Positions 1 to 64,000 of a DNA stretch of 64,000 nucleotides are shown piece after piece. The stretch is taken from the IMG/VR virus record IMGVR_UViG_3300045988_113151; one strand, 5' to 3'. Positions within the stretch are counted from its first letter, which is position 1. The number at the start of each line of letters is the position of its first letter. A model generated the notes under the pieces. The model made no database searches, was not told where the DNA came from, and saw only the letters and a program-made list of their open reading frames with translations. A program made the translations under genes and the position numbers. This stretch comes from a virus.

Positions 1-716
1 TCTATAGAATGTTTAAAATCATAGACATTTACAGTAGTTTTTAAGTCAATAAGAATTATCTTTTTATTAACATGATCAAAACAAACTCTATCAAGCAAAG
101 ATTTACATTTAATGTTATTAATTCTATCAACTTGCCAATTAATATGAAATTCGTTATGAGTTTCAAAAGTAGATGGTAAATTAAAAAGCAATTCGTTAGC
201 TTTTTTATGATTCTGAATATTTTCTTTTATCTTCTTTAAAGTCTGTAAATCAGTATAACTAATTACAATCTTATTGTTATCTTTATTATCTAAATACTGT
301 AGATAATCTTGATATAACATAATAAGATCTTCAGCTTCTTCAATACATTTTTCATCAGATTTCTTATTATTATAAGCTTTTCTGTAAGCTTCTAATTTAA
401 GTTTATCTTGAGACTCTAAAGGATTTAATAATACTAATTTATGATATTCTTCTAATAAATCTTTTTGCTGTTTTACTTTAGGTATTGCAAAATCAAGAAT
501 AACATAATCTTTCCAGAATTCTTCTGGTTGAAGTAAATATTCATGAATCATTGTTCCTTTTTTTAAAAAAGAGAAATCCAATTTTTCTCCTTTTCCAGAT
601 AACATGTTATAATAATACTTAGGACCATTATTAATATAATATCCTATAGCAGAATTTGACACACGTGAGTTATCCTCATAATAAGGAACACTTATATCCA
701 TCTTTTTATTTTGCAT
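1..716 (-). CDS. PD-(D/E)XK (RecB/Cas4-like) exonuclease, C-terminus outside window
   Basis: Manual translation from ATG at 716-714: MQNKKMDISVPYYEDNSRVSNSAIGYY... The frame stays open to the window edge and ends ...NKKIILIDLKTTVNVYDFKHSI (D-x-K nuclease core). It is missing from the ORF track because it runs off the window. Confidence 0.6.
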   Translation of the reverse strand, partial: MQNKKMDISVPYYEDNSRVSNSAIGYYINNGPKYYYNMLSGKGEKLDFSFLKKGTMIHEYLLQPEEFWKDYVILDFAIPKVKQQKDLLEEYHKLVLLNPLESQDKLKLEAYRKAYNNKKSDEKCIEEAEDLIMLYQDYLQYLDNKDNNKIVISYTDLQTLKKIKENIQNHKKANELLFNLPSTFETHNEFHINWQVDRINNIKCKSLLDRVCFDHVNKKIILIDLKTTVNVYDFKHSI

Positions 717-837
717 AATTAATAGTTACTTTTTCTTCTTCAGCTTGTATAGCTAAAGTATTATCAATAACATTATTATATTTAGCTTCAATAGCTATTA
801 TCTCTTCGTCAAATAAAATTGATTTAATGTCTTTCAT
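706..837 (-). CDS. small hypothetical protein (43 aa)
   Basis: Manual translation MKDIKSILFDEEIIAIEAKYNNVIDNTLAIQAEEEKVTINYAK. Its stop overlaps the ATG of the downstream nuclease gene and its start abuts the upstream gene. Confidence 0.35.
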   Translation of the reverse strand: MKDIKSILFDEEIIAIEAKYNNVIDNTLAIQAEEEKVTINYAK

Positions 838-839
838 TT

Positions 840-1667
840 TTAATCCTCCATATCATTAATTACAGCTGAATCAAGAATTTCTGCTGAAGTATTCCATTCT
901 ACTTCATCTTCTTTGTCTTGCGGCAGATTAATAACTTTATAAGCTGATAACCACTCTTCAATATCAGGATGAGTATTGTGAGCCTTATTAATCAAACTAT
1001 CTAGAAATTCTTGTTCTACTTGTTTCTTTTCTTTTTCAGTCATAATATCTAGAATTACAAATTCGTAGTTCTTTTTAAAATTATAGTGATCATCTAATCT
1101 AGAACAATTATAACATCTTAGATTAACATCACTATCTCCATCATGCCAGTGACCATATAAATGGTATTTATATTTTCCAAATGTTATAAATCCTAGTGCA
1201 TGATTTTTTATAGGATTATCATGAGTAAGTAATATATCACAATTAGGTATTAATTGATATTTATTATTAGCATCTTTACTAAATGCCCATTTATCTTCCT
1301 GGAACATAATAGGAGCTATCCATGGAGATCCATAGAATTTAATACCTTCATACTTATAACATTGATCAATTAAAAATACTAACTTTTTATTAGTAGTTTT
1401 ATACATTTCTTTACGAAATTGCTCAAACGAACCATTATTATAAATATGTTCTAAATAAAAATCATGATTACCTGGAATAACAATTACTTTTTTACAAGGT
1501 AACTTTTCAACCCACTTTACGAATTTGTTCTTCCACCAACGTTCAGATCTTTCATTATCACGCTGAATATTTAGTTCTACAATATCTCCGCAAATACACA
1601 ACATATCACATTCAGGTATATTAGTAATTAAATTACCATGTATGTCACTTATTCCGCATATTTTCAT
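840..1667 (-). CDS. calcineurin-like metallophosphoesterase
   Basis: Motifs ISDIHGN, CGDIVE, PGNHDF and GHWHDG appear in the canonical order. Confidence 0.85.
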   Translation of the reverse strand: MKICGISDIHGNLITNIPECDMLCICGDIVELNIQRDNERSERWWKNKFVKWVEKLPCKKVIVIPGNHDFYLEHIYNNGSFEQFRKEMYKTTNKKLVFLIDQCYKYEGIKFYGSPWIAPIMFQEDKWAFSKDANNKYQLIPNCDILLTHDNPIKNHALGFITFGKYKYHLYGHWHDGDSDVNLRCYNCSRLDDHYNFKKNYEFVILDIMTEKEKKQVEQEFLDSLINKAHNTHPDIEEWLSAYKVINLPQDKEDEVEWNTSAEILDSAVINDMED

Positions 1668-1668
1668 A

Positions 1669-2169
1669 CTATTTAGTTGAAATATTTAAATATTGTATTA
1701 TATCTTGTAAAGATATATCTTCGTCTTCAAGAGATTTTACTTCTTGCATAAAAGCTATAATATTATCTATAGATAATAAGCAAATATTATCGTTACAAAA
1801 TTTAATTACTTCTTCTTTATTTTTAATATTAAGATTATCTGCTATTATAGGCAATAACTCAATATTTTCATTAGCGTCATAATTGCGTACATAACGAACT
1901 CGTGAACATCTATCTTCCATATATTCACTTATATTACTTGTATCATTACAAGTCATAATTATAAGCTTTTTAGCAGTCTTTTCAACTCCATCTAAGAAAT
2001 CTAACATCTTTGTAGTATTAAATTTCTTTTCTATTTCATCAAATAAAATACATACTGGAGTTTCAAAAGTTTTAAAGAAGTTTATTAATTTATTTTCAGG
2101 AAATTTAGGGTCTATTATAATAATTGGCAAATTAGATTCTTTAGCTAATAATTTAGCTGTTACTGTTTT
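1669..2169 (-). CDS. AAA+ ATPase, exon 2 (starts inside the Walker A codons)
   Basis: The frame begins KTVTAKLLAKESNLPIIIID... with Walker B-like CILFDEIE. There is no ATG; the ORF track M is a TTG at the junction. It joins exon 1 to give GVLLAGTKGTG-KTV. It ends at TAG. Confidence 0.7.
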   Translation of the reverse strand, partial: KTVTAKLLAKESNLPIIIIDPKFPENKLINFFKTFETPVCILFDEIEKKFNTTKMLDFLDGVEKTAKKLIIMTCNDTSNISEYMEDRCSRVRYVRNYDANENIELLPIIADNLNIKNKEEVIKFCNDNICLLSIDNIIAFMQEVKSLEDEDISLQDIIQYLNISTK

Positions 2170-3253
2170 CAATTTTGTTATCGTTAGGTTTTTTATCCTA
2201 ACTTCTATAACTTCTAATTTGTTATAGTTCAGCGTACATTTTCATCTTTCTAAAAATAGTTAAGATGGAGAACACTCTTGGGAATATTATATTTATTCAA
2301 TTCCTACGCGTTACGCAGCTATAGATCCTTGCGAAATATCTATAGTTTGCTCGGTATTAGCATCACAGCCTTCACCGATTTTGCTCTCTAATAATTCATA
2401 CAATTTCTTATATGAACGGCAATATTGTTTATATAATTTATATTTTCTTTCTAAATATATAGTACTATTTTGATATAAAAAATTACATATTATAAAACCA
2501 GATCCTCTTGTAAAAATAAGTTCTGGAACAGAATGAGTAATTATAATTTTATGATTATTTAGTGGTAAATAATTTTGATATTTATTCAAAAATTCTACTG
2601 TACCACAAATTTTTATAGCAATTATGGTATGTTCTTTATTGCAATGTGTAATACATCCATCCCCATCAAAATATCCACGTAAAAAATCTTTTATTAAGTC
2701 TTTGCAACTAAATATATTTTCATTTGGAAACTTAAGTATATTAGATTTTTGTGGAACGCATCCATATTGTTTTAATGTATTACAAAAATGTTTGCTATTA
2801 AAAGAGCATCTATAAGCATTAAATACTTTATTATTTAATTTTACTTTTTTAAGTTTAATATTTCTACTGTGATTTATAAAATTATTAAACTTCTCAAGAT
2901 GTTCTTTATCTTTTTCAGCTAAAGACATTTCAAAACAGTTATCTCTCTTACTTATATTTCCATCTGCAAAAATAAAACCTAACCAATAAGCTTTTTCTTC
3001 TGTATCTATTGTATCAAACACATGTTCATTAATTTTTATCAAATTTTGACGATTTACTACTTTATATCCAGCTTTCTTAATTGCTCTAGAAATAGTCATT
3101 GCGTCTTTTTTATATTTTTTTGCTAAAAACTGAATGCTACATTTAGTATCTATATATTCTTTTATTATGTCTTCCATATCTATTAATTTAATTTTCTAAT
3201 AGAACGGGAAAAGTTATAATAAGTTATAAAAATTGTTAATAAATTATATTATT
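2170..3253 (-). mobile_element. self-splicing intron (probably group I) carrying a LAGLIDADG homing endonuclease
   Basis: It interrupts the P-loop GxxGxGK|T of the ATPase. The 5' exon ends in U (..GGAACUGGU|AAUAAU) and the insert ends in G (..AAAAUUG|AAAACA). Both match group I splice-site rules. Flanking non-ORF parts contain hairpins (ggaat..attcc, gttagg..cctaac). Confidence 0.6.
2311..3177 (-). CDS. LAGLIDADG homing endonuclease (intron-encoded)
   Basis: Two LAGLIDADG motifs, YWLGFIFADGN and FLRGYFDGDGC, plus an N-terminal HTH-like region. The C-terminus is ..QGSIAA. Confidence 0.9.
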   Translation of the reverse strand: MEDIIKEYIDTKCSIQFLAKKYKKDAMTISRAIKKAGYKVVNRQNLIKINEHVFDTIDTEEKAYWLGFIFADGNISKRDNCFEMSLAEKDKEHLEKFNNFINHSRNIKLKKVKLNNKVFNAYRCSFNSKHFCNTLKQYGCVPQKSNILKFPNENIFSCKDLIKDFLRGYFDGDGCITHCNKEHTIIAIKICGTVEFLNKYQNYLPLNNHKIIITHSVPELIFTRGSGFIICNFLYQNSTIYLERKYKLYKQYCRSYKKLYELLESKIGEGCDANTEQTIDISQGSIAA

Positions 3254-3526
3254 ACCAGTTCCTTTAGTTCCTGCTAATAATACTCCTGTTGTATTACTAG
3301 TAGTAGTGTTAAAATAGTTAATTATTCTTTTTCTAAAAATACTATCACTTTTAGTTTCATATATAGTACTAGGTAAATTTAGTTCACCATTTTCCTTAAA
3401 TATACTTCGCTCATTCCATCCATCCCACTCTAGATTATATACTTGATTAGGTATTAATTCATATTCATTACCTTTAGGTACAACAAATATTTCTTTACCT
3501 ATCTTAACAAATTCTTTTTTATTCAT
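3254..3526 (-). CDS. AAA+ ATPase, exon 1
   Basis: MNKKEFVKIG...TGVLLAGTKGTG, followed by a few intron codons and a stop in the ORF track. This is the Walker A N-half. Confidence 0.7.
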
Positions 3527-3529
3527 ATA

Positions 3530-3904
3530 TTATGATTTTAGTATATTAATTAAATTATCAACATCTTTATTATTGCGAACTATATAAAATTTAGTATTTG
3601 GTTCATTTAGACTTAAATAATATTTAAATAGTTTTTCCCTATTTGCCCAAGCGTCATTAGGGTATCCTTTACATTCAATAACAAAGTCTTTTCCTACAAA
3701 GTCAGGTAAATAAGTAATAGCTCTAATCTTAGAGCTATTATAAATAAAAGCTGGTAGCAAAGTATATCTATGTAATTCATAGTCTACTTTAATATCAGCT
3801 TCTTTTAATTTCTAGTACATATAAGCTTCTAGTTTAGATCGAAATATTATTCCATCTATTTCTTGTTTAGTAGCATTACGTACTTTCTTATTTTGTTTTA
3901 ACAT
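3530..3904 (-). CDS. PD-(D/E)XK nuclease (resolvase/VSR-like fold) with one in-frame TAG
   Basis: Manual translation from ATG 3904: MLKQNKKVRNATKQEIDGIIFRSKLEAYMY-TAG-KLKEADIKVDYELHRYTLLPAFIY...PDFVGKDFVIECKG. The TAG is at 3812-3814. The D..ExK core lies downstream of the TAG. Confidence 0.6.
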
Positions 3905-4205
3905 ATTTTACAGAATGAGTAAGATTTCCCTTAAAAAGAGCAAAATGTTCCAACCGTTCATAATATTTTCCTTCTTTAGTATAACCAACAGTTATTAAAA
4001 ATGAATAATCTTTTCCATTACGAAATGAATTAAATAATGCTGATATAGAACTACCTAAAAACTTACGTTTTTGGTTCCATTCAGTAAATTCACCACTTAA
4101 TATTTTACTAATAATAGTAGCAGGAAGTAACAATATTTTTCCTAGGATAACAGTTAAGTCAAAAGGTATAGCTAATATTTTACCTATAGTTTTTAATAGT
4201 TTCAT
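3888..4205 (-). CDS. hypothetical protein
   Basis: ORF track entry with short overlaps to both neighbours on the same strand. Confidence 0.5.
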   Translation of the reverse strand: MKLLKTIGKILAIPFDLTVILGKILLLPATIISKILSGEFTEWNQKRKFLGSSISALFNSFRNGKDYSFLITVGYTKEGKYYERLEHFALFKGNLTHSVKYVKTK

Positions 4206-5151
4206 ATAACCAATTTTTTATGTTTTCAAATCCATTTAATTTTATAGCATCAGATATATCCTTTGCATTCCATTTCTTATGCACTAATAGTGGTTTTAAA
4301 CCTGTTTTAAGGCTTATTTTACGAAGATATTTAATTCCAGCTGTATCTCTATCAAAACATATTAAAATGTGTTTAAAACGCTTCTTAAGGTTATCTAGAA
4401 CATCATCTGGAATAAATGTAGATTCTGATGCTGGAGAAATAGCAGATATACCCATTTCATACAAACACATAACATCTTTTAGTGATTTAGTAATTATGAG
4501 TAGATTATCAGTTTTAGGCAACTGTTTAAATCCTTGTATATCATACTGTCCTAAATTATTTCTCCATTTAGTATATTTATCTGCTAAAGGTCTGTATATT
4601 TTAAAGTTATTATAAACTTTATAAGCATACATGGGATTTTCTTTTTTATAAATCCCTTTCACTATACCATTGCAGAGATAATATTTAATACTATTTACAT
4701 TAAATTTCTTTAGTGTGTCGATACAGATATTAAATTGCGACCAGTAATTGATGTCTTCAGCTGTAAAATCTTGCCGAACTACACCAATTACTGTTTCTGT
4801 TGACGCTATATATTGCTTAGAGCTAACGAGTTTGGTATCGCTAGTAATTTTAAGTTTGTCTACTATGTCTAGTAATATATCATTATAATTGATTATTCCA
4901 GTATATAATGACACAAACTTTATAACATTACCGCAATCACCTGTTCCATGATCTTTAAAAAGTAGTTGTTTTGTACGTTTAGAATAGAATATCCCAAATG
5001 AAGGATTTTTATCCTTTCTAAATGGACTATTATAAATCATACCTACTTTAAATTGACCTAAATAATGAGCATATATATCATACTCTGTTACTCTAGATAA
5101 TATCCAATCTAAAGTAATATCGCTAAGTTTAGCTTTTTCTTTATCGTACAT
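4180..5151 (-). CDS. DNA primase (Toprim domain)
   Basis: Toprim-like LIITKSLKDVMCLYEMGISAIS ... ICFDRDTAG, in a replication-gene neighbourhood. Confidence 0.75.
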   Translation of the reverse strand: MYDKEKAKLSDITLDWILSRVTEYDIYAHYLGQFKVGMIYNSPFRKDKNPSFGIFYSKRTKQLLFKDHGTGDCGNVIKFVSLYTGIINYNDILLDIVDKLKITSDTKLVSSKQYIASTETVIGVVRQDFTAEDINYWSQFNICIDTLKKFNVNSIKYYLCNGIVKGIYKKENPMYAYKVYNNFKIYRPLADKYTKWRNNLGQYDIQGFKQLPKTDNLLIITKSLKDVMCLYEMGISAISPASESTFIPDDVLDNLKKRFKHILICFDRDTAGIKYLRKISLKTGLKPLLVHKKWNAKDISDAIKLNGFENIKNWLYETIKNYR

Positions 5152-5171
5152 ATGCTTTCTGATTTTGTTTG

Positions 5172-5225
5172 TCTAAGTAAAAGGACTCGAACCTTTTGAT
5201 GTAGCCTTATTCTACAGTTACTTAG
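5172..5225 (-). ncRNA. D-armless tRNA-like minihelix
   Basis: Minus strand: CTAAGTA-AC-TGTAG-AATAAGG-CTACA-TCA-AAAGG-TTCGAGT-CCTTT-TACTTAG-A. It has a perfect 7-bp acceptor stem, a canonical T-loop TTCGAGT and one further 5-bp/7-nt hairpin. There is no D arm. Confidence 0.5.
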
Positions 5226-5323
5226 TAATAACGTGTGCCTAATTTTAGGCACACTTATCAATTCCTAAAAACGAGGCTATTTCTAGCTTACGTAAATATT
5301 ACTTTTTTCTAAATTTTTTTAGT

Positions 5324-5944
5324 TTAGAAAGGTAGATCGTCTTCTTGCTTACTTAAAGCATCTTCTGCTTCTGCTGGAGATGACATGGTAGCTTGTAACG
5401 GATCTACCTGCTTTTCTGCATCTGCTTCAATAGGTTTAGTAAATTGGTCAATACCTAAAGCTACAATAGCAGAACTTTGTCCTTCTGGAAGTTCCATTGG
5501 TTCAATAAATGTATATGTTGAATGTCCAGGTAAAGTAGTATAACCATTTCTGTTATATACTACTTTAACACGTAATAAAGTATCTTTATTTGCATTATTC
5601 AACATATCTACGATAAATTGAGCAAATTCTTCAAATGAAGATCCAGTAAAGTTAATTTCTTCATCTTTATAGAAACACCAAAGAATTTGTAACATACGCT
5701 TAAACTGTCGATTTTCAGCTTGTTGTAAGTCTTCGTCTGTTACTATATATTGTCCTTTCTTAGGTTTCCATTCAGTGTGTTTCAAAGTAGCTCCATCTTT
5801 TTCAAAAGTAATCTCTAAAAAGGTTAAACCTGTAGGACTTACTTCAGTACGAGCTGATTTTAATTTTACATTTTCTTGAATACCTGCACCAATATATTTA
5901 ATATCTTTTGTTTCAATGCTTTTTGCTAATTCCTTGTTATACAT
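5324..5944 (-). CDS. ssb: single-stranded DNA-binding protein
   Basis: The acidic C-terminal tip ...KQEDDLPF resembles the SSB tail consensus D-D-D-I-P-F. It lies among replication genes. Confidence 0.65.
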   Translation of the reverse strand: MYNKELAKSIETKDIKYIGAGIQENVKLKSARTEVSPTGLTFLEITFEKDGATLKHTEWKPKKGQYIVTDEDLQQAENRQFKRMLQILWCFYKDEEINFTGSSFEEFAQFIVDMLNNANKDTLLRVKVVYNRNGYTTLPGHSTYTFIEPMELPEGQSSAIVALGIDQFTKPIEADAEKQVDPLQATMSSPAEAEDALSKQEDDLPF

Positions 5945-5957
5945 AACTTTCTAATTT

Positions 5958-6362
5958 TTAAGCTGCTAAATAAATTTTATCCCAATACGTTTTAATGTTA
6001 TTGTTTTCATCACTATCAGCAATAACAATTTTTTGTCCTCTTAAATGAGGAGCTCTAGCTTCTCTTACAGAGTTATCTCCACCTTCAAATGAAATAATAG
6101 TTTCATTCTTTTTACGATAGACATAACCTACTGCATCAGCTTCACCACAGACAATATCTCCTAGTCTTCCAACTAAGTCTATAGCCATTTCAGTTAATTC
6201 TTCTCCTTCCTTGTTAATCATTTTATCTTTAGTATGACCAACAAGAATAAAGTTATCACATAAGTCTTTAAACATATTAATAACTTTTTTAACTGCTTCT
6301 CTTAGATATAGATATCCAGAACCATTAGGTAATTGTCTAACATCAGTTCCAGTATATGTCTT
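5958..6362 (-). CDS. Sak4/AAA_24-like ATPase, exon 2 (boundary approximate)
   Basis: ..KTYTGTDVRQLPNGSGYLYLREA...FILVGHTKD...; this is the C-terminal half of a RecA-fold ATPase whose N-half is at 7227-7538. It ends ..KIYLAA. Confidence 0.65.
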   Translation of the reverse strand, partial: KTYTGTDVRQLPNGSGYLYLREAVKKVINMFKDLCDNFILVGHTKDKMINKEGEELTEMAIDLVGRLGDIVCGEADAVGYVYRKKNETIISFEGGDNSVREARAPHLRGQKIVIADSDENNNIKTYWDKIYLAA

Positions 6363-7226
6363 CCCCATTGGGGTTTGGCGATCTTTGTATTCTGTATAAG
6401 ACGCAACTCTTATACACGTTCTCTTATGAACTGCTATATGTCACCATATAGAATAGACTATATCATCTCCTTTTACCTTAAGCGGCAGTCAGGAGTTCCC
6501 CGTTTCCATTACCATTAGCTTGTAATGTACTCTCTTTCGAGATAGTCGTTGAACTTTCATTATGAAAATTGTTATAAATTTGTTCTACTTTTTGTAAAAA
6601 TAAATCTTTTTCAAATTTATTTTTCATTATATTGCAATACTTACAACAAGAAACACAGTTTTCTATAGTATAATCTTTTTTAGAATTTACTCTATCTATT
6701 CCAAATGCTCGTGGACAATTACAGTAATAACAGTTATTAGATAATAACTGCTTCATTTGTTCATCTGTAAGTTTTATAAGATAGCCTCTAGATTTAGCAT
6801 TACTTTTAATACTATTTATCTTATCTCTATAAGACTTAGTACTAGAAATTTTATATTTATTTTCAGCTGTTTCTTTTTGTCTATCTATAACGCAATTTGA
6901 ACAAGATACTGGTATATAAGTTCTACTTTTAGAAAATCTATCAGCTCGTACAACTGTAAATTTTCCGCATCTATTGCATTTACATTTGAAATAACTTCTT
7001 TTAATTTGTTTTTCTTTATCGTAAGTTTCATGATCTAACTCTATTATAGTTAGACATCCTACGGTAATTCCAATATATTTATCTAACGTTTCTTTTTTCA
7101 TAATGCTTAGCTTCTGATTGTTTTTACCACTATGTGTATATAACGTATGTAGTGGTAAAAATGTTCCAGAAATTAAGGGAATTTTTCGATAAGATTTTCA
7201 TCTTAAAGCTCCAATTATTTTTAGAG
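6363..7226 (-). mobile_element. intron (probably group I) carrying an HNH homing endonuclease; boundaries +/- about 15 nt
   Basis: It separates the two halves of one ATPase gene. The non-ORF flanks (6363-6477 and 7102-7226) are more GC-rich and hairpin-rich, for example ggtaaaaaca..tgtttttacc-type pairing at 7120-7160. Confidence 0.5.
6478..7101 (-). CDS. HNH homing endonuclease
   Basis: Cys-rich zinc motifs CKCNRCGK, CSNC and an HNH core CYYCNCPRAFGIDRVNSKKDYTIENCVSCCKYCNIMKN. The C-terminus is ..ELLTAA. Confidence 0.85.
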   Translation of the reverse strand: MKKETLDKYIGITVGCLTIIELDHETYDKEKQIKRSYFKCKCNRCGKFTVVRADRFSKSRTYIPVSCSNCVIDRQKETAENKYKISSTKSYRDKINSIKSNAKSRGYLIKLTDEQMKQLLSNNCYYCNCPRAFGIDRVNSKKDYTIENCVSCCKYCNIMKNKFEKDLFLQKVEQIYNNFHNESSTTISKESTLQANGNGNGELLTAA

Positions 7227-7538
7227 AGTCGCTGCATACGGCAGACACATTTCCTCTAATCTAGTAGCATTATCAATAGCTATATACTTATAAGGATTTG
7301 TGCCTGTTTCTTTAATCTTAGCTCTAATTGCATTAGCAATTTCTCCAAGATCAGCTACACTCCTAGCTTGTACAGATAGAGCTTCAAGAAACTCAGAACC
7401 ACCCTCTAAATCTACTATTAGACAGTTATCTAATGTAGATAATAGAGTAGTCTTTCCTGATTTTGGTTTACCAAAAATAATTAAAAATCTAGGATTTTGT
7501 ACTTTTGGTTTATTTTTTTCTGTAGGTAGTACTAACAT
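7227..7538 (-). CDS. Sak4/AAA_24-like ATPase, exon 1
   Basis: Walker A FLIIFGKPKSGKTTL, followed by LIVDLEGG and IAIDNATRLEE. Confidence 0.7.
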
Positions 7539-7614
7539 ATTTTTATTATTAGTACTTTACTTAGCAATGATATTATTCTGATATTTTATGATAGTATAAG
7601 TAAAGCAAGGTTTA

Positions 7615-8169
7615 TTATGCTGCAATATTAATATTAATGTTAATAATAACATTATTAATAGTTTCTTTTTGTTTTTCACTTAAGTTCTTAGGTAAGATAT
7701 AATAATTACCATATTTAGGAACATAAGTATTACCAACTTGAACAAAGTTCTGATAGAAACGAACAGGTACACCAAGCCATTTAAAATCATAACCTTTATC
7801 AAAGTTACCATTTACCGATTTAGCATAGTCATCAAGTTTCTTCATAGCTATATCAAATTGGTCAAGAAGATTATATTTTTCATACTTATAGACACTATTA
7901 AATGGACAAGTATAGCATGGCATATCTGCGCAAGGACATGTCCAAGACGATGGACGTAATGCAGATACGTGATATTTAGGAGAGATACCAAATGCAATAT
8001 AGTCATTAGGACCTGCATATTGCATACTAGTTTGTTCATTTTTAGGACCATCTATACCATCCATAGTTAAGTATGGATATTTATTAGCAATTGTATTAAT
8101 CAAGAAATTCTTCAATTCACCTGTTTTATCGTATTTCTTTTCCGGAAGTTCAATCAAAAATTGTTTCAT
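7615..8169 (-). CDS. hypothetical protein (Cys-rich centre, ends ..NINIAA)
   Basis: ORF track; the antisense and alternative-frame ORFs inside it were rejected. Confidence 0.6.
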   Translation of the reverse strand: MKQFLIELPEKKYDKTGELKNFLINTIANKYPYLTMDGIDGPKNEQTSMQYAGPNDYIAFGISPKYHVSALRPSSWTCPCADMPCYTCPFNSVYKYEKYNLLDQFDIAMKKLDDYAKSVNGNFDKGYDFKWLGVPVRFYQNFVQVGNTYVPKYGNYYILPKNLSEKQKETINNVIINININIAA

Positions 8170-8180
8170 AATTTCAGCCT

Positions 8181-9131
8181 TTAAATTTTTTTAAAAATAA
8201 CTTTTTCTTTATTTACTTCTGCGTTTGTTTCAATCAAGTTACCGTATTTTAGTTCATTATCAAATGCTAATATGCAAGGTTCTCCAGCATCTCTTACTTT
8301 TAAGAAATGTAGATATACTTTATTTTTTACAGGTAAACGATTAACACCATAAATTGCTAACCCCAGCAATTCTGGTCTTGATAATGCCATAACAAAGTCA
8401 CTAGCTTGAAATATAGCATCAGAAGCTGCTAAGTCACTCCTCATCGGATAATGGCTACTTGGATTATTAAGTCTATCAGGTTGTTCAATATTTCGATTCA
8501 TCTGTGAAATCTGTATTATACTAGTAAAAGATAATTTCTTCATTCGTATAAACATTTTCTGTAAATCTACTATTGTACCTCTTTCACTATCTCCTTCGAC
8601 AAGAAGAGCATGGTCTAATATTATAATTAACCACTTGTCTTTTGCAATATTATCGTGAAAGTATTTTATAGTTTCTTCTATCTTTTCTACACTGCAAGGA
8701 GTATCTACATAATATATTGGATACTTCTTAATAGATTCTACTGTAGTTTTTACCTTAGTAAAATCTTCATCAGATAAATCTGCTTCAGCACTATATAATT
8801 CTGAAGTTGTTTTTCGTAACTTATTACTTAGTTTTCTACCTATTTGTCTATAACTAAGCATTTCGAAACTAAAACTGAGAATAACTATATCCTGATCAGA
8901 ATTAAGGTCAATTAAATCAGTTTCTAATGTATTAGCAAATGCTGATTTACCAGAACCAGAACCTCCTGCTATTGTTAATATCATATTTGGTTCGATTCCG
9001 CCACACGTAACTCTATTGAATTTACTCCAACGAGTCTTTAGTGGTACTATAGTATGGTTTTTCCTATTTTCTATATATTTAACAGATTCATCTGCTACTT
9101 GAGAAATAGTTTTAAATAATATTGGCTCCAT
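8181..9131 (-). CDS. DnaB-like replicative helicase (RecA-fold domain)
   Basis: Walker A ILTIAGGSGSGKSAF and Walker B LIIILDHALL, in a replication context. Confidence 0.7.
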   Translation of the reverse strand: MEPILFKTISQVADESVKYIENRKNHTIVPLKTRWSKFNRVTCGGIEPNMILTIAGGSGSGKSAFANTLETDLIDLNSDQDIVILSFSFEMLSYRQIGRKLSNKLRKTTSELYSAEADLSDEDFTKVKTTVESIKKYPIYYVDTPCSVEKIEETIKYFHDNIAKDKWLIIILDHALLVEGDSERGTIVDLQKMFIRMKKLSFTSIIQISQMNRNIEQPDRLNNPSSHYPMRSDLAASDAIFQASDFVMALSRPELLGLAIYGVNRLPVKNKVYLHFLKVRDAGEPCILAFDNELKYGNLIETNAEVNKEKVIFKKI

Positions 9132-9687
9132 AAGCTATTTCATTATTTATATCTTGTTCCATACTAAATTGCATTTCTTCTTCAGTAACTTCCCACTCTC
9201 GTTGAGTGAGCCATTTCCACATTGTTTTCATATATCCTATTTTACCAGTTATCATCTTATTATCAATTTCAAACTGAAGACATTTGATTAAATGTTCATG
9301 CATTGCTCTAGATTTTCCGACAATCCTATTGTATTCCTTTCTACATTTGTTAATATTAGAACGTAGGAATCCTTTAGTACCATCAGGTCTAGTAACATAC
9401 ACTGGAAATACTTCATAGAATTCATCAAACCAAGATTTATCTTGTTTAAGACGTTTTCTTGTATCTTCTGAAATACTATAAATTTTACTATCACCAGAAG
9501 TTATAACTGTGATAATGTTACTGTCGACTAACTCTTGAATTTCGTTCTCACTAATTCGGCTGAGAAATTGGTGAATGTCTTGATTATTACTTTGATTCTC
9601 ATTCAAAACAAGAGTTAGAAATACTAATTGATTAATTGACATTTTTCCATAAATGTCGAATAACGATGTATCTAATTCTAGTATCAT
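9112..9687 (-). CDS. hypothetical protein (possible helicase loader or replication organiser by position)
   Basis: ORF track; it overlaps the helicase gene start. Confidence 0.5.
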   Translation of the reverse strand: MILELDTSLFDIYGKMSINQLVFLTLVLNENQSNNQDIHQFLSRISENEIQELVDSNIITVITSGDSKIYSISEDTRKRLKQDKSWFDEFYEVFPVYVTRPDGTKGFLRSNINKCRKEYNRIVGKSRAMHEHLIKCLQFEIDNKMITGKIGYMKTMWKWLTQREWEVTEEEMQFSMEQDINNEIAYGANII

Positions 9688-9736
9688 AATATAGTTTTAT
9701 TTTTATGAGCTAGCTGATATCATCTGAAAATATTTG

Positions 9737-11746
9737 TTAAAATAAGCTCAACTGTTTAGGTTCAAGCTCTTCTATTATCTTAAGGCACTCTTTTAAATAG
9801 TACCGATAATTAATCTTTCTTTCTTCTATAGGTTTGTTATCAAATTTGTTTAATATAGTAATACCAGATGCCGTTAATAGATTAGTAAAATTAGTTCTTC
9901 TACCTTCAGAATCTACTAAACATTTATATAAATAAGGACCATTAGTAGATGCATAAAACCTATTTATACGTTGTATAAGGTTATTATTATATTCTACAGA
10001 GAACTTCTTATCTACTTTCTGGTAAGTGAGAAACTTATTAATATCTTTACAATTATAAATAGTATCTCTTACTGGTATATTATCAACAAAATAATCTCTA
10101 ATTGCTTCAGGAATTATCTTAGGAGACATACCTTTGCCGAGTAATACTTTAGTAATAAACATACCTTTTTCTTTTATATAATCATCTTTAATTGCATCTA
10201 AAGATGTATAAGGTTTGCCTTTTTTATTTAAAGCTTTTTCAGGATTTGTTTTAAATAGTTTCTTCATTTCCTGATATCCTTCAGATACTGCTATATAATC
10301 ATTAATAGCATACTGATACATAGCTTCAAAACGGTCTTCTTCTAATACAAGTTTAGTTTGTTGTTCCCAACTTCTACATATTTCTTGTACTTTACTATAA
10401 TAATCTTTTTTAAGTAATACAAATAGACCATCTGTGTTAGCTTGTACTATTCTACAACCTATATCTGTTAATGATTCAGCTAACATAAGTAATAACAGCT
10501 GACCATTAATTCGGATTTGCATAACTGCAAATGGACTATAACAAAAGTTATGTTCATTTTGTAAGTTACCACTTAATCCATTTAAAGCTAATTTTAAGGT
10601 TTCGTTTTTAACTTTATTACCTGTATGTTTAGCTTCAATTCGTTCGTTCTTAATCTGTGAATATACTTCTAAGAACTCTGGACCTAAATGTTTAGGATAA
10701 AACTTATATTCTATTAGCATACTAGGATATAGAGATGCAACGTCAATGTCTATTAACATTTCATCTTCCTTAGGAATAATTATTTCTGGATTATTTACAG
10801 AATGTATTCCTCCAACTCCTACTGAATATCTTAAACCTCTAAATACAAACTTATTTTCGTATCCTTTTCTTCCTGGAGAAACTATTTGTTTCTTCATATC
10901 AGATAATACATTTTTTAGTATAGGATCTCTATATTCAATAAAAGGTAATATTACTTCATTTAGTGCTATAACATCTGCTGGACTTCTTAAATCTTTAATA
11001 TCCCACCAAGTTAAACCTGTTTTTTCGAGATACTTTTGAGTTAAGATTTTCATGCCAATATTTACACCATCTTTACTTAATACTCTTACTCCATATTCAT
11101 CTTCAATTGCTATTCTTAATTCAACTTTATCTTTACATTTATTTAGTAATGCTTCAGTTGAATCTACATCATTTATATTATATTCAATCATTTCATCAAT
11201 TAAATCTGTATCTAGAGGTTTTGTCCAATCATGAGCAAACTCTAATACATTTTTGTATTGCATAGTTACTTGTATTTCTTTTAGACCTACACGTAACTTT
11301 TGAGAATATAACATAGTAAGAATATCAAATGTTTCAAAATTAACAGCATATTTCCACCTTTTCCAAGCAGATATATCGTCAGAAGTAGTTATAATTTTAC
11401 TTAGGTTATATAAACTATCACAAATTCTTAGATAGTTCATATTAATCATTTTATCGTAATAACTTATTATATAATTTATAATAGCATTATCATAATGAAG
11501 ATTATTATACCCAGCAAATATTTTATTAGTATTAAATTGTATATCTGTAGTATATATATCATTCCAACTATAAGAATTATTTCTTATAGTATAGAAGAAA
11601 TCTACAAGTTGTCTTAACTCATTTTTTCTACATGATATTTCAAATTTATAATATTGTCCAGTTTCTGTATTTTTAGCAGTACAATGAAACACATTTTGGA
11701 AGACTTCGATATCATATACATATACTGTTTTTCCTCTTATCTTCAT
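9737..11746 (-). CDS. family B DNA polymerase
   Basis: Exo motifs YVYDIEV, YNNLHYDN and YNINDVDST. Polymerase motifs DVASLYPS, KLALNGLSGN and QANTDGLFV. The start is set at MKIRGK (11746) because the longer ORF-track start overlaps the tRNA. Confidence 0.9.
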   Translation of the reverse strand: MKIRGKTVYVYDIEVFQNVFHCTAKNTETGQYYKFEISCRKNELRQLVDFFYTIRNNSYSWNDIYTTDIQFNTNKIFAGYNNLHYDNAIINYIISYYDKMINMNYLRICDSLYNLSKIITTSDDISAWKRWKYAVNFETFDILTMLYSQKLRVGLKEIQVTMQYKNVLEFAHDWTKPLDTDLIDEMIEYNINDVDSTEALLNKCKDKVELRIAIEDEYGVRVLSKDGVNIGMKILTQKYLEKTGLTWWDIKDLRSPADVIALNEVILPFIEYRDPILKNVLSDMKKQIVSPGRKGYENKFVFRGLRYSVGVGGIHSVNNPEIIIPKEDEMLIDIDVASLYPSMLIEYKFYPKHLGPEFLEVYSQIKNERIEAKHTGNKVKNETLKLALNGLSGNLQNEHNFCYSPFAVMQIRINGQLLLLMLAESLTDIGCRIVQANTDGLFVLLKKDYYSKVQEICRSWEQQTKLVLEEDRFEAMYQYAINDYIAVSEGYQEMKKLFKTNPEKALNKKGKPYTSLDAIKDDYIKEKGMFITKVLLGKGMSPKIIPEAIRDYFVDNIPVRDTIYNCKDINKFLTYQKVDKKFSVEYNNNLIQRINRFYASTNGPYLYKCLVDSEGRRTNFTNLLTASGITILNKFDNKPIEERKINYRYYLKECLKIIEELEPKQLSLF

Positions 11747-11763
11747 AAAATATAGTTTTATAG

Positions 11764-11837
11764 TGATTCTATTGCGATTCGAACGCAAAACCTACACTTT
11801 AGAAGAGTGTTGCTCTATCCAATTGAGCTATAGAATC
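11764..11837 (-). tRNA. tRNA-Arg (anticodon UCU)
   Basis: Minus strand: GATTCTA-TA-GCTC-AATTGGATA-GAGC-A-ACACT-CTTCTAA-AGTGT-AGGTT-TTGCG-TTCGAAT-CGCAA-TAGAATC-A. This is a complete cloverleaf with no encoded CCA. Confidence 0.85.
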
Positions 11838-11875
11838 AAGTGAGGCATTAAAATTTATGCCTCGTATAAATTATT

Positions 11876-12880
11876 TTAAACTGCTTCTGCTGTGTAATAG
11901 TCAGGATATAAATTCTTAAGTTCTTTAAGTTTTATTTCATAATCTTTTGATGAAGCAGTCCATCCAGTACATATTCGCAATAGTTGATCTGTAGCATTAT
12001 CATAAATATTAATGCTAATAAAATCTTCTATTTTATCTACTAACTTAGCAGATAAAGCTGTTAATGAATCATGCAAATATGCTAAGGTTTTATTAGAATA
12101 ATTCTTAACAAATACTACTGGTTTATGTTCTGAGTTAAATTTTCTGAACTCTAAACGATACTTAAATCTAGCTAGTTTCTTTTCTCGTATCGCTTTTATC
12201 AGTTTTTGTATTTTAGTTTCATGTGCAGATTCTTCTGCTGCATGCTTTAAATAGTTATTAGCTTTACCGTATTCTTCACTGTTCGAGACTAAATCTTTAC
12301 GCCATAAACTAAATTCTCGGCTATCTAATTTACTGAGTTTTAGTAATTTAGCAGAATCTCTTCTTTTCTTATTTTCAGATTGAATATTCATTTTATCAGC
12401 CTCATTTATAGCTGATTTTAAATATCGGATATCTTTTACTTTTGATATATTATTTTTAGTAGCAAAAGAAATATCTTTTAGTGTTGGCTGTCTTCTTATA
12501 GTTTTACTATAAGTTTTATTTTCAGTGTTAAAGTTAATAGTATAAGTAATTTTCTGATTAGCTAACGCAGCTTTTGCAGCTTTAGCTACAGTATTCCATT
12601 CAAAAACGATATCTGTCTTTGCTCCTTTACTTGGATTAGGTTTTGTAGTAACTATTTTAATTTTCTTATCAATAGTTTCTTCTTCTATTTCGTATAGTTC
12701 TTCTAATTTCTTATTCTTCTCCATCAAGGCATTTATCTTGCGATTACGATTTTCTGAATATCGTTTCATCTTTGCCTCATATCTTTCTAGAGGAGTTTTT
12801 ACTGCTTTTTCCTGAATTACGAAATATTTTTCACCTGTTTCTTTATTTCTTTTATTTAATTTGATAGTATATTTTTCCAT
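11876..12880 (-). CDS. hypothetical protein (Lys-rich, 334 aa)
   Basis: ORF track. Confidence 0.6.
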   Translation of the reverse strand: MEKYTIKLNKRNKETGEKYFVIQEKAVKTPLERYEAKMKRYSENRNRKINALMEKNKKLEELYEIEEETIDKKIKIVTTKPNPSKGAKTDIVFEWNTVAKAAKAALANQKITYTINFNTENKTYSKTIRRQPTLKDISFATKNNISKVKDIRYLKSAINEADKMNIQSENKKRRDSAKLLKLSKLDSREFSLWRKDLVSNSEEYGKANNYLKHAAEESAHETKIQKLIKAIREKKLARFKYRLEFRKFNSEHKPVVFVKNYSNKTLAYLHDSLTALSAKLVDKIEDFISINIYDNATDQLLRICTGWTASSKDYEIKLKELKNLYPDYYTAEAV

Positions 12881-12900
12881 ATTGATTACGAATTTTAATT

Positions 12901-12941
12901 AATAAAAAAGTAGTTAGTAAGTAATATACCTACTAACTACT
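12901..12941 (-). terminator. intrinsic terminator-like hairpin
   Basis: A 15-bp stem with one mismatch (agtagttagtaagta / tacctactaactact) and a 3-nt loop. On the minus strand it is followed by CTTTTTTATT. Confidence 0.5.
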
Positions 12942-12976
12942 AACTACTAAAAATAAACACACAACAATAAAAACAA

Positions 12977-13483
12977 CTAAGCTGCCAAGCTTAAAGGAGC
13001 GATAGTATCATCAAACTCCGTTTCGTTATTAAACTTTTCAAGTTTATTGTTCAATTCAATTATTTGTAAATCTAGTTCTTTAATACGTGCAAATTTCCAG
13101 TTAGAAGTAAAAATTTCTGTACGATTTAAATTTTTCTTACCTTTCTTTGCTTTAAGAACAGGATTTAATGTTCGAAAACTATTTGAACTAATTTTATTAC
13201 GAATTTCTTTTAGCTCACATAGACGAAAAATGTCTAACTGATTACAATCTTTCGGTAAATCACTTAGTTTCTTAAGTCCCATATTAATAGCAAGTAACTT
13301 AAGTTTAATCAATGCACGCTTTTCAGCAAGCATTTTGATTTCTTCAAATAAAACTTTTAGGTCATATTTACGCATATAGTTTTTATTTACTACATTTTCT
13401 GCATAAATAATGTCCCAATATTGTTTTAACTGATATGATATATTATTACGTTCTTCTATAAAATTCTTTGATTTCTTTGTCAT
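12977..13483 (-). CDS. hypothetical protein (ends ..PLSLAA, TAG stop)
   Basis: ORF track. Confidence 0.6.
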   Translation of the reverse strand: MTKKSKNFIEERNNISYQLKQYWDIIYAENVVNKNYMRKYDLKVLFEEIKMLAEKRALIKLKLLAINMGLKKLSDLPKDCNQLDIFRLCELKEIRNKISSNSFRTLNPVLKAKKGKKNLNRTEIFTSNWKFARIKELDLQIIELNNKLEKFNNETEFDDTIAPLSLAA

Positions 13484-13770
13484 ATATTTTGAGTTTTAAT
13501 TGATTAGTACTAAAGTTATATAACATATTAGAAATCGTTTACCTGTGCCGTGGTATCCATATTGAAATGGCAGCATAGTTCTTATTCTCCTAGCTTTCCA
13601 GTTATTCCCTATCAGTTACGGTAGGATTATTACCACGATAATAATAACTAGAGACCCATCATCTCTAGTTATTAGAAATTATTTTTGTTTGACTTTCGTC
13701 GAATTTTCAATCTAAGGTTTAAAGTTCCATCAACATATACTTAAATTAAAAATTGGTTTATAAAGAAATA

Positions 13771-14316
13771 TTATGGTTTCCGTACTAGTATTTCCACATC
13801 TCCTATTACTTCACCACTATTTAATATAACAGATGCTTGTTTTTGTGAAAAAGCAATTGTTTCAAGACCTTCATTTTTTCTAGTAGGTCTAGAACTAGAC
13901 ATATTTATATATTGGCTAGTATATTCTCCATCCATATTACCGCCATATCTTAGAACATCAAAAAGCATATCAATTACATATTCATAGTTATTATTCCGAA
14001 CAGCTTTATCCATAAAATCCTTAGTCATCCCATCAAACACAGGATTAGAATAATTACCATTTGGAACTGATATAACATCCATAATTGTTAATGCTAAATC
14101 ACGAAAACTTATATCTTTATAGTCACTAAACCATAAGCATAACCATTTAAATCGCCGTCTTTTAGTATAGAAACGAACTGATCCATCATCATGAATTTCT
14201 ATACTACCAACAACCTTATCACCCATCGTGATATGTTTATAGACATACTTATTATTTAGTATAAAACGTAATAAGTCTTTATGAACTTCACTAATTTTTA
14301 CTTCTGTGTTGTTCAT
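13771..14316 (-). CDS. hypothetical protein
   Basis: ORF track. Confidence 0.6.
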   Translation of the reverse strand: MNNTEVKISEVHKDLLRFILNNKYVYKHITMGDKVVGSIEIHDDGSVRFYTKRRRFKWLCLWFSDYKDISFRDLALTIMDVISVPNGNYSNPVFDGMTKDFMDKAVRNNNYEYVIDMLFDVLRYGGNMDGEYTSQYINMSSSRPTRKNEGLETIAFSQKQASVILNSGEVIGDVEILVRKP

Positions 14317-14327
14317 TTTTATTTATA

Positions 14328-14888
14328 TTAAAGTCCATATTGACGATAATATTCGTCACAGCTCTGCTGCTGACCTTTAATAAGTTCTTTAAGCATAGTC
14401 ATCTGTGCTAAGAAATCATTAGCAAGTGCCTCTGCCTTCTCTGCTTCCTGTTTGTTACGGAAATTAGCTTCATCTGTCAATCGTTTCCGATCGGCAAAGA
14501 ATAGCGGAGTCTGATTATTCTTAGCTCGAATACATGCTTCTTCAATTGCCGAATTATCTGTTGCTTCTGCAAAGAATTTCGGTTCTTGAACAATCTTAGC
14601 CCGTAATTCTGGCTTTTCGTTGAACTCAATGAAAATCTCATCATTAATAACAAGAAGTCGTTGAGATGACACAAGAACAGTGTTAACCATATATTTTAAT
14701 AGTGGTTCTACTAACCGTGGATGTTGATTAGTAAGTTCCTTCTCACGATGAGAAAGATCAACATTGTCAACTTGCAAATAACAGATAGTCTTACCTAAAA
14801 GGCTACCCATATTACTTACTACCTTACGAGCATCCCGTAAGCGTGCTTCAATTTTCTGTTCGTTTCCTTGATTATAATTATTTTCCAT
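14328..14888 (-). CDS. hypothetical protein
   Basis: ORF track. Confidence 0.6.
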   Translation of the reverse strand: MENNYNQGNEQKIEARLRDARKVVSNMGSLLGKTICYLQVDNVDLSHREKELTNQHPRLVEPLLKYMVNTVLVSSQRLLVINDEIFIEFNEKPELRAKIVQEPKFFAEATDNSAIEEACIRAKNNQTPLFFADRKRLTDEANFRNKQEAEKAEALANDFLAQMTMLKELIKGQQQSCDEYYRQYGL

Positions 14889-16938
14889 TTTGATAAAATT
14901 TTTATTTAATTGCAGAACCCATCGTTCCTAAGTAACACACTAGCAGTTCTCTTAATTCAGTATAATTAATAGGCGTCTTATATCCTATCGCTTTTAAAAA
15001 GCTTAGAAATAATTATAGTAAATCTCTAATTCAATAGATACTATACATATTACCATTATAAAAAATCTGATACAGTATGATAAAACTCGACATTTAATTC
15101 TTATTTACCTTCACTGATACTATTCTGATAACTTCTGCAATTAAGGTTGTTTGAAATTATTTGTTAATTCTCTGATATTTATTATCGTAGTTATATTCTA
15201 GAGCTCTTGGTAGAGGTGCATACAACAGGGACTCTAATGGTAAGAGATATATACCCCGTAAGATAATTGGTTTAGCTGATTATTTAAAGAGCCTAACAGT
15301 AAATACCTAAAAACGTGCTCTACTCATTTTTATCCATTCGTCAGTTGAGTGCTGGGTTTCTGATACTGTATATTATATCTACCGAGACAGGGTAGACCTT
15401 TTGTCGACATCAGCGCTGCCGGTTTTGTTATGAGCTGTTTATGTTTCAAAACACCCACTCTATAGCCTTGTATTACTCACAGGCTGCGTGTACTTACGAC
15501 TTTGTTCTTATCCTGCACATAATTCTAGGATTTCCACCTATCATCCCTTAATGGAGGGAATCAGTGTCACTTTACATATATTGTTGCGCAATATACTTTA
15601 AGTGGTTCTAGTGTTAGCAATTATATTGTACAGTCGAGGGTGGCTCGATATAGCTTTTAACTATACACTATACTACCATTGGACTTCCTCATTGCTTTAG
15701 TTGAACATGTTAATAATCTCACAAAAAGAAACCCTTACATATTAGACTTACTATCTACATTTAGTGTCAGTAAAGTGTAGCTGCTAAAATGGGGAATGCA
15801 CAGATTATACTCCGATCTGCTTCGTCCTCTAGGTTAAAATATTTCACGACTTTCCTTACTGGTTGTAAGGCTCAATGTTTTTAAATATACAACGTTATCT
15901 CAATGTTGCCAACTCGAATTTGATCAGGGAGTTATTTCTCCACTAGCTTTAGATTTTCTGTTTATACTAATTACTTCTAATCTATGATATAGAGTTTTCT
16001 GGCTCTTCATCCCATATCTACTTTATTTCCTAGTGCAAAGCACTTTAGGTTTATACTCATCTAAGTAGCAACTGAGTTTAATTATAATATTACTTAGTCC
16101 ACACAATCCCATTAAACTGAGAATTATTTCTTGCAAAATACTTTAATTATACTTCCGATTAGTTATTAAATATAACATTACATATAGGCTTTATACCTAA
16201 TCCAGTTAATCTATATTATATCCATCTTACTTACAACGTAAGTTCTATATAATGATCATAGCTACTCAGCCAAAAGGCATGTAATTTACTACTCACTTAT
16301 CATATAATTAAATAGTGCTATAATATTTATAATTCTACCTTCATACATACTGCTTTAAACATTCTTTCTTTAATGCACACTTCCAATTTAAGCTTTCCAA
16401 AGGCACGTGTCAGTATGGAACACTATAGTAGTATTTTTAGTAACTTTATAGCTACAAGGAAGATTTGGAGTCTACCTAGAATGCTTAACGATTCTATAAA
16501 TACATATCTACTAAAGTTTGGAGCTTTAGTACTTTCTTTATCCTCGCACTTTGCGAGTTTGCGACTCGTGTAAGGTAACATTCCCTTTTGATATTCAGTT
16601 TGATAACTGGTATTCGAATGTATTAACGATACCTGGCATTGTTTAACTTCATAAATCTGCTGATTTAATCGTTGCGTCTTTAGTCACCAATCGGTTCTCA
16701 CTGAGGATGTGCCACGCTCTTCCTCTTTCTCGTCATTTCTTCAGTCTTAAACAGTAAATTCGACATGATCAAGTTATTATACCTTCGTTCACTCAATAAT
16801 AGTGGTAGCTATTATTCCAGCCTCTAGTATTATGTACTGTTAATGCTTACTTTACTCAATTTCAGCATTCCTCTTCCTATTTGAATAGGAGCGTCTAGGC
16901 GAAGCAATTACGTTGCTAACGAATGCAGTTTATAGCTC
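14889..16938. other. about 2.05-kb ORF-free island, candidate large structured RNA(s) or regulatory region
   Basis: Only one 66-aa ORF in six frames. Hand translation of 16621-16938 in two minus-strand frames shows frequent TAA, TGA and TAG. It is visibly more GC-rich than the flanking genes and has many local hairpins (ctaccGAGACAGggtag, tccctTAATGGaggga, tcgagGGTGGctcga). Confidence 0.5.
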
Positions 16939-17361
16939 TTATTTCGCGCTTTGCTGCTCTAGTTGCGCGTCAGTTTTATCTTCACTGATAATATTTACCT
17001 TACATGTGTTAAGGTCTAGAAATCCGACATAGTTAGTTCCTTTTACTAAGTCTATTGTTTTATGTTTGATATCATACGAAGATACAAACGAAATAGGGTC
17101 AAATACAGTAGCATCGAATTCATCTAATTTCTTAGATAGTTCTTCTACTCTATATTCTAACTTCTTAATAAGTAAACTAGATTGATTAAGTATCTCATTA
17201 ATTTGTTTGTTAAACTCATGAGATACTTTACCATCTTCTATGACAATTCTAGTAGCAGAAGAAGCTTTAGACAACTCTATTCTGCTGTTCTTTAAATTGC
17301 GAATAACTTCTGAAGTACGAAGCATGTGTTGAACGACTAGTCTATTTCTCGTCATCTTCAT
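16939..17361 (-). CDS. hypothetical protein
   Basis: ORF track. Confidence 0.55.
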   Translation of the reverse strand: MKMTRNRLVVQHMLRTSEVIRNLKNSRIELSKASSATRIVIEDGKVSHEFNKQINEILNQSSLLIKKLEYRVEELSKKLDEFDATVFDPISFVSSYDIKHKTIDLVKGTNYVGFLDLNTCKVNIISEDKTDAQLEQQSAK

Positions 17362-17752
17362 TATTATTCCAAATTAAAGGTTCTACATTATTTCGTATAA
17401 TTACCTTGTTCTCCAATACGAGAGGAGCAACACGATATGGCGCAGGTCGATTATCCACTACGACAGGCTTCTCAACTATACGCTCAATATACTTTTTAAT
17501 TGTTCGTATACTATCTTTCTTAACAATGTTTACATTAGCAGTAGCTGTACCTTCTACTGTAACTTCTTCATTCTTAAGGTCAATATTAATAGTAGATGGT
17601 AAGATTGTTTCAACAGGTCTTGGAACATCTACATAACGAGGGACAGGAGCCAGTTCTGCCTTTGGTGCAGTTTGTTTAAGTGCATCATAGCTAACAAAGC
17701 TTCCGAAAGTTAAGATACCTAGTATCATTAACATATTAATACGGTTATTCAT
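17342..17752 (-). CDS. hypothetical N-terminally membrane-anchored protein (TAG stop)
   Basis: Hydrophobic N-terminus MLMILGILTFGSFV. Confidence 0.55.
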   Translation of the reverse strand: MNNRINMLMILGILTFGSFVSYDALKQTAPKAELAPVPRYVDVPRPVETILPSTINIDLKNEEVTVEGTATANVNIVKKDSIRTIKKYIERIVEKPVVVDNRPAPYRVAPLVLENKVIIRNNVEPLIWNNNEDDEK

Positions 17753-17758
17753 ATTTGA

Positions 17759-19306
17759 TTATGCTTTAGAGTATGCAGATTCATCAATGTAATTTGCTAA
17801 TCGTTTTACAGGATCTTTATACAATCCAGCTATTTCAGTAAGTTTATTTTGAACTAGCTGAGTAGAATCTCCTAGGTTATACATATTATTAATTACAGAG
17901 AAAATCTTATCTCCTTTAATTTTATTTACAAAGTCTTTATTGTACTTACCTTCAATCATTCCTTCAATAGTTACTGGAATATTCTCTTCTTTATTAGCAA
18001 TCTTTTTGATTATTTCATCAGTAGATGATTTGCTTAGCATATCATTAAAGATTGTAACAGAGGCGTCCGCTCCAGTCTTTTCTGTAGCAAATTCTTCAGC
18101 ACTATTAGCAAGCATTACCTTAATAAAATCAGCAATCTGTTGTTCATTATATCCAAGACCTTCAAAGTCTTTATACAACAAACTGTGTGCAATATATGGA
18201 GAATTATTTCCAATCAGAGCACCAGATGCTTTACTCATTAAACCTTTCAAACAAAGTGTTTTTGTTTGATTAAACTTACTGTACATTAGAGCTAAAGTAG
18301 TAGTAGGATTATCAGATTTAACTTCAAATGCTTTATTTGCCCATTCAATAGCATCTTTAACATTCAAAGCCATCCGTTGTGTAGCGTTGATTTTAGTACC
18401 TTCTGCAATATTACTACGACTTAGAATTCCTCTAAGAGCGTTAAGCTTTTCTTCTTCAGTCAGCTTAGGATCTGCTTCAGGTATTTCAAACTTGGTTGCT
18501 TTAGCATCTGCTTTAGCAGCCTTTTTTACATCTTCAGGTACTGTTTCAAATTCAAGATTTAATTGTTTTCCGTCTTTAGTTGGTAAGGCTTTAACATCTA
18601 CTCCATACATATTTAAGAATTGATTCTTAATCTGTGGATATACATCTTTAGTTATAGTAATACCCTTAAGAATAGACTTACCTTCTTGTTCTAGTTGCAT
18701 TGCATATAACAAACACAACTGACACAATCCTCCACTATATACTTCCTTCATTGCGGCAACTTGTTCGCGAGGCAAGTCTTCGTCAGTATCAATATAAGTT
18801 TTACGGATTAGTGATAACAATTCTACTTGATGGTTTTCATCAATACGTTCCTTATTTGCAATCATAGCTACTCCACGTGTAATATCAATAGGTAGTTGTT
18901 TTTCGGTCTTTTCCTTGTTGATATCTACAGTCTCTGGAATAATAGTTTCAACTTTTTCTTCCTTTTTCTTTTCTTCCTTCTTCTGAGATTTCTCAGATTC
19001 AGGTTTTTTGTCTTCTTTTTTACCTCCTTCTTTTTCTGGTTTTACACTAGCCTTAGTTTCCTCAGGCTTCTTCTCCGTTTTCTTTTCTTCTTTAGAAGTA
19101 TTTTTAACTTCTTCTTTTGGTTTTTCTACAGGCTTCTTTTCCTGTTCTTTAGGTTTATTACTTGGTTGAACTTCTTCTTTCTTTTCAACCTTTTCAGTCT
19201 CTTTTTCTTTTGTAGGTTCTTCTACTTTTACAGTATTAACCTTATTTTCTTTAATCTTTGCTGCTAAGTTAGATTTGTTTTCTTTTCCTTTATTACGTTT
19301 TGACAT
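17759..19306 (-). CDS. hypothetical protein with Lys/Glu-rich N-terminal third
   Basis: ORF track; the plus-strand ORFs inside it are antisense shadows. Confidence 0.6.
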   Translation of the reverse strand: MSKRNKGKENKSNLAAKIKENKVNTVKVEEPTKEKETEKVEKKEEVQPSNKPKEQEKKPVEKPKEEVKNTSKEEKKTEKKPEETKASVKPEKEGGKKEDKKPESEKSQKKEEKKKEEKVETIIPETVDINKEKTEKQLPIDITRGVAMIANKERIDENHQVELLSLIRKTYIDTDEDLPREQVAAMKEVYSGGLCQLCLLYAMQLEQEGKSILKGITITKDVYPQIKNQFLNMYGVDVKALPTKDGKQLNLEFETVPEDVKKAAKADAKATKFEIPEADPKLTEEEKLNALRGILSRSNIAEGTKINATQRMALNVKDAIEWANKAFEVKSDNPTTTLALMYSKFNQTKTLCLKGLMSKASGALIGNNSPYIAHSLLYKDFEGLGYNEQQIADFIKVMLANSAEEFATEKTGADASVTIFNDMLSKSSTDEIIKKIANKEENIPVTIEGMIEGKYNKDFVNKIKGDKIFSVINNMYNLGDSTQLVQNKLTEIAGLYKDPVKRLANYIDESAYSKA

Positions 19307-19396
19307 TTTGATATGTTTACGACAGTCCTTTCTGCCTTTTAAGTTAAAAAATAAATTAATAATTTAATGGTTTAAAAACTTGATAGTAGAAGCATT

Positions 19397-19780
19397 TCAA
19401 CTATCGTTAACAATCTCTGGTAGGTTTAACACTTTATTAGGTGTGCCTATTGATTTAGCTACAATGTCACTCTCCATTTCCTTACCCATTACCTTGTATG
19501 TAGCTTTATTTTCTATTTCCTGGTAATTATTACTAGGAATAGTAAATAAAACATAAGATAATGTGGGATTAGGAGTTGTAGCTTTATCTACTACAGCTTT
19601 CTCAGGCTTACTATTATCATCACTATTAGTGATAAAATAGTATCCTGCACCTAATAACAAACCTAATGCTAATGTAGTTAGCATTCTTGTACAAGCATCA
19701 ATTCTTTGTTCAGTTTTCATTACTCTAGATATAATGAAAATGATGATGATTGCAAGCAACAAATAAATTATCGTTGACAT
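19397..19780 (-). CDS. membrane protein (two predicted TM helices); possible sigma-factor partner by position
   Basis: Hydrophobic segments IIYLLLAIIIIFIISRV and LTTLALGLLLGAGYYFI. It lies directly downstream of the sigma gene. Confidence 0.5.
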   Translation of the reverse strand: MSTIIYLLLAIIIIFIISRVMKTEQRIDACTRMLTTLALGLLLGAGYYFITNSDDNSKPEKAVVDKATTPNPTLSYVLFTIPSNNYQEIENKATYKVMGKEMESDIVAKSIGTPNKVLNLPEIVNDS

Positions 19781-19793
19781 GATTTGTTAGGTA

Positions 19794-20351
19794 TTAGTAA
19801 ATATTTGCTATTTTTTGTTTTAATCGTTGTCTTGCTTTATTTAAATCTGATTTAACTTTAGATTCTGGTAAAGCAAATTTTTCAGATATCTCATTATAAG
19901 ATAGACCTTCTATTCGAGCGTTTATTAAATCTCTATATTTCTTTCTAAGTGTTAGAATAGCTTGTTCAACTATTTTTACTTTTTCTTGTAAAACTAATTG
20001 TTCTTCAGGACTTTTTTCGATATTTTCTAATTGAATAGTATTATCTTCATCGTCCATATAGTTATTTAATTGCTCTTTCTTATTTCTTCTTATATAATCT
20101 ATTGAACTGTTAACTGCAATAGTTTTTAACCACATTTCAAATGAAATATGTTGTACATAAGAATCTAATTTTTGATAAGCTTTAGTAAATACTACAGATG
20201 TTAAATCATCTGCTATATCTGTATTCTTTACTATATTATAAATAGTAAACCAAATATTTGATTTATATAATTTATAAAGCTTAGTAAAGGCACTTTCTGA
20301 ACCTTGTTTAGCCTGTTCTACTAAAGTAATTACTTCTTGTGTCATAGGCAT
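19794..20351 (-). CDS. ECF-type sigma-70 family RNA polymerase sigma factor
   Basis: Region 2-like DIADDLTSVVFTKAYQKLDSY...FEMWLKTIAVNSSIDYIRR and a region 4 HTH LSYNEISEKFALPESKVKSDLNKARQRLK. Confidence 0.8.
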   Translation of the reverse strand: MPMTQEVITLVEQAKQGSESAFTKLYKLYKSNIWFTIYNIVKNTDIADDLTSVVFTKAYQKLDSYVQHISFEMWLKTIAVNSSIDYIRRNKKEQLNNYMDDEDNTIQLENIEKSPEEQLVLQEKVKIVEQAILTLRKKYRDLINARIEGLSYNEISEKFALPESKVKSDLNKARQRLKQKIANIY

Positions 20352-20397
20352 AAAATATTAGTGAGCTATAGTCTACCCAACGACTATAGCCCTAAGT

Positions 20398-20808
20398 CTA
20401 AAATGGTAAAGTCGATATATAGTATCTACTACATTCAGCAAATCTAAAGTTAAACAAAAGAAGTATATGATTTCCCCAGTATATTTTAGCAATCTCTGGT
20501 ATTTGTAATTTATCTATCATATTTATTACAATTCTAAGTTTTACTCTAGATGTACTTTCTGTAATAGTAAATCCTTTATCATTTATTAGACAATCTACAA
20601 TAGGTTGAAATATAGTTCTATTTGCATATCTAGCTAATTCTACTACTTCTTTACTTCTATGAATAGTAAAATCTAAAGGATAGATATGCGGATCATCTTC
20701 TATGTTATAATACTTATCACTAAGATATTTTTCACATATAGGATTATAATTGAACATATATTCATAAGGTAGATTTTTGTTAATAGTATCTAAAACTTCG
20801 ATAAGCAT
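20398..20808 (-). CDS. hypothetical protein (TAG stop)
   Basis: ORF track. Confidence 0.55.
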   Translation of the reverse strand: MLIEVLDTINKNLPYEYMFNYNPICEKYLSDKYYNIEDDPHIYPLDFTIHRSKEVVELARYANRTIFQPIVDCLINDKGFTITESTSRVKLRIVINMIDKLQIPEIAKIYWGNHILLLFNFRFAECSRYYISTLPF

Positions 20809-20812
20809 ACTA

Positions 20813-21268
20813 CTAAATATAATTAAGAAATTTCTTAATTTTATTTTCTAAGATATTTGATGCTTGCCCAACATCAATCTTATACTCTTTACAAATTGTA
20901 ATAATGAATTTGTTGTCACATTCTGCTGTTCCATACATCTCCATATACGCTTTGTACTTTTCTGTGAGTTCTTTGATTTCCTCATCTGTTATTACTTCAC
21001 ACTTTTTAAAAGTACGAGTACCAATTCCTAATAAACTATTAACAGCACTAGTTACGGTTAATTTATCAAATGTATATTGGTCGGGATTTTGAACAATATG
21101 TTGTACTTCAATAGAATTTTCACCTAATTCTTTTACTCTTCCAGTATTAAAGAATTCATTCATTGAGATACCTTTTAAAATTTTGATAAATGGAGCCTCA
21201 CCTACTGCTTTAATAATTATGTTCTGGCTAGGTCCCTGAGCCATCCATACTCCTTCTTTTAATGCCAT
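20813..21268 (-). CDS. hypothetical protein (TAG stop)
   Basis: ORF track. Confidence 0.55.
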   Translation of the reverse strand: MALKEGVWMAQGPSQNIIIKAVGEAPFIKILKGISMNEFFNTGRVKELGENSIEVQHIVQNPDQYTFDKLTVTSAVNSLLGIGTRTFKKCEVITDEEIKELTEKYKAYMEMYGTAECDNKFIITICKEYKIDVGQASNILENKIKKFLNYI

Positions 21269-21270
21269 AG

Positions 21271-21462
21271 TTACTTACTTTTTGATTTGTAAAACTTTTG
21301 TGAAATTTGATATGCCATTGTTAAATCAATGCCATATTTTGTTATTAACTTTTGTCTAAAGTCATCTATATCTTCAGATTGTTCTCCTAGTTTAATGACT
21401 TCATCTTTTAAACCTGGCTTATTAAATTTAATCCAAGTTACAGTTTCAAATAATTTTTCCAT
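21271..21462 (-). CDS. hypothetical protein
   Basis: ORF track. Confidence 0.45.
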   Translation of the reverse strand: MEKLFETVTWIKFNKPGLKDEVIKLGEQSEDIDDFRQKLITKYGIDLTMAYQISQKFYKSKSK

Positions 21463-21465
21463 TAA

Positions 21466-21756
21466 TTACTGACAGTTATATTCATAGTTTGATACTTGTT
21501 CTTGAATATTACTCCAAAAACTTAGTCCTTCTTCTAAACTAAGTGATACACATATTGCTTGGATAGAATATGTTGTATACAAACGATTTATCATATTAAT
21601 AGCTTCCTTATAATGATATTTATCTTTTAAGTTACTAGGTATGTATTTTTGATATACTTGTTTAGTAAAGCTACAATAACATTTATTACGTTTCATAATA
21701 GTACGCCATGATTCTGGCATTCTATCTTTACAAGCTTGTCTAATACTTTTTTCCAT
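21466..21756 (-). CDS. hypothetical protein
   Basis: ORF track. Confidence 0.5.
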   Translation of the reverse strand: MEKSIRQACKDRMPESWRTIMKRNKCYCSFTKQVYQKYIPSNLKDKYHYKEAINMINRLYTTYSIQAICVSLSLEEGLSFWSNIQEQVSNYEYNCQ

Positions 21757-21770
21757 AATATTATAATTAT

Positions 21771-22052
21771 TTAAAGTTTTTGTACATTAGTACTATTTTT
21801 TTGCTCCTTTCTCTGTTTCATTAGTTTTTTTATTTTACCTAATATATTATCCCAATATTCAAATCCTTCTTTAGTACTACTCCAAGAAAATCCACCACTC
21901 CATGATCCTGCTGTGGGATTTTTTTCAAATACTTGTAAATCAGGTTTATTTCCATGTCTTGCTTGATTCTTAAGCATTTTCTGTTTTATTTCTGGTGGTA
22001 AAGTCTGAATACTATAAAATTCTGTTTTCTTTCTATGTCTTCCTCTATTCAT
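21771..22052 (-). CDS. hypothetical protein
   Basis: The start is moved to MNRGRHRKK (22052) because the longer ORF-track start overlaps the tRNA-like element. Confidence 0.5.
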   Translation of the reverse strand: MNRGRHRKKTEFYSIQTLPPEIKQKMLKNQARHGNKPDLQVFEKNPTAGSWSGGFSWSSTKEGFEYWDNILGKIKKLMKQRKEQKNSTNVQKL

Positions 22053-22067
22053 AATATTAAAGTTTAG

Positions 22068-22141
22068 TTCACGGAGCAGGATTCGAACCTGCACTCATTT
22101 CCCATATCCGTTCTGTGTCTAACCAATTGCACCATCCGTGA
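22068..22141 (-). ncRNA. tRNA-like element without a canonical anticodon stem
   Basis: Minus strand: TCACGGA...GCAGG-TTCGAAT-CCTGC-TCCGTGA-A. It has a 7-bp acceptor stem, a perfect T arm and a D-loop-like AATTGGTTA. The 22 nt where the anticodon arm should be (AGAACGGATATGGGAAATGAGT) cannot form a stem. Confidence 0.45.
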
Positions 22142-22283
22142 CCTGCTTTTTACGACATTAGCTTAGCCGTTGACTTATCGTATTACGCTGCAATACGAGT
22201 ATAGTCTGTTACAAAAGATTTGTCATTTCTGACGTCTATTGACCTATTCATTTTCATCCTCGCTGTCAAATCCATAATACCCC
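22142..22283 (-). ncRNA. ssrA: tmRNA-like coding piece (5' acceptor strand, tag reading frame)
   Basis: Minus strand: GGGGTATTATGGATTTGACAGCGAGG... (compare E. coli GGGGCUGAUUCUGGAUUCGACGGG). AATAGAC-GTC precedes the frame GTC AGA AAT GAC AAA TCT TTT GTA ACA GAC TAT ACT CGT ATT GCA GCG TAA (compare E. coli AAUAGUC-GCA AAC GAC ... GCA GCU UAA). The 3' limit is uncertain. Confidence 0.6.
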
Positions 22284-22382
22284 ATTAGTAGGATTTTCAC
22301 CTACTTTGAAGCTTTGCGACATTTAGTCTAGGAGTGGTTTATACCCTTGCCAAGAGGAATCGAACCTCTATGCTTCTGACCG

Positions 22383-22440
22383 TGGAGTATGAGGGAGTCG
22401 AACCCTCGTCCAAACGATTCATCCAATGACCTAACAGTCA
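22383..22440 (-). ncRNA. ssrA: tmRNA-like acceptor piece (P2 3' strand, T arm, 3' acceptor strand)
   Basis: Minus strand: ...ATCGTTTGGAC-GAGGG-TTCGACT-CCCTC-ATACTCC-A. ATACTCC pairs with GGGGTAT at 22283-22277, including a G3.U70 pair. GGAC precedes the T stem as in E. coli tmRNA (..UUUCGGAC-GCGGG). UCGUU can pair with AGCGA next to the GAC of the coding piece. The 5' limit is uncertain. Confidence 0.55.
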
Positions 22441-22997
22441 ATATAGTAGTATATAGTTAAATCAATAACTATATACTTAAATATGAATAAACTGTAGGTA
22501 AGTATAATAAAAATAATAATCGGAAATATACTTTAAATACAGAGGCAGATAACTTACTATATGTTTAAAGATTTACTTCTATATCTAAGAGTAGCATCAA
22601 CTATTACTTTATTATAGGCTCTAGGCTCGCTTACTCTACAGTTTTAAATAGGCTTTGATTGCATGTATAGTATAGCAAGTGCTCATGTAAAACAGACTCG
22701 ATTGAACTATAGGCATAAAGCTCTCTATACATATACAATTTGATTTTGTGTACTGTTTATCGTCATAAGACTATTCATAGTACAAACTTCGCCAGTTTTA
22801 TACCCTCGTGGCTTATAGCTCTTGAGTTTAGAACGATCTTTAGGCTCATGATCAGTGGCACGTTTTTTACCCAGCAAAATGGGTCAAGCCTCTATTGCTT
22901 GTTGTCAATTCAACTGTGTACAACATCCTGCATCAAAAGACGACTTATCATGTTCTATGTACAGATTTGTCATAAAGACTTCTTCTTGGGTTGTCGA

Positions 22998-23423
22998 TTA
23001 ATAACGCCAAGCGTCATCACCGTAAATATCACGTTTTCCTTTTTCAATAGCTTTATCTCGGGTTTCTTCAGCCTTTGATATAGCACTGTCATAGGTTTCG
23101 TAATTACCTGTGGTTTCGAGGTCTTTTCTTGCTTCACTCACTTCTTTCAGATAGATTTTCTGAGCTGCTTCTTTTATACGAGCCATACGAAGACCCTTCA
23201 AAGCATCATCTTCTTTGCTTTCTGAATTACGCAAGCGCTGTTCAATTCGTTGAGTTTCTTCTTTCAGTTTACGTTCTGCAATATTATTCTTTGCAGCTTC
23301 AATTGCTTCTTTAGAACCAACTTTCTGTTTTTCAGATTGAGCAGTAATAGCAGCTTCAACATCGAATTCAGCACACAAAACGTTTGCGCCTAAGATAGCG
23401 CTTGTAAAATTTACATTTTTCAT
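22998..23423 (-). CDS. hypothetical protein (coiled-coil-like, higher GC)
   Basis: ORF track. Confidence 0.6.
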   Translation of the reverse strand: MKNVNFTSAILGANVLCAEFDVEAAITAQSEKQKVGSKEAIEAAKNNIAERKLKEETQRIEQRLRNSESKEDDALKGLRMARIKEAAQKIYLKEVSEARKDLETTGNYETYDSAISKAEETRDKAIEKGKRDIYGDDAWRY

Positions 23424-24000
23424 AATTGTTTGAAATTTTAATTGTTAATAATTGATTTATTTAAGAAATGAATATTAATAGTATATCTCACTAAGTTCAT
23501 TACTGAGTTCTTTATTTTCCTCTGTAAGATATTCAATTTCTACTTGAGATTCTAATATAATTTCTATTAGTTCTTCTTTTGTTTCTGTTTCTAATTCTTC
23601 TTGTGTCCACATAGACTTTTAAATTTAAGAGAGTTATCTGTCTATTCGTACGTCTTATTCAACAGAAGCCCTTTTCCTTCTCCTGACCTATTACTAGGTT
23701 GACCGTTGTATAGTCCGTAGTACTCTATCTGTTAAGATTCCTTTAGGGGTTTGGCTTTATAACTCTCTAGGCTTAACTTCACCATAACTTAATAATTAAG
23801 TTAAAAACAAATTATCTGGCATGATAATATTAGTTGTTATAATAAATATTACTTTATTACTACACGCATGGAGATTTTACCTTCCACGTTTATAAGGCTC
23901 TAATTTCTTATGCCTTATTTTCTTTTTAGATTGATACTCGTAAGCTTTTTCAGATTGCTTAGATCCTGGAAAATGAGATTCCTTGTAAGTCTTTCCCATA

Positions 24001-24381
24001 TTACATATCCATTATATAATACATTTTAGCTGCTAACTCTGGTATATAACTAGCTTTGATATTAGTTAGATAACTAAGATCAGATGTACTAGGTGTCATT
24101 AATATACGCAAAGCTTCTTTGTTATTAGTACTAATAATAGATGCTTTCAAATAGTCTTTAAACTTACTAGAACTTGGATGATATCCGGATTTAGCTTCAA
24201 ATTGTTTAACAAGTTTAACAAATTCAGAATCTTTAGCATTTAATCTTTCTTGAGATGCATCTTCCTCTGACAATAATACAGGTTTAGTATTAAAACCAAT
24301 TTGTTCAGAGAATTTAACCATAGCATTTTTAATACTTGATTCACTTACCTCATTAGGTATGCATATTACGACTACTTTCAT
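24001..24381 (-). CDS. hypothetical protein
   Basis: ORF track. Confidence 0.55.
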   Translation of the reverse strand: MKVVVICIPNEVSESSIKNAMVKFSEQIGFNTKPVLLSEEDASQERLNAKDSEFVKLVKQFEAKSGYHPSSSKFKDYLKASIISTNNKEALRILMTPSTSDLSYLTNIKASYIPELAAKMYYIMDM

Positions 24382-24391
24382 AATTTTGATA

Positions 24392-24652
24392 TTATTTAAT
24401 TTCAGTTAGTTTACTTTTTTTATTTGTATTACGACTGTTAACATCAGCGTATTTATCTCTATTGTGTATTTTACCACAACGAATACAGAAGACTCTATCT
24501 TCTCCATTTTCTGATGGAGAGATTCTAGTACCCCAGATATGACCATATTTAATACAGTCAATTCTTCTTAATTTCTCTATTTCTTCTAGAGTTGTTCTTT
24601 TGCTACACACGTTAGCTAATTTCATAAAGAACTTTGTTAAATATTTTCTCAT
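24392..24652 (-). CDS. hypothetical zinc-ribbon protein
   Basis: CIKYGH ... CIRCGKIH. Confidence 0.5.
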   Translation of the reverse strand: MRKYLTKFFMKLANVCSKRTTLEEIEKLRRIDCIKYGHIWGTRISPSENGEDRVFCIRCGKIHNRDKYADVNSRNTNKKSKLTEIK

Positions 24653-24885
24653 TTACATATAAATTAATAGTTTAAAAGTTAATATTAATGATGGCGTCTC
24701 ATAGTTGCAGCTATGAGATTGTAATCAGTTTAATTGAAAAAGATTTAAAGTTGATACAGTATACTGCAATATACTTACCAGTTCTCCAATAGGATAGCTT
24801 TTGTTAATAGAGCGAACTATTTTACATTTTTGACTCTCACATATTTAAACACATGCAGAAAAGCTGTCAAACCAATCTTACTGTG

Positions 24886-25013
24886 TACATGATTTTAACG
24901 CCCGCACGATCATAAATACATTTAATCAATAGGTTATTTATAATTTGCATACGTATGTCTCACTAATTTTAATCAACTATCATAGTATTTACTTACGCCC
25001 CACATGTTTGTCA
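24886..25013 (-). repeat. bipartite conserved intergenic element, copy 1
   Basis: Plus-strand boxes tacatgattttaacgcccgcac (24886-24907) and gccccacatgtttgtca (24997-25013). The same two boxes occur in the same order at 26927-27020. Confidence 0.7.
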
Positions 25014-25077
25014 TCTTCTGAAGGAGCTATATTCCTGTTTCTCAACTGTAATATAGCAAAGACAATTTTAAAATAAA

Positions 25078-25503
25078 CTAAAATGAAGATTTTAAAGAGT
25101 CGTTCTTTGGTTCAGGTATACTTGGTTTAGGCATACTGTCTGGTAAATATTGTTTTTGCACATCCATAGCATGTTTAATAATCTTATCATAGAACTCTTT
25201 ATTTGTAATATAAGTATTTACAATATCTTGAATAGATATTTGTGTTCCTTTTGTTACAAGTATTTGAGTAACTATTTGAGTAGGCATATCTAAGTATACA
25301 CTATCACAATAGCGATAAAATCTCATTTCTTCTCTTTCTTGCAATACTTCCTTTACAGAAGGAATGTATTCTTGTTCAATAGAATCCGTATCAGGGATAT
25401 CATTGATTGCTTGTGGTTTTTTCACACAGCTTGTTAGTATAGTTATTAACATAACTATTGCTAAAATAGCAAATAATTTTAAAGATTTAAATTTTTCTTT
25501 CAT
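25078..25503 (-). CDS. lipoprotein (TAG stop)
   Basis: Signal peptide with lipobox MKEKFKSLKLFAILAIVMLITILTSC. Confidence 0.65.
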   Translation of the reverse strand: MKEKFKSLKLFAILAIVMLITILTSCVKKPQAINDIPDTDSIEQEYIPSVKEVLQEREEMRFYRYCDSVYLDMPTQIVTQILVTKGTQISIQDIVNTYITNKEFYDKIIKHAMDVQKQYLPDSMPKPSIPEPKNDSLKSSF

Positions 25504-25527
25504 TTTTGATAATGTTTTTAATTAATT

Positions 25528-25719
25528 TTACTGTAACATTGAATAGATTTCAGCAGCACTTTCTTTAACTTCTGCTATAACTACTTCTTCTTCGCCTAAA
25601 TTAGTATAAATATAAGTACAGTCTTCTCCATCACAAATAGATGAAATTATTTCTGTATTTATTACTGTATTACCTAGCGTTTCTGGATCAGCGTTAGTTA
25701 ATAATATAAATTTCTTCAT
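25528..25719 (-). CDS. hypothetical protein
   Basis: ORF track. Confidence 0.45.
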   Translation of the reverse strand: MKKFILLTNADPETLGNTVINTEIISSICDGEDCTYIYTNLGEEEVVIAEVKESAAEIYSMLQ

Positions 25720-25836
25720 TGTGGTATAATATTATAAATTATTACTAATAGTGATACTAATATATATAAACTAATCATAATAGTTTTATGATTGTCTATA
25801 AATTGTAACATTTTATCTAATAAGATGTCACAAATA

Positions 25837-26112
25837 TCAGGGTTTGAATCTGTCTTCATACTTCTCACTGTTTTTATTATCTAAATTGTGATTAGCAGAA
25901 GCTCCTAGTTCGTATATAAATCTAATTACGCAGAATATGCATAACGTGATTATAATAACACACCACCATTTGTAATAGTCATATAGACTACCATGCTTTA
26001 GCTCAAAGGCTAAACTTTCATCTAAAACTGCATCAATATTAGCTTTTAACCATAGTGTTACTATAGTAAGAGCTACTATAAATCCAGCTAAAAAATTGAT
26101 TAAACTTTTCAT
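25837..26112 (-). CDS. hypothetical membrane protein
   Basis: Two hydrophobic helices (FLAGFIVALTIVTLWL, WWCVIIITLCIFCVIRFI). Confidence 0.5.
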   Translation of the reverse strand: MKSLINFLAGFIVALTIVTLWLKANIDAVLDESLAFELKHGSLYDYYKWWCVIIITLCIFCVIRFIYELGASANHNLDNKNSEKYEDRFKP

Positions 26113-26333
26113 TCTTTAATTTGATTTAATAGTTGATTACTAGAATTCTTCCAATTAGAAAGTAATTCATTAAATTTATCTCTTAATTCTAACAATTGTT
26201 CTTTCTCTTCATCTGTTATACATTTATAATCAGATTCAAGAGTAATAAGTAAAGAAGATAGATTACATTTTAGACCAAATAATCTAAAATAAGTAAAATT
26301 CCTATACCTATTTAGCTTTGATTTCTTGTTCAT
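26109..26333 (-). CDS. hypothetical protein
   Basis: ORF track; it has a 4-nt overlap with the upstream gene. Confidence 0.45.
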   Translation of the reverse strand: MNKKSKLNRYRNFTYFRLFGLKCNLSSLLITLESDYKCITDEEKEQLLELRDKFNELLSNWKNSSNQLLNQIKE

Positions 26334-26640
26334 ACTTTGCTATTTTATTATAAATTATATTCCAATAGTGAATACCTTTTATTGAATCTTTCCAAGAAAA
26401 AGTAGTTATTATATAAAATATTACATAATTACTTCTTTTTTTATATAGGTTGAGACCTCTATAATTATAATTACGAAAACTCATATTATAATGTATTACT
26501 TCGGAAACAAATTCACTCAAACAATTAAAATGAATTAAAGCGTGTAACAAGTTATATGACATGTTTGTCATAATGTGATGTCTCATATCCTGCTTAATTC
26601 GTTTTAAATCTTTGTCTGTATAATCTACAATATTTTCCAT
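26308..26640 (-). CDS. hypothetical protein (TAG stop)
   Basis: ORF track. Confidence 0.5.
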   Translation of the reverse strand: MENIVDYTDKDLKRIKQDMRHHIMTNMSYNLLHALIHFNCLSEFVSEVIHYNMSFRNYNYRGLNLYKKRSNYVIFYIITTFSWKDSIKGIHYWNIIYNKIAKYEQEIKAK

Positions 26641-26926
26641 AATTACTTTTTAATAAGGAATACTAAGTTTTGATTTGTACAAATAGCAAGATGTGAATAC
26701 TTTCTAATAAATTTCTTTTTCATATTGATTATGTTTTAATGGTTAGTAAATTCTAATAAAATGAAGATTGCTACTTTCACAAGCAACAACCTTCTATAAA
26801 CCAAATTTTAATAAAGAGAATGGCAAATGTAACTAACATCTGAGGACTAGGATACGCTAATCCCTATAAATGATGCAATTAAAAATAGCGAAGAGTTACT
26901 AACGTAGTACAATATAGTTTGCATCA

Positions 26927-27020
26927 TACATGATTTTAAAGTCTGCACTAATGCTAGTTCAAGTGAGCTGTATAAATCAATATACATTTCAGACTAGACA
27001 TAAGCCCCACATGTTTGTCA
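26927..27020 (-). repeat. bipartite conserved intergenic element, copy 2
   Basis: Boxes tacatgattttaaagtctgcac (26927-26948) and gccccacatgtttgtca (27004-27020). Confidence 0.7.
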
Positions 27021-27047
27021 AGGATTCTCACCTTAATAACTTATAGT

Positions 27048-27170
27048 TTAATTACCATTAATAATGTAGAAGATATAACCTACAGCAAATAATGCTATAA
27101 GAACATAAATAATTGCAACTCCTACAAATGCAATTATTCTTTCAAATAAATCGTCATCGTCTTTTTTCAT
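27048..27170 (-). CDS. small single-pass membrane protein (40 aa)
   Basis: Manual translation MKKDDDDLFERIIAFVGVAIIYVLIALFAVGYIFYIINGN. Confidence 0.4.
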   Translation of the reverse strand: MKKDDDDLFERIIAFVGVAIIYVLIALFAVGYIFYIINGN

Positions 27171-28117
27171 AATTTAATAATTTTATAAATTTGCATTTTA
27201 CACCTAAAACTTATAAGGGTAATAGGACTCGAAATTAATCTATCCTAAAACTTTATTTATTACCTACTAAAAGAAGTAGAACTTATAAGAAACTGGTGTC
27301 CTCAATGTCTTGGAAGGTTATTGAGTTTTTTAAATATCTGTCTTTCCAGATCGCCAATATTAGTTTATACTCCTAATATTAGAGTTTACTATCTTTAATA
27401 CCTAGAATAAGATAGCAGATTGTTTAAAAGAATAGTATAATCTTCCAAAACTATACTATTCTTTTGTATTATCAACACTCACTATTACACACAGTAGCTA
27501 ATTGTGTTTATTTAGTGACTAGATTCATAGTGGAAATGATTCCTTATGAGAATCCTACTTACTAGCTAGACTCTTGCGCTCGATATTGACGTTGTGGCAA
27601 TCAACAACAATATTTTTCACAATCGAGGGTCTTATTTCTCGGCAACTCCTACTTAATTTAAATTTGAATATATTTATATATCCCAAGTAATCAACAGATA
27701 TTTGGAGCACTATTTTACATCATTGTTTTCACGCTGATTGCTCGTTTTTGATCTTTTAATCAATATATACTTGATCAGTATGTATATATCTATGCTTCTT
27801 ACTTTCTGAGCGAGTTTGCGATTCTCAGATTTCATATTTTCTATTACCACGCATTGGCTAATTAGAAGAGCCTTAATTAAATTAAAATAACATAACTTGC
27901 ACAGTTTGTTTAGTTATGACTAACCAGCCTGTGACTAACTTCTGGTTAGTCTTAATTTAATTACTAGTCTTTACAGCGCTAGCTCTCTGTTTAGTTATTA
28001 TAAAGATAATTAAATTAGAAAAAATTGCTATAATGATGACTCAATTGTAGTGATATGCAGAAGCGATGGACACTTTCATGTCCACGCTCTGATTGACGAA
28101 TAAGCTATATATTAGTA
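27171..28117. other. about 0.95-kb ORF-free, hairpin-dense island
   Basis: No ORF of 60 aa or more. Perfect 10-bp stem gactaaccag/ctggttagtc, 9-bp aatagtata/tatactatt, a gcgtggaca..tgtccatcgc hairpin right after the stop of 28118-28798, and the motif gcgagtttgcga shared with 16551. Confidence 0.45.
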
Positions 28118-28798
28118 TCATTCATCATAGTCATCATCTGCATTAATGTTGGATTTCGTGGGTGGAGTGACAGTACCACCCTTACTCTCATCTCCCTTGT
28201 CAACTTTTTTCAATACCCAATAAATCCCACGGTTTAGATTGCTGTCTGTATTCCTCTTGATTACTTCCTCAACTGTGCCACCATTTAATTCGGTGTCCCA
28301 TTCGTTAGTATCGTCGAATCCTACGACTTCATCATTCTCCCCAATTATAGGTACAACCTTAGAATACCCAACAGCGTTAAGTGTACGTAATTCTGTTTGA
28401 CTGCCATTTTTGTCGTAGTAGTAAAAACTTTCAATGTCATATAATTCACTGACTTTCATAGTTTTGTACACTAGAGGTAAAGAAAATTGACAATCTTCTA
28501 ACTTAACTACTTCACCCTTCTTAGTTGTAAACTGTTTTTCATCCGATTCCATGCACTTAATAAACCTATCTAGTAGCTTCTTGTATGCCTTAGCAGTTTC
28601 GTCCTCTGTTGGAAACAGGCATTTAACTAAGTTTACGTCTCGAATTGCCGCAGCTTGAGGGTTAAGTACACGCACACCATTAATCATAATGAACGGCTCG
28701 CAATTTTTGTCTCCCGTAGTGTAAGAGAATGTACATACGTAGTACTCATTTCCATTTTCTCTTACACGTTTTTCTGCTTGAATTAATTTACTTAACAT
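28118..28798 (-). CDS. hypothetical protein, first gene of the leftward arm (higher GC, acidic tail DDDYDE)
   Basis: ORF track. Confidence 0.6.
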   Translation of the reverse strand: MLSKLIQAEKRVRENGNEYYVCTFSYTTGDKNCEPFIMINGVRVLNPQAAAIRDVNLVKCLFPTEDETAKAYKKLLDRFIKCMESDEKQFTTKKGEVVKLEDCQFSLPLVYKTMKVSELYDIESFYYYDKNGSQTELRTLNAVGYSKVVPIIGENDEVVGFDDTNEWDTELNGGTVEEVIKRNTDSNLNRGIYWVLKKVDKGDESKGGTVTPPTKSNINADDDYDE

Positions 28799-28850
28799 AA
28801 TTGTAATTTTTTTGATAAAACCTAATACTTAAAATACTTGATTGAGGAAG

Positions 28851-28936
28851 AAACACGCCGTTGAGTGAACCCCGCGGGGGTGTTCCTTCCGAAACAAGGT
28901 AGAGGGGTATGATCTTTTGCTGGTCCACACACTCAC
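28851..28936 (-). promoter_or_regulatory. GC-rich structured element in the leader of the leftward arm
   Basis: It contains gtgaaCCCCGCGGGGgtgttcc and ggtagaggggtatg, standing out sharply from the AT-rich divergent region. It lies 50-140 nt upstream of the ATG at 28798. Confidence 0.4.
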
Positions 28937-29582
28937 AATTATTCGCAAAATTTTTTTTAATATATATAATTTTTGTTAAATTTTGGCTATTAAACATACA
29001 TAAACTTTTATAAAAAACGTTAACAATTTATCACAATAAGCAACAAATGTAGCATATAATACGTTACTGTATTAGTACAGTCTAACACAGTAAATACAGT
29101 AAGTAGTATAAATAAGTAAATGTAGCCACTACTTACTTAATATTATAAGTAACATGTATACTAGTAAAGAAGTAACTTTTATAGCTAACCAAGTAATTAA
29201 ACTAAGTACTCTTACTTAGATAACACTAATGAAATCATATGAATTTATAATATCAGAAGCATGAATTACTATTATATTAGAAAGAAAGACTAGCAATATT
29301 CTAACTGCATTTACTTAGCTAATATAAGTAAGAAAGCTAGATATAATGACGATTATAGAACTTTTACTATACCAGGTAAAATAGAGTACACATTTACTGA
29401 ATAGTTATACAAAGAATTCAAAGAAGACATTTTAAAGAAACATTCCTGAAGTACAAAGGATCGTAGCCACCTAAGCATACCATTAGAACTGCTCAACGTA
29501 GGTCTGAATCGTAAAAGTCAGTAGAGTTATTCCCTATCTTTGGGTATATTAAAATAGGGACCCCATTAAAATATTAGTTAGT

Positions 29583-29786
29583 ATGGCACAAGATAATAAC
29601 AAAAAAAACTACCCAGAATATCATTTTCAAAAGAAAGTATATTTAGCAGTACCAGAAATCAGTGAAGGAGCGTGCGTTGGCTGCGCTTTCTACAATAAAC
29701 TTGATTGTTCAAAGTACCCAGAACGTATAGCATTGTGTAGACAAGGTAATATTTTCAAAAGAAAGTTGCAACATATAGACGATTAA
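29583..29786 (+). CDS. small Cys-rich protein
   Basis: ACVGCAFYNKLDCSKYPERIALC; first ORF of the rightward arm. Confidence 0.5.
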   Translation: MAQDNNKKNYPEYHFQKKVYLAVPEISEGACVGCAFYNKLDCSKYPERIALCRQGNIFKRKLQHIDD

Positions 29787-29811
29787 TACGTTTAACAAAG
29801 AAAAATTATTT

Positions 29812-30192
29812 ATGGAAGACAAAGTACTTAAGACAGTAGTAGATAGTATTAAATACTCATTTAAAAAAGATATACTAGTAAAACCATTGCCAACTACGAA
29901 GGTTACTGTAGAATATACAGAACAAATACCTACTGGTGAAAAGGACGAGGAAGGTTTCAATAAATATGAAACTAAGAGTCACACCAAAGAAGTAGATTCA
30001 GAATTTTCAAGAGGTATTGTTATATCTTTACCTACTAGCAAGGCAATAAATGAAGCTAATGATATGGACATTAATCTTGGCGATACTATAGTTTATGTAT
30101 CTAAATTTGCTAAGAATTTTGATCTATTCAAAGACTCGCAACTGGTTAAACCATACGATGTAATTGCAGTTGAGTCTGCTGAAAAAAAGTAA
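29812..30192 (+). CDS. GroES/Gp31-like co-chaperonin
   Basis: The pattern ILVKPL ... RGIVISLP ... LGDTIVYVS ... LVKPYDVIAVE parallels GroES RVIVKR ... RGEVLAVG ... VGDIVIF ... ILAIVE, with a long mobile-loop-like insert. Confidence 0.55.
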   Translation: MEDKVLKTVVDSIKYSFKKDILVKPLPTTKVTVEYTEQIPTGEKDEEGFNKYETKSHTKEVDSEFSRGIVISLPTSKAINEANDMDINLGDTIVYVSKFAKNFDLFKDSQLVKPYDVIAVESAEKK

Positions 30193-30267
30193 TTATTTAA
30201 GAGTGCTCGTGCGAGCTTAGTCGTCGCATCTGCACTATAAAAATTTTATTCATATATTTACATTCTA

Positions 30268-30299
30268 AATACCCAGGGTTAAAAGCTCTGGGTATTTTT
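30268..30299 (+). terminator. intrinsic terminator
   Basis: A 9-bp stem aatacccag/ctgggtatt with an 11-nt loop, then TTTTTA. Confidence 0.6.
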
Positions 30300-30350
30300 A
30301 TATAGTATACTTACTTAATAAATGTTAAATATTATAACCATTTACTTATA

Positions 30351-30554
30351 ATGCCGTTTTATAGGCATATGGTAACAATGATTATGATATTAATTATAAC
30401 CGTAGTAAGTATTATCTTATGCATGCATTGTAAGAATATAGGCTATAACAAAGGATATTCAGACGGTTATGAAGAATGTAAAAAGAATTTTGAAAAGATA
30501 GAAAGATATAAAAGATCTATGAGTTCAAAATTCTTAGAAAAATTAAAACATTAA
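30351..30554 (+). CDS. small membrane protein
   Basis: Hydrophobic segment MVTMIMILIITVVSIILCM. Confidence 0.5.
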   Translation: MPFYRHMVTMIMILIITVVSIILCMHCKNIGYNKGYSDGYEECKKNFEKIERYKRSMSSKFLEKLKH

Positions 30555-30558
30555 TGAT

Positions 30559-30966
30559 ATGAAACAGTATAAAGTTATTAAAGAATTTGGTTGTGCCAAA
30601 AAAGGAGATATTTTCTATGAAACATCTGAGGGACATTTTGAAATGGATAACACATCTGAGTGCGTGGATATGTATAGCAATCGTAATATGTGTATCAGCC
30701 CCAATATTATTAACACACTATTGGATGCAAAATTTGTTGAAGAATTTAACTCAGAAACGAAAGAAGAAGAATTCGCAAAAGATAAACTGACTAGTATAAG
30801 TAACTTTATCTATGAAGCTAAAGAACAGTATAAGAAAGACCATGATAGTTTAGTTGATGAATATAATGAAGGCAACTTACCTGCATGTGTAAAAGTAGAA
30901 GCTGATACTGTTTACTTTAATATGAATAAGATACTAACTAAAATTGAGGAACTAATAAATGAATAA
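30559..30966 (+). CDS. hypothetical protein
   Basis: ORF track. Confidence 0.55.
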   Translation: MKQYKVIKEFGCAKKGDIFYETSEGHFEMDNTSECVDMYSNRNMCISPNIINTLLDAKFVEEFNSETKEEEFAKDKLTSISNFIYEAKEQYKKDHDSLVDEYNEGNLPACVKVEADTVYFNMNKILTKIEELINE

Positions 30967-31333
30967 ACTAGTTAAGGAATGTAAGAAGAAAGATCTATAT
31001 TCTGAATTCTTGAGGTCCTTAAACGGTATTATTCAACTACCAGACAGGGAGTTACAGCTACTTACTACTTTAGTAGACTTATAGATAAATAAGCAAAAAC
31101 TCCCTGGTACTAGTGAGAGTGTAATTAGTACAGAAAATAGAAAGTATATCACTCATACTTTAGGTATTACTCCTGATAATTTGAGTAGATATTTAAGTAA
31201 ATTCAAAGAACAAGGACTCCTAGTAAGAGGAAAAATAGATAATGAGTGGTTAGTAAATAAAATACTTATACCTGAAATAATTAAAGATAGAGTACAAATA
31301 ACTATTATACTTAAAGTAAACAATGAAGAATAA
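30959..31333 (+). pseudogene. winged-HTH DNA-binding protein gene whose frame is broken twice (pseudogene or recoded)
   Basis: Frame 1 gives MNKLVKECKKKDLYSEF. The -1 frame gives LEVLNGIIQLPDRELQLLTTLVDLIDK-TAA. Frame 1 resumes with INKQKLPGTSESVISTENRKYITHTLGITPDNLSRYLSKFKEQGLLVRGK...NNEE-TAA. The last 82-codon segment has no start codon. Confidence 0.4.
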
Positions 31334-31667
31334 GAACGTACTATATAAACTATATTCAGATGGTTTAATCATAAAAGTAACATATCATAATTGGTTTAAG
31401 TCTATCATTGATCTTATAAGTAATAGACCTGATTTTGACATTGATTGTTACGTTCCAATCAAACAATATAATAACTCAGAGCAATCAAAACTACACGAAT
31501 TACTTAGAAGAAATACTAATTTAAACTTTGATGATATTACTGTTTTAGTTAATAGTATAAGACCTAACTCTATTATACCAAACTCTAAATTAGATTGTAA
31601 TCCAAACTATGTCAATACAACAAAGAAGGAAGATATCGATCTACTCAGAATTAGCAAACAAATATAA
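31323..31667 (+). CDS. hypothetical protein
   Basis: ORF track. Confidence 0.5.
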   Translation: MKNKNVLYKLYSDGLIIKVTYHNWFKSIIDLISNRPDFDIDCYVPIKQYNNSEQSKLHELLRRNTNLNFDDITVLVNSIRPNSIIPNSKLDCNPNYVNTTKKEDIDLLRISKQI

Positions 31668-31857
31668 TCTGCCATATCCAGTAATCGAAGTAATATGTAA
31701 CAGCCCGTTTAAATTTGCTAAGTAGATTATAGCTGACGATGCTGATAAAAAAGACATAATGTTTGCTTACTTATTTAAACTAAAACTAAAGAAATTATAC
31801 AAATGCAAAGATACGCAGAAATTATAGAGCAAGGAAGAGGCAGAAGAGGAACAATAA
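31609..31857 (+). CDS. hypothetical protein with in-frame TAG (31723); the end is either TAG 31825 or TAA 31855
   Basis: Manual translation MSIQQRRKISIYSELANKYNLPYPVIEVICNSPFKFAK-TAG-IIADDADKKDIMFAYLFKLKLKKLYK... Confidence 0.4.
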
Positions 31858-31988
31858 CTTACAGATTAAAAATACTTGCTGAAGATGGGGATCATTTCTT
31901 ACTTGAGGATGAAGAAGGACCAGTATGGTTTTTAAAAGAACAAGTAAATAATATAATAATTAAAGACGATGAAACTGATAGAAAGTAA
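31803..31988 (+). CDS. hypothetical protein
   Basis: ORF track; it overlaps the alternative-frame candidate 31609-31857, so one of the two may be spurious. Confidence 0.4.
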   Translation: MQRYAEIIEQGRGRRGTITYRLKILAEDGDHFLLEDEEGPVWFLKEQVNNIIIKDDETDRK

Positions 31989-33744
31989 AGTAGAGATGCT
32001 AATACAAGGTAGTGGTATAGAAGGGATTTATAAGCAAATAGAGTTAGCTGGTCGTACTTGTTATAAATCTGAGGATAAAATTACTCCTACTTCAGCTAAA
32101 GAGTTTACAGATAGAATGATTAAATCAAAACACTGTTATACTGGAGAAACAGAAGTGCTAACTGAGAAAGGTTGGATTAAATTTAGAAATTATAACGGAG
32201 AAAAGGTCGCAGTAATAAACAAAAATTGCTCCTTTAAAGGATTTGAGTCTCCCAGCAGAATAGTAAATTATTCTTATAAAGGAAATTTCTATTATTACCC
32301 ATCATTAGGTATTGAAGTAACAGATGGTCATAATATGTTTGGAGTATTTAGAGAAAGTAAAAATAACTTCTATACTAATTCTTCCTATAATTTATTTAGT
32401 TGTAATACTCCATATAGAGATAATAACGGTAGAGAAAAAACATTAGGAGAAAGAATGTTTAAATCCCCAAGGCACTGTGTTAAACCCATATCTCTGAATC
32501 CTTATGGTGAATTAATTGGATTTTGGTTAGGAGACGGCTGTTATTCTCCTGAAACTAAAAATAAATTAGTATTTCATCTAAAGAAAGAGAGAAAAATAGA
32601 ATATCTTAGACGAATATGTAATGAATTAGGATATATTTTTGAGAAAAAAAAATCTAATTATTACACAGTTACTAATAATAACATAGGAAGTTCTTTTAGT
32701 TCATTATTTTATAATAATGGGAAAAGATTATCCTTACAATATTTTCCTTCTATAGACATTGCATATTCTATTATAAACGGATTAATAAACTCAGATGGAA
32801 GTTTGGGAATTAACACCAAAACTATCACTTTTACTAATACTAGTAAAAGTATAATAGACTGGTTATTAATGTATGCTCCTATATGCGGTTACTCTATCTC
32901 TGATAGAGGAATATCTCATAATACCTCCTTAAACAATCCTGTATATAAAGTATTATTGTTAGATACTAATTATACTCTAAACAATGATTCTAGGAATAAA
33001 GATTCTAAGGTTATTATTACTAATAAAGTGGAAGAGGTGTATTGTGTAACAGTATCTACAGGTTTAATAATGGTTAGAGGAACTAATGGTGTTACTACTA
33101 TCTGCGGGAATTGTGCTATGCTTGAACACGGTACTATTTATCTTACTATTGCTAAGACAGTTACAAACATTGGAGATCCTATATTCTATGTTAGAAATAA
33201 ATACTCTAAAGTAAATGAGGATGATCTATTTTACTTCATAACTACTAATATGCGTGTACTAGTAGAGAATAATAGACTAGATGATTTACAATATCAAGTG
33301 GAACCTACAGAATTTCATGAGAAACGCATTACTGTTAAGTTTATATGTGATAGAGGAGTAAGTCATGAGTTTGTAAGACATCGTGTATTTAGTTTCGCTC
33401 AAGAAAGTACTCGTTATTGCAACTATAGTAAGGATAAATTTAATAACGAGCTTACTTTTATCACACCTACTACAAAAGAAATAGGAGCAAAAGGACCGTA
33501 TGAACCTAATGATACATTTACAGTAGCTTTAATGCAAGCAGAAAAGAACTATTTTGTTCTTATTCAAGAAGGATGGAAACCTCAACAGGCAAGACAAGTG
33601 CTACCTAACGCTTTAAAGACAGAACTAGTAATGACAGGATTTATAAGTGATTGGGAACACTTCTTTGAACTGAGATGTAGTAAAGCAGCCCATCCTGATG
33701 CACAGAAGTTAGCTAATGAATTAAAAGAACTAATTTACAAGTAA
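31969..33744 (+). CDS. thyX: FAD-dependent thymidylate synthase ThyX, interrupted by an intein
   Basis: Extein motifs AGRTCYKS, KSKH|CAMLEHGTIY (compare KHGHETPFEH in ThyX) and the ThyX signature FVRHRVFSFAQESTRY. Confidence 0.85.
   Translation: MKLIESKVEMLIQGSGIEGIYKQIELAGRTCYKSEDKITPTSAKEFTDRMIKSKHCYTGETEVLTEKGWIKFRNYNGEKVAVINKNCSFKGFESPSRIVNYSYKGNFYYYPSLGIEVTDGHNMFGVFRESKNNFYTNSSYNLFSCNTPYRDNNGREKTLGERMFKSPRHCVKPISLNPYGELIGFWLGDGCYSPETKNKLVFHLKKERKIEYLRRICNELGYIFEKKKSNYYTVTNNNIGSSFSSLFYNNGKRLSLQYFPSIDIAYSIINGLINSDGSLGINTKTITFTNTSKSIIDWLLMYAPICGYSISDRGISHNTSLNNPVYKVLLLDTNYTLNNDSRNKDSKVIITNKVEEVYCVTVSTGLIMVRGTNGVTTICGNCAMLEHGTIYLTIAKTVTNIGDPIFYVRNKYSKVNEDDLFYFITTNMRVLVENNRLDDLQYQVEPTEFHEKRITVKFICDRGVSHEFVRHRVFSFAQESTRYCNYSKDKFNNELTFITPTTKEIGAKGPYEPNDTFTVALMQAEKNYFVLIQEGWKPQQARQVLPNALKTELVMTGFISDWEHFFELRCSKAAHPDAQKLANELKELIYK
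32134..33111 (+). mobile_element. intein with LAGLIDADG homing endonuclease in ThyX (326 aa)
   Basis: It starts CYTGETEVLTEKG. Block B is VTDGHNMF. LAGLIDADG motifs are LIGFWLGDGCYS and IINGLINSDGSL. It ends ..VTTICGN followed by +1 Cys. Confidence 0.8.
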
Positions 33745-33745
33745 T

Positions 33746-33883
33746 ATGCATATATTTATAGAAGAATGTCTAGCACCACTATATAGACTACAATCTCTTA
33801 GAGAGATACATTTTGATCCTGTATTAATGAACGATATAATGCTATTTATAGCAATGCAAGATAATAGACTATTGAAAGTATGA
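33746..33883 (+). CDS. small hypothetical protein (45 aa)
   Basis: Manual translation MHIFIEECLAPLYRLQSLREIHFDPVLMNDIMLFIAMQDNRLLKV. It has an ATGA overlap with the next gene. Confidence 0.35.
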   Translation: MHIFIEECLAPLYRLQSLREIHFDPVLMNDIMLFIAMQDNRLLKV

Positions 33884-34332
33884 AAATAGATAAATATGAA
33901 TGCAGCTTTCCTGGTAATTTATGGGTAGTAATATTAGATTATAATGAACCATTGGGTAAGATAGTAAACAAGTTCAACTTCTATAAAATGGATGGTAAAT
34001 TTAATCAATTTAATGAGGAAATAGAAACAGGTTTACTAGAAGACAGACGTAGAGCTATAGCTGGTTGTTATTCAGTAATGGAAAAAAGTAGCGGAGACCT
34101 AGGTATACTTTGTTTAGTATTTATAATAGATCTAATGGATGCTAATACTATTGCACATGAATCAGTGCATATAGCTGATTACTATTATGAAGTTGGCGGG
34201 ATATACTCAGAGTCATTTTCAGATGGAAACGAATCTTATGCTTACTTAGTAGGTTGGTCAGCAGGCAATATATCTAAAACAGTAATAGACTATGAAAGAA
34301 GAAGAGATAAGAAACAACGAGAGCACATCTAA
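33880..34332 (+). CDS. putative zinc metallopeptidase (HExxH)
   Basis: Motif IAHESVHIADY. Confidence 0.5.
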   Translation: MKIDKYECSFPGNLWVVILDYNEPLGKIVNKFNFYKMDGKFNQFNEEIETGLLEDRRRAIAGCYSVMEKSSGDLGILCLVFIIDLMDANTIAHESVHIADYYYEVGGIYSESFSDGNESYAYLVGWSAGNISKTVIDYERRRDKKQREHI

Positions 34333-35257
34333 AAAGAATGATTTTAAAGATAATAAACTTAGATGGGACTTACTCCCGTTAGAAACTATTGAAAACTTAG
34401 TAAAAGTTTATTCATTCGGTAGCAAAAAATATTCAGATAATAGTTGGCAGAATCTTGACAATTTCTGGGAAAGATACAAAGCAGCATTACTTAGACATTT
34501 GACAGCGATAGAAAAAGGTGAATTCTATGACAAAGAAAGTGGATTACCGCATTCGTCGCATCTAATGTGGAATGCAGTAGCTCTGGACTATGGGTTTACT
34601 CACGGTAAAGGTAAAGTAGTATATAAGGATATCCCTGGTTATGAAGAGTTCTACTATGCAGATAGTAATGGGAACATCTATTCGAAAGACAGGTTTCATA
34701 ACACCTCTCAAGGAGGATTCATTAAAAAGGGTAGAATGTTGAAACCTTTCAAAAACAATCGAGGGTATTTGAATGTATCATTATGTGGTAACAATGGACA
34801 AAAGACCGAAAAAGTGCACCGACTGATCGCAAAAACGTTTTTAGATAATCCAAACAACTATCAAGAAATTAACCACAAAAATGAAATAAAGGATGACAAT
34901 CGTGTTATAAATTTGGAATGGTGCGACAGATTATACAATATGAATTATGGTACAATAAGATCCAGATTAAGCGAACACGCTGATTCTAAGAATAGAGTAA
35001 AACCAATAGTAAGATTAAATAAGAATGGAGATGTTATCCGCAAATATGAGTCGATTACTTCTGTAAAAGAAGACGGATTTGACCCAAGTTATGTTTTGAA
35101 AGTTTGTAGAGGTACTAAACAAGAAGCATACGGGTTTGTTTGGAAATACGACGACTTAAATGACAACAGTCTGTTAGAAAAGTTAAACAAACGTATAGAA
35201 GAAAAGATAAATAATTGCAATAAGATATTAGACGAGTTAGAAACAACTCAAAAATAA
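34292..35257 (+). CDS. MazG-like dNTP pyrophosphohydrolase domain (DUF5664-type) fused to a NUMOD4/HNH homing endonuclease
   Basis: N-terminal part NKLRWDLLPLETIENLVKVYSFGSKKYSDNSWQN...LRHLTAIEKGEFYDKESGLPHSSHLMWNAVAL. Then YKDIPGYEEFYYADSNGNIYS (NUMOD4-like), GYLNVSL...KVHRLIAKTF...INHKNEIKDDNRVINLEW (HNH_3-like) and GFVWKY. Confidence 0.65.
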   Translation: MKEEEIRNNESTSKKNDFKDNKLRWDLLPLETIENLVKVYSFGSKKYSDNSWQNLDNFWERYKAALLRHLTAIEKGEFYDKESGLPHSSHLMWNAVALDYGFTHGKGKVVYKDIPGYEEFYYADSNGNIYSKDRFHNTSQGGFIKKGRMLKPFKNNRGYLNVSLCGNNGQKTEKVHRLIAKTFLDNPNNYQEINHKNEIKDDNRVINLEWCDRLYNMNYGTIRSRLSEHADSKNRVKPIVRLNKNGDVIRKYESITSVKEDGFDPSYVLKVCRGTKQEAYGFVWKYDDLNDNSLLEKLNKRIEEKINNCNKILDELETTQK

Positions 35258-35269
35258 AGAAACTAGAAT

Positions 35270-35773
35270 ATGGAACGATTGAAATTTAAGAAATTAGATT
35301 ACTCTGTAAAAAATGCAGAGGGAGTAGAAGAGATTAAGAAGTCAGAGGGTGTATTACCAACTAGAGCTACAGCGGGAGATGCTGGTTTAGATTTATATTC
35401 TACTCGTATGACACAAGAAGTAGATAATAGTGGCAAATTAGTTTTAGTATATCATACTGATATCGCTGTAGAAATCCCAGAAGGTTATTGCGGCTTACTT
35501 ATGATGAAGTCTTCTGTAAGTAATAGATCTATCTGTTTGACTAATGCCGTAGGGCTAATTGACTGCTTTTATAGAGGGGAGATAATGGCTAAGTTCAAAG
35601 TTACAACAGATGCAGTGCCTACTGTATACTCAGTTGGTGAAGCATTCGCTCAATTAGTAATAGTTCCGTGTTCAATCCTTGAACCAGTATTTGTAGAAGA
35701 ATTAAGCGAAACCGAAAGAGGCACTAAAGGATTTGGAGAAGCCGATGTAATTATTCCGGAAGAGGTAAAATAA
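35270..35773 (+). CDS. dut: dUTP diphosphatase (trimeric dUTPase)
   Basis: Motifs ATAGDAGLDLYS, GLIDCFYRGE and RGTKGFG. Confidence 0.9.
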   Translation: MERLKFKKLDYSVKNAEGVEEIKKSEGVLPTRATAGDAGLDLYSTRMTQEVDNSGKLVLVYHTDIAVEIPEGYCGLLMMKSSVSNRSICLTNAVGLIDCFYRGEIMAKFKVTTDAVPTVYSVGEAFAQLVIVPCSILEPVFVEELSETERGTKGFGEADVIIPEEVK

Positions 35774-35774
35774 T

Positions 35775-36323
35775 ATGTTACATTTCTTTGATATAGTAGG
35801 AGGAGAAGTAGTAATACATGCAGACTTATGGGCACTACCGCCATTTGAAAAACTATGGAATCTAGATAAAGATCCTACTAAAGCTCACGCTAATAAGGTA
35901 GTAAAATTTATTATACTATGTGATTACTGGAATAGCCCATATGTAAAGAGTATTAGTAGCACTGAGCTTAGAGAAAAGAAGTTAAAAGAAAGGATATTTA
36001 AAGATGAAAATTACTCTCTTACTTTAGATGAATAGATAAGCAGAGATGAGTATAAAGAGCTTATTAACACTAGAAACCTTAAGATGCTAACTTCTATTAT
36101 GAACAAATTAGATACTATCAGTAATTACTACGAATCCTCCTTAGAGGAAGAATTAGATGAAACCAAAATAGGTAAGTTGTTAGCAGGATTTGAGAAAGTA
36201 AAAGGTACAATGCAAACTATAGATTTTCTAGAAAAGTCTGTTAAAGCAGAAGAGCTCGATAATACTAAAGTTAAAGGTAATTCTCAGATTAATCCATACG
36301 AGTTGGTAAAAAAAGTACAGTAA
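35775..36323 (+). CDS. hypothetical protein with in-frame TAG at 36033
   Basis: ORF-track fragments 35775-36035 and 36084-36323 share one frame and are separated only by TAG plus 16 sense codons. Confidence 0.55.
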
Positions 36324-36373
36324 CCTGTAACATAAAAAATAAAGTTACGTTTTACAGAAAAAATAAAGAAACT

Positions 36374-36592
36374 ATGAAAAAGAAGAAATTTTATACCAAG
36401 AAAGAAGAAGTTTATTTAGATTTGACAAATCCTAATCAGACAGTTGGTGAAGCTATTGCACAATCGAATGCTGAAAGAAATGCTATCAAAGAATCTGTTT
36501 ATGAAATTATAGAAGAAAAGATGGCTGAAGAACCAACAAAAAAATCTAAATGGTATACTAAGTTTTGGAATAAATTAAAGAACTTATTTTAA
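36374..36592 (+). CDS. hypothetical protein
   Basis: ORF track. Confidence 0.5.
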   Translation: MKKKKFYTKKEEVYLDLTNPNQTVGEAIAQSNAERNAIKESVYEIIEEKMAEEPTKKSKWYTKFWNKLKNLF

Positions 36593-36635
36593 AATATATG
36601 TCTAACGGGGATAGACATTAAACATTCCCCGGCAC

Positions 36636-36707
36636 TCTCCTGTGATGTAAAGGTAACATATTGAGCTCTAACCTCAAAATTGTCCGTTCGAGTCGAGACC
36701 AGGAGGA
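36636..36707 (+). tRNA. amber suppressor tRNA (anticodon CUA), probably Gln-type
   Basis: TCTCCTG-TG-ATGT-AAAGGTA-ACAT-A-TTGAG-CTCTAAC-CTCAA-AATT-GTCCG-TTCGAGT-CG(A)GAC-CAGGAGG-A. The anticodon CTA is at 36668-36670. There is a U1.G72 wobble and a one-nt bulge in the T stem. U1 and the GGTAA D-loop resemble tRNA-Gln. Confidence 0.75.
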
Positions 36708-36742
36708 CTAATAAAAAATAATTTAATGTTACTATCACAAAT

Positions 36743-39700
36743 ATGATAGACTTCTAGAAAAAAATATTAAATAGCAATAAGTTTAGACAAGCCTGTATTC
36801 AATTTTAGAATACAGGCTCTTATTGTTCATATCCTTCAGGAACATCTGAATACTATCAATTCTGGGATGAAGAAATGAACAGATGTATTAATGGTTATAC
36901 TACCGATGATGGTGATTACATCACAGGGTATAACTATTTTTATATAAACTATTGCCCTATACAAAGAATAGTACATACAGTAAAGAAGTTGCCAGATGGT
37001 ACTACTAAAGTAATAAAAACTAGATCATTATAGTTTCCAGACTTTTATGACTATGACTATTACTTTTTCTTAGCAATGACAGAAGCTGAAGAAAAAGGTA
37101 AACATATGTGTGTACTTAAATCACGTCGTAAAGGTTACTCTTATAAGAATGCAGCAATGGCATGTCGTAACTATTACTTAATACCTAACAGTAAGACTTA
37201 TATATACGCTTCAAATAAACAATATCTAACAGAGGATGGTATACTTACTAAAGCATGGGATTACATGGACTTTATAGATAAAAATACTGCTTGGGGTAAG
37301 AAGAGATCTGTGAATACATCAATGCGTAAAAGAGCTGGTTTCTTTACTAAAGATGAATTTGGTAATGAAATAGAAATGGGTTACAAGTCTGAAATAATTG
37401 GGGTATCCCTAAAAGACAATCCAGATGCAACTCGTGGTAAAGCTGGTAAACTTATTATATTTGAGGAAGCTGGTTCTTTTCCAGAATTAGGAGCTGCATG
37501 GTAGATTGCTAGACCTTCTGTAGAACAAGATGGTATAGCATTCGGAACAATGGTAGCATTTGGATGTGTGTGTGCTGGTACTAAAGTATGGACAGCTAAT
37601 GGTAAGTGTGTATCTATTGAGGAACTCAATCCTAAAGATGGTATAATGGGGTGGGATACATATTAGGCTTATCCTCAAAATATATCTAATGTAAATCCTC
37701 CAGCAAAAAAACCATGTTTAAGAATAACTACTAATACTGGTAGAACACTAGAGTGTAGCACAGATCACCCGTTGTTATGGTCTACTCCAGGTAAAACAAA
37801 AAGAGTACCTGGAAAAAGGAAAGAAAATGAACGCATGAAATCATGGTTATGGCACAAAGCTGAACTATGTAAAGTGGGAGATCAGGTTGGAGTTATTGAT
37901 GAAGTACCTTATTTTGGTGACAAGAAAATGTGGGAACCAAGATTAGTAGGATGGTTGATAGGAGATGGTAGTTATGGTAATAATAAGACACCAATACTTA
38001 GTAATTGCGATGAATATATAAACAATTATATATTTGAGAACTTTAATGCTAAAGTAGAAAAATCCTATCTTACTAAAGATAATAAATTATACTGTGAAAC
38101 TAGGATCAAGGGTATATGTAAGAATTTAAGAGAACTAGGTATATATGGACAAACTAGAGGTAATAAAACATTACCTATTAACATAGATGATTATGATTTT
38201 GAAAGCTTATCAGAATTAATAGGAGGACTATACGATACAGATGGCTATATTAGAGTAGACAAAGATGGGAGAGTGAGAGTAATACTTACTCAAGCTTATG
38301 ATACTTTATTAAAACAGCTTCAGATATTGTTAATTAAATTTGGTATAAGCAGTTCTATTCGTTATATAAAATATAAAAATGAAAGAGTTCATATATCAAA
38401 CGGGAAAACTATTAGATCTAAGAATGGGGAGTACAGATTAGAAATAAACGATATTACAAGTGTGTGTAAGTTTGCTGATAGAATTCCTCTAACAGTTCAA
38501 TACAAGTAGTCAGCTTTAGATATGATATTACTATTTTCTTAGAAACATATAAATAAGTATAATAAGTATTTATGTGGCGTTCACGCTGAAAGAATAGTAA
38601 GTATAGAAGACATAGGACTACAAACAATCTACAATCTTACTGCAAAAGAACAAAATAATTACATAGCTAATGGTATAGTAACTCATAACACTGGCGGTGA
38701 TCCAGGTAGTAGTTTTGAAGCTCTTAGAGACATGTTCTATAATCCAGACGGATATAATTGTTTATCATTTGAAAATATATGGGATAGTGCAGTAAGTAAT
38801 ACTAAATGTGGGTTCTTTATACCTCAGTATACCAATCTAGATATACGTAATGAGGATGGCAAAAGAATATATATGGATGATGATGGTAACACTAATGTTA
38901 AGCTGTCTCTACAATATATACTCGATGAGCGTAAAATAGTAATACAAAATGCTACTAGTTCTGTTGCTGTTGATAGATATGTTGCTGAAAGATGTATTAC
39001 TCCTTAGGAAGCTTGTTTGGAATTTAACGGTAATATATTCCCTAAAAAAGAACTTCAAGAATAGCTTGGTTTAATACGTACAAATAAAGCACTGTAGAAC
39101 CATAAACAAGTTGGAGATCTTATATTTGATCAGTCTGGGTAGTTGAAATGGATACCTAAGAAACTTGGTGATATTACTAAATATCCTTTAGGTAAGGATG
39201 ATGACCCAAAAGGTGCAATAGTAATATGGGAACATCCAGTTAAAGATGCTCCTTCAGGATTATATATAATAGGAGTAGACCCTTATGATCATGATTAGTC
39301 TGGTACAAATTCTTTAGGATCATCTATAGTGTATAAAAGATTTCAGAGCTTTGAATCTTATTATGATATTATAGTAGCTGAATATACTGGTAGACCTGCA
39401 ACAGCGGAAGAGTATTATGAGAATTTACGCAAGCTAGCGATTTACTATAATGGTAGAATAATGTATGAAAATGAACGTAAAGGTTTGTTCCCTTATTTTA
39501 CAGCAAAGCATTGTGATTACTTATTAGCAGATCAGCCTGATATAATAAACGATATAGTAGGTAATTCTAAAGTACAACGCAAAAAAGGCTGCCATATGAA
39601 TAAGCAAATAAAACAATGGGGTGAAGGCATGATTAAAGACTGGTTAAATGAGGAGTATGCACCAGGTAAGAAAAATCTTACTAGAATACTATCTGAACCA

Positions 39701-39925
39701 TTATTAGAAGAACTAATAAGCTATAATGATACTGGAAATTTTGATAGAGTGATGGCTTTAATGCAGGTAATGATATACAAAGAGTAGTTATATAACGTTG
39801 TTGTAAAACAGAAAGAAAAAGAGAATAAAGCTAAGCTGTTATTTGATGGGCCAATCTTTGCGCAGAGTTGGTTCCAAGATGACAAACCAAATATCAGTAA
39901 TGACGATAATGTATATACATTTTAA
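36743..39925 (+). CDS. terL: terminase large subunit (TerL), intein-containing, about 13 in-frame TAG codons
   Basis: All fragments (37076, 37772, 38732, 39329 and the manual 36743 start) share one frame. Motifs: GYNYFYINYCPI, FPDFYDYDYYFF, CVLKSRRKGYSY, KLIIFEEAG, FG|TGGDPGSS, IIGVDPYDHD. It ends at TAA 39923-39925. Confidence 0.85.
37565..38689 (+). mobile_element. intein with LAGLIDADG homing endonuclease in TerL (375 aa, three in-frame TAG)
   Basis: It starts CVCAGTKVWTANGK. Block B is LECSTDHPLL. LAGLIDADG motifs are LVGWLIGDGSYG and LIGGLYDTDGYI. It ends ..NYIANGIVTHN followed by +1 Thr. The extein junction reads MVAFG|TGGDPG. Confidence 0.85.
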
Positions 39926-39927
39926 TT

Positions 39928-42417
39928 ATGAAGAATTTAAAATCAATGCCGATTTAGAAACTCTCTATGTTCAAAAAGAATAAGGAGTGGAGGCAAGCTT
40001 GTGTAGACTATATCATAGGTGCTAGTGATTCTGGCTAGGGTAATTTAAATAGAGATAGATCTGATGAAATGCAGACTTACTATGATTTGTACAATAGTAT
40101 ATATAATGAAAAGGATCTAAAGTATGTTACTAATCCATTTAAACAAGATGATGGATTCCCTGCTACAGCTTAGGACTATAATATAATAAAGCCATACATA
40201 GATCAGTTACTAGGAGAAGAAACTAAAAGACCGTTTAACTTCTATATAGCTAGAACTAGTGATGATGCTGCTAGTGAACTTCAAGAGAAAATGAAACAAA
40301 TGCTAATGGACTATATCTATGCTACTATTACTAGTAAACTAAGCCCAGAGCAAGCAGCTAGATATGAACAAGCATTAGCTACTGGAGAAATTATGACTCC
40401 TGAGTAGATACAAAAATATGTTAATAAAGATTATAAGGATATAGCAGAAACCACAGCATATCATACGCTATAGTATCTTAAGCGTAAATTGAATTTGATA
40501 CACGAATTCTATAAAGGGTGGAAAGATGCGTTAATAGCTGGTGAAGAGATTTATTATGTTGGTATAGTAAACGGTTAGCCATATACAGAAAGAGTAAATC
40601 CTATGTACTTTAGGTATGAACAATCTTTAGACTTAGAATTTATTCATGAGGCTTCATGGTGTTGTAGGAAAATGATTATGTCGGCTACAGAACTATATGA
40701 TAGATTTTATGATAAAATGTCAGAAAAACAGCTGAACGATTTACTAGATTTAATAGATGAAAAACCAGGTACTTCTCCTGAAATAAGGAAAACATCTATG
40801 GATTACACTCACTATAAAATGTCTAGCATAAATGGTTTTACTGCCAACCCTTTTGATGCTAATCATATTACTGTATATCACTGTTGTTGGAAATCATTTA
40901 AAAAGATAGGTTTTGTAAGTATAACAGATCCATAGACTGGAGAAATAGAAGAGATACAAGTAGATGAAACTTATAAACCTACTGGTAGAGAAAACTATGT
41001 AGAATGGAAATGGATAGTTGAAACTTGGGAGGGTTATAGAGCTAATGATGATGAATATATAGGTATTCAACCAATAGAATATCAACATATATCAGCAGAC
41101 AATCCTAATTCATAGAAGTTACCATATACTGGTGTTGTATATAATAATACTAATAGCAGACCTAGATCTTTAGTAAGCATGATGAAACCTTTACAATATA
41201 TGTATATTGTAGTATGGTACAGACTTGAATTAGCTATGTCTAGAGATAAAGGTAAAGTAGCTTTGATAGATGTTACTTAGATACCTAAAGGATTAGGTAT
41301 AGATGTAAATAAATGGATGCATTACTTAGGAGCATTAGGTGTAGCATTTATTAATCCTTATGAAGAAGGTTGGGATGTTCCAGGACGTGAAGGTGGTAGA
41401 CCAGCTCAGTTTAATCAGTTTCAATCATGGGATCTTAGCATGGCTAATGTGATAGACCAGTATGTAAACCTAATGGCTAAAATAGAAGATATGGTAGCTA
41501 AACTTACTGGTATTACTCCTTAGAGATAGGGGCAAATAGCTCCAAATGAGCTTGTGTCTAATGCTAGTACAGCAGTAAGTATGTCTTATCATATTACTGA
41601 ACCTTGGTTCTGGACACATAATCAAGTAAAGAGAGAGGTTTTAACAATGCTATTAAATACAGCTAAGGTAGCTTGGAAAGACAATAAAATGTGCTTGAAT
41701 TATATACTAGACGATGCTACCAGAGCTTTTCTTAAATTATCTGATAGATTCTTCTATGAAGATATGGATGTGTTTATTGACGATAGTACTAAGAATAGAC
41801 AAGACTTAGATGCTCTTAGAAATCTTATGTAGCCTGCTATGCAAAATGGTGCTAGTTTACTTGATATAGCTGAAATAGTTACATTAGACAATGTAAATAT
41901 GATTAAGAGTAGATTAGAGGAAATTGAGCAGAAACGTATGGAACAAATGCAGCAACAACAACAAGCTGAGCAGCAAGCTCAACAAGAACTAGTTGAAAAA
42001 CAAAATCAAATAAAAGAAGAGGAGTTGATGATTAAAGAAGCTGAAATGGATCTTGAAAAATATAAGATAGATCAAGATAATGCTACTAAAATTACAGTTG
42101 CTCAATTAAATGCTTATAGAGGGTCTGAGAATATGGATCAAAATGAAAACGGCATACCAGATCCTATGGAAATAGCAGCTCAGGCTTTAGAAGAAAGAAA
42201 ACAGGCATCAGAAGAAGCTTCTAAACAATTTGAGTTCAATAATAAGCGTAGAGAAGTAGAGATGAAGAAAGAGATTGAAGATAAAAAAATTCAACTTGAA
42301 AAGGATAAAATCCAAGCTTAGAAAGAATTACAAGCTCAAAAAGATAAAGCTGCAATGGAAAGAGAGAGATTAAAAGCTAAGACTGCAATTAGGAATAAAG
42401 TAACAGGAGAGCGTTAA
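39928..42417 (+). CDS. portal protein (829 codons, about 13 in-frame TAG)
   Basis: Fragments 40603, 41317, 41554 and 41839 are in the same frame as ATG 39928. It follows TerL. It has a Q-rich coiled C-terminus and the sequence ITP-TAG-R-TAG-GQIAPNE. Confidence 0.75.
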
Positions 42418-42418
42418 T

Positions 42419-42772
42419 ATGAAGATAATTCAGAACAAACTAATTCCTTTTAAAGGATATAAATATATTAACTTATTTGGGTTATTGTTTACTAGAGATA
42501 AATCTAAAATAACAGATATAGAGTATAATCATGAGAAGATTCATCTTAAGTAGATGCAAGAAATGTTGTGGTTGCCATTTTATATCTGGTATGGAGTTGA
42601 ATACTTGGTTATAACAGTAGCTAGGTTATTTGATAAATAGGGAGATAGGTATCATGATATATCTTTTGAAGAAGAAGCTTATAATAATGAAACTAATCTG
42701 AACTATTGTAGTGACAGAAAGCATTTTGCTTGGTTAAAATATATAGGTATTAAAAGTAATTAGGAGGAATAA
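42419..42772 (+). CDS. small membrane protein with HExxH (NHEKIH), in-frame TAGs
   Basis: Manual translation MKIIQNKLIPFKGYKYINLFGLLFTRDK...HEKIHLK-TAG-MQEMLWLPFYIWYGVEYLVITVA... The end is ambiguous: TAG 42761 or TAA 42770. Confidence 0.45.
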
Positions 42773-42830
42773 TTATGGCATGCGGAAGTAAGAAAGGCTC
42801 TAAAAAGGGCGGTAAAAAGAGTAAGTAATT

Positions 42831-43190
42831 ATGGAACGTGAAGCATTTAGATAGAGAATGCAACAGTATAAGTAGGCTAGGGAAAGCAATCCCTAGCTGA
42901 AGTACTGGGATTGGAAGAAGTATGCAGATGGTGGTACTATAGAAGAGGATCCTCCAACTACTAGCGAAAGACCTATTATAAATTTTGATCCTAAAGGAAA
43001 TCCGTACGAAGCTAAATATGGTTATAATCCTGGAGCTGGATTTACTAGAGATCCGTTTAGTCTATATGATGCTCCTGTTATAGGTGACGCTTTAAGTATA
43101 TATGATGCATCAGAGGCTTTAAAGAATAAAGACTTGTTAGGTGCAAGTTTAGCAGCATTAGGAGTAGTGCCGTTTGTCCCTAGTAATTAA
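42831..43190 (+). CDS. hypothetical virion-module protein (three in-frame TAG, TAA stop)
   Basis: Manual translation MEREAFR-TAG-RMQQYK-TAG-ARESNP-TAG-LKYWDWKKYADGG... Confidence 0.5.
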
Positions 43191-43247
43191 AGAGCTAGAG
43201 CTATTGATAGTAGATATGGTACTAGTTATGAAGCTGTTTATAAAGGT

Positions 43248-43829
43248 ATGAATGAAAGGTATCAAGATCCTATGGAATATTTTATGTCTAGTTATGAACC
43301 AGTATTAGATGCTAATCTAAGTAGTAGTACTAAAGCTCAAGTAAGTAGTAATCCTAAGAATAGAGATATAAGATTCAGTAAAGGAGTTAATACTGGAGAA
43401 TATAACATAGATACTGGATTAATTAGACACGAAATAGGTCATAAAGTAGATATAGATGCTACTAGAGGAGCTGTCAATACTAATCCATTTATGTAGGATT
43501 TAGCTAAAGACATATTACCTTATGATCAAGCTAGATATATGTTACACGGAATAGAAAATCCTGTTGAATCATACAAGTACTTGACTACTCCTACAGAAAT
43601 TAAAAGTCACATGAATCAATTTAGATAGTATCTGATTGATAATAAGATAATGAAACCTGGAGATAAAGTTGATGATGTTCCTAATTTCTTTATGCATTTA
43701 TAGGCAGCTCCAGATGAATACAAAGGAATAAAATTATTGCAAAATTTATTTAAGACTGATAGAGCCTTTAAGAAAAGGTTTGATTAGATACCGTTAACGA
43801 ATATCAAAGATAACAGAGTAATAGCATGA
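43248..43829 (+). CDS. putative zinc metallopeptidase (HEIGH), in-frame TAGs
   Basis: Motif LIRHEIGHKVD. The frame continues through the TAG at 43494 to TGA at 43827. Confidence 0.5.
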
Positions 43830-43895
43830 TATTATTAATGCTACATGCTGTAATAAAGGTAAAAAGAAGAAATAAATCTAATTAATATATTAATT

Positions 43896-45104
43896 ATGGA
43901 AAAAGAAAATAAGATTACTTTAGGTGGATTTGACGCTATACTTGATAGCTTCATCCCTAATGTAAATAAAAATGTTGAAAATATCATTGCAGACGATTCT
44001 GTTGAAGAAGATGAATTAGATAATATTAAAAAGAATCAATTCGATCCTATTACAGATAATATAAAAAAACAAAAGGACAAGAAGGACGATAAGGCAGAAG
44101 ATTCTAAAGACGATGTTGCTGATCCTGATGAAACAGATGATAAGTTAGATATAAAATAGAAGTCTAACGATTCTAAAAAGAATAACAAAACTATAGATAA
44201 AGTAGATGAAAAAGATGAATTAGATGGTGACGTCGATGATGAATCTACTGAAGTAGATAGTAATGTAGTAAGTAACTTCTTTGACGCTATTGCTGAGAAA
44301 TTAGGTTGGGATATTAATGAAGAGGATGAAGATAGTAAACCTAAGGATGTAGACAGTCTTATTAAATATTTTCAAGATATTATAGAAGAAGAAAGCAAAC
44401 CTACTTATGCTAGTGAGGAAGTAGAAGCACTTGATAACTTCGTAAAACAAGGTGGAGATCTTAAACAATACTTACAGATAGATGCAGAGTTGGATCTAGA
44501 TGATATTGATATGGAAGATGAGTCTAATCAAAAGTTAGTAGTAAAACAGTTCTTAAAAGAAAAAGGTATTAGTGCTAAACAAATAGAAAAGAAAATATCC
44601 AAGTATGAAGAAGCTGGTTTACTTGAAGATGAGGCTCAGGATGCATTAGAAAGTCTTAAGGAGATAAAGGAAGATAAAAAAGAACAGCTATTATTGGAAC
44701 AGAAAAAACAATATGAGCGAATGGTTGCTAACCAACAGAAATTCTATAATAGCGTTGTCTCTGAAATAAAAGGCTTAAAAAATATACGTGGTATTACGGT
44801 CCCTGAAAAAGACAAAAAAGTATTAATAGATTATATACTTAAGCCAGACACCGACGGTAAAACTAAGTACCAAAAGGACTATGCTAAAGGTGGTGTAAAG
44901 AACTTAATAGAATCAGCATACTTTACTATGAATGCAGATAAACTATTAGAAGCTGCAAAAAAAGCTGGAAGTAACTCAGCTATTGATAAGTTTAAAAATA
45001 GTTTAAAAACAACATCTGTAAATACTCGATCTAAACAAATATCAAAGAGTAATGATGATGAGCCTATTTGGTCAAATATTGCACGAAAACTGCGTATATC
45101 ATAA
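43896..45104 (+). CDS. scaffolding-like protein (acidic, coiled-coil; TAG at 44157)
   Basis: Fragments 43896 and 44490 share a frame. It has D/E/K-rich composition and lies immediately upstream of the capsid gene. Confidence 0.55.
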
Positions 45105-45142
45105 TAAATTAATAACAAATAAAATTAAATTACTAGTATTTT

Positions 45143-46612
45143 ATGGATAACAATATTTTGAACTCGTTGGTCCTTTATAAAGGAAAATGGTTTAGCGATT
45201 TGATTGATACTAATAAAATCAGTCTCGCTTCTCAGCAAAGACCTTACGAGGTATCTACTATCCTGTCATACGTATTTGGTACTAAAGATAATGGTTACAG
45301 TACTTCTCTGGATATGTTGACAGGAGGTCTTGGTAACGTAATGACTATTGACAAACCGTCATTTGAATGGGGCGTAATGATTGATCAGGACAGAGCCGTT
45401 ACAATTCGTGATGCAAAATGGAATGGAACTACTATTTCTGAAGATTCTACTCCTGGTCTTGGTAATACCCCTATCACACTGTGGTTAGAAGATAGCTGGT
45501 TTGGACCTGGTGCTACAGTAGAACTTGATGACAAGAGTCAGTTGCGTTTCGCTGATGCTCCTTATCAGGATGGTAACTTATTCGTTTATACAGGTTTCAT
45601 TGCTAATGGTAACCCTGCTTCTTACATTAATCCTCGTTATTTGCAAGCTGGTTGTCAAGTATCTCGTTTGGCATCTGCTTATGAAGAATACAGTGAAGAG
45701 GCTGATATCCTGAACTACAATACTCACTTCAAGATGCGTAACTATTTGACTACAGTTCGTTTGTCTTATGATATTACAGGTTCTGCATACTCTGAAGTAA
45801 TGGCCATTGCTTTGAGAGATCCTAAATCAGGTAAGACTTCTTACTTATGGTCAACTTTCCAGGAATGGGTAGCTATGCGTGAATGGTATAAGCGTCTCGA
45901 AAGAGCTTTGGTATATAATCAGAACAACGTAAATAAGGATGGTTCTTGTAACTTGAAAGGTAAGAACGGTCGCCCTGTATTTATTGGTGCTGGTTTGTTG
46001 GAACAGATTGCTCCGTCTAACAGACGTTATTACACTCGTTTGACAGCAGAATTACTGGAAGACTTCTTGTCAGATTTGTCTTACAATGTACTTGGTACTA
46101 ACGAACGTAAATTCATCGGTTTGACTGGTGAAATGGGTCTTCGTGAATTTGACCGTGTACTGAAAGAAAAGATGGCTAACTTGAACATGATTGATACTGT
46201 ATTTGTATCTGGTTCTGGTGAAAACTTGAAATTTGGTGGTCAGTTCAAAACTTATGCTATGAGCAACGGTATTGAACTTACTTTGAAGTACTTCCCGTTG
46301 TATGACGATTTGACTCACAACCGTCAGTTGCATCCTGTAACATTGAAACCGCTGGAATCTTACCGTATTACTTTCTTGGATCTTGGTCGTCGTGACGGTG
46401 AAGCTAACGTAGTTAAAGTAGTTCGTAAAGATCGTGAATTCGTTAGCTGGTGTACTGCTGGTTCTGTAACTCCTGCTGGTTACGCTCACTCTAATACTGA
46501 AGTTCGTTCTAACGCTAAGGACGGTTATGCAGTACATTTCTTGGGTGAATGCGGTATTATGTTGAAAGATCCTCGGGCGTGTGGGGAATTGATAATGGAT
46601 TCACAAGATTGA
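45143..46612 (+). CDS. major capsid protein
   Basis: A 489-aa ORF after the scaffold gene. Codon usage is distinct (cgt/ggt/ctg-rich, higher GC), typical of the most expressed gene. It contains no TAG. Confidence 0.65.
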   Translation: MDNNILNSLVLYKGKWFSDLIDTNKISLASQQRPYEVSTILSYVFGTKDNGYSTSLDMLTGGLGNVMTIDKPSFEWGVMIDQDRAVTIRDAKWNGTTISEDSTPGLGNTPITLWLEDSWFGPGATVELDDKSQLRFADAPYQDGNLFVYTGFIANGNPASYINPRYLQAGCQVSRLASAYEEYSEEADILNYNTHFKMRNYLTTVRLSYDITGSAYSEVMAIALRDPKSGKTSYLWSTFQEWVAMREWYKRLERALVYNQNNVNKDGSCNLKGKNGRPVFIGAGLLEQIAPSNRRYYTRLTAELLEDFLSDLSYNVLGTNERKFIGLTGEMGLREFDRVLKEKMANLNMIDTVFVSGSGENLKFGGQFKTYAMSNGIELTLKYFPLYDDLTHNRQLHPVTLKPLESYRITFLDLGRRDGEANVVKVVRKDREFVSWCTAGSVTPAGYAHSNTEVRSNAKDGYAVHFLGECGIMLKDPRACGELIMDSQD

Positions 46613-46694
46613 TCAGCTATTATAATAAGTTAAATTTGTAACCTAATTATGTTTCCTGCGTTATGAGAATATAAACTTAAAAAAATTATATTCT

Positions 46695-47357
46695 ATGAAA
46701 AGTAATGAAGTATACAAAATAACAAATAAAGTAACTGGGAAAATATATATAGGCATAACAAATCAGGGCTCTGGTGCGAGATATAGACATCACTGGTATG
46801 AGTCTCGCATCGGAGAACCTTCTCCAATTCATAAGTCAATGGCTAAATATGGTGAAGAAAATTTCACTTTAGAAGTTATAGATTTCGCTGAAACTTATGA
46901 AGAGTTAAAAGAAAAAGAAAAACTTTGGATTAAAAAATTTAATTCTAACGATCGCAAAATTGGATACAATCTTACAGAAGGAGGAGATGGAACATTTGGA
47001 AGAATGCATTCTGATGAAACTAAAGAAAAAATCCGTCAAAAAGCTATTGGTAGGAAACTATCAGAAGAAACTAAAAAGAAAATGTCTGAAATACGAACTG
47101 GTAAATGCTCAGATAAACAAAAGGAACATTTAAAAAGAATATCAGTTCAGAATAGGGCGATTCCAGTATTACAGTTCTCTAAGACTGGAGAATTTATAGC
47201 TAAATACGAATCTATATCAGAAGCTGCGAGACAAACTGGAATAAACAGTGATACAATTGAGCGTCAATTGAAAAAACCTCTAAAGAATCCTAACGATTGG
47301 AGAATTAAATTTATATGGAAATCTGAAAGAACAGAAGATGCAGCAAATGCTGCTTAA
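46695..47357 (+). CDS. GIY-YIG homing endonuclease (free-standing)
   Basis: VYKITNKVTGKIYIGIT...RYRHHW...YNLTEGG, repeated NUMOD3-like basic motifs, and a C-terminal IENR1-like FSKTGEFIAKYESISEAAR. It ends ..DAANAA. Confidence 0.85.
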   Translation: MKSNEVYKITNKVTGKIYIGITNQGSGARYRHHWYESRIGEPSPIHKSMAKYGEENFTLEVIDFAETYEELKEKEKLWIKKFNSNDRKIGYNLTEGGDGTFGRMHSDETKEKIRQKAIGRKLSEETKKKMSEIRTGKCSDKQKEHLKRISVQNRAIPVLQFSKTGEFIAKYESISEAARQTGINSDTIERQLKKPLKNPNDWRIKFIWKSERTEDAANAA

Positions 47358-47381
47358 CTTGAATACTCTAATTATATAATT

Positions 47382-48134
47382 ATGGAAGTAATCGTTAAAT
47401 TAACAAAAATAAATCCTTGGACGGGATTAATAAAATGGTCCAACTGTTTTGATTATGTAAGTACTTACTGGACTAGATCAGGTAGTAGATATACTGGTTT
47501 AACTACAGAGAAAGCCAGAGAGTTAGAATAGAAAATGGGTAAGGCAGAAGGTGAACTAGACCCAGGTAGTACATTTTGGGATACATTTGCAATCAAAATT
47601 GGTAAGAGAGAACTAGTTATTAATACAGATAGACCAGAAGGAGAATTACAATATTTATTCTTATTGAAGCATAAGAGAGTAGCTAACGGATTAGATAAAG
47701 TAACTCCTGCTACTGATTATGTACTAATTAATAAAGAAGCTGAAGCCGAACAAGCTAATAAGATTAATAAGATTAAACGTGACGCTTATAGAGCATTGGA
47801 TAAGATGAGTCTTGAAGATATGCGTAAATGTCTTAGACTGTTTGGTATTAAAGCTGATACAATGTCTAATGAATTAGTTGAAGCTAGACTTACTGAAAAT
47901 ATTGAAAGAGATCCAGCTAAATTTATTAGAATTTGGGTAGAAAACCCTAACAAAGAAATTAACTTCATTATTGAAGAAGCATTAAGTAAGAACATTATTC
48001 GTAAGAATAGATCTGCATATTACTTTGGTACAGATCTAATAGGCAACGGTCTTGAAGACGTAATTGCATATTTGAAGGACAAAAAGAATCAAGACTTGTA
48101 CTTGAGTATAATTGGAGAGATAAAATCTAAATAA
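47382..48134 (+). CDS. hypothetical structural-module protein (TAG at 47532)
   Basis: The manual start MEVIVKLTKINPWTG... is in frame with ORF-track fragment 47535-48134. Confidence 0.5.
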
Positions 48135-48136
48135 TA

Positions 48137-48814
48137 ATGACACGATCTGAATTTCACTCATACTTTAAGATAGCAATGGACAAGAACTCCTAGAGTGTAG
48201 CTTTTGGAGGATGTCCATCTTTCTTACCATAGGAAATAGACTATTGGTTAAATCAAGGTTTATATCAAGAAGTGAGTAATAAATTCACAGGTAACAATTC
48301 TCTATAGACCCCATTTGAAAAGTCAGTTAAACGAGTGCATGATTTAGAAAAGTTAGTTAAAACAGATAGCGGGTTAGTTGCATCGAAAGTATCAGATTCA
48401 AATCAATGCAAGTTAGAAAACTTATTTGGAGGTTAGAGAATGTTCTTTGTGGATGCTACTTTAAACTACAATAATAAGAAAGCTGATATTAAGCTTATTG
48501 ACCACGATAGTGCTAAACGTTTTAAGAAGACTTACAATAATAATCCTTGGATTGAAGAGCCAGTAGGCGTTATCCAAGATAATACATTGATAGTTTATAT
48601 AGATGATCTATCTATGGATAGTACATCTTACTCAATAGATCTTACTTACGTAAAAACTCCTACTAAGATAGAGAATTTACCAGCTAGTGGCATGAGTGAA
48701 ATACCAGAATATATGTAGTTTGAAGTTATTAATAGAGCTGTAGAATTAGCTCTTGAAGACATAGAATCTAAAAGAGTTCAAACTAAATCACAGCTTAATC
48801 AAATTGATGAATAA
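48137..48814 (+). CDS. hypothetical head-completion/connector-like protein (in-frame TAGs)
   Basis: The manual start MTRSEFHSYFKIAMDKNS-TAG-... is in frame with fragment 48440-48718. It ends at TAA 48812. Confidence 0.5.
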
Positions 48815-48816
48815 TT

Positions 48817-49539
48817 ATGACAGAAAGATAGATGCAAATAGAAGTAGAACGTAGACTACAACTAATGGACCCAAGTCTAGTAGTAGAGAACAAATTAAGT
48901 TCCGATACTATTATAGCATTCATCAATGAAGCAATAGATAAATACTATAAGACTAGATATTCTGGAATAAATTTTAAACAGTAGGGATTTGAACAGACTC
49001 AAAAACGTATAGACGATCTACGTACTTTAGTAAAATCTAAAGTATTCTCTAACGAGATCAATGAGTAGGACAATACTTATACTGTTACACTACCTTCTGA
49101 TTATGTATTATTACTTGGTGATACTGCTGGTATAACTCCTAAAGGCATCAATGATTGCTGGGAGAAAGACAATAAAGGAGATTATAAAGTAAAATATACA
49201 GATACATTAGAATCTACTATTGAAACTATAGATAGGCAATTGAGTAATACTTTATCAGAACATAAATTAAAATACTGTTCAGCTAGACCTTTAAAACTAA
49301 TCCATGATAATAGTATAACTTTATATACAGATGGTAATTATAAAGTAAGTAATTATAAGATAACTTACTTATCTAAACCTGCTAAGATAAATGCAAGTAA
49401 TATTACTAATACTGAATATACTAGTTTACCTGAACATACTCACTTAGAAATAGTAAAGATAGCTATACAGTTATACTTAGCTACCAAGCCTATGTAGAAT
49501 TACTCGGTATACTCCAACGAGGTTAATCAAATGGAGTAA
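48817..49539 (+). CDS. hypothetical head-completion/connector-like protein (in-frame TAGs)
   Basis: The manual start MTER-TAG-MQIEVERRLQ... is in frame with fragment 49240-49497. It ends at TAA 49537. Confidence 0.5.
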
Positions 49540-49638
49540 ATAAATTAATGCGCTTGTTGACGTGGAAATCTGCAATAAGGAAAGTAGAAGACAAGCAGAC
49601 TAGCGCTAAGTCTAATAATTAATTATTTTTATAGATAT

Positions 49639-50619
49639 ATGATAACTAGAGTTGACACCGTACTTATCGGTAAAAATTGTCCAGGATCTTACACTAATAT
49701 TGATTCCTTGGCTGCTGGTGATGTTGCTTTATTTGATAAAAATAAGGTATTGATCAAATCTGCTGCTGAAGCAGTTAAAGCTTCTGCTGTATACATTGGT
49801 GTATGTGATAAGAAAGTAAACATCACACTTCCTAATGGTAATCCAGCTTCAAAAAATATTTTTGAATATTCAAACATTATTCAGAAAGCATCTAAACCTT
49901 CATACGTAATTGGTAAATACGAAGCTCCTGCTTAGGAAAAGATTGAAATTGATTTTACTAATGCTTCTGTTGTTATTGGTCACAGATACGTTCTTCGTAT
50001 TGTTTACAAGGATGTTTATGAAGCTCCAGGTCAGTTCACTCATACTTATGAAGCTATTGCAACATCTGAAACTGCTGACGATCTTGGTAATGCATTGCTG
50101 AAGAAGATCAATGCTCACGCTAATCGTCGTATCACAGCATCTTTCTCAGCACATAAACTTACTTTAACAGCTATGGAAAAAGATGACAATGAAGGAGTAA
50201 ACTCATTGAATGAATATTCAATTGTATCCATGTCTGCTTCTTTATATGTTACTATCCCTGGTGCTTTGTTATCTAATGTACCTGAATCAGTACCTGGTGT
50301 TGTTATTAAAGACATTGAAGGCAAACCTGGTAAAGGTTACTGGAAACAAGTTCGTGATGCTGAAGTACGTATGATGGGTTATAAAGGTATCGTAATGACA
50401 GGTGCTTATCCTGCTGTTGAATAGGATAGAAAAGTATCTGAAGGTACTACATACGATTACGTTACTATTGAAAACGATAACTTGTATTTGAGTCCCGATA
50501 ACCAGTACATCAAAACTACTCCGCTTACTACCGAATTGTATGTAGAAGCTGGTAGCTTGAGTGATTCTGTATTTGCTAAAGCTTTGAAGTCATTTGTTAC
50601 TGGTGTTGTTGCTGAGTAA
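49639..50619 (+). CDS. abundant virion protein candidate (auxiliary capsid or tail-tube-like), two in-frame TAG
   Basis: Fragments 49639 and 50095 share a frame. Codon usage resembles the capsid gene, and a strong terminator follows. Confidence 0.5.
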
Positions 50620-50656
50620 TTTAACAACAAAATAACGGTTTCTTTATTTAAAACCT

Positions 50657-50693
50657 GGCGAGGTTGAGGTTTATCCTCGGCTTCGCCTTTTTA
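50657..50693 (+). terminator. intrinsic terminator
   Basis: ggcgaggttgagg-tttat-cctcggcttcgcc, followed by TTTTTAATTTT. Confidence 0.7.
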
Positions 50694-50704
50694 ATTTTAT
50701 AGAT

Positions 50705-51238
50705 ATGAAAATAATTAATGCTGTATTAAAAGATAACAATCTTACTATAACTTTAGATGCTAATGCTAATGTTAGTAAGGTGTACTTAGATTCTGTATTG
50801 AATCAAAACAATATGTACTCTGATGAAGATACTAAACACACACATACTATAACTGACATAGCTATAGAGGATAATGAAATTATTGTTGACGTTAGTGAGT
50901 ATGAAGAAACTTCTTTTATTGTGAGCGTTTTAACTACAAACGGAGATAGAGACGAAATCATAGCAATAGACCAACAAGAGTTGTACTTAGCTAAGGTAAA
51001 TCTATTGAATGCTTACTGTAGCACATGCTTAGATAAACATCAAAAACATGTTATAACGATGTGTGATTTTAAATCACAATTATTAAACTATGCTTTAGAT
51101 AATAATCTTACTGAAGATGCTATAAGTCATTATATTGATTTAAGTAGATTATTAGGCATGCACAGTTGTCATAATTGCAGTAAGTGTACTAATAATAGAA
51201 TATGTAATAAATGTTGTAATGGAATGTGTGCGTTATGA
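50705..51238 (+). CDS. hypothetical protein with Cys-rich C-terminus
   Basis: CSTCLDKHQKH...CHNCSKCTNNRICNKCCNGMC. Confidence 0.55.
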   Translation: MKIINAVLKDNNLTITLDANANVSKVYLDSVLNQNNMYSDEDTKHTHTITDIAIEDNEIIVDVSEYEETSFIVSVLTTNGDRDEIIAIDQQELYLAKVNLLNAYCSTCLDKHQKHVITMCDFKSQLLNYALDNNLTEDAISHYIDLSRLLGMHSCHNCSKCTNNRICNKCCNGMCAL

Positions 51239-51774
51239 TAAAAGGAGAATATAAAACTGCATGTAGGCTAAAAGAATAGACTAAGTATAATATTGACTAT
51301 GATAGCTGTCAAATACTTAATTTAACTTGTGCTAATTACATATATGATTTAATTTAGCAGTCTACTAAATATGAAATAAGTTTAGAATCTATAAAGAAAA
51401 TGTTAGCTATGATATATGAACTACTAGGTCATGAAATAAAATATACTATTCCGCAATATATTGGAGATAAAAAGGAGTGCTATTATGGAGTTGTAGCTAA
51501 TGACTTTGTAACAGATTCTGAGAATATAAAACAATTAAGTAGTGTATTTCAAAGTTCTAATAATTTTACTGATATTTTTAGTACCAACTATCAAAAAATA
51601 CTATATGCATACCCTAGTGAGTTTGGGGATATTAGTAGTATTAAAGATTAGAATCAATTTGAAATAAGAGAGTCATTTGAAAAGAAAACAGTAATCATAG
51701 ATAATATACAATACAATGTGTATATATTAAAAGATGCGAGTTCTGTTGATAATTATAAAATATATTTTGTATGA
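51235..51774 (+). CDS. hypothetical protein (in-frame TAGs)
   Basis: The manual start MIKGEYKTACRLKE-TAG-... is in frame with fragment 51400-51651. It ends at TGA 51772. Confidence 0.45.
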
Positions 51775-54700
51775 TACAAGTAGCTGATAATTTTAATTAT
51801 AAAAGTATGAAAGACTACTCGGATAATAATATAGATGAAGGTCATATATCATATTGCATAGAAACTGATAAACATTATAAGTTCAATTCAAATAACGATA
51901 TAGATTCTACTACTGGTAAGTTTAGAGAGTTTATAGAAGGAGTATTACCTGATGAAGAAGATATAACATCAAACAACGATGATAAGTTAAAGTTTGCAGA
52001 TAGAAAGTACAATCCTGAGAAGTTTAGCGGTAAAGGCTACAAAATACTTAGAAAGAACATACAAGATGGTAAGAACATACTATCACAAAGTATGATAAAC
52101 CAACAGAATACTGTATATGAAATTAGATATGATTATGATCTGGATAACTAGGAAATTACTATACCTGAAGGTAGTACTTTGAAGTTTGAAGGTGGTAGTT
52201 TAAGTAATGGTACATTAATAAATTGTAGTAGTATAGACGGAAATAAAGTTTTCAGAAACATTAAGCTAGACAATAGTGTAAATGTAGATAATCTTTCAGA
52301 TTCTATTTTCGGAAATGACTATATAATAGTCAATAACGAATTAGAGTTACAGTAGGCTATACAACATTTTAATGAAAGTAATTTGAATATTACTATATAT
52401 ATAAGAAATAATATATATAGCAGTGGATTAAATATAACAAATAAGATAAATACTTTAAAGATAATTGGAGGTAAAATTATATACTCTAAGTAGATTATAA
52501 ATATAACTAAACAAAATTCAGAAACTCCTACACATTATATAGTAAAATTATCTTCAGATTATAGCATAATGGATCAATTTCAAAGCGACAATAAACTTTT
52601 ATATTGTGGTGAAAATGATACATACATGTTAAATGACAAGATGAAAGCTTATAATATAAGTTCTAACATAGAAATTGATAATTTATACGAGTCTGTTACT
52701 AATGAAGATGTATATATAAGAGCTAAAATAGATAATGATCTTTATACAAAATTAGGTGATTTAGATGTTGAAGATTGCAGAAACTTAATATTTACATATA
52801 CATCAGCTTGGGTAAATTTTTATGTTAATGTGCACCATATATCTGAGGGATATCTATATTTTAAAAATATTATAAATGACTCAGATGTTTATAATATGTA
52901 TATTAATGGAGACTGGTCACACAATACTAAAGCTAGATATAAAATATTAAACTCTATCAAACTATTGACTTCTGATACAATTTGTGTAGATAAGAATAAT
53001 AATTTGTATATACCTAAATATATAACTAATGTTTATTACACAGATAAAGGAAGTTATATTATAAACGGCTCATCTAATCTAGAAATATATAATTGTGAAT
53101 TTTTTGGTGGTGATATCCAAATAAACAATAGCAATAATTTAACAGTGGAATCATGTACATTTAGTAATTGCTATTAGAGTATTGTTATACCAGCTAACTC
53201 CTCAAATAAAATTAGTATACAAAATAGTAACTTCACAGATATTTACAAAGAAGGCATTTTTGTAAGCAACGGCAATGACAATTGCAATATTATTAATAAT
53301 TACTTTAAAAATACAGGAATTATAATATATAATGATGGCGCTAGTATAAATGTTAATTCTGATAATTGTTATATATATAATAATAAAATAGTTAATACAT
53401 ATACTGGTATTAGAGTAGGTAATACTAGGTCATTTTCATCTTATAATATAAGTGCGGGTATATATCATAATGAAATAATAATAGAAGAAGATTTTATAAA
53501 TGGTAATAACAGTCTCAATGACTTAGGCGTTATTTATATTTTTACCCATCAAAATGGACATAATCCTTTAGGAGATGGAACAATAGTCAAAGAAAATATT
53601 ATAATAAACAAATCTTCTTCAAATAATGCAAATGGCATATATTTTGATGATGGAGCTTATAATTCTTCTGCTATAGGCAATTATATTAAGGGGTTCTCTA
53701 TAGGTCTAACTTCTAGAACTGTAGAAAGTACCTCTACTCCAAACAATAACCTAAATAAGAATAATAAATTTGAATACAATATTATTATAGAAGGTATAAT
53801 AGTTATAGGTGGTAGAACTGATAAAATTAATTTACCTGTAGTATATTCTAATATTATTTTTACTAAAACCAAATTAATTAATATTTTTACTAACTTAAAC
53901 GAATAGAACAATAGCGTTCTTCTATGTAATTATTATAGATTAAATGGTGATACTATATATGTTCCTAAATCTTTAATAAGTTACTTATGTAGTTATATTG
54001 GATTAAGCTCTTTTATTTCTAAGAAATTATTAGATATTAGAGCAGATAGAGAAGCTGGTTATTTAACTAAAGTAGAGCTTCCAGTTGATTGCGAATTCCA
54101 ATATCTAAACGATTCTAGTATTAGTTATAAATATGTTGTAACACGATTCAAATTATCTTATGAAGATTCTAAAAGTACCACAATATATAAATTAAGTATT
54201 AATAGTGACGTATTCAATCTTGCTGGTGAAGTAAGAACTAGATATATTTCAGATAGATGGTATGTAGATTTTGTTCCTGTTAGTATATCTACTTTTATAA
54301 ATTTAATAGAATATAAAATAGATAATACGTATTTATATATTAGATTTAGCGCTAATACTGAACTTTTAAATAGTGCTTTTTCCAGTGAATTATATTCAAA
54401 AATATGGAATTAGTTATTGTTTGGCTATTGTACAGCTATGAAACCCACTTCTACTTTATAGGGTAAAAGTGATGACAGTACTGATATATCTTATATTCAA
54501 TCTTATTGTTTTCAGCAAGAGGCTCTTTATATGAAAGCATATTATGAGAATGAAGACGATGGCGAATGGAAATCTCTATTCAACTCATCTTATTATTTCT
54601 CTAGAAATAATAATAATATATTTATTGAAGGCAAAGATAAAGCTAAATTGTTATTATTTTCTTATAGTACAGCTGCAAATCCAGATGTAGTATATCAATT

Positions 54701-54980
54701 TGCTAGCAAAGATTTAGGCATTAGGAAAAACATATCTAAATTTTATTTTAAAGATAATAATTCTTTAAAATATTATAATGACGGTACTGTATATAATATA
54801 AACGGTGATATAGATAATACTAGAGGCACTTTTGCTTAGAAACCAACTTAGGGTATACAAACAGGTTTTGCTTACTTCTGTACTGATAAGCAGACAACTG
54901 AAGGTTCTAGAGATGGTATTATGATTTATTATGCTGGAGATAACACTTGGGTAGATGCTCTTGGTAGAATAGTTAGTTAA
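51771..54980 (+). CDS. tail fibre/tailspike with right-handed beta-helix-like repeats (1069 codons, about 9 TAG)
   Basis: Fragments 51771, 52569 and 54531 share a frame. It has repetitive N/I/G-rich segments such as NSNFTDIYKEGIFVSNGNDNCNIINNYFKNTGIIIYNDGASINV. It ends at TAA 54978. Confidence 0.65.
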
Positions 54981-55001
54981 CAAACTAAATAAGATATTAA
55001 T

Positions 55002-58000
55002 ATGGCACAGTATGCAACTAAAGATGAATTAAATGAACTAGTAGTACTAGTAAGAAATCTTCAAGGTGATATTAATACTCTAGATACTAGTGTAGGCGAG
55101 CTTGACACACTAGTAGAGAGAATTAACCATCTAGCTACCTTGAAAGATGTTACTATTACCTATATAACTGAAGGAGACCTACTATAGTACTCTAGTGATG
55201 GTACATGGCATAATATACAACCATCAGCTTTAGGTATTGGAGGTGAAGGAGGTGGTGGTATTGTTGATACTTCCGTAGTTAAAGCAATGATTAAACAAGA
55301 AGGATCTAAACTGTTCCTTAGTAAACTACAGGATGATCAAGCTGCTGGAATTATTACCTTCAATAATGGTTTAGTAAGTAATAAAATGACTTATTTAAAA
55401 GAAGGTGTACAAATAGGTCATTTCGTATCAGGTATGATTGGTGGTACAGGAGCTCAAATAGACAAGGATGGTAGAGGTGAAATGACCAGTTTGATCCTTA
55501 GAGAGTTTCTAGAAGTACCTGAGTTGAGATTTAACAAGATAGATGTTGTTAGTGGTGAATTATGGAACTCTATAGCATTTGGTACTATTGAAGATGTAGA
55601 TATAGCAAACTAGATTGTTACTGTTAAACTAGAAGAAGGTGAATATAGCGGCATCAAAGTAAATGATATATGTAGAGGTATATTCCACAATTTAGGTTCT
55701 GGTAATGATACAGAGTCAAAACCTGATGAGAATGGCTTTGATACAGTAGCTGGTTTCAGTACGTCTTACTTTACACCTATTGAAGTATTAGACTCTTTTG
55801 GTAAGTAGTTTAGATATACTTTAAAACCTGGTACTACACAACATCCTAGTAAGTCAATGAAGTTCGTTGTATATGGTAACTTTACAGACCCTAATAGACG
55901 ATCTAGTGCATATGCAACAAGAACATACAAAAGATACTTAAAAGACGTAAATACATGGCAAATAGACTGGACTAATATTGCATCATAGTTTGGTTTACTA
56001 GACGGTCTTAATATACCAGGTGGACCTAATGATGGTAATCTTACTGGTGATGGTGCTTATCTTACTAATGTATATATGACAGGTGCACTTATTCAGTTTA
56101 CTCCTGAATAGATGGATGAAATGAAAGGTCATGATGCATATTCAGTATCATTAAGTAGAGAAACAGCTACTATTATACTTGATAACAATTTAAATATTAT
56201 TGATGAGTATAATCAGTTAAGTCAATTGACATTTGCTATTCAAGCATTTAAAGGTCCAGTAGAATTAGCATATAGTGATGTATACGGTGAAGGTACATAC
56301 TTCGTAGAGTATGAAGCCACTGGTCTTAAGTGTACTATGAGTAATGGAGTATTTAGAATTACTGAAATTACTAATGTTAGTGACATGCGAATAAAGATCA
56401 CTGTAAACTGTGAAGGATTAGCTTTATTTAAAAAGGAATTCTTACTTAATTATCAGTTAGAAGGTGATGCTTTATGGGTAACGTATAATGATAATGATGC
56501 AGTACCTAACAGACCTACTGGTAGAGGTGAAACTGATGGTTGGCATAGAAACTATACAGCCAGTGCTATATGGATGTCAACTAAGAGTTCTAGAAGAATT
56601 GATGAAGGTGAATGGGGAGATCCAGTAAGATTCGTAGGAGCTTCTGTACAGGGTGAAGATGGTCAGTATACAGTATTCTGTTATACTAATTCTAGTGTAC
56701 AACCAGAAACACCTACAAGTACATAGATACCCCCTTCTGATTCATTAACTACTTGGTATATGTATCCACCAGAAAGAGAAAGTACAGATGTATTTACTTG
56801 GATGACTCAAGCTACAGTATATGCAGATAAATCATTATCTGGTTGGACTAAACCTATTAGAATTACAGGTGAAACTGGTGAAGATGGTTCTGATGGTACT
56901 AAGATAGAATTTATATATACTTTGTTTACTCCTACTAATGATAAACCAAGACCTGATACTCCATCTACTAGTCAATAGGATGATTACATACCATTTGGAT
57001 GGTCTGATAATCCACAAGGTGTATCTAAAGAAAAACAGTATGAGTGGATAAGTACACGTGAAAAGAAATCAGCTAAGTTAGGTGAAGGATATTGGGGTGA
57101 ATTTTCATAGCCAGTTGTATGGTCTAAATGGGGAGAAAAAGGTATGGATGGAGATGGTTATGAGTACATATATACTCGTACTTCTGATGTAGATAAAGTT
57201 CCAGCAACCCCTTCTTCTATACAATAGAATGATTATATACCTACTGTATCAAATGGAGGTTCTACAGATTATGATTGGTCTGATGATCCTAAAGGAGTAA
57301 GTGAGACATATAAAGCAGAATGGACATGTAAACGTGTAAGAACTGATGGTGTATGGTCTGACTTTAGTACTCCAGCGTTATGGTCTAACTGGGGAGAGCA
57401 AGGCTTATCAGGAGGTCATTACCAATATAGATGGAAAGTGTCAAGTACTAAACCTTCTACTACTCCAGATAACGATTCTTCATGGTCTACTAATAGTGAA
57501 CAAGCTATTGAGAAAGGTCAATATGTGTGGTAGATTCAACGATTTGTTAATCCAGATGGTACTACTACTGAGTGGAACAATATAATTAGATTAACTGGTG
57601 CTGACGGTAAAGATGGTGAAGATGGTAATAGTATCGAATTCTTATATGCTCGTAATAGTACAGGTAAGATACCACAAAAACCAGCTGATAATCAAATTGA
57701 TGATTGGACAGGTACTGGACCAGATGGTACAGAATGGACTGATAATCCACAAGGAGTTACACCTAATATAATTTATGAGTATGTATGTCAGCGTTATAAG
57801 GATAAAGCTACTCAATTATGGGAACCTTATTCCAATCCTGGTATATGGGCTAGATATACTGAAAGAGGTAAAGATGGTGATGGATATGAATATATCTATA
57901 TAAGACAATCTACATGGAAATCTCAAGGTCAATTGAATCCTAGCTCAGACCCAGTATATATAACAGATGGCAATATATACCCACCAGCAGATGTAGAGTC

Positions 58001-59624
58001 AGACGCTTATCAAACTGATGACTATGTTCCTGTCGGTTATTCTGACAATCCAGAAACTGTAAACAGTTAGATAAGATATCAGTATATGTGGGCTAGAAAG
58101 AAAGAAGGTGGTAAATGGCAAGCTTGGAAGAACGGTTCATTGTGGACTAACTTTGCAGTAGATGGTGAATAGGGTGAGCCTGGTGAACCTGGTACTCCAG
58201 GAGGTAGTATAACAGTTAGCGGTGCTCCAGCTTCTATTAGATCTAGATTAGGTTTCTTACAAACTACTAATTGTACTTTAAGAGCTATTCGTACTAATAC
58301 TTCTGGTATTACTCAATCTGCAAGTGGTAATTATGCTGTTTACTATAAAAGTAGTTCTAGTGGTAGTTGGTCTAAAGCCGATAGTGGTTCAGGTACTAGT
58401 TACTAGTTATCTTGGTCTTCTAGTTTAAATGCCGAATATTTCTGGTTTGGATTTAGTACAGATGTAACTCCTAGTCCTACAGGTACGTATAATGTATGGA
58501 GTGTTGAAGTACCAGTAGTATATGACGGTAAAGATGGTTCTGACGGATCTGATGGTTCTGACGCAGATTCTAGTTATACTCTTATGAGAGATTGTGGTGT
58601 TTGGAACTCTGGAGCATATTATTATAATGATAAAGCTACTAGCGCTATGAACAGTAGTGAGTATATTAAATATCAGAATTATAATAATATGTATGTAGTG
58701 GATTATGTAGTATGGCAAGGCGTTACTTACTTAGCTAAGACAAACCACAGTAATGTTCAACCACCTAACTCTTCATATTGGGAAACTTCATCTAAAGTAA
58801 CAGCTTTGACTGTTAACAATCTATTAGCCAATAATGCTAAACTAGGAGAGTTTAATTTTAGTGGAAACACATTTACATCATCTACTGGTACATTATCTCT
58901 TAATAGTTATAATGGCGAATTATGGTGTAGTAGTGCTCATATAAATGGTGTAATTCATGCAACAAGCGGCTCGTTTACTGGTACAGTAAATGCAACAAGT
59001 GGTACGTTTAATGATATTACTGTATAGTCTGGTAATATAGCTGGCTTTAAAATATCAGGAAATAATTTGGTTAATAATGCTACAAATGCTAGTATACAAT
59101 TCTCATTAACTGGTAGTCAATTTTTGCAGATAAATAATAGTTCTTACACAGGTCTTATAGATGTACGTAGAGATGGAGGTACAGCTATTAGAGCTCAAGC
59201 TTATGGAAGCAATTCAACTGGTTTATCAGTTGCTGCTCAAGCAGGTTATGCTACTAGCGTTAAAGCAATAGACTCTATTGGTAGTTGTCAGTTTGTAACT
59301 AGAGACTCAGAAAGAATATTAATAAACGGTTTATGTGTTAATACTGTAACAGTAACTAGCAGTTATAATGCTAAAACTAGCGATGACTTTATAGTATGTA
59401 ATAATACTGGTGCTATTACCATTAGTCTCCCTAGTGTAGGAACATTCTATAAAGGTAAGATATATTACATAAAACCTACCAATACAGGTAACTGGACCGT
59501 TAGTGGTGGTATCAGGTTAGCTGACCAAAGAGGTACAAAATACTCTCAATCGTATAGTGATAATAAGATAAGAGGATTTATATTTGATGGTAGCTATTGG
59601 AATGAAATGTTCTTTAGTAATTAA
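55002..59624 (+). CDS. giant tail fibre protein (1540 codons, at least 14 TAG) with internal repeat modules
   Basis: Fragments 55002, 55287, 56112, 56760, 58584 and 59067 share a frame. Modules of the type DDYIPFGWSDNPQGVS..YEW recur about five times. There is a short collagen-like GEQGEPGEPGTPGG segment. Confidence 0.7.
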
Positions 59625-59631
59625 TAAATGT

Positions 59632-59934
59632 ATGAAAATAGATTTTAATAAATTAAAAGTATATACAGGGTTAGACAAAAAGGAATGTGTACTAACACAA
59701 GCTGCAAAAGAACTAGCAGATGGTCTTTATAAGACAGCTATGGGAATATCTGGTTATGCTTTAGCATTAAAATTATATAATAGCAAAGGTGAGGAAGAGT
59801 ACACTGAAGAAGAATTTAGTATGATTATGAACTATGCCAATAAATACGGTACTCCATTTTTCATTGATGCATTACAAAGGTTAAAGGAAGATGAAAGATC
59901 AAATGATTTAGAATCAACTGAAACTAATGAGTGA
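59632..59934 (+). CDS. hypothetical protein
   Basis: The start is set at MKIDFNKLKVY because the longer ORF-track start overlaps the fibre gene. Confidence 0.5.
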   Translation: MKIDFNKLKVYTGLDKKECVLTQAAKELADGLYKTAMGISGYALALKLYNSKGEEEYTEEEFSMIMNYANKYGTPFFIDALQRLKEDERSNDLESTETNE

Positions 59935-60109
59935 TAGAGAACTGCTAGAGGGCATCTATATGATGCTCTTAGCAGTTATGCAAGAACAATATATAAGTGA
60001 TAGTAAACAGTTTGGCATAAATATGATAGCTGATTTACTAGTTGATAATATATCTAGGAGCAGAGAAAGAAATGAAAAAGATAACATTGCAACACGTATT
60101 AGGGAATAA
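59927..60109 (+). CDS. hypothetical protein
   Basis: ORF track. Confidence 0.4.
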   Translation: MSDRELLEGIYMMLLAVMQEQYISDSKQFGINMIADLLVDNISRSRERNEKDNIATRIRE

Positions 60110-60203
60110 GATACTAGAGTATGATGTTGATGATAGAGGTGTAATCGTTGATGAAAGAGAAAAAGATCGCTATGCTAAGCAGTAGGATAGTAAGGAGAAA
60201 TTA

Positions 60204-61211
60204 ATGTCTAACTGGATTAAAGAGCATATCGTTTTCTACTATGACGTAAAGAAGCAAGGTGCGACCAACGAAACATTGAAGGAGTCTGCTTACTTGCAGG
60301 ACTTGTCGGGTAAAGGGAGGAGGATGAAATTAAATAACTTCTTGTTTGCCGAAATGAGTGGTGTTGGAGGATACAACGACAACTTTAGTAATTGGAGAAC
60401 AGATTCAAACAATGGAGTCGTAAAAATAGAATCGGACTCATCAATTGTAATACAATCCGTAAAAATAGAATATAGAGGAGCATTATATCAAGATAGTACT
60501 AAAAAAGCAACTTTAAAATGTAATATTACAGGGATAACGGAAGAACTTAAAGGTAAGTTAATCTTTAGATACACAGATGCAGAAGGTGACAAAAATATTA
60601 CATTGGAAAATGGATACTTTGAGTTCAACTCGAGTGAATACGAAGGATTATCCGGGTGGTATGGGTTTAGTTCCAAGCAGCCTATAGACAACTGCAACAT
60701 CACCATTACTCAGATACCCGAATATCCCGGTGCATTAGTGACAGATGGTGTAGATGATTACGGATTGGTAGAGAATCTGAGTAGTGGAGTGAAGATGCTG
60801 TTTATGACGGTTAATCCGATAGGGGACTTTAACATTGGTAAGATGTACTACTCGCAAAGACATAACCCGATAGATATCACTCCATTCTATATCTTTACAG
60901 GCGGTACTAATAATATTGCTTATGCAGGAAATAGGGATGGTGTAACTTATATTAACGGAGTATTAAACAAGTCTATTACGTATAATGAATTGTTTGGAGT
61001 GAAACATACAATTACGACTGTAAACGATAACGTTAAGCCTGAGACAAGTAAAGCTCCTTCTTTCTTTTGGGGAGAAGGGAACACTAAGAATTATTGCTCC
61101 AGACTCGCCTTCTACAACTCCATAGCCTTTGACTCCATACCAACAGAGGCAGACGGATTCACAGAGCAAGAATTAATTGATTACGTAATTGATAAATATG
61201 AATTAAAATGA
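60204..61211 (+). CDS. LamG/concanavalin-like domain protein (possible receptor-binding accessory), TAG-free and higher GC
   Basis: PGALVTDGVDDYGLVEN resembles the LamG-type FDGxDDY motif. Codon usage is distinct (ggg, agg, ccc, ctc). Confidence 0.5.
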   Translation: MSNWIKEHIVFYYDVKKQGATNETLKESAYLQDLSGKGRRMKLNNFLFAEMSGVGGYNDNFSNWRTDSNNGVVKIESDSSIVIQSVKIEYRGALYQDSTKKATLKCNITGITEELKGKLIFRYTDAEGDKNITLENGYFEFNSSEYEGLSGWYGFSSKQPIDNCNITITQIPEYPGALVTDGVDDYGLVENLSSGVKMLFMTVNPIGDFNIGKMYYSQRHNPIDITPFYIFTGGTNNIAYAGNRDGVTYINGVLNKSITYNELFGVKHTITTVNDNVKPETSKAPSFFWGEGNTKNYCSRLAFYNSIAFDSIPTEADGFTEQELIDYVIDKYELK

Positions 61212-61432
61212 GATACGTTATAGTAACAATAGAATGGTGCTTGGAACACGGTATAGTAGTTCCTGAACACGCAAGAAAGAATATTGATGGTACTAAAGTA
61301 ATCTTACACGAAGATTGGTTAAAACCTATTCTTTATAGAGAAGATGAAAAGCAAGTAGAATCTTACTTCTATGACAGTAAAGAATTAAATGATATTCTTA
61401 ACACTGAAGAGTGGAATGGAAAGGAGGAGTAA
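61208..61432 (+). CDS. hypothetical protein
   Basis: ORF track. Confidence 0.45.
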   Translation: MRYVIVTIEWCLEHGIVVPEHARKNIDGTKVILHEDWLKPILYREDEKQVESYFYDSKELNDILNTEEWNGKEE

Positions 61433-61890
61433 TGGATAGAAATAAGTTAATTGAAGAAGTTAGTAAATACTTCAACATAAAAGAACTAGTATGTCCTCAT
61501 TGTTATAATAAGTTTAAAGATAACTCATGGTAGTTCATATCAACCGAGTTACTAAGTACTTTATATGTATTAAGAACTGTAGTAATAAATAAACCAATGG
61601 TAATTAATACTTGGGCTACTAATGGTAGTTATAGTCAGAGAGGTTTAAGATGTAACATGTGTTAGTTAGTAAAGAGTAAAACTAGTATATACATGTCAGC
61701 TCATAGTTTAGGTAAAGCTATAGACTTTCATGTACCTGGTATGGATGCAGAATCTGTTAGAAATCTTATAAGAGCTAACGTAGATAAATTCGAGTATCCT
61801 ATAAGAATAGAGAAGGATACGAATTGGATTCATATCGATAATTACCAGCAAAAGGGCTCTTCTAACAAACTTTCTGAGTTTGTAGGATAA
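61432..61890 (+). CDS. peptidase M15 family endolysin (two in-frame TAG)
   Basis: The manual start MDRNKLIEEVSKYFNIKELVCPHC... is in frame with fragment 61693-61890. Motifs: SAHSLGKAIDF and NWIHID. Confidence 0.7.
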
Positions 61891-61942
61891 GTTAATCAAT
61901 TACACATAGAAAGTGTCTTAAAACGCCTTAAAATGCGTCATT

Positions 61943-62272
61943 ATGGAAAAGCAAACAATATTATATAATATATTATATATTGATGAAAGAGCTAAGAATC
62001 TAATACCAGAAGTAGTAGATGCTTGGAATATTACTCCACATAGATTTAGTAAAAGTGGTGAATCAGTATCATTAAAGTTAAATGATACTATAGAAGAAAT
62101 TAAAGGTTACAGTACTTCAGATTTTGTAGATATAGAAGTTACTAGAAAAAGTATTATTATTACTTTACAACCTAATACTACTCAAGGATCTAGATAGGCT
62201 AGAATTACTTTAAGTATAGGTGGTAGGGAACATTCTACTAAACTGTTGCAATTTGTAATACACTAGAATTGA
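61943..62272 (+). CDS. hypothetical protein (TAG at 62195; end ambiguous, TAG 62264 or TGA 62270)
   Basis: The ORF-track fragment plus an in-frame continuation ARITLSIGGREHSTKLLQFVIH. Confidence 0.45.
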
Positions 62273-62292
62273 TAATTGTAAAATATACGTAT

Positions 62293-62868
62293 ATGGTTAA
62301 AATTATTGAGAGCTATACAGCTCCAAATCCGAAAGAATACACATACTGGGTAGATCTAACCAGTAATCCAAATAAAGGTGTTATTAAGTATTTTAAAGGT
62401 AATGGTAAATGGGCAGATGTCAATGATAAGACTAATGACGATTAGTCTAAAGACATTGAACAGTTACAGAAATCAGTAGATAACTTAAAGTCAACTAAAG
62501 TAGATAAAGTATCAGGTAAAGAACTTTCTAGTAATGACTTTACTGACTCTTATAAGAGTAAGCTTGATGGTATAGCAGCTCAGGCTAATAAATACGTTTT
62601 ACCTGCTGCTACTGCATCTGTTTTAGGTGGTGTAAAGACTGGTGCTAATATCACTAATACTAGTGGTACTATTAGTCTGACTAAAGCGAATGTTACGGCT
62701 GCTTTAGGTTATACTCCTCCTACTGCTGATACTAAAGTTAATGTTAATAATACTCTAACAAGTACTAGTATAGTTGACGCTTTGTCAGCAGCACAAGGTA
62801 AAGTTTTAAAAGATTTAATTGACGCACTAACTGCTAGAGTTTCTGCATTGGAAACTCCAGCTGCATAA
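62293..62868 (+). CDS. fibre protein (191 codons, one TAG, ends ..ETPAA)
   Basis: Manual translation MVKIIESYTAPNPKEYTYWVDLTSNPNKGVIKYFKGNGKWADV... Its N-terminal motif is shared with the next gene. Confidence 0.55.
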
Positions 62869-62878
62869 TATATGAAGT

Positions 62879-64000
62879 ATGGATACAGTAAGATTTTTTG
62901 CTGCTAATACCCAACCTAACCCAGTAGAAGTTGACTACTGGGTTGACCTTTATGATAACCCTTATGGTGGTAGCATTAAATATTATAATGGTACAGAATG
63001 GGTAAGATTAGCAGCTTCTGGAGGTATTCCAGATTTAAGTAAGTACTATACTAAAGTACAAGTAAACTAGTTACTTAATGATAAAGCTAGTGTATAGTCA
63101 GTTGAAAGTAAAGTAGACGATGAAGAGGTAAAAGATGTAGTTAAGAATATCACATTTAGAACTTCTAATCCAAACGAAGTACAAATGGTACTCGCAAAAT
63201 ATGATACTACCACTGTTGCTATATCGTTACCTAAAGCTAGCAATGCTTCTGCTGGTATAGTTACTTCTGATGATTTTAAAGACTTTGTTAAGTAGGCAGA
63301 ACTTCAGCAATTATATCAAGAACTATACGATAGTAATAGTACTATAATTAATACTATTAATGATATAAAAGCTAAATACCAAAAGAAACTGACAGCTGGT
63401 AGTAACATAAAAATATCTGATGATAATGTTATATCAGCTATTATTTCAATTGATGGAAGTGATATAGATATTGATGGTATTAATAGTAAAATAGACGGAC
63501 TGACTGATAAATTACAGGAAGAAGTTACTAGGTCTACTAATGCTGATAATAAACTTACACGCGATTTAAGCGCTGAGTCTACTACTGCTAGAGCTGCTGA
63601 GAAAAAGAACGCTGATAATATCGCTAGCAATACTCAAGCTATTCAGAAAGAGGTAACAGATAGAAATGCTGCCATTAAGGTAGAGACTGACAGAGCTACT
63701 GCTGCTGAAAATAAATTAGCTAATGACATTGTTACTACAGTTGAAACAGAAAAAGATAGAGCAGAAGGTGTAGAATAGGTTATAATTAATGATTTAGCTG
63801 AAGAAGTAACTAGAGCCAAAGCAGCTGAGCAAGCTAATAAGACTTCTATAAATAAAGAAGTTACCGATAGACAATCAGCTATTGCAACTGAAGTAGATAA
63901 TAGAAACGCAGCTATAGAGGTTGAAAAACAAAGAGCTCTCAAAGCAGAAGCTGCATTAGATTCTAAGATTGCTACTCATACTAATGAAATTAATACTGCT
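62879..64000 (+). CDS. long coiled-coil fibre protein, continues beyond window (in-frame TAGs)
   Basis: MDTVRFFAANTQPNPVEVDYWVDLYDNPYGGSIKYYNGTEWVRLA..., followed by repeats of the type EVTDRNAAIKVETDRATAAENKLAND. The frame is still open at 64000. Confidence 0.6.

Follow-up and report, generated by a model that had tools for sequence, protein, structure and literature searches.

ClpX and ClpXP control replication proteins of phages and plasmids, among them lambda O, the MuA transposase and TrfA of RK2, and phage replication and recombination proteins are passed to ClpX of the host, to be degraded or to have their complexes taken apart. The lambda O signal is N-terminal and that of MuA is a basic C-terminal one; neither is Ala-Ala (AA). 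In Bacillus subtilis, a C-terminal alanine run that RqcH adds post-translationally to stalled nascent chains is a ClpXP degron. In the ssrA tag, which is added by trans-translation, and in 'C-motif 1' ClpX signals, the critical determinant is a terminal Ala-Ala with a free carboxylate, and this end is essential to ClpXP recognition (PMC7142297). The genome-encoded AA tail of Streptomyces sigma-AntA, present in 67 of 71 orthologues, is an experimentally proven ClpXP degron that is used instead of another regulator to limit protein lifetime, and an AA-to-DD change abolishes it (PMC7142297). An unbiased screen in E. coli found AA at the end of 91% of its 100 top C-terminal degrons; AA alone was necessary, not sufficient, and a short polar residue, Pro, His or Gly at position -3 weakened the tag (PMC10862746).

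The window analyzed here, the whole stretch of 64,000 nucleotides of viral DNA, belongs to a TAG-recoded crAss-like gut phage close to cr6_1, of the family Suoliviridae, which has never been cultured (PMC10136315). Its proteins share with the ssrA-type signals the terminal Ala-Ala with a free carboxylate, and the best-conserved tails have a hydrophobic residue at -3, often Leu or Ile (LAA, IAA, LLAA). Unlike the ssrA tag, the phage tails are gene-encoded, and their upstream residues are very diverse, many of them corresponding to weak tags in E. coli. Conservation in two phage families by the polymerase gene (82-87% AA) is comparable to that of sigma-AntA. Whereas sigma-AntA is one regulator in one pathway, the phage tails occur on about 12 unrelated protein families and on mobile endonucleases, and are the signature of a whole viral family. 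As with the control of lambda O, MuA and TrfA, the tails lie on the replication module, but those are single substrates and the Suoliviridae tail is proteome-wide. The RqcH tails have terminal alanines as well, but they are added, not encoded, and occur in another bacterial phylum. The ..DDDIPF tip of SSB and the clamp-binding QL[SD]LF motif likewise belong to replisome proteins, as short conserved peptides exposed at the C-terminus. However, these comprise 5-6 residues on one protein class, while AA is two residues in variable context on unrelated folds, including endonucleases.

Ala-Ala ends in the window and in related phages

ORFs of the window were read with the standard code to 36.7 kb and with TAG as sense from 36743 on, which raised the coding coverage of the late region from 0.52-0.92 to 0.91-0.99. 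Seven AA C-termini reported in an earlier note on this DNA were read again in the sequence and were identical:

2311-3177, minus strand: LAGLIDADG homing endonuclease in an intron of the AAA+ ATPase gene, ending ..ISQGSIAA
5958-6368, minus strand: Sak4-like (AAA_24) recombination ATPase, exon 2, ending ..KIYLAA
6478-7101, minus strand: HNH homing endonuclease in the Sak4 intron (~6381-7223), ending ..GELLTAA
7615-8169, minus strand: 184-aa protein between the DnaB-like helicase gene and Sak4, ending ..NINIAA
12977-13483, minus strand: 168-aa protein two genes upstream of the DNA polymerase gene, ending ..APLSLAA, then TAG
46695-47357, plus strand: GIY-YIG homing endonuclease, free-standing, with the major capsid gene on one side and the next late gene on the other, ending ..DAANAA
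62269-62868, plus strand (62293-62868 as the ORF counted): head-fibre-like virion protein with one in-frame TAG, ending ..ALETPAA

These are 7 of the 78 window ORFs of at least 50 aa, and 7 of the 58 of at least 100 aa. The claimed excess over composition was confirmed. With Ala at 4.8% of residues in the window, 0.18 AA ends are expected among the 78 ORFs (binomial P = 8e-10), or 0.17 from the internal AA dipeptide frequency of 0.00217, and the probability for any one of the 400 terminal dipeptides to reach this count is 4.5e-5. An eighth AA ORF, of 30 aa, was discounted as the tmRNA tag reading frame. In the RefSeq annotation of cr6_1, AA ends occur in 6 of 97 CDS, and one further EIKQAA-TAG end was read through by the annotators; since this annotation is independent, the result in the window is repeated in a relative.

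The earlier note had also proposed to tabulate the last two residues in this genome and its relatives. The excess holds in Suoliviridae, where 250 of 1886 ORFs (13.3%) at 80 DNA-polymerase loci end in AA. With the same pipeline, Steigviridae yielded 1 AA end among 1727 ORFs, Intestiviridae none among 525, and host loci of Bacteroidota 3 among 732. The AA signal is a property of one crAss-like family, Suoliviridae, and about one in eight of its replication-module proteins ends exactly in AA. AA ends are weakly depleted in Steigviridae, where 4.9 unique proteins were expected and 1 was seen (P = 0.04), a pattern that degron avoidance would give.

The frequency of Ala in Suoliviridae is 3-5% at positions -14 to -3 and then 13.5% and 13.8% at -2 and -1, the only positions at which it is raised. 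Terminal AA was seen 36 times against 6.5 expected under independence of the two positions. Both Ala codons differ synonymously between orthologues and no nucleotide motif flanking them was found, their third positions still varying, so selection acts on the protein. Departures from AA in orthologues are VA, TA, SA, AV and AS, each one step away; LVA, AAV and ASV are classic weaker variants of the ssrA tag.

It might be argued that these ends have no function and reflect shared ancestry, a composition or mutation bias at gene ends, or an artefact of gene calling. Many of the 250 AA ends are mutually orthologous, and the tail of the fibre protein is a single homologous one. However, once families and distinct tail contexts are each counted a single time, no other terminal dipeptide of the replication module is as common as AA (31 of 250 contexts; runner-up PF, 10), and within single families, tails that are otherwise unrelated converge on AA. 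The restriction of the Ala excess to two positions, the retention of the residue while its codons vary, the rates of 0-0.06% in two sister families and 0.4% in hosts, and the count reproduced by RefSeq's annotation of cr6_1 all argue in the same direction, and the explanation is close to refuted. The AA-COOH end is clearly a selected protein-level feature, not chance.

Proteins that carry the tail

The AA bias sits in the replication module, and virion proteins are nearly without AA ends. Majority-AA families number 8 of 54 in the replication module against 0 of 55 in the late structural module (Fisher P = 0.003), where 4 of 192 tails end in AA (P = 5e-5 for tails). The best-conserved AA-tail family is that of 12977-13483. 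Its unique orthologues in related loci end in AA in 32 of 39 cases and the remainder in VA or TA, and a wide protein search found a terminal Ala in 28 of 29 homologues. Down to 34% identity the homologues have an acidic stretch followed by P[ML]x[LI][AVT]A-COOH, with Ala codons that are synonymously variable among orthologues. The AlphaFold2 model (pLDDT 92) is helical, its last ~14 residues being unstructured or of low confidence, and had no match in a PDB structure search. This tail, the one modelled, is predicted to be unstructured and would thus be accessible.

In two further families of the module most orthologues end in AA and the window copy does not:

11876-12880, minus strand: 334-aa protein directly upstream of the DNA polymerase gene, ending ..YYTAEAV
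1669-2172, minus strand: classical AAA+ ATPase, exon 2, ending ..NISTK, then TAG

The AV end of the first is near-cognate to the family norm. Of 53 unique orthologues, 46 end in AA, and their tails comprise at least 8 unrelated sequences (such as ..EIKQAA, ..IKSAA, ..YKHAA, ..KKLAA, ..RLNAA, ..HNEAA and ..YYSAA), and 29 of 36 homologues from a wide search end in ..YY[NSA]AA. This protein had no Pfam or PHROG match, nor did its AlphaFold2 model (pLDDT 72) find one in a structure search. The second has Pfam AAA and PHROG ATPase or clamp-loader-like matches, and 34 of 59 unique orthologues end in AA (e.g. ..ECCDAA, ..LKTAA). The 184-aa protein, which matched no Pfam or PHROG family, has AA in 9 of 45 unique orthologues (..NINIAA, ..SANIAA, ..INTAA), other ends being ..LNI, ..NNE and ..RGLF. 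The Sak4-like ORF is exon 2 of a gene split by an HNH-endonuclease-bearing intron: positions 5-84 of the Pfam AAA_24 profile lie in 7221-7538 and positions 98-175 in 5958-6368, and in tblastn, residues 1-105 of an unsplit 246-aa orthologue align to 7538-7224 and residues 107-246 to 6380-5961. Ends in the Sak4 family are ..IYLAA, ..IYLDECAA and ..IYLPE, the first two being different AA solutions in one family.

The tails cluster in genes around DNA polymerase, helicase, primase and Sak4, and AA-COOH might recruit or organise the proteins of the replication module through a non-proteolytic partner, without destroying them. As with SSB tips and clamp-binding tails, the partner could be a replisome hub of phage or host, or else ClpX acting solely as a remodelling chaperone. 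Other C-terminal docking tails are clearly in use in this genome: the DNA polymerase of the window ends in ..KQLSLF, which resembles a clamp-binding motif, two families have SSB-tip-like ends (..DDLPF, also found in the window, and ..TLPF), the acidic stretch and hydrophobic tip of the 12977-13483 family are of a similar kind, and confinement to one phage family suits a family-specific partner. However, only two residues are constrained, in an upstream context that is basic, acidic or hydrophobic by family, and a specific docking site usually holds more information than this. The same end was also acquired by three unrelated families of selfish endonucleases with no obvious place in the replisome. 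We consider such recruitment unlikely.

The earlier note had stressed the endonucleases and held that every free or intron-borne homing endonuclease ends in AA. This was overstated and too narrow, the signal being mainly in replication-module proteins of one phage family, and one homing-endonuclease-type module in the window is a counter-example:

34292-35257, plus strand: dGTP-diphosphohydrolase N-domain fused to NUMOD4 and HNH_3, ending ..ELETTQK

Its Pfam match to NUMOD4 (35.8 bits) is above threshold and that to HNH_3 (19.5 bits) below. In addition, the in-frame LAGLIDADG insertion in ThyX (31969-33744) has no terminus of its own, and only 2 of 7 endonuclease-like genes of cr6_1 carry AA. 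The HNH endonuclease (PHROG endonuclease VII and HNH matches) lies in an intron that is absent from L002, a relative with 99% identical DNA polymerase. Its close homologues end in ..GNGE[LF]L[TNS]AA (or VA, TA), and distant ones in ..EHPEKDGDIV or ..GKGENP, with AA in 4 of 150 representatives. The intron of the LAGLIDADG endonuclease (Pfam LAGLIDADG_3 and PHROG endonuclease matches) is flanked by ATPase exons mapped to 3242-3514 and 1741-2169. Among its homologues of at least 62% identity, 6 of 9 end in ..GS[IM]AA; more distant ones have a homologous tail ending in ..GSESV, ..GSEIM or ..GSESA (AA in 1 of 111). For the GIY-YIG endonuclease (GIY-YIG, NUMOD1 and NUMOD3 matches), the commonest family end is ..FIWKYKE, to which the window copy has an added tail (..FIWKSE-RTEDAANAA), and 4 of 44 unique homologues have AA. 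The mobile endonuclease lineages resident in this phage family acquired AA, their distant homologues ending otherwise.

The fibre protein (Phage_head_fibr and Phage_fiber_rpt matches) had been counted among the seven degron candidates. Its tail ..ALE[TA]PAA is kept in close relatives only, as one homologous tail, and Pro at -3 is disfavoured by ClpX in E. coli (PMC10862746). It is moreover a virion protein, and its AA end is probably unrelated to the phenomenon.

TAG recoding and the phage tmRNA

Two RNA genes of the window concern translation:

22092-22472, minus strand: permuted, phage-encoded tmRNA-like gene (ARAGORN, Rfam)
36636-36708, plus strand: amber-suppressor tRNA, anticodon CTA, at the start of the late block (ARAGORN, Rfam)

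The tmRNA-like gene, whose tag had been said to end in IAA, is real by both programs (Rfam tmRNA_permuted, 48.5 bits against a threshold of 47, with a neighbouring tRNA-like match). The predicted tag, VRNDKSFVTDYTRIAA, does end in IAA, its final codons being ATT GCA GCG TAA. Phage tmRNA tags of relatives end in ..TRIAA, ..TRITA or ..THVA, and RefSeq annotates a tmRNA at the syntenic position of cr131_1. The tRNA syntenic to the suppressor is annotated tRNA-Gln in cr6_1, and large late ORFs contain 13-14 in-frame TAGs each. The earlier suggestion that late TAG suppression masks the LAA end of 12977-13483 fails in relatives: most orthologues stop at TAA, and TAG stops are no more frequent behind AA ends (36 of 234) than among all ends (223 of 1726).

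Suoliviridae recode TAG to Gln in their late genes and also have a phage tmRNA. In this setting, an Ala-Ala pair ahead of the stop codon might adjust how translation ends or how ribosomes are rescued, or might engage the tmRNA pathway, instead of acting in the finished protein. All AA-rich genomes examined are TAG-recoded (the window, cr6_1, cr131_1 and all 80 late loci), and the window and cr131_1 carry a tmRNA; crAss001, LMMB and cr8_1 have essentially no AA tails and no in-frame TAG in the single gene inspected in each (an early gene in LMMB). The choice of the last Ala codon is oddly biased: GCG is used by 7-10 of 37-39 distinct tails, and its internal share is 4%. At -2, 26 of 37 tails use GCA. 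The phage tag ends GCA GCG TAA. However, stop-codon usage after AA equals the background, the two codons lack a surrounding nucleotide motif, and the signal is absent from the late genes, which are the recoded ones. Co-occurrence within a single clade is effectively one observation. To our knowledge, no termination effect is specific to Ala-Ala, and a translational role seems very unlikely.

Proposed recognition by ClpX-type machinery of the host

The best reading of the AA end is an ssrA-like degron or ClpX handle, to which we would give an even chance, because tmRNA tags of the host clade end in ..YALAA. Such tags are widespread in the host phylum, in a pattern-selected sample of loci with an ARAGORN tmRNA call (GENNYALAA in 89 of 101, GETNYALAA in 6 of 101). 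We presume that the hosts possess ClpX and ClpP. The degron hypothesis of the earlier note stands insofar as AA is selected at the protein level and matches the essential ssrA determinant for ClpX; its focus on endonucleases does not.

The AA-COOH end would be a recognition tag, encoded in the genome and positively maintained, in imitation of the host ssrA end. It is found on ~10% of Suoliviridae early and middle proteins, namely AAA+ ATPases, several homing endonucleases resident in these phages, and proteins of replication and recombination encoded around the DNA polymerase gene. Most likely, ClpX(P)-type AAA+ machinery of the host would bind the exposed AA-carboxylate, and the protein might then be degraded or its complexes disassembled. 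Several observations count against a degron. Residue -3 is mixed, with Leu or Ile in 12 tails out of 36 and one of S, T, N, Q, G and P in 14. Both of the tails in which AA is best conserved are on proteins adjoining the DNA polymerase gene, one with an SSB-like acidic tail and hydrophobic tip. Some virion proteins also end in AA, namely the fibre protein and 41% of the family of 49639-50619. AA ends are not depleted in the host loci sampled (3 seen against 3.3 expected, with low power), and two other crAss-like families of the same host phylum lack AA tails, so that the AA function is not generally required.

By the same recognition logic, abundant early AA proteins could saturate host ClpXP and SspB-like adaptors, so that other phage proteins are protected or host proteolytic responses blocked, and the AA tail is indeed found on many different proteins. 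However, one dedicated, highly expressed decoy would suffice, and titration does not predict tails on ~12 functional enzymes, including low-abundance endonucleases. It is highly improbable that the tails serve this purpose.

If the AA end is an ssrA-like degron or ClpX handle, the tagged proteins would be short-lived, or would have an adjustable lifetime, in the course of infection, and a ceiling would be set on the activity of nucleases that are potentially toxic.

Ala-Ala protein ends in a crAss-like phage

Judged from its sequence, the 64-kb window belongs to a crAss-like phage of the Suoliviridae (delta-group). Among classified phages, DNA similarity is strongest to cr6_1 (Suoliviridae, Bearivirinae, Afonbuvirus) and cr114_1/cr115_1. 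cr6_1 matches the window DNA at 85% over aligned pieces that cover 8% of the query, and the top match overall is the unannotated MT835473.1. Besides this sequence kinship, TAG-recoded late genes, introns and an apparent intein were found. These features agree with the published description of the group, in which late-gene TAG is read as Gln, introns and inteins are numerous and no member has been cultured (PMC10136315). TAG is a stop in the early part (1-36.6 kb) and a sense codon from 36743 on. Reading it as sense raises the coding coverage of 36-64 kb from 0.52-0.92 to 0.91-0.99, and each large late ORF contains 9-14 in-frame TAGs. The layout is as follows.

1-29 kb, minus strand: early/replication gene block
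29.5 kb onward: genes on the plus strand
36636-36708, plus strand: amber-suppressor tRNA (anticodon CTA), directly before the recoded late block

The earlier note had listed seven proteins that end in Ala-Ala (AA) and considered this number far above what composition predicts. The gene set used the standard code up to 36.7 kb and read TAG as sense beyond that point. All seven termini were recovered exactly as listed, and the enrichment, here and in relatives (below), is stronger than had been claimed. Of the 78 ORFs that reach 50 aa, 7 end in AA; the Ala content of 4.8% predicts 0.18 (binomial P ~8e-10), and the frequency of internal AA dipeptides predicts 0.17. At least seven ends with any one dipeptide would arise in the window with a probability of 4.5e-5. 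Counted back to the third residue from the end (-3), the termini are IAA, LAA, TAA, IAA, LAA, NAA and PAA. They fall on 5/43 minus-strand ORFs, 0/13 plus-strand standard-code ORFs and 2/22 late ORFs. The fibre end ..ALETPAA is one homologous tail, with Pro at -3, found on a virion protein; it is regarded as incidental. For the ORF described as a Sak4-like ATPase the AA end stands, but the ORF is not a whole gene; it is the second exon of a gene that an HNH-bearing intron splits. The LAGLIDADG endonuclease is likewise intron-borne, and its host gene is an AAA+ ATPase.

Distribution of the ends among related phages

The earlier note had proposed a tally of terminal residues in related genomes. 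Among the same-strand ORFs of 80 IMG/VR loci taken around the DNA polymerase gene (polymerase identity 67-99%), 250 of 1886 (13.3%) have AA ends, against 4.8 expected. The stop codon follows AA directly, and orthologues terminate at the same point.

Table. Proteins with AA ends, by family, in the polymerase-centred loci
12977-13483 family (minus strand in the window; one of two genes just upstream of the polymerase gene): 32/39 unique proteins; the rest VA or TA
11876-12880 family (minus strand in the window; the other of these two genes): 46/53; the rest AV, including the window copy
Classical AAA+ ATPase family: 34/59
AAA_5 ATPase family, not in the window: 25/39
269-aa family: 13/13
137-aa family: 3/4
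LAGLIDADG endonuclease family: 4/6
HNH endonuclease family: 3/5

Within one family AA is often preceded by unrelated residues (..EIKQAA, ..IKSAA, ..YKHAA, ..KKLAA, ..RLNAA, ..HNEAA, ..YYSAA), the end alone being kept, and Sak4 ends switch among ..IYLPE, ..IYLAA and ..IYLDECAA. The non-AA ends within AA families (VA, TA, SA, AV and AS) are single-step neighbours of AA. Chance or shared ancestry as the sole cause of the excess is essentially excluded.

The ends are concentrated in the replication module. Families with a majority of AA ends number 8/54 there versus 0/55 around the capsid genes (Fisher P = 0.003), and distinct tail contexts with AA number 31/250 versus 4/192 on the capsid side (Fisher P = 5e-5). 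After AA (31/250 tails) the second commonest end in the replication module is PF (SSB-like tips), with 10. Ala in this module amounts to 3-5% over positions -14 to -3 and rises to 13.5% at -2 and 13.8% at -1, the last two being strongly coupled (36 AA vs 6.5 expected); in the late module it is even along the tail, at ~6%.

Several other ends and features were recorded. In the late virion-module family of 49639-50619 (plus strand), followed through 80 capsid-side loci (L090-L169), 26/63 unique members end in AA and others in AE, AG or AV; a short, variable, Ala-rich tail follows ..F[IV][TS]G, and the window copy ends ..GVVAE. It is the sole late family in which AA ends are frequent. The DNA polymerase (9737-11788, minus strand) ends ..EPKQLSLF, which is clamp-binding-like, with LF in 64/76 orthologues. 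The families of 5324-5944 and 20398-20808 (both minus strand) have the SSB-tip-like ends ..DDLPF and ..STLPF, with PF in 43/44 and 41/41 orthologues. An ECF-type sigma factor (Sigma70_r2 + r4_2; 19794-20351, minus strand) in the early block is conserved in cr6_1 and cr131_1, and its end is not AA. In three Suoliviridae genomes an ORF-poor stretch of ~2 kb occupies a conserved position upstream of the replication genes (window 14889-16938; cr6_1 45796-47875; cr131_1 10303-12339). Neither an Rfam match (E <= 0.1) nor any notable repeat turned up in the window stretch, for which a replication origin or an undescribed RNA is conceivable.

AA is kept among orthologues while the Ala codons vary (GCA, GCT, GCG). 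In 37 distinct AA tails profiled from 18 nt before to 24 nt past the stop, nothing but GCN GCN was constant, and a nucleotide-level signal was rejected on this profile. An origin by slippage was also rejected, identical codon pairs showing no excess over the expectation from marginal codon frequencies. Trans-translation does not explain the ends, as both Ala codons are encoded in frame, followed by a stop, in each ORF.

An identical ORF pipeline was used to compare other crAss-like families and host loci.

Table. AA ends in other phages and in hosts
crAss001 (Steigviridae), whole genome: 0/114
Steigviridae replication loci (n=73): 1/1727; expected 5.8
Carjivirus (Intestiviridae) loci (n=22): 0/525; expected 1.3
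cr8_1: 0/59
crAss002: 1/50
LMMB: 0/44
cr131_1 (Suoliviridae, Oafivirinae; polymerase 51% identical): 2/43
Bacteroidota host loci: 3/732; expected 3.3

AA as a general trait of crAss-like phages or of Bacteroidota was rejected on the counts for crAss001, LMMB, cr8_1 and crAss002 and on those for the Steigviridae, Intestiviridae and host loci; in Steigviridae the ends are weakly depleted (P = 0.04). Both AA ends of cr131_1 lie just upstream of the polymerase gene. In the RefSeq annotation of cr6_1, 6/97 CDS end in AA, and one further 'EIKQAA-TAG' is annotated as read through: the CDS at 49990-50814 (NC_055894.1) passes the TAG right after ..EIKQAA and gains 35 residues. This extension is probably wrong, at least in early expression, because orthologues end at this point with TAA. 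The AA signature, at 13% in Suoliviridae against 0-0.06% in sister families, may aid annotation and help to settle true stops in TAG-recoded genomes, as in this case.

Homing endonucleases

Matches in Pfam and PHROG identify the window endonucleases as LAGLIDADG_3, GIY-YIG + NUMOD1/3 and HNH / endonuclease VII proteins. Two of them are flanked by exons of the AAA ATPase or Sak4. The claim that every homing endonuclease ends in AA was overstated, given a fourth endonuclease-type ORF with another end and a ThyX gene that carries an in-frame LAGLIDADG insertion.

34292-35257: NUMOD4 + HNH_3 fused to a dGTP-diphosphohydrolase N-domain; ends ..TTQK
31969-33744, plus strand: ThyX ORF of 591 aa, about twice the normal length, with a LAGLIDADG-like domain in the insertion (residues ~268-297)

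The ThyX insertion is probably an intein; in tblastn against other crAss-like ThyX genes the ORF aligned in two pieces, covering only 45% of it. The Sak4 intron (~840 nt, HNH-bearing; window 5961-7538, minus strand) is polymorphic. The close relative L002, with a DNA polymerase 99% identical, has an uninterrupted Sak4 of 246 aa (14251-14991) that is 97-100% identical to both window exons.

Among LAGLIDADG homologues of at least 62% identity, 6/9 end ..ISQGS[IM]AA. Distant homologues (n=111), many on contigs >100 kb, keep the homologous tail and end ..GSESV, ..GSEIM or ..GSESA, with AA in 1/111. Several close HNH homologues end ..GNGE[LF]L[TNS]AA, and others ..EHPEKDGDIV or ..GKGENP. Many GIY-YIG relatives stop near ..FIWKYKE, and the window copy has the extra ..RTEDAANAA; AA is found on only 4/44 unique homologues. 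These comparisons suggest that mobile endonucleases adapt their C-terminal end to the resident genome. AA as a general property of homing endonucleases was rejected on the fourth window ORF, on the distant LAGLIDADG (1/111), HNH and GIY-YIG homologues and on RefSeq cr6_1, where 2/7 endonuclease-like genes end in AA. In view of the low shares among endonuclease homologues and in cr6_1, the endonucleases stressed in the earlier note are affected by the phenomenon, yet are not its core.

A candidate handle for host proteolysis

According to the literature, recognition of ssrA tags by ClpX requires Ala-Ala-COOH. Of the 100 strongest C-terminal degrons in an unbiased E. coli screen, 91% ended in AA, although AA by itself was insufficient (PMC10862746). 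Genome-encoded ssrA-like degrons are already known, the natural AA tail of sigma-AntA being a proven ClpXP degron (PMC7142297). In the phages, AA with a free alpha-carboxylate is present on the seven window ORFs and on 250/1886 ORFs of the relatives. The VA, TA, SA, AV and AS ends resemble known weaker tag variants. In ssrA-like degrons Leu or another hydrophobic residue at -3 counts as favourable, and Pro, Gly, His or a short polar residue as unfavourable. Residue -3 in 36 distinct tails is hydrophobic in 17 (L 7, I 5) and S/T/N/Q/G/P in 14, and the preferences of Bacteroidota ClpX may differ. In the AlphaFold2 model of 12977-13483, the only tail confidently modelled, the last ~14 residues lack secondary structure (pLDDT ~60); the 11876 model is poor overall, and its last 3 residues have pLDDT <50.

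Host tags were read directly from genomes because a literature search for GENNYALAA gave no match. From 120 Bacteroidota loci picked by their tag-encoding pattern, ARAGORN called a tmRNA in 101, with the tag GENNYALAA in 89 and GETNYALAA in 6; given this selection the tags are widespread, not universal. The loci include Bacteroides, Prevotella/Segatella, Parabacteroides and Muribaculaceae. Hosts that use ..LAA tags would be expected to have the machinery that reads them.

The selected AA ends, the literature, the host ..LAA tags and the neighbouring variants together make an ssrA-like handle, built into the proteins for host machinery of the ClpX(P) type, the best explanation of the tails. Such machinery would limit the lifetime, or trigger the disassembly, of replication-module proteins and resident endonucleases. 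We give this explanation about an even chance, because residue -3 is heterogeneous, sister families do without them and the two most conserved tails are on polymerase-adjacent proteins of unassigned fold. The degron interpretation in the earlier note is accordingly plausible and unproven. That the tails act as ClpXP decoys appears highly improbable.

It is also conceivable that the AA end is a docking peptide. The two most conserved tails are on polymerase-adjacent proteins, and the 12977 family conserves a longer motif, an acidic stretch followed by P[ML]x[LI][AVT]A. However, a motif of at least 5 residues, as in SSB tips or clamp-binding peptides, was not found, since across families only -1 and -2 are constrained. 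We consider docking unlikely in general and retain it on account of the SSB-like acidic tail and hydrophobic tip of the 12977 family, for which such a role is possible. Pfam and PHROGs gave no match for the 12977 and 11876 families, and Foldseek searches of their AlphaFold2 models against the PDB gave no significant match.

The phage has a tmRNA-like gene of its own.

22068-22472, minus strand: permuted tmRNA-like gene (ARAGORN; Rfam tmRNA_permuted 48.5 bits vs threshold 47), with a tRNA-like match adjoining

Its predicted tag, ..TDYTRIAA, bears out the statement that the phage tag ends IAA. Tags of relatives end ..TRITA or ..THVA, and in cr131_1 RefSeq annotates a tmRNA at the syntenic position. 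Such a gene is not mentioned in the crAss review (PMC10136315). Among the small early genes there is also a cluster of structured RNAs on the minus strand (23627-23780, 24887-25025, 26928-27040, 27414-27650), comprising RAGATH-9 (129 bits), two Hatchet ribozymes (86 and 89 bits) and RAGATH-14 (169 bits), all well over the Rfam thresholds.

Among distinct AA tails from the window and L001-L080, GCG is the last codon in 7-10 of 37-39, versus 4% of internal Ala codons, and GCA is the penultimate one in 26/37, with ~15 expected. This third-base bias is absent from non-AA tails. The tag codons of the phage tmRNA finish ATT GCA GCG TAA, which contains the favoured pair. TAG recoding is present in all AA-rich genomes and in every Suoliviridae relative sampled, so that the two traits go together in the sample; the window and cr131_1 carry the tmRNA, and tails, recoding and tmRNA occur together in this clade. 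A link of the tails to Suoliviridae recoding and tmRNA biology seems very unlikely as their explanation. Stop usage following AA equals background and most 12977 orthologues use TAA, which speaks against the earlier suggestion that TAG read-through masks the LAA end.

A proteolytic timer, in which AA-ended proteins, the phage tmRNA and the amber-suppressor code switch drive the early-to-late transition, is quite unlikely. In such a timer about a tenth of the early/replication proteins and the genome's own selfish endonucleases would carry ssrA-mimicking ends. Late in infection tmRNA-tagged products might compete for ClpXP, or read-through of TAG stops might hide some tails. The GCA GCG bias would then be a trace of the tmRNA link.

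Among the papers searched, none connects C-terminal AA tails or ClpXP with crAss-like phages or with homing endonucleases. The extent of the phenomenon, with some 10% of one module and about a dozen unrelated families affected, appears to be new, and so, apparently, are the restriction to a single viral family, the convergent gain of AA by mobile endonucleases and the occurrence of the tails alongside a phage tmRNA and code switching. The tails suggest native degradation tags for Bacteroides synthetic biology. If they are degrons or ClpX handles, they would offer an experimental way into an abundant, uncultured phage family of the human gut, this would be the first virus lineage to write a host quality-control degradation signal into much of its own early proteome, homing endonucleases included, and it would add a post-translational layer to the temporal regulation of phages and to the taming of selfish nucleases.

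Follow-up and report, generated by a model that had tools for sequence, protein, structure and literature searches.

In the window, a stretch of 64,000 nt of viral DNA, we looked at the gap located between positions 14889 and 16938, which a sequence-only reading had described as a 2050-nt stretch with no ORF of at least 60 aa apart from a 66-aa ORF on the plus strand. This description was confirmed, the sole such ORF being located at 16373-16573. As also claimed, no reassignment of a single stop codon rescues a gene, the longest open run being 119 codons in any frame. The gap separates the sigma-factor gene block from the DNA polymerase block, both of them on its strand. The neighbouring proteins give no functional clue to it: apart from the sigma factor, none was assigned to a PHROG or Pfam family, and the AlphaFold model (pLDDT 74) of the downstream 186-aa protein matched no PDB fold.

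The G+C content of the gap (33.2%) is above that of its flanks (27.8% for 1-14888 and 30.3% for 16939-29000), as had been noted, although the rise is modest. The minus strand is indeed purine-rich (56%), but this skew is not distinctive, since the flanking minus-strand genes share it. The four short hairpins quoted earlier were all located, and the reported absence of tRNA, tandem repeats and iterons was confirmed, with no significant internal repeats. On the other hand, the supposed abundance of hairpins does not exceed chance: the MFE z-scores were -0.03 for 15900-16840(-) and +0.46 for 14960-15899(-), meaning that the gap RNA folds no better than shuffled sequence, and a flanking coding stretch gave -3.3. 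The claimed recurrence of motifs in the island at 27.2-28.1 kb is likewise at chance level (best BLAST E 0.03), with ~15 chance 12-mer matches estimated between the gap region and the rest of the window.

For the related genomes, ~150 Suoliviridae genomes were fetched, among them eight GenBank species from three subfamilies. All sampled Suoliviridae (delta-group crAss-like phages) have kept the gap in this place, with a length of 1.87-2.3 kb that holds across lineages only ~50% identical, and every genome carries all domains together. The check for intact protein genes at this position, proposed by the sequence-only reading, found none: the same gene-free gap is present in all. It is unannotated in nearly all of these genomes. 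Gene callers have put spurious ORFs in it: gp34 of cr109_1 is annotated in one lineage record as an antisense hypothetical protein within the gap, and in cr114_1 (gp096) a 53-aa ORF is annotated at the gap edge. We found no description of the gap in published work on crAss-like phages or Crassvirales and non-coding RNA, and the region is not mentioned in Yutin 2021.

Between the window and the related genome L011, the gap is 91.2% identical while the flanking ORFs are 68-89% identical. With cr6_1, nucleotide identity in the gap is 72-79% over ~1 kb, whereas a flanking protein is only 20-30% identical. These comparisons show that purifying selection on the gap is stronger than on the neighbouring genes. 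Mismatches between the window and L011 show no codon periodicity in the gap (52/57/68 by phase), while every flanking ORF has a strong third-position excess. A protein-coding gene, standard or recoded, was rejected, there being neither an open frame nor a third-position substitution excess.

Covariation for RNA structure was found along almost the entire gap. The whole-element consensus has 57 helices and 319 pairs, 94.2% paired, with 135 compensatory pairs versus 62±5 in shuffles and 18-27 in slid controls, and these values lean to structure because the RNAalifold consensus was derived from and scored on the same 7-sequence alignment. Most supported helices are local. Longer-range ties consist of a helix spanning ~470 nt and of nested helices spanning 108-254 nt, and just one long-range helix is individually convincing; an unguided global scan gave equal numbers of long-range helices for the real orientation and for the parallel control. 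In the 5' domain G·U far outnumber A·C (29 vs 0), which indicates a minus-strand RNA, and this sense is hardly in doubt. It is nearly certain that RNA structure in the gap is under selection, and comparison of the lineages shows that base pairing in more than 50 helices is kept by selection. Many hairpin loops are conserved in sequence. Being non-coding and longer than 500 nt, with many compensatory helices and conserved unpaired nucleotides, the locus is assigned to the class of large structured non-coding RNAs, an assignment that applies to the locus and is separate from whether it yields one molecule. The first explanation offered by the sequence-only reading, one or more large structured RNAs, is thus supported by conservation and covariation in many lineages.

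The RNA locus extends from ~16987 to ~14985 on the minus strand, roughly 2.0 kb (Table 1). Conserved covarying hairpins begin at ~16987, which shifts the boundary ~50 nt upstream of the reported start.

Table 1. Parts of the RNA locus and of the adjoining leader, from 5' to 3' of the minus strand.
Feature	Position	Strand	Basis or remark
Two conserved hairpins	16945..16987	minus	overlap 3' end of ORF 16939-17361
Hairpin CAGU-gaagauaaa-ACUG	16987-16971	minus	stem covaries
Hairpin CGCGC...GCGCG	16969-16945	minus	stem covaries
Conserved motif AAGAGCUAUAA	16930..16940	minus	55-100 nt upstream of 5' domain
Three leader hairpins	16917-16903; 16899-16870 enclosing 16891-16875; 16869-16842	minus	RNAalifold consensus on A6
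5' domain	16672..16838	minus	multi-helix junction, 167 nt; covariation
Covarying hairpin series	16440..16673	minus	alignments; conserved loops GAGCAG, UAUCGUUAA, CUCCAAA
Helix GAAUG/CAUUC, span ~100 nt	16584-16580 with 16482-16478	minus	within 16440..16673
Central domain, ~470 nt	15964..16434	minus	long-range closing helix
Closing helix AUACUA/UAGUAU	16434-16429 with 15969-15964	minus	covariation
Central-domain helix	16334-16320 with 16093-16080	minus	14 bp, 7 compensatory pairs
Central-domain helix	16285-16279 with 16183-16177	minus	7 bp, 4 compensatory pairs, no mispair
Module A	16298-16254	minus	in central domain
Module B	16214-16169	minus	in central domain
Central-domain hairpin	16077-16055	minus	
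Near-invariant GUGCUUUGCAC	inside 15964..16434	minus	in central domain
Candidate H-type pseudoknot	15991..16014	minus	covariation, A4
Variable stretch with conserved hairpins	15700..15941	minus	hairpins 15941-15928, 15869-15855, 15820-15800
3' core domain	15513..15690	minus	covariation; motifs conserved in Loutivirinae
Helix GAGG/CCUC	15690-15687 with 15639-15636	minus	3' core domain
3' core enclosing helices	15633-15627 with 15519-15513; 15623-15619 with 15524-15520	minus	
Hairpin with CGCAAC loop	15596-15576	minus	3' core domain
Hairpin GGUGGAAAUCC	15540-15526	minus	3' core domain
Conserved hairpin series	15190..15498	minus	15456-15433, 15421-15405, 15396-15378, 15319-15295, 15257-15227, 15226-15190
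3'-terminal part	14983..15054	minus	includes hairpin AAGCUU...AAGC (15008-14999 with 14993-14983)
Probable leader of downstream gene (14328-14888)	14889..14982	minus	alignment of 11 lineages

The loops of the two hairpins at the 5' boundary are conserved in all lineages including Loutivirinae, while their stems covary, the variants being CUGC/GCAG, GCC/GGC, CUAC/GUAG and AGGG/CCCU; ACCGC/GCGGU and UCGCA/UGCGA. The motif that follows, possibly a signal for starting or processing, occurs in the window group, the cr6_1 clade, Uncouvirinae, L142 and L236. It was rejected as a general promoter, being absent in Loutivirinae and not enriched in the window. In the leader region (16842..16917), helices 1-3 have 3, 2 and 4 compensatory pairs and helix 4 is invariant (alignment A6). 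The 5' domain has a hairpin loop that is conserved, AGAGCGUG..AA, after which come two invariant stretches, UGAGAACC and AAGACGC. Its manual structure on alignment A2 has 28 pairs, 96% paired, 16 of them compensatory (0/500 shuffles); on A3, 94.9% were paired, with 22/28 pairs compensatory and slid controls at 32-50% paired. A covariance model of this domain, R1, gave a single match in the window (130 bits, E 2.8e-22); the R1 alignment, being fitted to its own structure, leans to it. R1 matches all lineages, including those outside its building set, and none of the unrelated loci. Matches of the pattern GAGAGCGTG..TGAGAACCG in non-crAss viral contigs were put down to chance, since nothing else is shared and R1 misses them. 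Downstream of the 5' domain, helices 12-19 of the hairpin series (A6) have 3, 3, 1, 0, 2, 7, 3 and 4 compensatory pairs. A long-range helix pairing 16837-16833 with 15802-15798 was discarded, as a local hairpin competes with it and one clade shows mismatches.

Complementarity in the closing helix of the central domain is held in 7 sequence versions from independent lineages, with no violation. Modules A and B occur in swapped order in the cr6_1 clade and in L145, two otherwise distant lineages share a 225-nt module at 95.6% identity, and entire hairpin modules are found in some lineages and missing from others. The modularity seen in the swap and in the shared module agrees with independent units no less well than with one globular RNA. 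The candidate pseudoknot would pair UGG (16014-16012) with CCA (16002-16000) and AGAG (16006-16003) with CUCU (15994-15991). On A4, made of 12 lineage representatives, it was 98.8% paired with 5/7 pairs compensatory (0/500 shuffles; slid controls 26-52%), and stem 1 varies only in the window lineage. Another helix, 16007-16001 with 15293-15287, was rejected: it is invariant in the subfamily, is not kept elsewhere and conflicts with the pseudoknot.

Large insertions and deletions separate the lineages in the variable stretch (15700..15941), where helices 37 and 38 have 3 and 4 compensatory pairs. In the 3' core domain the enclosing helices have 2 compensatory pairs each, with 0 mispairs in the outer and two in the inner one. 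The 8-bp hairpin with the CGCAAC loop has 8/8 pairs compensatory across lineages and is MFE-predicted in all 6 deep groups. Next to the core, the hairpin series at 15190..15498 has islands of identity to other lineages, helices 46-53 (A6) being 95-100% paired with 1-5 compensatory pairs each; its last hairpin (15226-15190) encloses 15215-15204. The AAGCUU...AAGC hairpin of the 3'-terminal part is conserved in most lineages, has 7 compensatory pairs (A6) and is not followed by a U-tract; variants across lineages are GCUUU/AAAGC, GCUUA/UAAGC and GUUU/AAAC. The last ~100 nt (14889..14982) contain a small covarying hairpin (~14927-14915) and then an A-rich stretch preceding the ATG, and other lineages have GUAUUAAC and AAGGAG motifs in this region. 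These features suggest that it is probably an mRNA leader rather than part of the RNA.

Scans for sigma-70-type promoters and intrinsic terminators gave background levels, and no intrinsic terminator was found on the sense (minus) strand of the gap. A replication origin was rejected, as the gap has no iterons or repeats and no AT-rich block, and its G+C is raised, not lowered. The Rfam scan proposed earlier matched no family to the gap, even at E≤5-10 (gathering score and E≤10 for the gap of the window, E≤5 for those of L001, L177, L178 and L145). In particular, the GOLLD and ROOL covariance models had no match in the gaps of these five lineages at E≤5-10. Intron_gpI did not match any gap, while the same scans found group I introns in L178 (75 bits) and L145 (55 bits). 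No intron model matched the gap, in line with the earlier remark that no group II domain V is recognisable. A group I or II intron was rejected, since the flanks are separate complete genes in all lineages and not exons. Models of hatchet, other self-cleaving ribozymes and RAGATH found nothing in the gap; in other parts of the window they picked up the positive controls RAGATH-9, RAGATH-14 and, twice, Hatchet.

Our preferred reading, with a probability of about 0.6, is that the gap encodes a very large structured non-coding RNA of several domains, as one gene or as a tightly linked block of genes. Early crAss-like transcription is carried out by the virion RNA polymerase. The RNA would be transcribed together with the early/middle minus-strand genes, since there is no minus-strand terminator and early crAss-like transcription proceeds without a recognisable promoter motif. 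It would then work in trans as a folded scaffold or ribonucleoprotein component, as GOLLD, ROOL or OLE, and neither by base pairing with a target nor by coding. We see an even chance that one functional RNA of 1 kb or more is made. The trans-acting scaffold or ribonucleoprotein role is proposed tentatively, slightly below that level. More tentative still is that the entire 2-kb stretch is one RNA, with a defined 3D body or multimeric assembly or a ribozyme, needed early in infection.

It is somewhat unlikely that the locus is instead an array of independent structured RNAs, ~100-500 nt each, cut from one long transcript and comparable to other non-coding islands of this genome that are rich in ribozymes and RAGATH motifs. 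Such an array would account for the local nature of most helices, for the reordering of modules A and B and the exchange of one module between lineages, and for hairpin modules wholly present or absent from lineage to lineage, and the same genome does have separate small RNAs and self-cleaving ribozymes at 22-28 kb. However, the total length is fixed at 1.87-2.3 kb despite ~50% identity, the helices spanning ~470 nt and 108-254 nt connect large parts of the locus, every genome has the full set of domains, and scans of the gap showed no known ribozyme, no internal terminator and nothing resembling a promoter.

Far less probable is a cis-acting role in the phage chromosome or its long transcript, be it as a giant regulatory leader of the replication genes downstream, as an origin or structured primer RNA, or as hairpins for ssDNA replication. 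The location between the sigma-factor and DNA polymerase blocks on the same strand, the 3' end running straight into the leader of the next gene and the absent terminator would agree with it, but 2 kb with more than 50 conserved helices is far above known leaders and origins. Moreover, iterons, tandem repeats and an AT-rich unwinding block are all missing, the cumulative GC skew turns near 29 kb and not at the gap, and the G·U over A·C asymmetry fits an RNA from one strand. As for decayed genes, a candidate of the sequence-only reading, they are excluded because relatives share the gene-free gap and mismatches lack codon periodicity. Taken with recoded genes and functionless spacer DNA, they have a negligible probability: the annotated ORFs of cr109_1 and cr114_1 would be in their favour, but no frame is open under any single reassignment, the same gap recurs in all lineages and is more conserved than the real neighbouring genes, and compensatory base changes are present.

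GOLLD and ROOL are often phage- or prophage-borne and measure roughly 600-800 nt. Like the gap RNA they are large ornate multi-helix non-coding RNAs with conserved unpaired nucleotides and of unknown function, and they differ from it by their size and context, the gap being ~2 kb, low in G+C and carried by Crassvirales of Bacteroidota hosts. According to PMC12286853, GOLLD and ROOL are folded RNAs that form homo-oligomeric assemblies seen by cryo-EM. OLE is also a large, highly conserved structured RNA and works as a ribonucleoprotein; in Bacillota, where it is a cellular RNA, it has dedicated partner proteins, and no OLE model match was found in the gap. A ribosomal-protein-like protein is annotated near the gap, and PMC12054373 links bS21 to OLE; a connection between the gap and OLE through this neighbour would be speculative. 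Introns of groups I and II are frequent in delta-group crAss-like phages (PMC7886860) and, like the gap, are large structured RNAs, but the gap matched none of their models. The RAGATH-9, RAGATH-14 and hatchet RNAs of the same genome are also non-coding RNAs of the minus-strand early region of Suoliviridae genomes; they are ~110-240 nt each and recognised by Rfam, whereas the gap matches none of them and the short motifs shared are due to chance.

A single molecule made from the locus would rank with the largest structured RNAs outside the ribosome, and if it covered the full 2 kb, no larger structured non-ribosomal RNA would be known from bacteria or their viruses. The locus would add a new large RNA class beside GOLLD, ROOL, OLE, HEARO and raiA, whose functions are mostly unknown. 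Its carriers, the Suoliviridae, are the largest group of crAss-like human-gut phages, and hundreds of natural sequence variants are at hand for structure modelling.

The closest precedent is the set of abundant long non-coding RNAs of the crAss-like phage phi14:2, an analogous highly expressed non-coding region that was observed and never explained. Transcription of its long intergenic regions reportedly exceeds that of most genes, starting at the earliest time point and persisting (Drobysheva et al., bioRxiv 10.1101/2020.03.07.982082), and its early transcripts have no common promoter motif. Like the gap, the regions g004-g005 and g005-g006 form a gene-free stretch (2905-4601 of NC_021806) in the early/replication module, with the DNA polymerase gene a few kb downstream and the genes on the same strand. 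However, phi14:2 belongs to Steigviridae and has a marine host, and it has no described conserved structure, while the gap belongs to Suoliviridae. In this comparison R1, which covers the 5' domain only, was run with filters off on L237 1200-6000 and detected no homology to the phi14:2 gap, the best E being 0.09, inside a coding gene. Part of the phi14:2 gap resembles tmRNA (46 bits), whereas in the window a tmRNA-like gene is separate, 5 kb away from the gap. A second copy of AAGAGCUAUAA is located upstream of this tmRNA-like gene at 22820.

We looked at the stretch 14889-16938 of the window (hereafter the gap) for coding potential and constraint. Its largest ORFs are 66 aa (plus strand) and 52 aa (minus strand), and reading any one stop codon as sense opens at most 119 codons in every frame; the sequence-only reading, which saw no real ORF here and no gene rescued by single stop reassignment, was thus correct on both points. 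It was also right about the elevated G+C content (33.2% versus 27.8-30.3% in the flanks) and about the lack of tRNA in the gap, which has no tandem repeats or meaningful internal repeats either. The minus strand is purine-biased as described, but this is not distinctive of the gap since the adjoining genes have the same bias, and the motifs said to be shared with the 27-28 kb island came down to short matches at chance level. When the gap was compared with that of a ~90%-identical relative (L011), mismatches were distributed 52/57/68 by phase; every flanking ORF showed a third-position excess, for instance 9/2/52 and 53/15/165. Identity to L011 is 91.2% over the gap and lower for each of the flanking ORFs (68-89%); the gap also aligns colinearly with cr6_1 at 72-79% identity over ~1 kb while the adjacent protein is just 20-30% identical. 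Altogether, the gap is non-coding and constrained.

The closest public records to the window are the crAss-like Suoliviridae phages cr6_1, cr114_1, cr125_1, cr115_1, cr4_1, cr60_1 and cr109_1. Window genes up to ~29 kb are carried by the minus strand. The gap is flanked on one side by a gene block including a sigma-factor gene (19794-20351) and on the other by a block leading to a 683-aa ORF and a tRNA-Arg, whose counterpart in relatives is the DNA polymerase region; no family or fold match was found for the neighbouring proteins. Related loci were gathered by five routes: flanking proteins, a conserved DNA pattern, GenBank records, species genomes and a wider assembly collection. Intact protein genes at this position in relatives, which would have pointed to decay in this genome only, were seen in none of them: all loci fetched are gene-free here, and among these the gap is universal in the family Suoliviridae. 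Sizes of 2,010-2,290 nt were recorded, along with 2,056-2,192 nt in Loutivirinae relatives; members of the subfamily to which the window belongs have 1,866-1,947 nt. Clustering of the 139 gap sequences in the set at that stage gave 17 groups with a 95% identity cut-off and 10 with an 80% one. The gap is present in eight classified species from the Bearivirinae, Uncouvirinae and Loutivirinae, and their records carry no annotation there save two doubtful small or antisense ORFs. These two, a 145-aa antisense hypothetical protein in cr109_1 (3461-3898) and a 53-aa ORF in cr114_1 (5612-5773), are probably spurious gene calls. The locus was also present on four contigs (L233-L236) filed as Thauera sp., an uncultured Clostridium MAG, a Bacilli MAG (100,654 nt) and an uncultured bacterium, which look like mis-binned or contaminating crAss-like phage contigs and not host genes.

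To define the structure of the 5' domain (16838-16672), 28 pairs were drawn by visual inspection of 21 sequences aligned with MAFFT. In this alignment 96% of cells were paired and both sides had changed in 16 pairs; none of 500 shuffles reached the real value, and slid controls paired 34-53% of cells. A covariance model of the domain, R1, matched the 64-kb window only once (16672-16838, minus, 130 bits) and gave one full-length site per lineage, including eight Loutivirinae loci and four species-genome contigs absent from model building, with no match on unrelated contigs sharing merely the DNA search pattern. In the covariation check on syntenic relatives, a step advised by the sequence-only reading, 94.9% of cells were paired in the 27-sequence R1 alignment and 22 of the 28 pairs had compensatory changes (3-7 in slid controls). 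Since G·U cells number 29 and A·C cells 0, the folded strand is the minus strand of the window. The four hairpins named by the sequence-only reading do occur at their positions, but folding is no better than chance: each half of the gap has a minimum free energy like that of its dinucleotide-shuffled versions (z -0.03 and +0.46). The coding stretch 17760-18700 within the neighbouring ORF 17759-19306 (minus), unlike the gap, has a folding energy well below that of its shuffled versions (z -3.3, equalled by none of 20).

For the rest of the element, five relatives intermediate to the window lineage, fetched via downstream-protein homologues, made a good full-length alignment of seven sequences possible. 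RNAalifold gave 57 helices and 319 pairs spanning 16917 to 14983, with 94.2% of cells paired and 135 compensatory pairs, where shuffles had 62±5 and slid controls 18-27. These figures are generous because the seven sequences that were scored are those from which the fold was predicted. The slid controls retain sequence relatedness and are still far under the real values. About 20 hairpins recur independently in single-sequence folds of at least three deep lineages. The sequence of many hairpin loops is conserved (AGAGCGUG, GAGCAG, UAUCGUUAA, CUCCAAA, CGCAAC, GGAAAU), which suggests that they may make tertiary or protein contacts. Two further hairpins (16987-16945) sit ahead of the reported start, overlapping the end of ORF 16939-17361. 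On the other side, the final ~100 nt of the gap contain a small hairpin, and a ribosome-binding motif in other lineages, and probably form a leader for the gene that follows. No terminator-like sites were found on the sense strand. In phi14:2, a crAss-like phage of the Steigviridae, the transcripts that the virion RNA polymerase makes early share no promoter motif, so missing signals are no argument against transcription of the gap. On the minus strand, the 2-kb locus and the tmRNA-like gene each have an identical 11-mer, AAGAGCTATAA, upstream of them (16930-16940 and 22810-22820, respectively); it may be a common start or processing signal of non-coding RNA genes, or a coincidence.

Features of the gap and of the non-coding RNA run at 22-28 kb (window positions)
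Feature	Position	Strand	Remark
Two conserved-loop hairpins	16987-16971, 16969-16945	minus	stems covary in all lineages
Compact H-type pseudoknot	16014-15991	minus	12 lineage representatives: 98.8% of cells paired, 5/7 pairs compensatory
Conserved hairpin, last widely common element	15008-14983	minus	3' side
Weak tRNA-model match	22068-22141	minus	overlaps ARAGORN tmRNA call
Permuted tmRNA-like gene	22183-22442	minus	ARAGORN 22092-22472, with tag peptide
RAGATH-9	23627-23780	minus	
Hatchet ribozymes (two)	24887-25025, 26928-27040	minus	
RAGATH-14	27414-27650	minus	

Evidence exists both for large units and for modularity, and both readings are therefore retained; of the two, we moderately favour one or a few large RNAs. 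A helix joining 16434-16429 to 15969-15964 spans ~470 nt and keeps perfect complementarity through seven versions (AUACUA/UAGUAU, AUGCUA/UAGCAU, AUACCA/UGGUAU, AUGUC/GACAU, AUAUUG/CAAUAU, AUAUC/GAUAU, UUGCUAA/UUAGCAA), two of which turned up only after the helix was proposed; nested helices span 108-254 nt and overall length is conserved among lineages. The less preferred reading, in which the locus is modular and gives several RNAs, would account for two modules being in swapped order between lineages and for certain modules being lineage-specific, and when long-range helices were searched for without guidance, the control gave as many hits. Moreover, a piece of ~225 nt is 95.6% identical between cr4_1 (Loutivirinae, 9467-9691) and the otherwise distant Uncouvirinae-like L031 (4319-4542), the two being ~50% identical elsewhere in the locus, which indicates recent module exchange.

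The Rfam comparison called for by the sequence-only reading placed the gap in no known family: Rfam 15 scans of the gap of five lineages gave no match at thresholds as permissive as E≤5-10, and the same scans detected nearby tRNAs, tmRNA-like genes, hatchet ribozymes, RAGATH-9/14 and group I introns. The gap is comparable in kind to GOLLD, ROOL and OLE, which are large ornate RNAs, but when tested it did not qualify as a member of any of them, and it exceeds them in length by a factor of two to three. A literature search, one recent preprint on non-coding-element mining lying outside it, found no description of the locus. The nearest precedent, functional and not homologous, is phi14:2, in which two long early-module intergenic regions are transcribed above most genes (bioRxiv 10.1101/2020.03.07.982082). 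The phi14:2 region is similarly placed relative to the polymerase gene; unlike the gap, it has no match to R1, which covers the 5' domain only, and is in part tmRNA-like. Within this highly transcribed region, positions 4031-4502 of NC_021806 match the tmRNA model at 46 bits (E 3.6e-16; gathering score 47), and one of the reported phi14:2 long non-coding RNAs may thus be a phage tmRNA. By analogy with known RNAs and from the conserved-loop pattern, we propose that the RNA would be expressed early and act in trans as a folded scaffold or ribonucleoprotein; nothing tested gave a direct functional clue.

Elsewhere in the window, 22092-28000 (minus) is densely packed with known non-coding RNAs, and the same families appear again in cr115_1 and cr4_1. 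Group I intron models match near the locus in cr4_1 (1850-2139, 75 bits) and in an IMG/VR relative, L145 (12392-12564, 55 bits). Delta-group crAss-like phages are reported to reassign TAG in late genes. In the window, a UAG-suppressor tRNA (anticodon CTA) is found at 36636-36708 (plus), where the plus-strand late region begins, and beyond 36 kb the ORFs listed on this strand with the standard code become short, which together suggest TAG reassignment in the late genes of the window.

Follow-up and report, generated by a model that had tools for sequence, protein, structure and literature searches.

Does this phage carry a working transfer-messenger RNA (tmRNA) gene, and if so, where does the gene come from and what might it do? 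The preliminary description of the window (the whole 64-kb stretch of DNA that we analyzed) proposed a two-piece tmRNA-like gene, with an acceptor piece, a spacer, and a coding piece in that order. ARAGORN, Rfam, annotated homologs, and covariation all agree with this arrangement, and every sequence feature on which the proposal was built is present on the minus strand where it was placed (Table 1). The gene is very probably a functional tmRNA gene (ssrA) of a minimal two-piece, or circularly permuted, kind in a crAss-like phage of the Suoliviridae type.

Table 1. Features of the tmRNA gene and its flanks, 5' to 3' on the minus strand
Feature	Position	Strand	Details or basis
Perfect 12-bp hairpin, AGTATATAGTTA-TTGATT-TAACTATATACT	22448..22477	-	z = -5.5; ends 5 nt upstream of the acceptor piece
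Acceptor piece (3' half of the tRNA-like domain)	22383..22442	-	ARAGORN, Rfam, covariation
P2, 3' strand	22442-22411	-	ATTGAC 22442-22437, TCATT 22429-22425, TCG-T-TTG 22417-22411
GAC before the T arm	22410-22408	-	Sequence
T arm, GAGGG-TTCGACT-CCCTC, uninterrupted, with GGAC just before it	22407-22391	-	Sequence
Acceptor stem, 3' strand, ATACTCC	22390-22384	-	Pairs with GGGGTAT
Discriminator A73	22383	-	Sequence
Intervening segment (spacer), 99 nt	22284..22382	-	Conserved structured element
Coding piece	22142..22283	-	Acceptor 5' strand, D-loop analogue TATGGATTTGA, P2 5' strand, 4-nt linker, tag, helix 5, tail hairpin, AAAAAGCAGG tail
Acceptor stem, 5' strand, GGGGTAT	22283-22277	-	G1 = 22283
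P2, 5' strand	22265-22238	-	CAGCGA 22265-22260, AATGA 22252-22248, GTCAAT 22243-22238
Tag frame, GTC...GCA GCG TAA	22183..22233	-	Encodes (A)VRNDKSFVTDYTRIAA, then stop; GTC at 22233-22231, TAA at 22185-22183
Helix 5 analogue	22172..22206	-	Outer GACU 22206-22203 / AGUC 22175-22172
Helix 5 inner hairpin, UCGUAUUGC-AGC-GUAAUACGA	22198-22178	-	Stop UAA lies within the 3' strand
3' tail hairpin, ACGGC-UAAGCUAAU-GUCGU	22152..22170	-	Invariant in the homologs collected, which is partly built in, as this hairpin was the search pattern that gathered them
tRNA-like element adjoining the 3' end of the coding piece	22068..22141	-	Rfam tRNA, 36 bits vs. a gathering score of 29

Identification of the gene and its relatives

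First, ARAGORN called a permuted tmRNA ("tmRNA*") at 22092-22472 (-) with VRNDKSFVTDYTRIAA as the tag, which is exactly the tag of the preliminary description. Second, when the whole 64-kb window was compared to all 4227 Rfam families, RF04321 (tmRNA_permuted) matched at model positions 1-213 of 213, with E = 1.7e-06 and 48.5 bits against a gathering score of 47. The margin is only 1.5 bits, and some of the homologs fall below the cutoff, at 40-44 bits. Because ARAGORN independently gives the same tag and the Rfam match is above the cutoff, the tmRNA features at this locus go far beyond chance. The preliminary description had also suggested the Rfam models of the individual bacterial lineages, and these did not fit: beta_tmRNA scored 21.9 bits (gathering score, 84) and covered the tRNA-like domain alone, and the alpha and cyano two-piece models had no match in the window at E <= 10. 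We therefore do not place the gene in any of the three bacterial two-piece lineages (RF01849, RF01850, and RF01851), whose models include pseudoknots and termini specific to each lineage.

Homologs are annotated as "transfer-messenger RNA, SsrA" in cr114_1 (NC_055897.1), cr125_1, cr60_1, cr52_1, cr10_1 (NC_055875.1/MT774382.1), and cr50_1. By blastn, both pieces of the annotated Suoliviridae tmRNAs are homologous to those in the window (77-89% identity). The likeness extends to the gene order, which is permuted, to the architecture of P2, the tag core (...VTDYTR(I/L)(A/V)A), the tail hairpin, and the downstream tRNA-like unit, and to a genomic neighborhood with RAGATH RNAs and a phage sigma factor. 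However, the tag in the window belongs to a second family (VRNDKSF...), and its putative resume codon is GUC instead of GGC. The spacer is of the cr10_1/cr50_1 type, but the coding piece is closest to that of cr6_1. The phage itself had no genome-level match in the phage collection.

This kind of gene is already known. It is annotated in GenBank and RefSeq records of Suoliviridae, and a 2022 study by Buchholz et al. (PMC9004378) lists crAssphages in its Table S1 with their tmRNA classed as "Permuted". The gene is thus not undescribed in crAss-like phages, a point that the preliminary description had left undecided. The consequence for annotation is ordinary: the gene is ssrA (permuted), a label already used for its relatives. 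In the full-text literature, we found no paper that analyzes the crAss-like tmRNA; what came up was the tmRNA database paper, some annotation pipelines, and a single supplementary table.

The tRNA-like domain and its covariation

Within 500 nt on each side, only ATACTCC can form Watson-Crick pairs with GGGGTAT at every position other than the G3.U70 wobble, which upholds the 7-bp acceptor stem of the preliminary description. Another candidate, ATATTTC at 22529, would require several G-U pairs and has no adjoining T arm. The T arm lies directly 5' of ATACTCC and is preceded by GGAC, as had been described. Its T loop is of the tRNA type, and the domain has no anticodon arm. CCA is not encoded after A73, where the next bases are CGG. 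Two other points needed correction. The proposed P2-like helix is real, but it is far longer than had been seen, with three segments that link the tRNA-like domain to the mRNA-like domain. And the acceptor piece does not begin at 22440: it begins at 22442 or further upstream, with ATTGAC. The hairpin just upstream of it has an equivalent at about half of 51 distinct loci, with a loop of TTTGGTCG or TTTGATCG, stems that are wholly different, and a position 3-5 nt upstream of ATTGAC.

We examined covariation in 26 diverse sequences, across 30 pairs in the acceptor stem, the T arm, and P2. Overall, 97.0% of the cells are paired, and 20 of the 30 pairs have changes on both sides. Compensatory changes in the acceptor stem and P2 are what the preliminary description had predicted. 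The covariation score was 0.436, as compared to 0.117 for shuffles (0 of 500 reached 0.436) and 0.04-0.12 for slid controls. The sequences had been preselected for perfect pairing in the acceptor stem and the T arm, which qualifies the statistics for those two helices (8 compensated haplotypes for the acceptor stem; 18 haplotypes for the T arm, with changes on both sides in 4 of its 5 pairs). P2 was not a selection criterion, yet its three helical segments covary, with compensation in 12 of 18 pairs. The identity elements do not vary: G3.U70 is present in all 26 aligned homologs and A73 in 65 of 65.

The tail motif is carried by at least 120 IMG/VR contigs, and the tmRNA gene is present across at least four subfamilies of Suoliviridae. 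The conservation and the compensatory pattern indicate purifying selection on an RNA that would be both folded and translated. We also considered whether the locus might be non-working: a remnant, in decay, of a tmRNA or tRNA-Ala captured from a host, or else a software false positive beside a tRNA-like sequence. ARAGORN's calls of permuted tmRNAs in phages are not always reliable, this call overruns into the neighboring tRNA-like element (to 22092), and the Rfam score is marginal. However, a non-working locus is contradicted by the covariation, with compensatory changes in all five helices and invariant identity elements, and by the spread of the gene over so many contigs and subfamilies. We find this explanation scarcely credible.

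The tag and the remainder of the coding piece

The tag frame had been described as ending in IAA. ARAGORN's tag agrees: it ends with ...YTRIAA and then a stop. The frame is internal and has no start codon. The tag peptide is under selection: codons of its conserved V-(T/M)-D-Y-T core differ between homologs chiefly at the third position. Among 92 distinct homologs, the stop codon of the tag is TGA in 54, TAA in 38, and TAG in none. The putative resume codon, GTC, is ARAGORN's choice, and it has UA at -5/-4, as in the host context. GUC is unusual as a resume codon, and close relatives have indels just upstream of it, so the start of the tag is only approximate.

Downstream of the core, the stop codon is paired within helix 5 in 34 of 41 sequence variants, and both helices of helix 5 covary across homologs (GACU/AGUC, GAUUA/UAAUC, and AACU/AGUU). 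The tail hairpin resembles a segment of the host tmRNA, UAAGCAUGUAGAAAGC, at the colinear position. The resemblance, which falls at host nt ~332-352 in almost every comparison, is weak (z = 1.7-3.3), and we take it as no more than suggestive of homology between the 3' tail and UAAGCAUGUAGAAAGC. Separately, the loop of the tail hairpin (CUAA) might pair with the invariant internal loop of P2 (UUAG). This loop-loop pairing is speculative, and there is no covariation to examine because both sides are invariant.

We found none of the pseudoknots PK1 to PK4 in the coding piece: the resume codon comes just 4 nt after P2, which leaves no place for PK1, the pseudoknot most conserved among tmRNAs, and the 41 nt after the stop contain one simple hairpin. 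The preliminary description was right that about 40 nt follow the tag, that PK2 to PK4 are absent, and that this would be a minimal tmRNA; to this we add the absence of PK1. [quoted passage not shown] Since other reduced tmRNAs exist, the loss of pseudoknots bears on the subtype and not on membership among the tmRNAs. If the RNA is active, it would be the smallest natural architecture for a tag-encoding tmRNA and would carry out trans-translation without any pseudoknot. That phages very abundant in the human gut keep the tRNA-like domain, P2, the tag, and helix 5 bears on which parts of tmRNA are essential.

Loss of pseudoknots lowers the activity of tmRNA in E. coli, as is known from PK1. Might the RNA then be a decoy against the host's trans-translation, which soaks up SmpB, AlaRS, or EF-Tu, or enters ribosomes unproductively, and adds no useful tag? 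All of the pseudoknots are lost, while the tRNA-like domain hardly differs from that of the host. Also, a tmRNA-like RNA without a CDS from mycobacteriophage DS6A is reported to inhibit the cell's own tmRNA in E. coli (PMC11915505). However, conservation extends to the tag frame, the resume context, the in-frame stop, and helix 5, and a pure decoy would not need a conserved tag with a third-position pattern. This makes a decoy very unlikely.

The spacer and the downstream tRNA-like element

The spacer must be excised from the tmRNA, because otherwise the RNA could not be charged. In the window, the consensus fold of the spacer is a multibranch structure closed by GAAGC/GCUUC, followed by a terminal hairpin (z = -2.3 for the single-sequence fold), and it includes a T-arm-like hairpin, AGAGG-TTCGATT-CCTCT. 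This spacer is 85% identical to those of cr10_1 and cr50_1, though the rest of the gene has diverged. It is found in 8 IMG/VR contigs, and in 2 of these, it is preceded by tRNA-Val instead of a tmRNA piece. The spacers of other phages are unrelated and range from 15 to 193 nt; the spacer of cr114_1 holds a tRNA-His gene.

Does the spacer itself belong to a known RNA family, or is it a true tRNA? It has no match in Rfam at E <= 10 except for spurious plastid motifs, ARAGORN makes no call, and there is no CTTGCCA nearby to serve as the 5' acceptor strand for its T-arm-like half. Neither idea is supported.

The element that adjoins the 3' end of the coding piece has an intact T arm and a 7-bp acceptor stem (TCACGGA/TCCGTGA), with no convincing anticodon arm, and ARAGORN does not call a tRNA at 22068..22141. 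A tRNA or a tRNA-like unit is found at this position in the homologs examined, with an ARAGORN tRNA call in only 15 of 128 segments: tRNA-Ile(gat) in 9, Leu(taa), and odd ones. We infer that the element is a signal for RNase P that sets the 3' end of the coding piece.

In cr6_1, a group I intron begins inside the T arm (Intron_gpI, 96.7 bits, E = 1.6e-25). The T loop is split by a group I intron in relatives of this kind and not in the window.

Proposed processing and action

We propose that minus-strand transcription of the early/middle block, which uses the standard code, yields a single precursor. A promoter scan around the gene found 6 promoter-like sites vs. 6.8 expected, with Bacteroidales and phage promoters lying outside the scan's models, and the same scan found no terminators around the gene. 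The tRNA-like domain would then fold across the spacer. RNase P would cleave 5' of G1 (22283) and probably also 5' of the downstream tRNA-like unit (22141/22142), which would form the 3' end of the coding piece. A tRNA 3'-end nuclease would trim after A73 (22383), and the host's CCA-adding enzyme would supply CCA. This would leave pieces of ~63 nt and ~142 nt, held together by the acceptor stem and the three-segment P2 helix.

Judging by G3.U70 and A73, the RNA would be charged with alanine by the host's AlaRS. The host's SmpB and EF-Tu would bind it and bring it to ribosomes stalled at the 3' ends of mRNAs. Translation would resume at or near GUC, add (A)VRNDKSFVTDYTRIAA, and terminate at the UAA inside helix 5. 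The presumed benefit to the phage is that ribosomes would be freed during infection and that truncated, non-stop products would be marked with a phage-specific tag. As for phage factors, a tblastn search of the 64-kb window with an approximate sequence of E. coli SmpB found no SmpB, only noise (E >= 2). A Pfam scan of the ten neighboring ORFs found no translation-related proteins, only an ECF-type sigma factor.

The preliminary description had linked the gene to a reassigned stop codon, with rescue at unsuppressed TAG as its purpose. By the established mechanism, the target of tmRNA is a ribosome that has reached the 3' end of an mRNA and whose A site is empty. A stop codon readable by RF1 is no such target: if RF1 is present, a ribosome at TAG terminates instead of stalling. 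In a broader version, the tmRNA would be specialized for the genetic-code switch, either by rescue at unsuppressed TAG or by clearing the non-stop complexes that form when an amber suppressor reads past the TAG ends of host or early mRNAs. The window does recode TAG in its late plus-strand block, where ORFs of 836-1544 amino acids have 9-14 in-frame TAGs, and it encodes a tRNA(CUA) at 36636-36708. None of the 92 distinct tag frames ends with TAG. It has been proposed that the suppressors of crAss-like phages drive read-through of host genes (bioRxiv 10.1101/2020.07.20.212944), and tmRNA resolves ribosomes at unassigned UAG in RF1-deleted E. coli (PMC6207430). However, cr10_1 has a homologous tmRNA but has no in-frame TAG or TGA in TerL, the portal, the MCP, or the giant virion proteins: TAG is a real stop in this phage, whose code is standard and which lacks a suppressor tRNA. 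So, the tmRNA is kept without recoding, an obligatory link to TAG recoding can be rejected, and rescue at unsuppressed TAG is unsupported as a general purpose. Specialization for the code switch is unlikely.

Ancestry

The tmRNAs of the Bacteroidales hosts (Segatella copri, Prevotella, Paraprevotella, Parabacteroides, and Muribaculaceae) are in one piece of ~397 nt, with the tag GENNYALAA. Their 5' ~30 nt and 3' ~33 nt closely match the ends of the phage RNA (35 of 38 for cr10_1). In the window, the acceptor piece aligns to nt ~364-396 of Bacteroidales tmRNA and is identical to that of a Paraprevotella MAG at 29 of 33 positions, and nt 1-32 of the coding piece align to nt 1-31 of the S. copri tmRNA, with 28 identities in 33 columns. 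The host and most of the phage copies also share a resume context (..UAAnU/GGC, with resumption at GGC) and tags that start with G-(E/N)-N and finish with a hydrophobic residue and Ala-Ala. In contrast to the phage gene, the host gene is unpermuted and has a full, pseudoknot-rich body; the phage RNA is ~190 nt shorter. The phage tag also has an extra conserved core, VTDYTR, that the host tag lacks, which suggests that tagged proteins are sent to a fate other than that of proteins with the host's GENNYALAA tag.

From these alignments, the phage tmRNA in all likelihood descends from a one-piece Bacteroidales tmRNA that was reduced to ~205 nt without pseudoknots. We did not find a one-piece, host-like intermediate in the crAss-like genomes of RefSeq: with the S. 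copri tmRNA as the query, the only matches were to the 3' 30 nt of cr10_1 and cr50_1 and to two short, unverified contigs that look bacterial.

Two-piece tmRNAs of bacterial lineages are said to have been described by Keiler and coworkers in 2000 and by Sharkady and Williams in 2004. Those of Alphaproteobacteria, some Betaproteobacteria, and some Cyanobacteria (RF01849, RF01850, and RF01851, merged as RF04321) have the same gene order as the phage form. Like it, they are joined by an acceptor stem and P2, and their ends come from tRNA-processing enzymes. However, they retain PK1, while the phage form has no pseudoknot. Because the sequence ancestry is from a one-piece Bacteroidales tmRNA, the permutation looks like an event separate from those of the bacterial two-piece lineages, and the gene is apparently a record of another independent origin of the two-piece form.

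Other phages also carry tmRNAs: two-piece ssrA genes in the OM43 phage Melnitz and in pelagimyophages, and one-piece genes in mycobacteriophages and other large phages. These are likewise phage-borne copies of ssrA that presumably work with host factors (PMC9004378), and no smpB was found in the 64-kb window. The Melnitz type differs in that its hosts already have two-piece tmRNAs and in its glutamine riboswitch, whereas the crAss-like gene, which is far smaller, derives from hosts with a one-piece tmRNA and lies between tRNA-like units.

We give about even chances to a fuller account, in which a pseudoknot-free, two-piece tmRNA of ~205 nt evolved independently from a one-piece Bacteroidales tmRNA, its ends came to be set by flanking tRNA-like units, and its spacer became a site where tRNA genes, structured elements, and homing-endonuclease ORFs settle, with cr6_1 as a "permuted plus intron" type. 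The last of these gene forms is absent from the forms tabulated in the 2025 tmRNA database paper. Finally, the tRNA-like domain is host-like, of the Prevotellaceae type, a possible clue to which hosts uncultured Suoliviridae infect.

Identification of a permuted tmRNA gene

The preliminary description proposed a permuted, two-piece tmRNA with a tag ending in IAA. We read positions 21900-22700 and found all of the sequence elements that it named on the minus strand (see the table). As it stated, ATACTCC is the sole partner of GGGGTAT, at least within 500 nt on either side; the pairing is Watson-Crick except for the G3.U70 wobble. Two detectors were run blind on the whole window: ARAGORN reported a permuted tmRNA (tmRNA*) with the tag VRNDKSFVTDYTRIAA*, and the whole-window search with Rfam 15 matched all 213 positions of RF04321, the permuted tmRNA model (48.5 bits versus a gathering score of 47; E = 1.7e-06), so both tools agree with a permuted tmRNA. 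Among the Rfam lineage models, alpha and cyano tmRNA had no match in the window, and the match to beta tmRNA (21.9 bits versus 84) was confined to the tRNA-like domain.

Features of the tmRNA locus and its surroundings in the window
Feature	Position	Strand	Evidence or remark
T arm GAGGG-TTCGACT-CCCTC, perfect, GGAC directly 5'	22407-22391	-	sequence reading
Acceptor 3' strand ATACTCC	22390-22384, then A at 22383	-	sequence reading
Coding-piece 5' end, GGGGTATTATGGATTTGACAGCG	starts 22283	-	sequence reading of 21900-22700
Tag frame GTC AGA AAT ... GCA GCG TAA	22233 to 22183	-	sequence reading
Permuted tmRNA	22092-22472	-	ARAGORN
RF04321 match	22183-22442	-	Rfam 15
Upstream hairpin	22477-22448	-	covarying
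Spacer element	22284-22382	-	99 nt
Tail hairpin	22170-22152	-	3' of two-tier hairpin
tRNA-like unit	22141-22068	-	directly after tail; Rfam tRNA 36 bits
ECF-type sigma factor	19794-20351	-	Sigma70_r2 E = 3e-12, Sigma70_r4_2 E = 6e-10
Structured-RNA island	23627-27650	-	just upstream of tmRNA
RAGATH-9	23627-23780	-	129 bits
Hatchet ribozyme 1	24887-25025	-	86 bits
Hatchet ribozyme 2	26928-27040	-	89 bits
RAGATH-14	27414-27650	-	169 bits
tRNA(CUA)	36636-36708	+	ARAGORN label "tRNA-Pyl"

Homologs found by blastn in the phage collection are confined to crAss-like phages of the Suoliviridae and two unclassified human faecal phage contigs. The matched feature is annotated as "transfer-messenger RNA, SsrA" in the phage genomes cr114_1, cr125_1, cr60_1, cr52_1, cr10_1, and cr50_1. 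ARAGORN and Rfam upheld permuted tmRNAs in annotated Suoliviridae loci, where the tags are GNFYVTDYTRIAA, GNTSYVMDYTRLAA, GNTSYVTDYTRLVA, GNNFVTDYTQLAVA, and GNNFVTDYTAIGA. At least 120 IMG/VR contigs contain the 19-nt tail motif; among the matches listed, most are 50-100 kb. In the phage collection, the window phage had no close relative at the genome level, so we consider it a new genome bearing a known gene family.

This family was previously annotated in GenBank and RefSeq, and at least 10 crAssphage genomes are entered as "Permuted" in Table S1 of Buchholz et al. 2022 (PMC9004378). Therefore, the preliminary description identified the gene correctly, and the window gene adds a member to a known, annotated family. 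The 2025 paper on the tmRNA database, for which RefSeq viruses were processed, counted 79 phage sequences, with crAss-like phages unmentioned (PMC11915505). We found no published analysis of crAss-like phage tmRNAs in the literature searched, and in that literature the pseudoknot-free architecture, the ancestry from one-piece tmRNAs of Bacteroidales, the tRNA-like punctuation of the gene, the variable spacer cargo, and the permuted-plus-intron form of relatives of the cr6_1 type all appear to be undescribed.

Folding and covariation

We parsed 128 extracted segments, including 121 that were untruncated. In 83 of the 121, a perfect 5-bp T arm is followed by the 7-nt complement of the coding-piece 5' end and an A, although this pairing is partly circular as evidence: the sequences were chosen for pairing in both helices. 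The 83 segments represent 65 unique sequences, with 18 T-arm haplotypes and 8 acceptor-stem haplotypes (GGGGCAT/ATGCTCC, GGGGCTG/CAGCTCC, GGGGTAT/ATACTCC, GGGTGTG/CACATCC, GGGGATG/CATCTCC, GGGGCTA/TAGCTCC, GGGCGTG/CACGTCC, and GGGCCTA/TAGGTCC). G3.U70 and A73 are invariant across them, and the next nucleotide after A73 is always C, yet CCA is not encoded.

The P2 helix is a stronger test because its pairing played no part in the selection. Its three segments are ATTGAC/GTCAAT; TCATT/AATGA, in alternation with TCTAT/ATAGA; and TCG-T-TTG/CAGCGA, for which TTG/CAA and GTTGT/GCAAC are among the variants. In a MAFFT alignment of 26 diverse sequences, 97.0% of cells were paired, and 20 of 30 pairs changed on both sides; in P2, 12 of 18 pairs were compensated. 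The covariation score was 0.436, as compared to 0.117 for the shuffle control (0 of 500 shuffles attained the observed score) and 0.04-0.12 for slid registers. Thus, the acceptor and P2 pairings are supported by covariation in homologs.

A two-tier hairpin, formed in the window by GACU/AGUC flanking UCGUAUUGC-AGC-GUAAUACGA, contains the stop codon and the final third of the tag frame; it covaries across the family. The stop codon is paired in 34 of 41 variants, the same arrangement as helix 5 of ordinary tmRNA. The small tail hairpin was our search pattern, so its invariance is no evidence. P2 ends 4 nt before the resume codon, and about 41 nt lie between the stop codon and the next element. 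These distances leave no room for pseudoknots, which fits the earlier claim that PK2-4 are absent and that about 40 nt follow the tag.

Eight related loci (L014, L058, L064, L081, L083, L089, L112, and L120) have a T loop that is not tRNA-like: CGCGG-GGCAGTA/G-CCGCG takes the place of TTCGAnT. Their acceptor stem is mostly GGGTGTG/CACATCC (GGGGATG/CATCTCC in L083 and L112), and all eight keep G3.U70. ARAGORN fails on most of them.

Ancestry and tag

A degenerate pattern for the GENNYALAA tag matched Bacteroidota genomes only, except for one record titled Paratractidigestivibacter. According to ARAGORN, the tmRNAs of Prevotella, Segatella copri, Paraprevotella, Parabacteroides, Muribaculaceae, and others are of the standard one-piece type and about 397 nt long. 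The window acceptor piece matches nt ~364-396 of the host tmRNA at 29 of 33 positions; nt 1-32 of the coding piece align to nt 1-31 of the S. copri tmRNA with 28 identities in 33 columns; and the acceptor piece of cr10_1 matches a Paraprevotella MAG at 35 of 38. Thus, the phage RNA consists of the 5' and 3' ends of a Bacteroidales tmRNA; the pseudoknot-rich body is missing, and the phage RNA has its own tag. The phage gene order is permuted, whereas the order in the donor lineage is standard, which implies a permutation event apart from the three bacterial two-piece lineages named in the literature (PMC11915505, PMC9004378). The colinear resemblance of the phage tail to UAAGCAUGUAGAAAGC of the host is only suggestive.

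Within the tag's V-(T/M)-D-Y-T core, nucleotide changes fall at third codon positions (GTA/GTG/GTT, GAC/GAT, TAT/TAC, and ACA/ACT). Position 1 of the D-Y-T codons has entropies of 0.37/0/0.16, position 2 has 0/0/0.37, and position 3 has 0.69/0.78/1.12. This pattern is a signature of selection on the peptide, and it disfavors the alternative that the RNA is purely a decoy or a relic. In the window's tag family, the exact resume codon is uncertain, with 1-nt indels immediately before CGTCAGAAAT in close relatives; the choice of GUC preserves UA at -5/-4, as in the host (UUAAUU before GGC) and the main phage family (AUAACU before GGC). None of 92 distinct tag frames uses TAG as its stop.

Ends, spacer, and insertions

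In the tRNA-like unit, the acceptor stem and T arm are intact, and the D/anticodon region is degenerate, with no credible anticodon arm; ARAGORN does not call it. The examined homologs have a tRNA or tRNA-like unit at the same spot, such as tRNA-Ile(gat), tRNA-Leu(taa), or bare acceptor/T minihelices, which suggests that a tRNA gene is decaying into a pure processing signal. Most simply, RNase P would cut at this unit to make the coding-piece 3' end; at the 5' end, G1, the cutter would necessarily be RNase P. Charging of a permuted gene's product logically would demand a free, CCA-tailed 3' end after A73, so we infer that the mature RNA must be two pieces.

Upstream of the acceptor piece is a covarying hairpin, with similar hairpins in about half of 51 related loci. 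It has 10-12 bp and a loop of TTTGGTCG, TTTGATCG, or TTGATT, and it ends 3-5 nt before the acceptor piece; the stem sequences are wholly different between phages. This hairpin could belong to the mature acceptor piece as its 5' end, or it could signal processing or termination. In many loci, AAGACCAnAG precedes the hairpin and could pair with its loop to form an H-type pseudoknot.

The spacer is highly variable among phages (15-193 nt). The window's spacer is a conserved structured element that begins CGGTCAGAAGCATAGAGGTTCGAYTCCTCTTGGCAAGGGTATAAACC and is common to cr10_1 and cr50_1. It has a T-arm-like hairpin within a multi-branch fold and a covarying terminal hairpin, and it has no match in Rfam. 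The element occurs in the window, L003, L007, and L130-L137. In L130 and L135, tRNA-Val(cac) lies before the element (or its first 40 nt) and another tRNA-like unit comes after; thus, the element behaves as a portable spacer between tRNA-type genes. In cr114_1 (L001, 1570-1642) and L116, the spacer holds a complete tRNA-His(gtg) between the two pieces, so one precursor would yield both tmRNA pieces and a tRNA. Some other phages have a homing-endonuclease-like ORF in the spacer.

In cr6_1 (L002, NC_055894.1, 383-1310), L011, L032, L049, L052, L074, and L091, an insertion of 0.6-0.9 kb within the T loop splits the acceptor piece. The insertion in cr6_1 opens with a group I intron at 412-671 (Rfam Intron_gpI, 96.7 bits, E = 1.6e-25) and, on the opposite strand, contains an "endonuclease" ORF; the last bases of the 5' exon are ...GGACACGGGTT, and the 3' exon continues from CGACTCCCGTATGCTCCA. 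RefSeq has no tmRNA annotation for cr6_1, and the forms tabulated in the 2025 database paper do not include permuted plus intron-split (PMC11915505). L012, L028, L039, L048, L080, and L123 have an intact acceptor piece (T loop variant GGGGC-TATCGTA-TGCCCC, shown for L012 only) and a spacer of about 0.6 kb, which in L012 resembles an opposite-strand ORF. Such spacers would give mobile DNA a second route into the tmRNA gene.

Recoding, function, and neighborhood

The preliminary description suggested that the tmRNA could rescue or tag ribosomes stalled at unsuppressed TAG codons. The window's late genes, on the plus strand from about 36.7 kb to 64 kb, are open only with TAG as sense: late ORFs of 1068, 836, 1074, and 1544 aa have 9-14 in-frame TAGs each, and the tRNA(CUA) lies at the start of this block. 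The tmRNA is within the minus-strand block (1-29 kb), which uses the standard code. A purpose in recoding was not upheld: cr10_1 has the tmRNA with the standard code, TAG as a stop, and no suppressor tRNA. Therefore, the gene is not a recoding accessory, although spare rescue capacity could be of particular use during read-through driven by an amber suppressor.

A search of the 64-kb window with an approximate E. coli SmpB query detected none, and the host-like tRNA-like domain fits reliance on the host's SmpB, AlaRS, and EF-Tu. The best-supported reading is a working, minimal trans-translation RNA that depends on host factors. The phage might benefit if ribosomes are kept available during mRNA degradation or read-through, or alternatively, if truncated products are steered via the phage-specific VTDYTR tag core.

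The sigma factor gene shares the strand of the tmRNA and is 1.8 kb downstream of it. This matches cr60_1 and cr52_1, where "RNA polymerase sigma-W factor" genes adjoin the tmRNA. The structured-RNA island is also on the tmRNA strand, with small ORFs between its elements, and RAGATH-9, -20, and -22 and RAGATH-7-assoc adjoin the tmRNA in related loci.

Follow-up and report, generated by a model that had tools for sequence, protein, structure and literature searches.

The window, a 64,000-nucleotide stretch of IMG/VR virus record IMGVR_UViG_3300045988_113151, by its gene content and closest matches represents about two-thirds of a genome from the family Suoliviridae of crAss-like gut phages. It is organized as two divergent arms, a minus-strand arm of replication and early genes from position 1 to ~29 kb and a plus-strand arm that carries the late genes (Table 1). 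Profile searches identified the Crassvirales hallmark genes TerL and portal and a Crass-type major capsid protein (MCP), and found no function for the late genes at 48137, 49639, 50705, 51235, 59587 and 60072 in PHROG and Pfam. The scaffold-like gene is labeled 'regulatory protein RecX' in RefSeq relatives. The best DNA and protein matches include cr6_1, cr4_1, cr53_1 and cr109_1, and all of the best matches are classified as Suoliviridae; the block comprising a tRNA, TerL, portal and MCP is collinear with Suoliviridae relatives. The phage belongs to a known kind, of which it is an ordinary example, and its recoding adds no new principle.

Table 1 Features of the window, with the evidence for each and its in-frame TAG codons
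Feature	Position	Strand	Evidence	In-frame TAG and stop
Resolvase-like gene	3530-3908	-		TAG at codon 31 from the ATG (plus-strand 3812-3814)
Replication-arm gene	12977-13483	-	cr6_1 alignment ends exactly at the TAG, the cr6_1 CDS end	True TAG terminator
HTH regulator gene	30959-31333	+	Pfam HTH_Crp_2	TAG at 31082, earliest in-frame on the strand
Small gene	31609-31857	+	81% identity with cr6_1 across the TAG	Read-through TAG at 31723
182-aa gene upstream of tRNA	35775-36323	+		Read-through TAG at 36033
Suppressor tRNA, anticodon CUA (reads UAG)	36636-36708	+	ARAGORN; Rfam tRNA, 42.5 bits	
TerL, 1060 aa	36743-39925	+	phrog_6681 (E 3e-147); codon alignment with 7 relatives	13; ends TAA
LAGLIDADG intein in TerL, aa 275-649	37565-38689	+	Pfam Intein_splicing, LAGLIDADG_3	3
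Portal, 829 aa	39928-42417	+	phrog_6547 (E 4e-155), residues 11-813	13; ends TAA
Small zincin-like protease, 117 aa	42419-42772	+	phrog_15610 (E 1e-38)	3, of 5 Gln-type codons
Scaffold-like acidic protein, 402 aa	43896-45104	+		1, of 18 Gln-type codons
MCP, 489 aa	45143-46612	+	Pfam Crass_capsid (E 1.6e-203)	0, against 13 Gln codons; ends TGA
Beta-helix tail fibre or spike, 1069 aa	51771-54980	+	Pfam Beta_helix	9
Giant fibre, 1540 aa	55002-59624	+	Syntenic cr6_1 gene is 'straight fibre tail protein'	14
Endolysin (M15-type peptidase), 152 aa	61432-61890	+	phrog_894 (E 4e-19); weak Pfam Peptidase_M15_3	2

The genomes closest to the window are cr6_1 (Afonbuvirus faecalis, RefSeq NC_055894), cr4_1 and cr53_1, which share with it the order small ORF, tRNA(CUA), TerL, portal and MCP. 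The portal proteins of the window and cr6_1 are 76% identical, and the TerL and portal genes of the three relatives contain 6-15 in-frame TAGs each, several at positions common with the window. RefSeq annotates the tRNA of these genomes as tRNA-Gln and their coding sequences through the TAGs. The window carries a TerL intein and, unlike the cr6_1 group, has no homing endonuclease between its tRNA and TerL; it also encodes a tRNA-Arg and an SsrA-like RNA, neither of which Rfam detects in cr6_1. The SsrA-like RNA is also annotated in the standard-code genome cr50_1, and for this reason we rejected a connection with recoding.

With TAA and TGA as the only stops, plus-strand ORFs tile positions 36722-64000 almost without gaps. 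Coverage of this interval by plus-strand ORFs of at least 75 aa rises from 46.8% under code 11 to 96.3% with TAG read as sense, as compared with 46.9% and 53.0% when TGA or TAA, respectively, is reassigned as a control. Between 36743 and 64000, 85 in-frame TAGs are spread over 18 of the 23 genes, which bears out an earlier, sequence-only reading of this DNA in which TAG is a sense codon across the late arm. The approximate tallies in that reading (about 13 TAGs in TerL, about 13 in portal and at least 14 in the giant fibre) match exact counts of 13, 13 and 14, and the three TAGs that it placed in the TerL intein lie at 37664, 38507 and 38540. True gene ends were likewise given as TAA or TGA; the 22 late genes that end inside the window stop at TAA (n = 15) or TGA (n = 7) and none at TAG, a result that is partly by construction. 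No plus-strand gene requires a TAG terminator.

Under code 11, the same genes appear as fragments, and this raw ORF picture, and nothing else, would suggest that the fragments are real, whether as pseudogenes, as assembly errors or as genes that yield truncated products only. The late genes are, however, broken by TAG alone: the fragments of each gene lie in one frame with motifs running through, as previously noted, TAA and TGA never interrupt and there are no frameshifts. Full-length profile matches align straight across the TAGs, as for the portal profile over nearly the whole protein. Conservation persists past every TAG, and more than ten independent assemblies agree on this pattern, with many TAG positions in common. 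We regard the fragment explanation as effectively refuted and assign it virtually no probability.

Recoding begins thinly at 31 kb, becomes dense at 36.7 kb and stays so to the end of the window; the recoded arm includes TerL, portal, capsid accessories, fibres and endolysin. The TAG density is 1.9 per 1000 codons (four TAGs) at 29.8-36.6 kb and 9.6 per 1000 directly after the tRNA. All four of these in-frame codons precede the tRNA on its own strand, by as much as 5.5 kb. The sites at 31723 and 36033, which had been taken as the first clear in-frame TAGs on this strand, are genuine read-through sites but not the earliest, as the TAG at 31082 precedes them. The HTH regulator is 64% identical to cr6_1 gp87 on either side of its TAG, and the alignment of the 182-aa gene with seven relatives runs past its TAG to a conserved NPYEL C-terminus. 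The small gene between them contains a second TAG, at 31825, that is a candidate read-through site only.

On the minus strand, TAG behaves as a terminator. Among the minus-strand ORFs of 80 aa or more, 24 end at TAA, 7 at TAG and 3 at TGA (34 in total), and none of the long ORFs is broken. From these stops, we read the minus-strand arm as written in the standard code, with TAG ending about one-fifth of its genes. The 3' contexts of sense and terminator TAGs show no clear difference in a comparison with few terminators. The seven TAG stops, one of which coincides exactly with the stop of its homologue, argue against a host that itself reads TAG as sense and whose code the phage merely mirrors, with no temporal switch. 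Such a host would be compatible with the window, which contains no pointer to the host, and with the frequency of suppressor tRNAs, reported in only ~40% of TAG-recoded phage genomes in the survey data available to us. The phage nevertheless carries its own tRNA(CUA) under purifying selection, and the literature, as far as it was available to us, reports standard-code hosts for recoded crAss-like phages. We therefore consider a recoded host extremely unlikely.

The resolvase-like gene is the only recoded gene on the minus-strand arm. Its TAG is also present in cr6_1 gp45, with the N-terminal 30 aa conserved, and aligns with Lys in five other relatives, and the cr109_1 and cr53_1 genes have a TAG at codon 4 instead. 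Recoding is not strictly confined to the late arm, and the code boundary is not sharp, given the four TAGs that precede the tRNA and the one within the standard-code arm. The occurrence of resolvase TAGs at two positions in different lineages may reflect a gene-by-gene timing gate.

The suppressor tRNA lies directly upstream of TerL, at the head of the densely recoded block, and supplies a decoding mechanism that was absent from the sequence-only reading. It is a class I tRNA with a 4-nt variable loop and a U1.G72 pair; the discriminator is A73, the T stem contains a bulged A and the CCA end is not encoded. The gene is kept upstream of TerL in 11 recoded relatives and is absent at this site in the standard-code genomes cr50_1 and cr118_1. 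Across seven distinct variants, all 21 base pairs are 100% paired and 11 of them show compensatory double changes, as compared with 31-50% pairing in shifted-register controls. ARAGORN labels the gene tRNA-Pyl. In a tRNA-Pyl, a single base separates the acceptor stem from the D stem, the D loop is very small, the anticodon stem has 6 bp and the variable loop 3 nt; in the window tRNA, these stems are two bases apart, the D loop has 7 nt, the anticodon stem 5 bp and the variable loop 4 nt. We rejected this assignment, as the label reflects the anticodon only.

Read-through could instead depend on another factor, such as RF1 inhibition or a host or modified tRNA, with tRNA(CUA) as an accessory. 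This alternative could account for the four TAGs upstream of the tRNA gene and for the recoded relatives cr124_1 and cr273_1, in which no tRNA was found in the 11 kb around TerL; an imperfect match of suppressor tRNAs with recoding is also noted in the part of the literature available to us. In the window's lineage, however, the tRNA is always at this site, with its structure conserved and its anticodon loop invariant, and it is the sole tRNA in cr6_1. The cr6_1 annotation lists no release factor (RF), RF-modifying or aminoacyl-tRNA synthetase (aaRS) gene, and none was detected in the window among the minus-strand ORFs without a cr6_1 match, of which the 10 largest (100 aa or more) of 13 were searched, with about one-third of the genome lying outside the window. 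We judge a decoder other than the tRNA to be very unlikely.

A scan for sigma-70 promoters and terminators around the tRNA gene returned 8 promoter-like sites against 5.0 +/- 2.3 expected. A hairpin at the 5' end of terL folds in most relatives when sequences are treated singly, but RNAalifold gave no consensus and the window helix is 57% paired across relatives.

Several lines of evidence indicate that TAG is read as Gln. In the standard-code homologues scored (cr50_1, cr118_1 and ProJPt-Bp1), 25 of the 59 cells aligned with window TAGs contain Gln, against a background of 5.2% (binomial p 5e-17), 8 contain Glu and 4 contain Lys; these homologues neither end nor show gaps at the TAG positions. 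BLOSUM62 sums over the positions opposite TAGs are 127 for Gln, 71 for Glu and 37 for Lys, making Gln the best fit by far. Among strains with 97-98% protein identity, 13 of the 15 TAG differences are CAG (9) or CAA (4), and the other two are GAA/GAG. The portal motif ITP-TAG-R-TAG-GQI, singled out earlier as reading naturally with Gln, is real: its first TAG aligns with Gln in 8 of 8 relatives and its second with Gln or Glu in 6 of 8. Two of the three intein TAGs align with CAA in the intein of cr53_1, the only one against which they were scored because the MAFFT placement of TerL inteins was poor for the window, cr53_1 and cr118_1. Together with the Crass_capsid match, the homologue and strain comparisons support the earlier proposal of TAG-to-Gln recoding in crAss-like late genes.

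The identity set of E. coli GlnRS comprises a weak 1:72 pair, U35, G2:C71, G3:C70, G10 and G73, and it may not represent the rules of the host. The window tRNA has the anticodon CUA, which provides U35, and a weak U1.G72 pair that is invariant in the seven variants (related suppressor types have U1:A72, U1.U72 or A1.C72), but it has C2:G71, U3:A70, A10 and A73 at the other positions. The cr6_1 suppressor, by contrast, has a canonical Gln-like acceptor with G2:C71 and G3:C70 and differs from the window tRNA in its acceptor and in the bulged T stem of the latter. This mismatch makes descent of the window tRNA from a canonical tRNA-Gln less likely, but not the insertion of Gln.

The departure of the acceptor stem from the E. 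coli Gln set is one reason to ask whether TAG is decoded as Glu, Lys or a mixture rather than as Gln. Three of the 13 portal TAGs align with a Glu that is conserved in nearly all relatives, the resolvase TAG lies opposite Lys in five, and other TAGs face a conserved Ser; if TAG is Gln, such sites would be conservative replacements at best. Gln is nevertheless the commonest partner, with the highest BLOSUM sum, and the strain swaps favor CAG/CAA over GAA/GAG. Orthologous TAGs are also common to relatives whose suppressor has a canonical Gln-like acceptor (U1:A72, G2:C71, G3:C70), and Gln has been observed by MS/MS in a Suoliviridae phage, according to the portion of that study available to us (Peters et al. 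2022, PMC9523058). Decoding as an amino acid other than Gln thus has little probability.

We consider it very probable that this Suoliviridae phage uses two codes, with TAG in the plus arm read as Gln through the phage's own tRNA(CUA). The tRNA would accumulate as infection proceeds, presumably charged by host GlnRS, and once charged would compete with host RF1 at UAG to yield full-length late proteins. Before this build-up, late mRNA would give short truncated peptides only; we infer that the TAGs would therefore gate the synthesis of virion and lysis proteins to the late phase. A test of this gate model found a weak skew of TAGs toward the 5' ends of genes, where the first 30% of the length holds 35 of 81 TAGs (KS p 0.054 against a uniform distribution and 0.078 against CAA/CAG). 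Two further readings, held jointly, are tentative and rather unlikely: that the window tRNA, with its invariant U1.G72, its acceptor stem unlike the E. coli Gln set and its conserved bulged A, represents a distinct suppressor lineage, and that TAG acts as a gene-by-gene timing gate beyond the arm-wide code. Suppressor tRNAs from several IMG/VR phage groups have the T-stem bulge too, with covariation, and close relatives carry different tRNA(CUA) bodies at the same locus. Rather than drift, these features and differences could be the result of selection, whether for charging, for binding to EF-Tu or for escape from host defences that target tRNAs.

The recoding matters mainly for annotation. 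The standard code loses half of the arm and fragments every large virion gene, so the window must be translated with TAG as Gln, as public gene calls of near-identical contigs and RefSeq relatives already do. The window also adds one more clean case of two codes in one phage genome, with a tRNA heading the recoded block and TAG terminators on the opposite strand. The recoded resolvase, the bulged-T-stem tRNA and a capsid gene that avoids TAG are minor additions on which comparative work on how recoding is tuned could draw.

A familiar counterpart of the window tRNA is E. coli supE, a tRNA-Gln with a CUA anticodon that acts as an amber suppressor by competing with RF1 for UAG and inserting Gln. 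The window tRNA, which would do the same, resembles supE in being a class I tRNA with the anticodon CUA, and the two have in common U35, A37 and a weak pair at 1:72. Unlike supE, the window tRNA is phage-encoded and serves a region with ~10 TAGs per 1000 codons, its acceptor stem and discriminator depart from the E. coli Gln set, and its T stem has an added bulge.

The recoding in the window is real, but it has already been described for this phage family, with validation by proteomics. As the sequence-only reading had correctly stated, TAG recoding of late genes is an established phenomenon: TAG-to-Gln (code 15) recoding is described, in the parts of these reports available to us, for Delta-group (Suoliviridae) crAss-like phages (Yutin et al. 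2021, PMC7886860; Borges et al. 2021, bioRxiv 10.1101/2021.08.26.457843), and metaproteomics proved TAG to be Gln at the peptide level, including in one Suoliviridae genome (Peters et al. 2022). As far as these accounts extend in the sections consulted, the published systems show no essential difference from the window, with TAGs mainly in the structural and lysis arm, a phage tRNA(CUA), standard-code replication genes and a TerL intein; the same sections mention neither a single recoded resolvase in the standard-code arm nor a suppressor tRNA whose T stem is bulged. Jade phages and Zeta crAss-like phages are reported, in the accounts as consulted, to read TGA as Trp with a 'code change module' of tRNA, TrpRS and RF1. 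They differ from the window in codon and amino acid and in these aaRS and RF genes, of which none was seen in the window, but the plan is the same: late and lysis genes use the reassigned stop, and the decoder lies just upstream in the standard code.

The window has a GC content of 30.7% and is organized in two divergent arms, with minus-strand genes from 1 to ~29 kb, plus-strand genes from ~29.8 kb to the window end and a sign change of GC skew at 29–30 kb. Its nearest genomes by megablast and tblastn are RefSeq Suoliviridae from human faeces, among them cr6_1 (Afonbuvirus faecalis, NC_055894), cr4_1, cr53_1 and cr109_1. The portal protein is 76% identical to that of cr6_1, and public assemblies hold contigs with proteins 97–98% identical, in which genes are already called through TAGs.

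With TAA and TGA as sole stops and genes called from the first ATG, plus-strand ORFs tile 36722–64000 nearly gap-free. Coverage of this interval by ORFs of at least 75 aa rises from 46.8% under code 11 to 96.3% with TAG as sense, a comparison that the sequence-only reading had proposed. Because coverage stays at 46.9% with TGA as sense and 53.0% with TAA as sense, the gain is specific to TAG. Between 36743 and 64000, 85 in-frame TAGs occur in 18 of 23 genes, amounting to 9.6 per 1,000 codons or 24% of Gln-type codons. The gene calls match exactly the earlier TAG counts for TerL, portal and the 1,540-codon fibre and bear out the three TAGs placed inside the TerL intein; all 22 late genes that end within the window stop, as had been claimed, at TAA (15) or TGA (7). 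Portal and TerL both match crAss-type PHROGs, and the portal alignment (residues 11–813) crosses every TAG but those at codons 10 and 798, the first and last of the gene. TAG is avoided by the MCP (0 of 13 Gln-type codons, against 24% arm-wide), as it is in cr6_1 and cr4_1, where the MCP count is also 0–1. The scaffold-like protein uses TAG for 1 of 18 Gln-type codons, and avoidance is a trait of these most abundant virion proteins.

Coordinates and properties of features in the window
Feature	Coordinates	Strand	Details
Resolvase-like gene	3530-3908	-	in-frame TAG at + strand 3812-3814
DNA polymerase gene	9737-11746		
tRNA-Arg(TCT)	11764-11837	-	69 bits
Gene with TAG stop	12977-13483	-	
SsrA-like element	22068-22472	-	tmRNA_permuted, 48.5 bits
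RAGATH-9	23627-23780	-	129 bits
Hatchet ribozyme	24887-25025	-	86 bits
Hatchet ribozyme	26928-27040	-	89 bits
RAGATH-14	27414-27650	-	169 bits
ThyX (thymidylate synthase) gene	31969-33744	+	large LAGLIDADG insert
tRNA(CUA)	36636-36708	+	
TerL	36743-39925	+	1060 aa, 13 in-frame TAG; PHROG E 3e-147
TerL hairpin	36790-36818	+	TerL codons 16-26
TerL intein	37565-38689		LAGLIDADG, aa 275-649
Portal	39928-42417	+	829 aa, 13 in-frame TAG; PHROG E 4e-155
Scaffold-like protein	43896-45104		
MCP	45143-46612		Pfam Crass_capsid, E 1.6e-203
GIY-YIG/NUMOD homing endonuclease	46695-47357	+	0/7 Gln-type codons TAG
Beta-helix fibre	51771-54980	+	1069 aa, 9 in-frame TAG
Giant fibre	55002-59624	+	1540 aa, 14 in-frame TAG
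Endolysin	61432-61890	+	152 aa, 2 in-frame TAG

Suoliviridae include both recoded and non-recoded genomes. In cr6_1, cr4_1, cr53_1, cr124_1 and cr273_1, TerL and portal carry 4–15 in-frame TAGs; cr50_1, cr118_1 and Azobacteroides phage ProJPt-Bp1 use the standard code and have none in these genes, and TAG terminates one of the two in cr50_1 and cr118_1. In codon-resolved alignments with these three standard-code genomes, Gln was the commonest residue opposite window TAGs (25 of 59 cells; background 5.2%, binomial p = 5e-17), followed by Glu (8 of 59), and the BLOSUM62 sum was highest for Gln (94 + 33, versus 53 + 18 for Glu). Among strains 97–98% identical, 13 of 15 differences between TAG and another codon involve CAG (9) or CAA (4), and the remaining two GAA and GAG; exchange with CAG and CAA is what synonymous change in a Gln codon family would be expected to produce. 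In the portal motif ITP-TAG-R-TAG-GQI, for which a Gln reading had been suggested, the first TAG is Gln in eight of eight relatives. Away from conserved Gln, three portal TAGs lie at conserved Glu and one at conserved Ser. Alignments, strain-level exchanges and a suppressor tRNA thus support the proposed TAG-to-Gln recoding of late genes in this crAss-like phage.

That tRNA, with anticodon CUA, was found by both ARAGORN and Rfam and ends 34 nt before TerL begins. The ARAGORN label tRNA-Pyl reflects the anticodon only and was rejected, as the tRNA has a normal class I cloverleaf. A tRNA(CUA) lies in the same position in cr6_1 (as its sole tRNA), cr4_1, cr53_1 and eight metagenomic relatives, and RefSeq annotates those of relatives as tRNA-Gln; the site lacks one in standard-code cr50_1 and cr118_1 and, likewise, in cr124_1 and cr273_1, which are recoded. 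Further variants of the window type came from an IMG/VR pattern scan. In a set of seven distinct sequences, each of the 21 cloverleaf pairs shows 100% pairing, with both-sided changes in 11, versus 31–50% pairing in shifted-register controls. The U1.G72 pair is invariant, and the T stem has on its 3′ strand a bulged A (GTCCG / CG-A-GAC) that is kept while the adjoining pair covaries. The same CGAG(R)C bulge, with covarying flanking pairs, occurs in tRNA(CUA) of other IMG/VR contigs (L025–L104), some at least 175 kb long, and the tRNA(CUA) bodies present at this locus in close relatives are of at least three kinds. With C2:G71, U3:A70 and A73, the acceptor stem departs from the E. coli GlnRS identity set; the cr6_1-type tRNA has G2:C71 and G3:C70. 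Since orthologous TAG positions are common to phages with either type, the inserted residue is most likely the same for the two. No release factor or aminoacyl-tRNA synthetase gene was found among the window's larger minus-strand ORFs without a cr6_1 match or in the cr6_1 annotation. A short way upstream of the DNA polymerase gene lies a tRNA-Arg(TCT) with no counterpart in cr6_1.

On the minus strand, 34 ORFs of at least 80 aa stop at TAA (24), TAG (7) or TGA (3), no long ORF is broken by TAG, and one TAG stop (gene 12977–13483) coincides exactly with that of the cr6_1 orthologue. Judged from these gene ends, TAG genuinely terminates genes on this arm, and this speaks against a host that itself reads TAG as sense. 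The sole recoded gene of the standard-code arm is the resolvase-like gene, whose TAG and preceding N-terminus are conserved in cr6_1; five relatives conserve Lys at this position, and in cr109_1 and cr53_1 the TAG is at codon 4 instead. On the plus strand, read-through TAGs precede the tRNA at 31082, 31723 and 36033, with a candidate at 31825. The sequence-only reading had named 31723 and 36033 as the first clear in-frame TAGs; both are read through, but 31082 is earlier, so its first TAG was off by one gene. TAG density steps from 1.9 to 9.6 per 1,000 codons directly after the tRNA.

The best-supported model is the published temporal switch. Early and replication genes would be read with the standard code of the host; the phage tRNA(CUA), which host GlnRS presumably charges with Gln, would then allow UAG read-through, so that virion and lysis proteins would be made only late. 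Which enzyme charges the tRNA, when the tRNA is expressed and what regulatory end the switch serves are all inferred. TAG gating of a resolvase that acts late would agree with this timing. 5′ enrichment of TAG within genes, a test of the gate idea, gave only a weak trend.

Several mobile and structured elements accompany these genes. Near-identical strains differ in whether TerL has the intein: one related sequence (L011, 2902–4959, ~97% identical proteins) encodes an intein-free TerL of 685 aa, and the window and three others (L012–L014) encode the 1,060-aa form. The ThyX insert, starting from Cys56 (CYTGETEVLT...), is probably a second intein, and gene and insert lack in-frame TAG. The free-standing GIY-YIG endonuclease follows the MCP gene and, unlike its neighbours, contains no TAG; in relatives, other homing endonucleases lie between tRNA(CUA) and TerL or after the MCP gene. 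The structured RNAs clustered in the early region at 23627–27650 (-) appear to be a family trait, because the corresponding cr6_1 region also holds such RNAs (RAGATH-9, Hatchet, RAGATH-7-assoc, group I intron, RT-17). The SsrA-like element, an ARAGORN permuted tmRNA (tag VRNDKSFVTDYTRIAA*; Rfam threshold 47 bits) adjoining a 36-bit tRNA-like match, is homologous to DNA annotated 'transfer-messenger RNA, SsrA' in cr114_1, cr125_1, cr60_1, cr52_1, cr10_1 and cr50_1; a tie to recoding was rejected because cr50_1 is standard-code. The TerL hairpin, a perfect 11-bp helix with a 7-nt loop followed by CTTATTGTTC, has TAG 36806 at its loop edge. Most relatives, standard-code ones included, also form a strong hairpin close to this position, but in differing registers; RNAalifold found no consensus among relatives, and over 10 sequences pairing in the window's helix amounts to 57%. 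The hairpin might act in attenuation, as a processing site or in packaging.

TAG recoding in the window is confirmed as real, correctly interpreted and already known. Only three details are mildly new: a suppressor tRNA variant with U1.G72 and a bulged T stem, which evolves rapidly by compensatory change; a recoded resolvase gene standing alone in the standard-code arm; and TAG avoidance in the capsid gene. That such recoding is established agrees with the literature. Yutin et al. 2021 (PMC7886860) describe reassignment of TAG to Gln or of TGA to Trp in 243 crAss-like phages, most of them Beta, Delta or Zeta; it falls mostly in late genes, and suppressor tRNAs are present. Borges et al. 2021 (10.1101/2021.08.26.457843) report standard-code replication genes and one alternatively coded structural/lysis unit in crAss-like phages and propose a temporal switch, and Peters et al. 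2022 (PMC9523058) report Gln peptides at TAG in two crAss-like phages. A review places one of these two in Suoliviridae, equates Delta with that family and notes its TerL intein. The window shares with the published recoded crAss-like phages every membership feature open to test.
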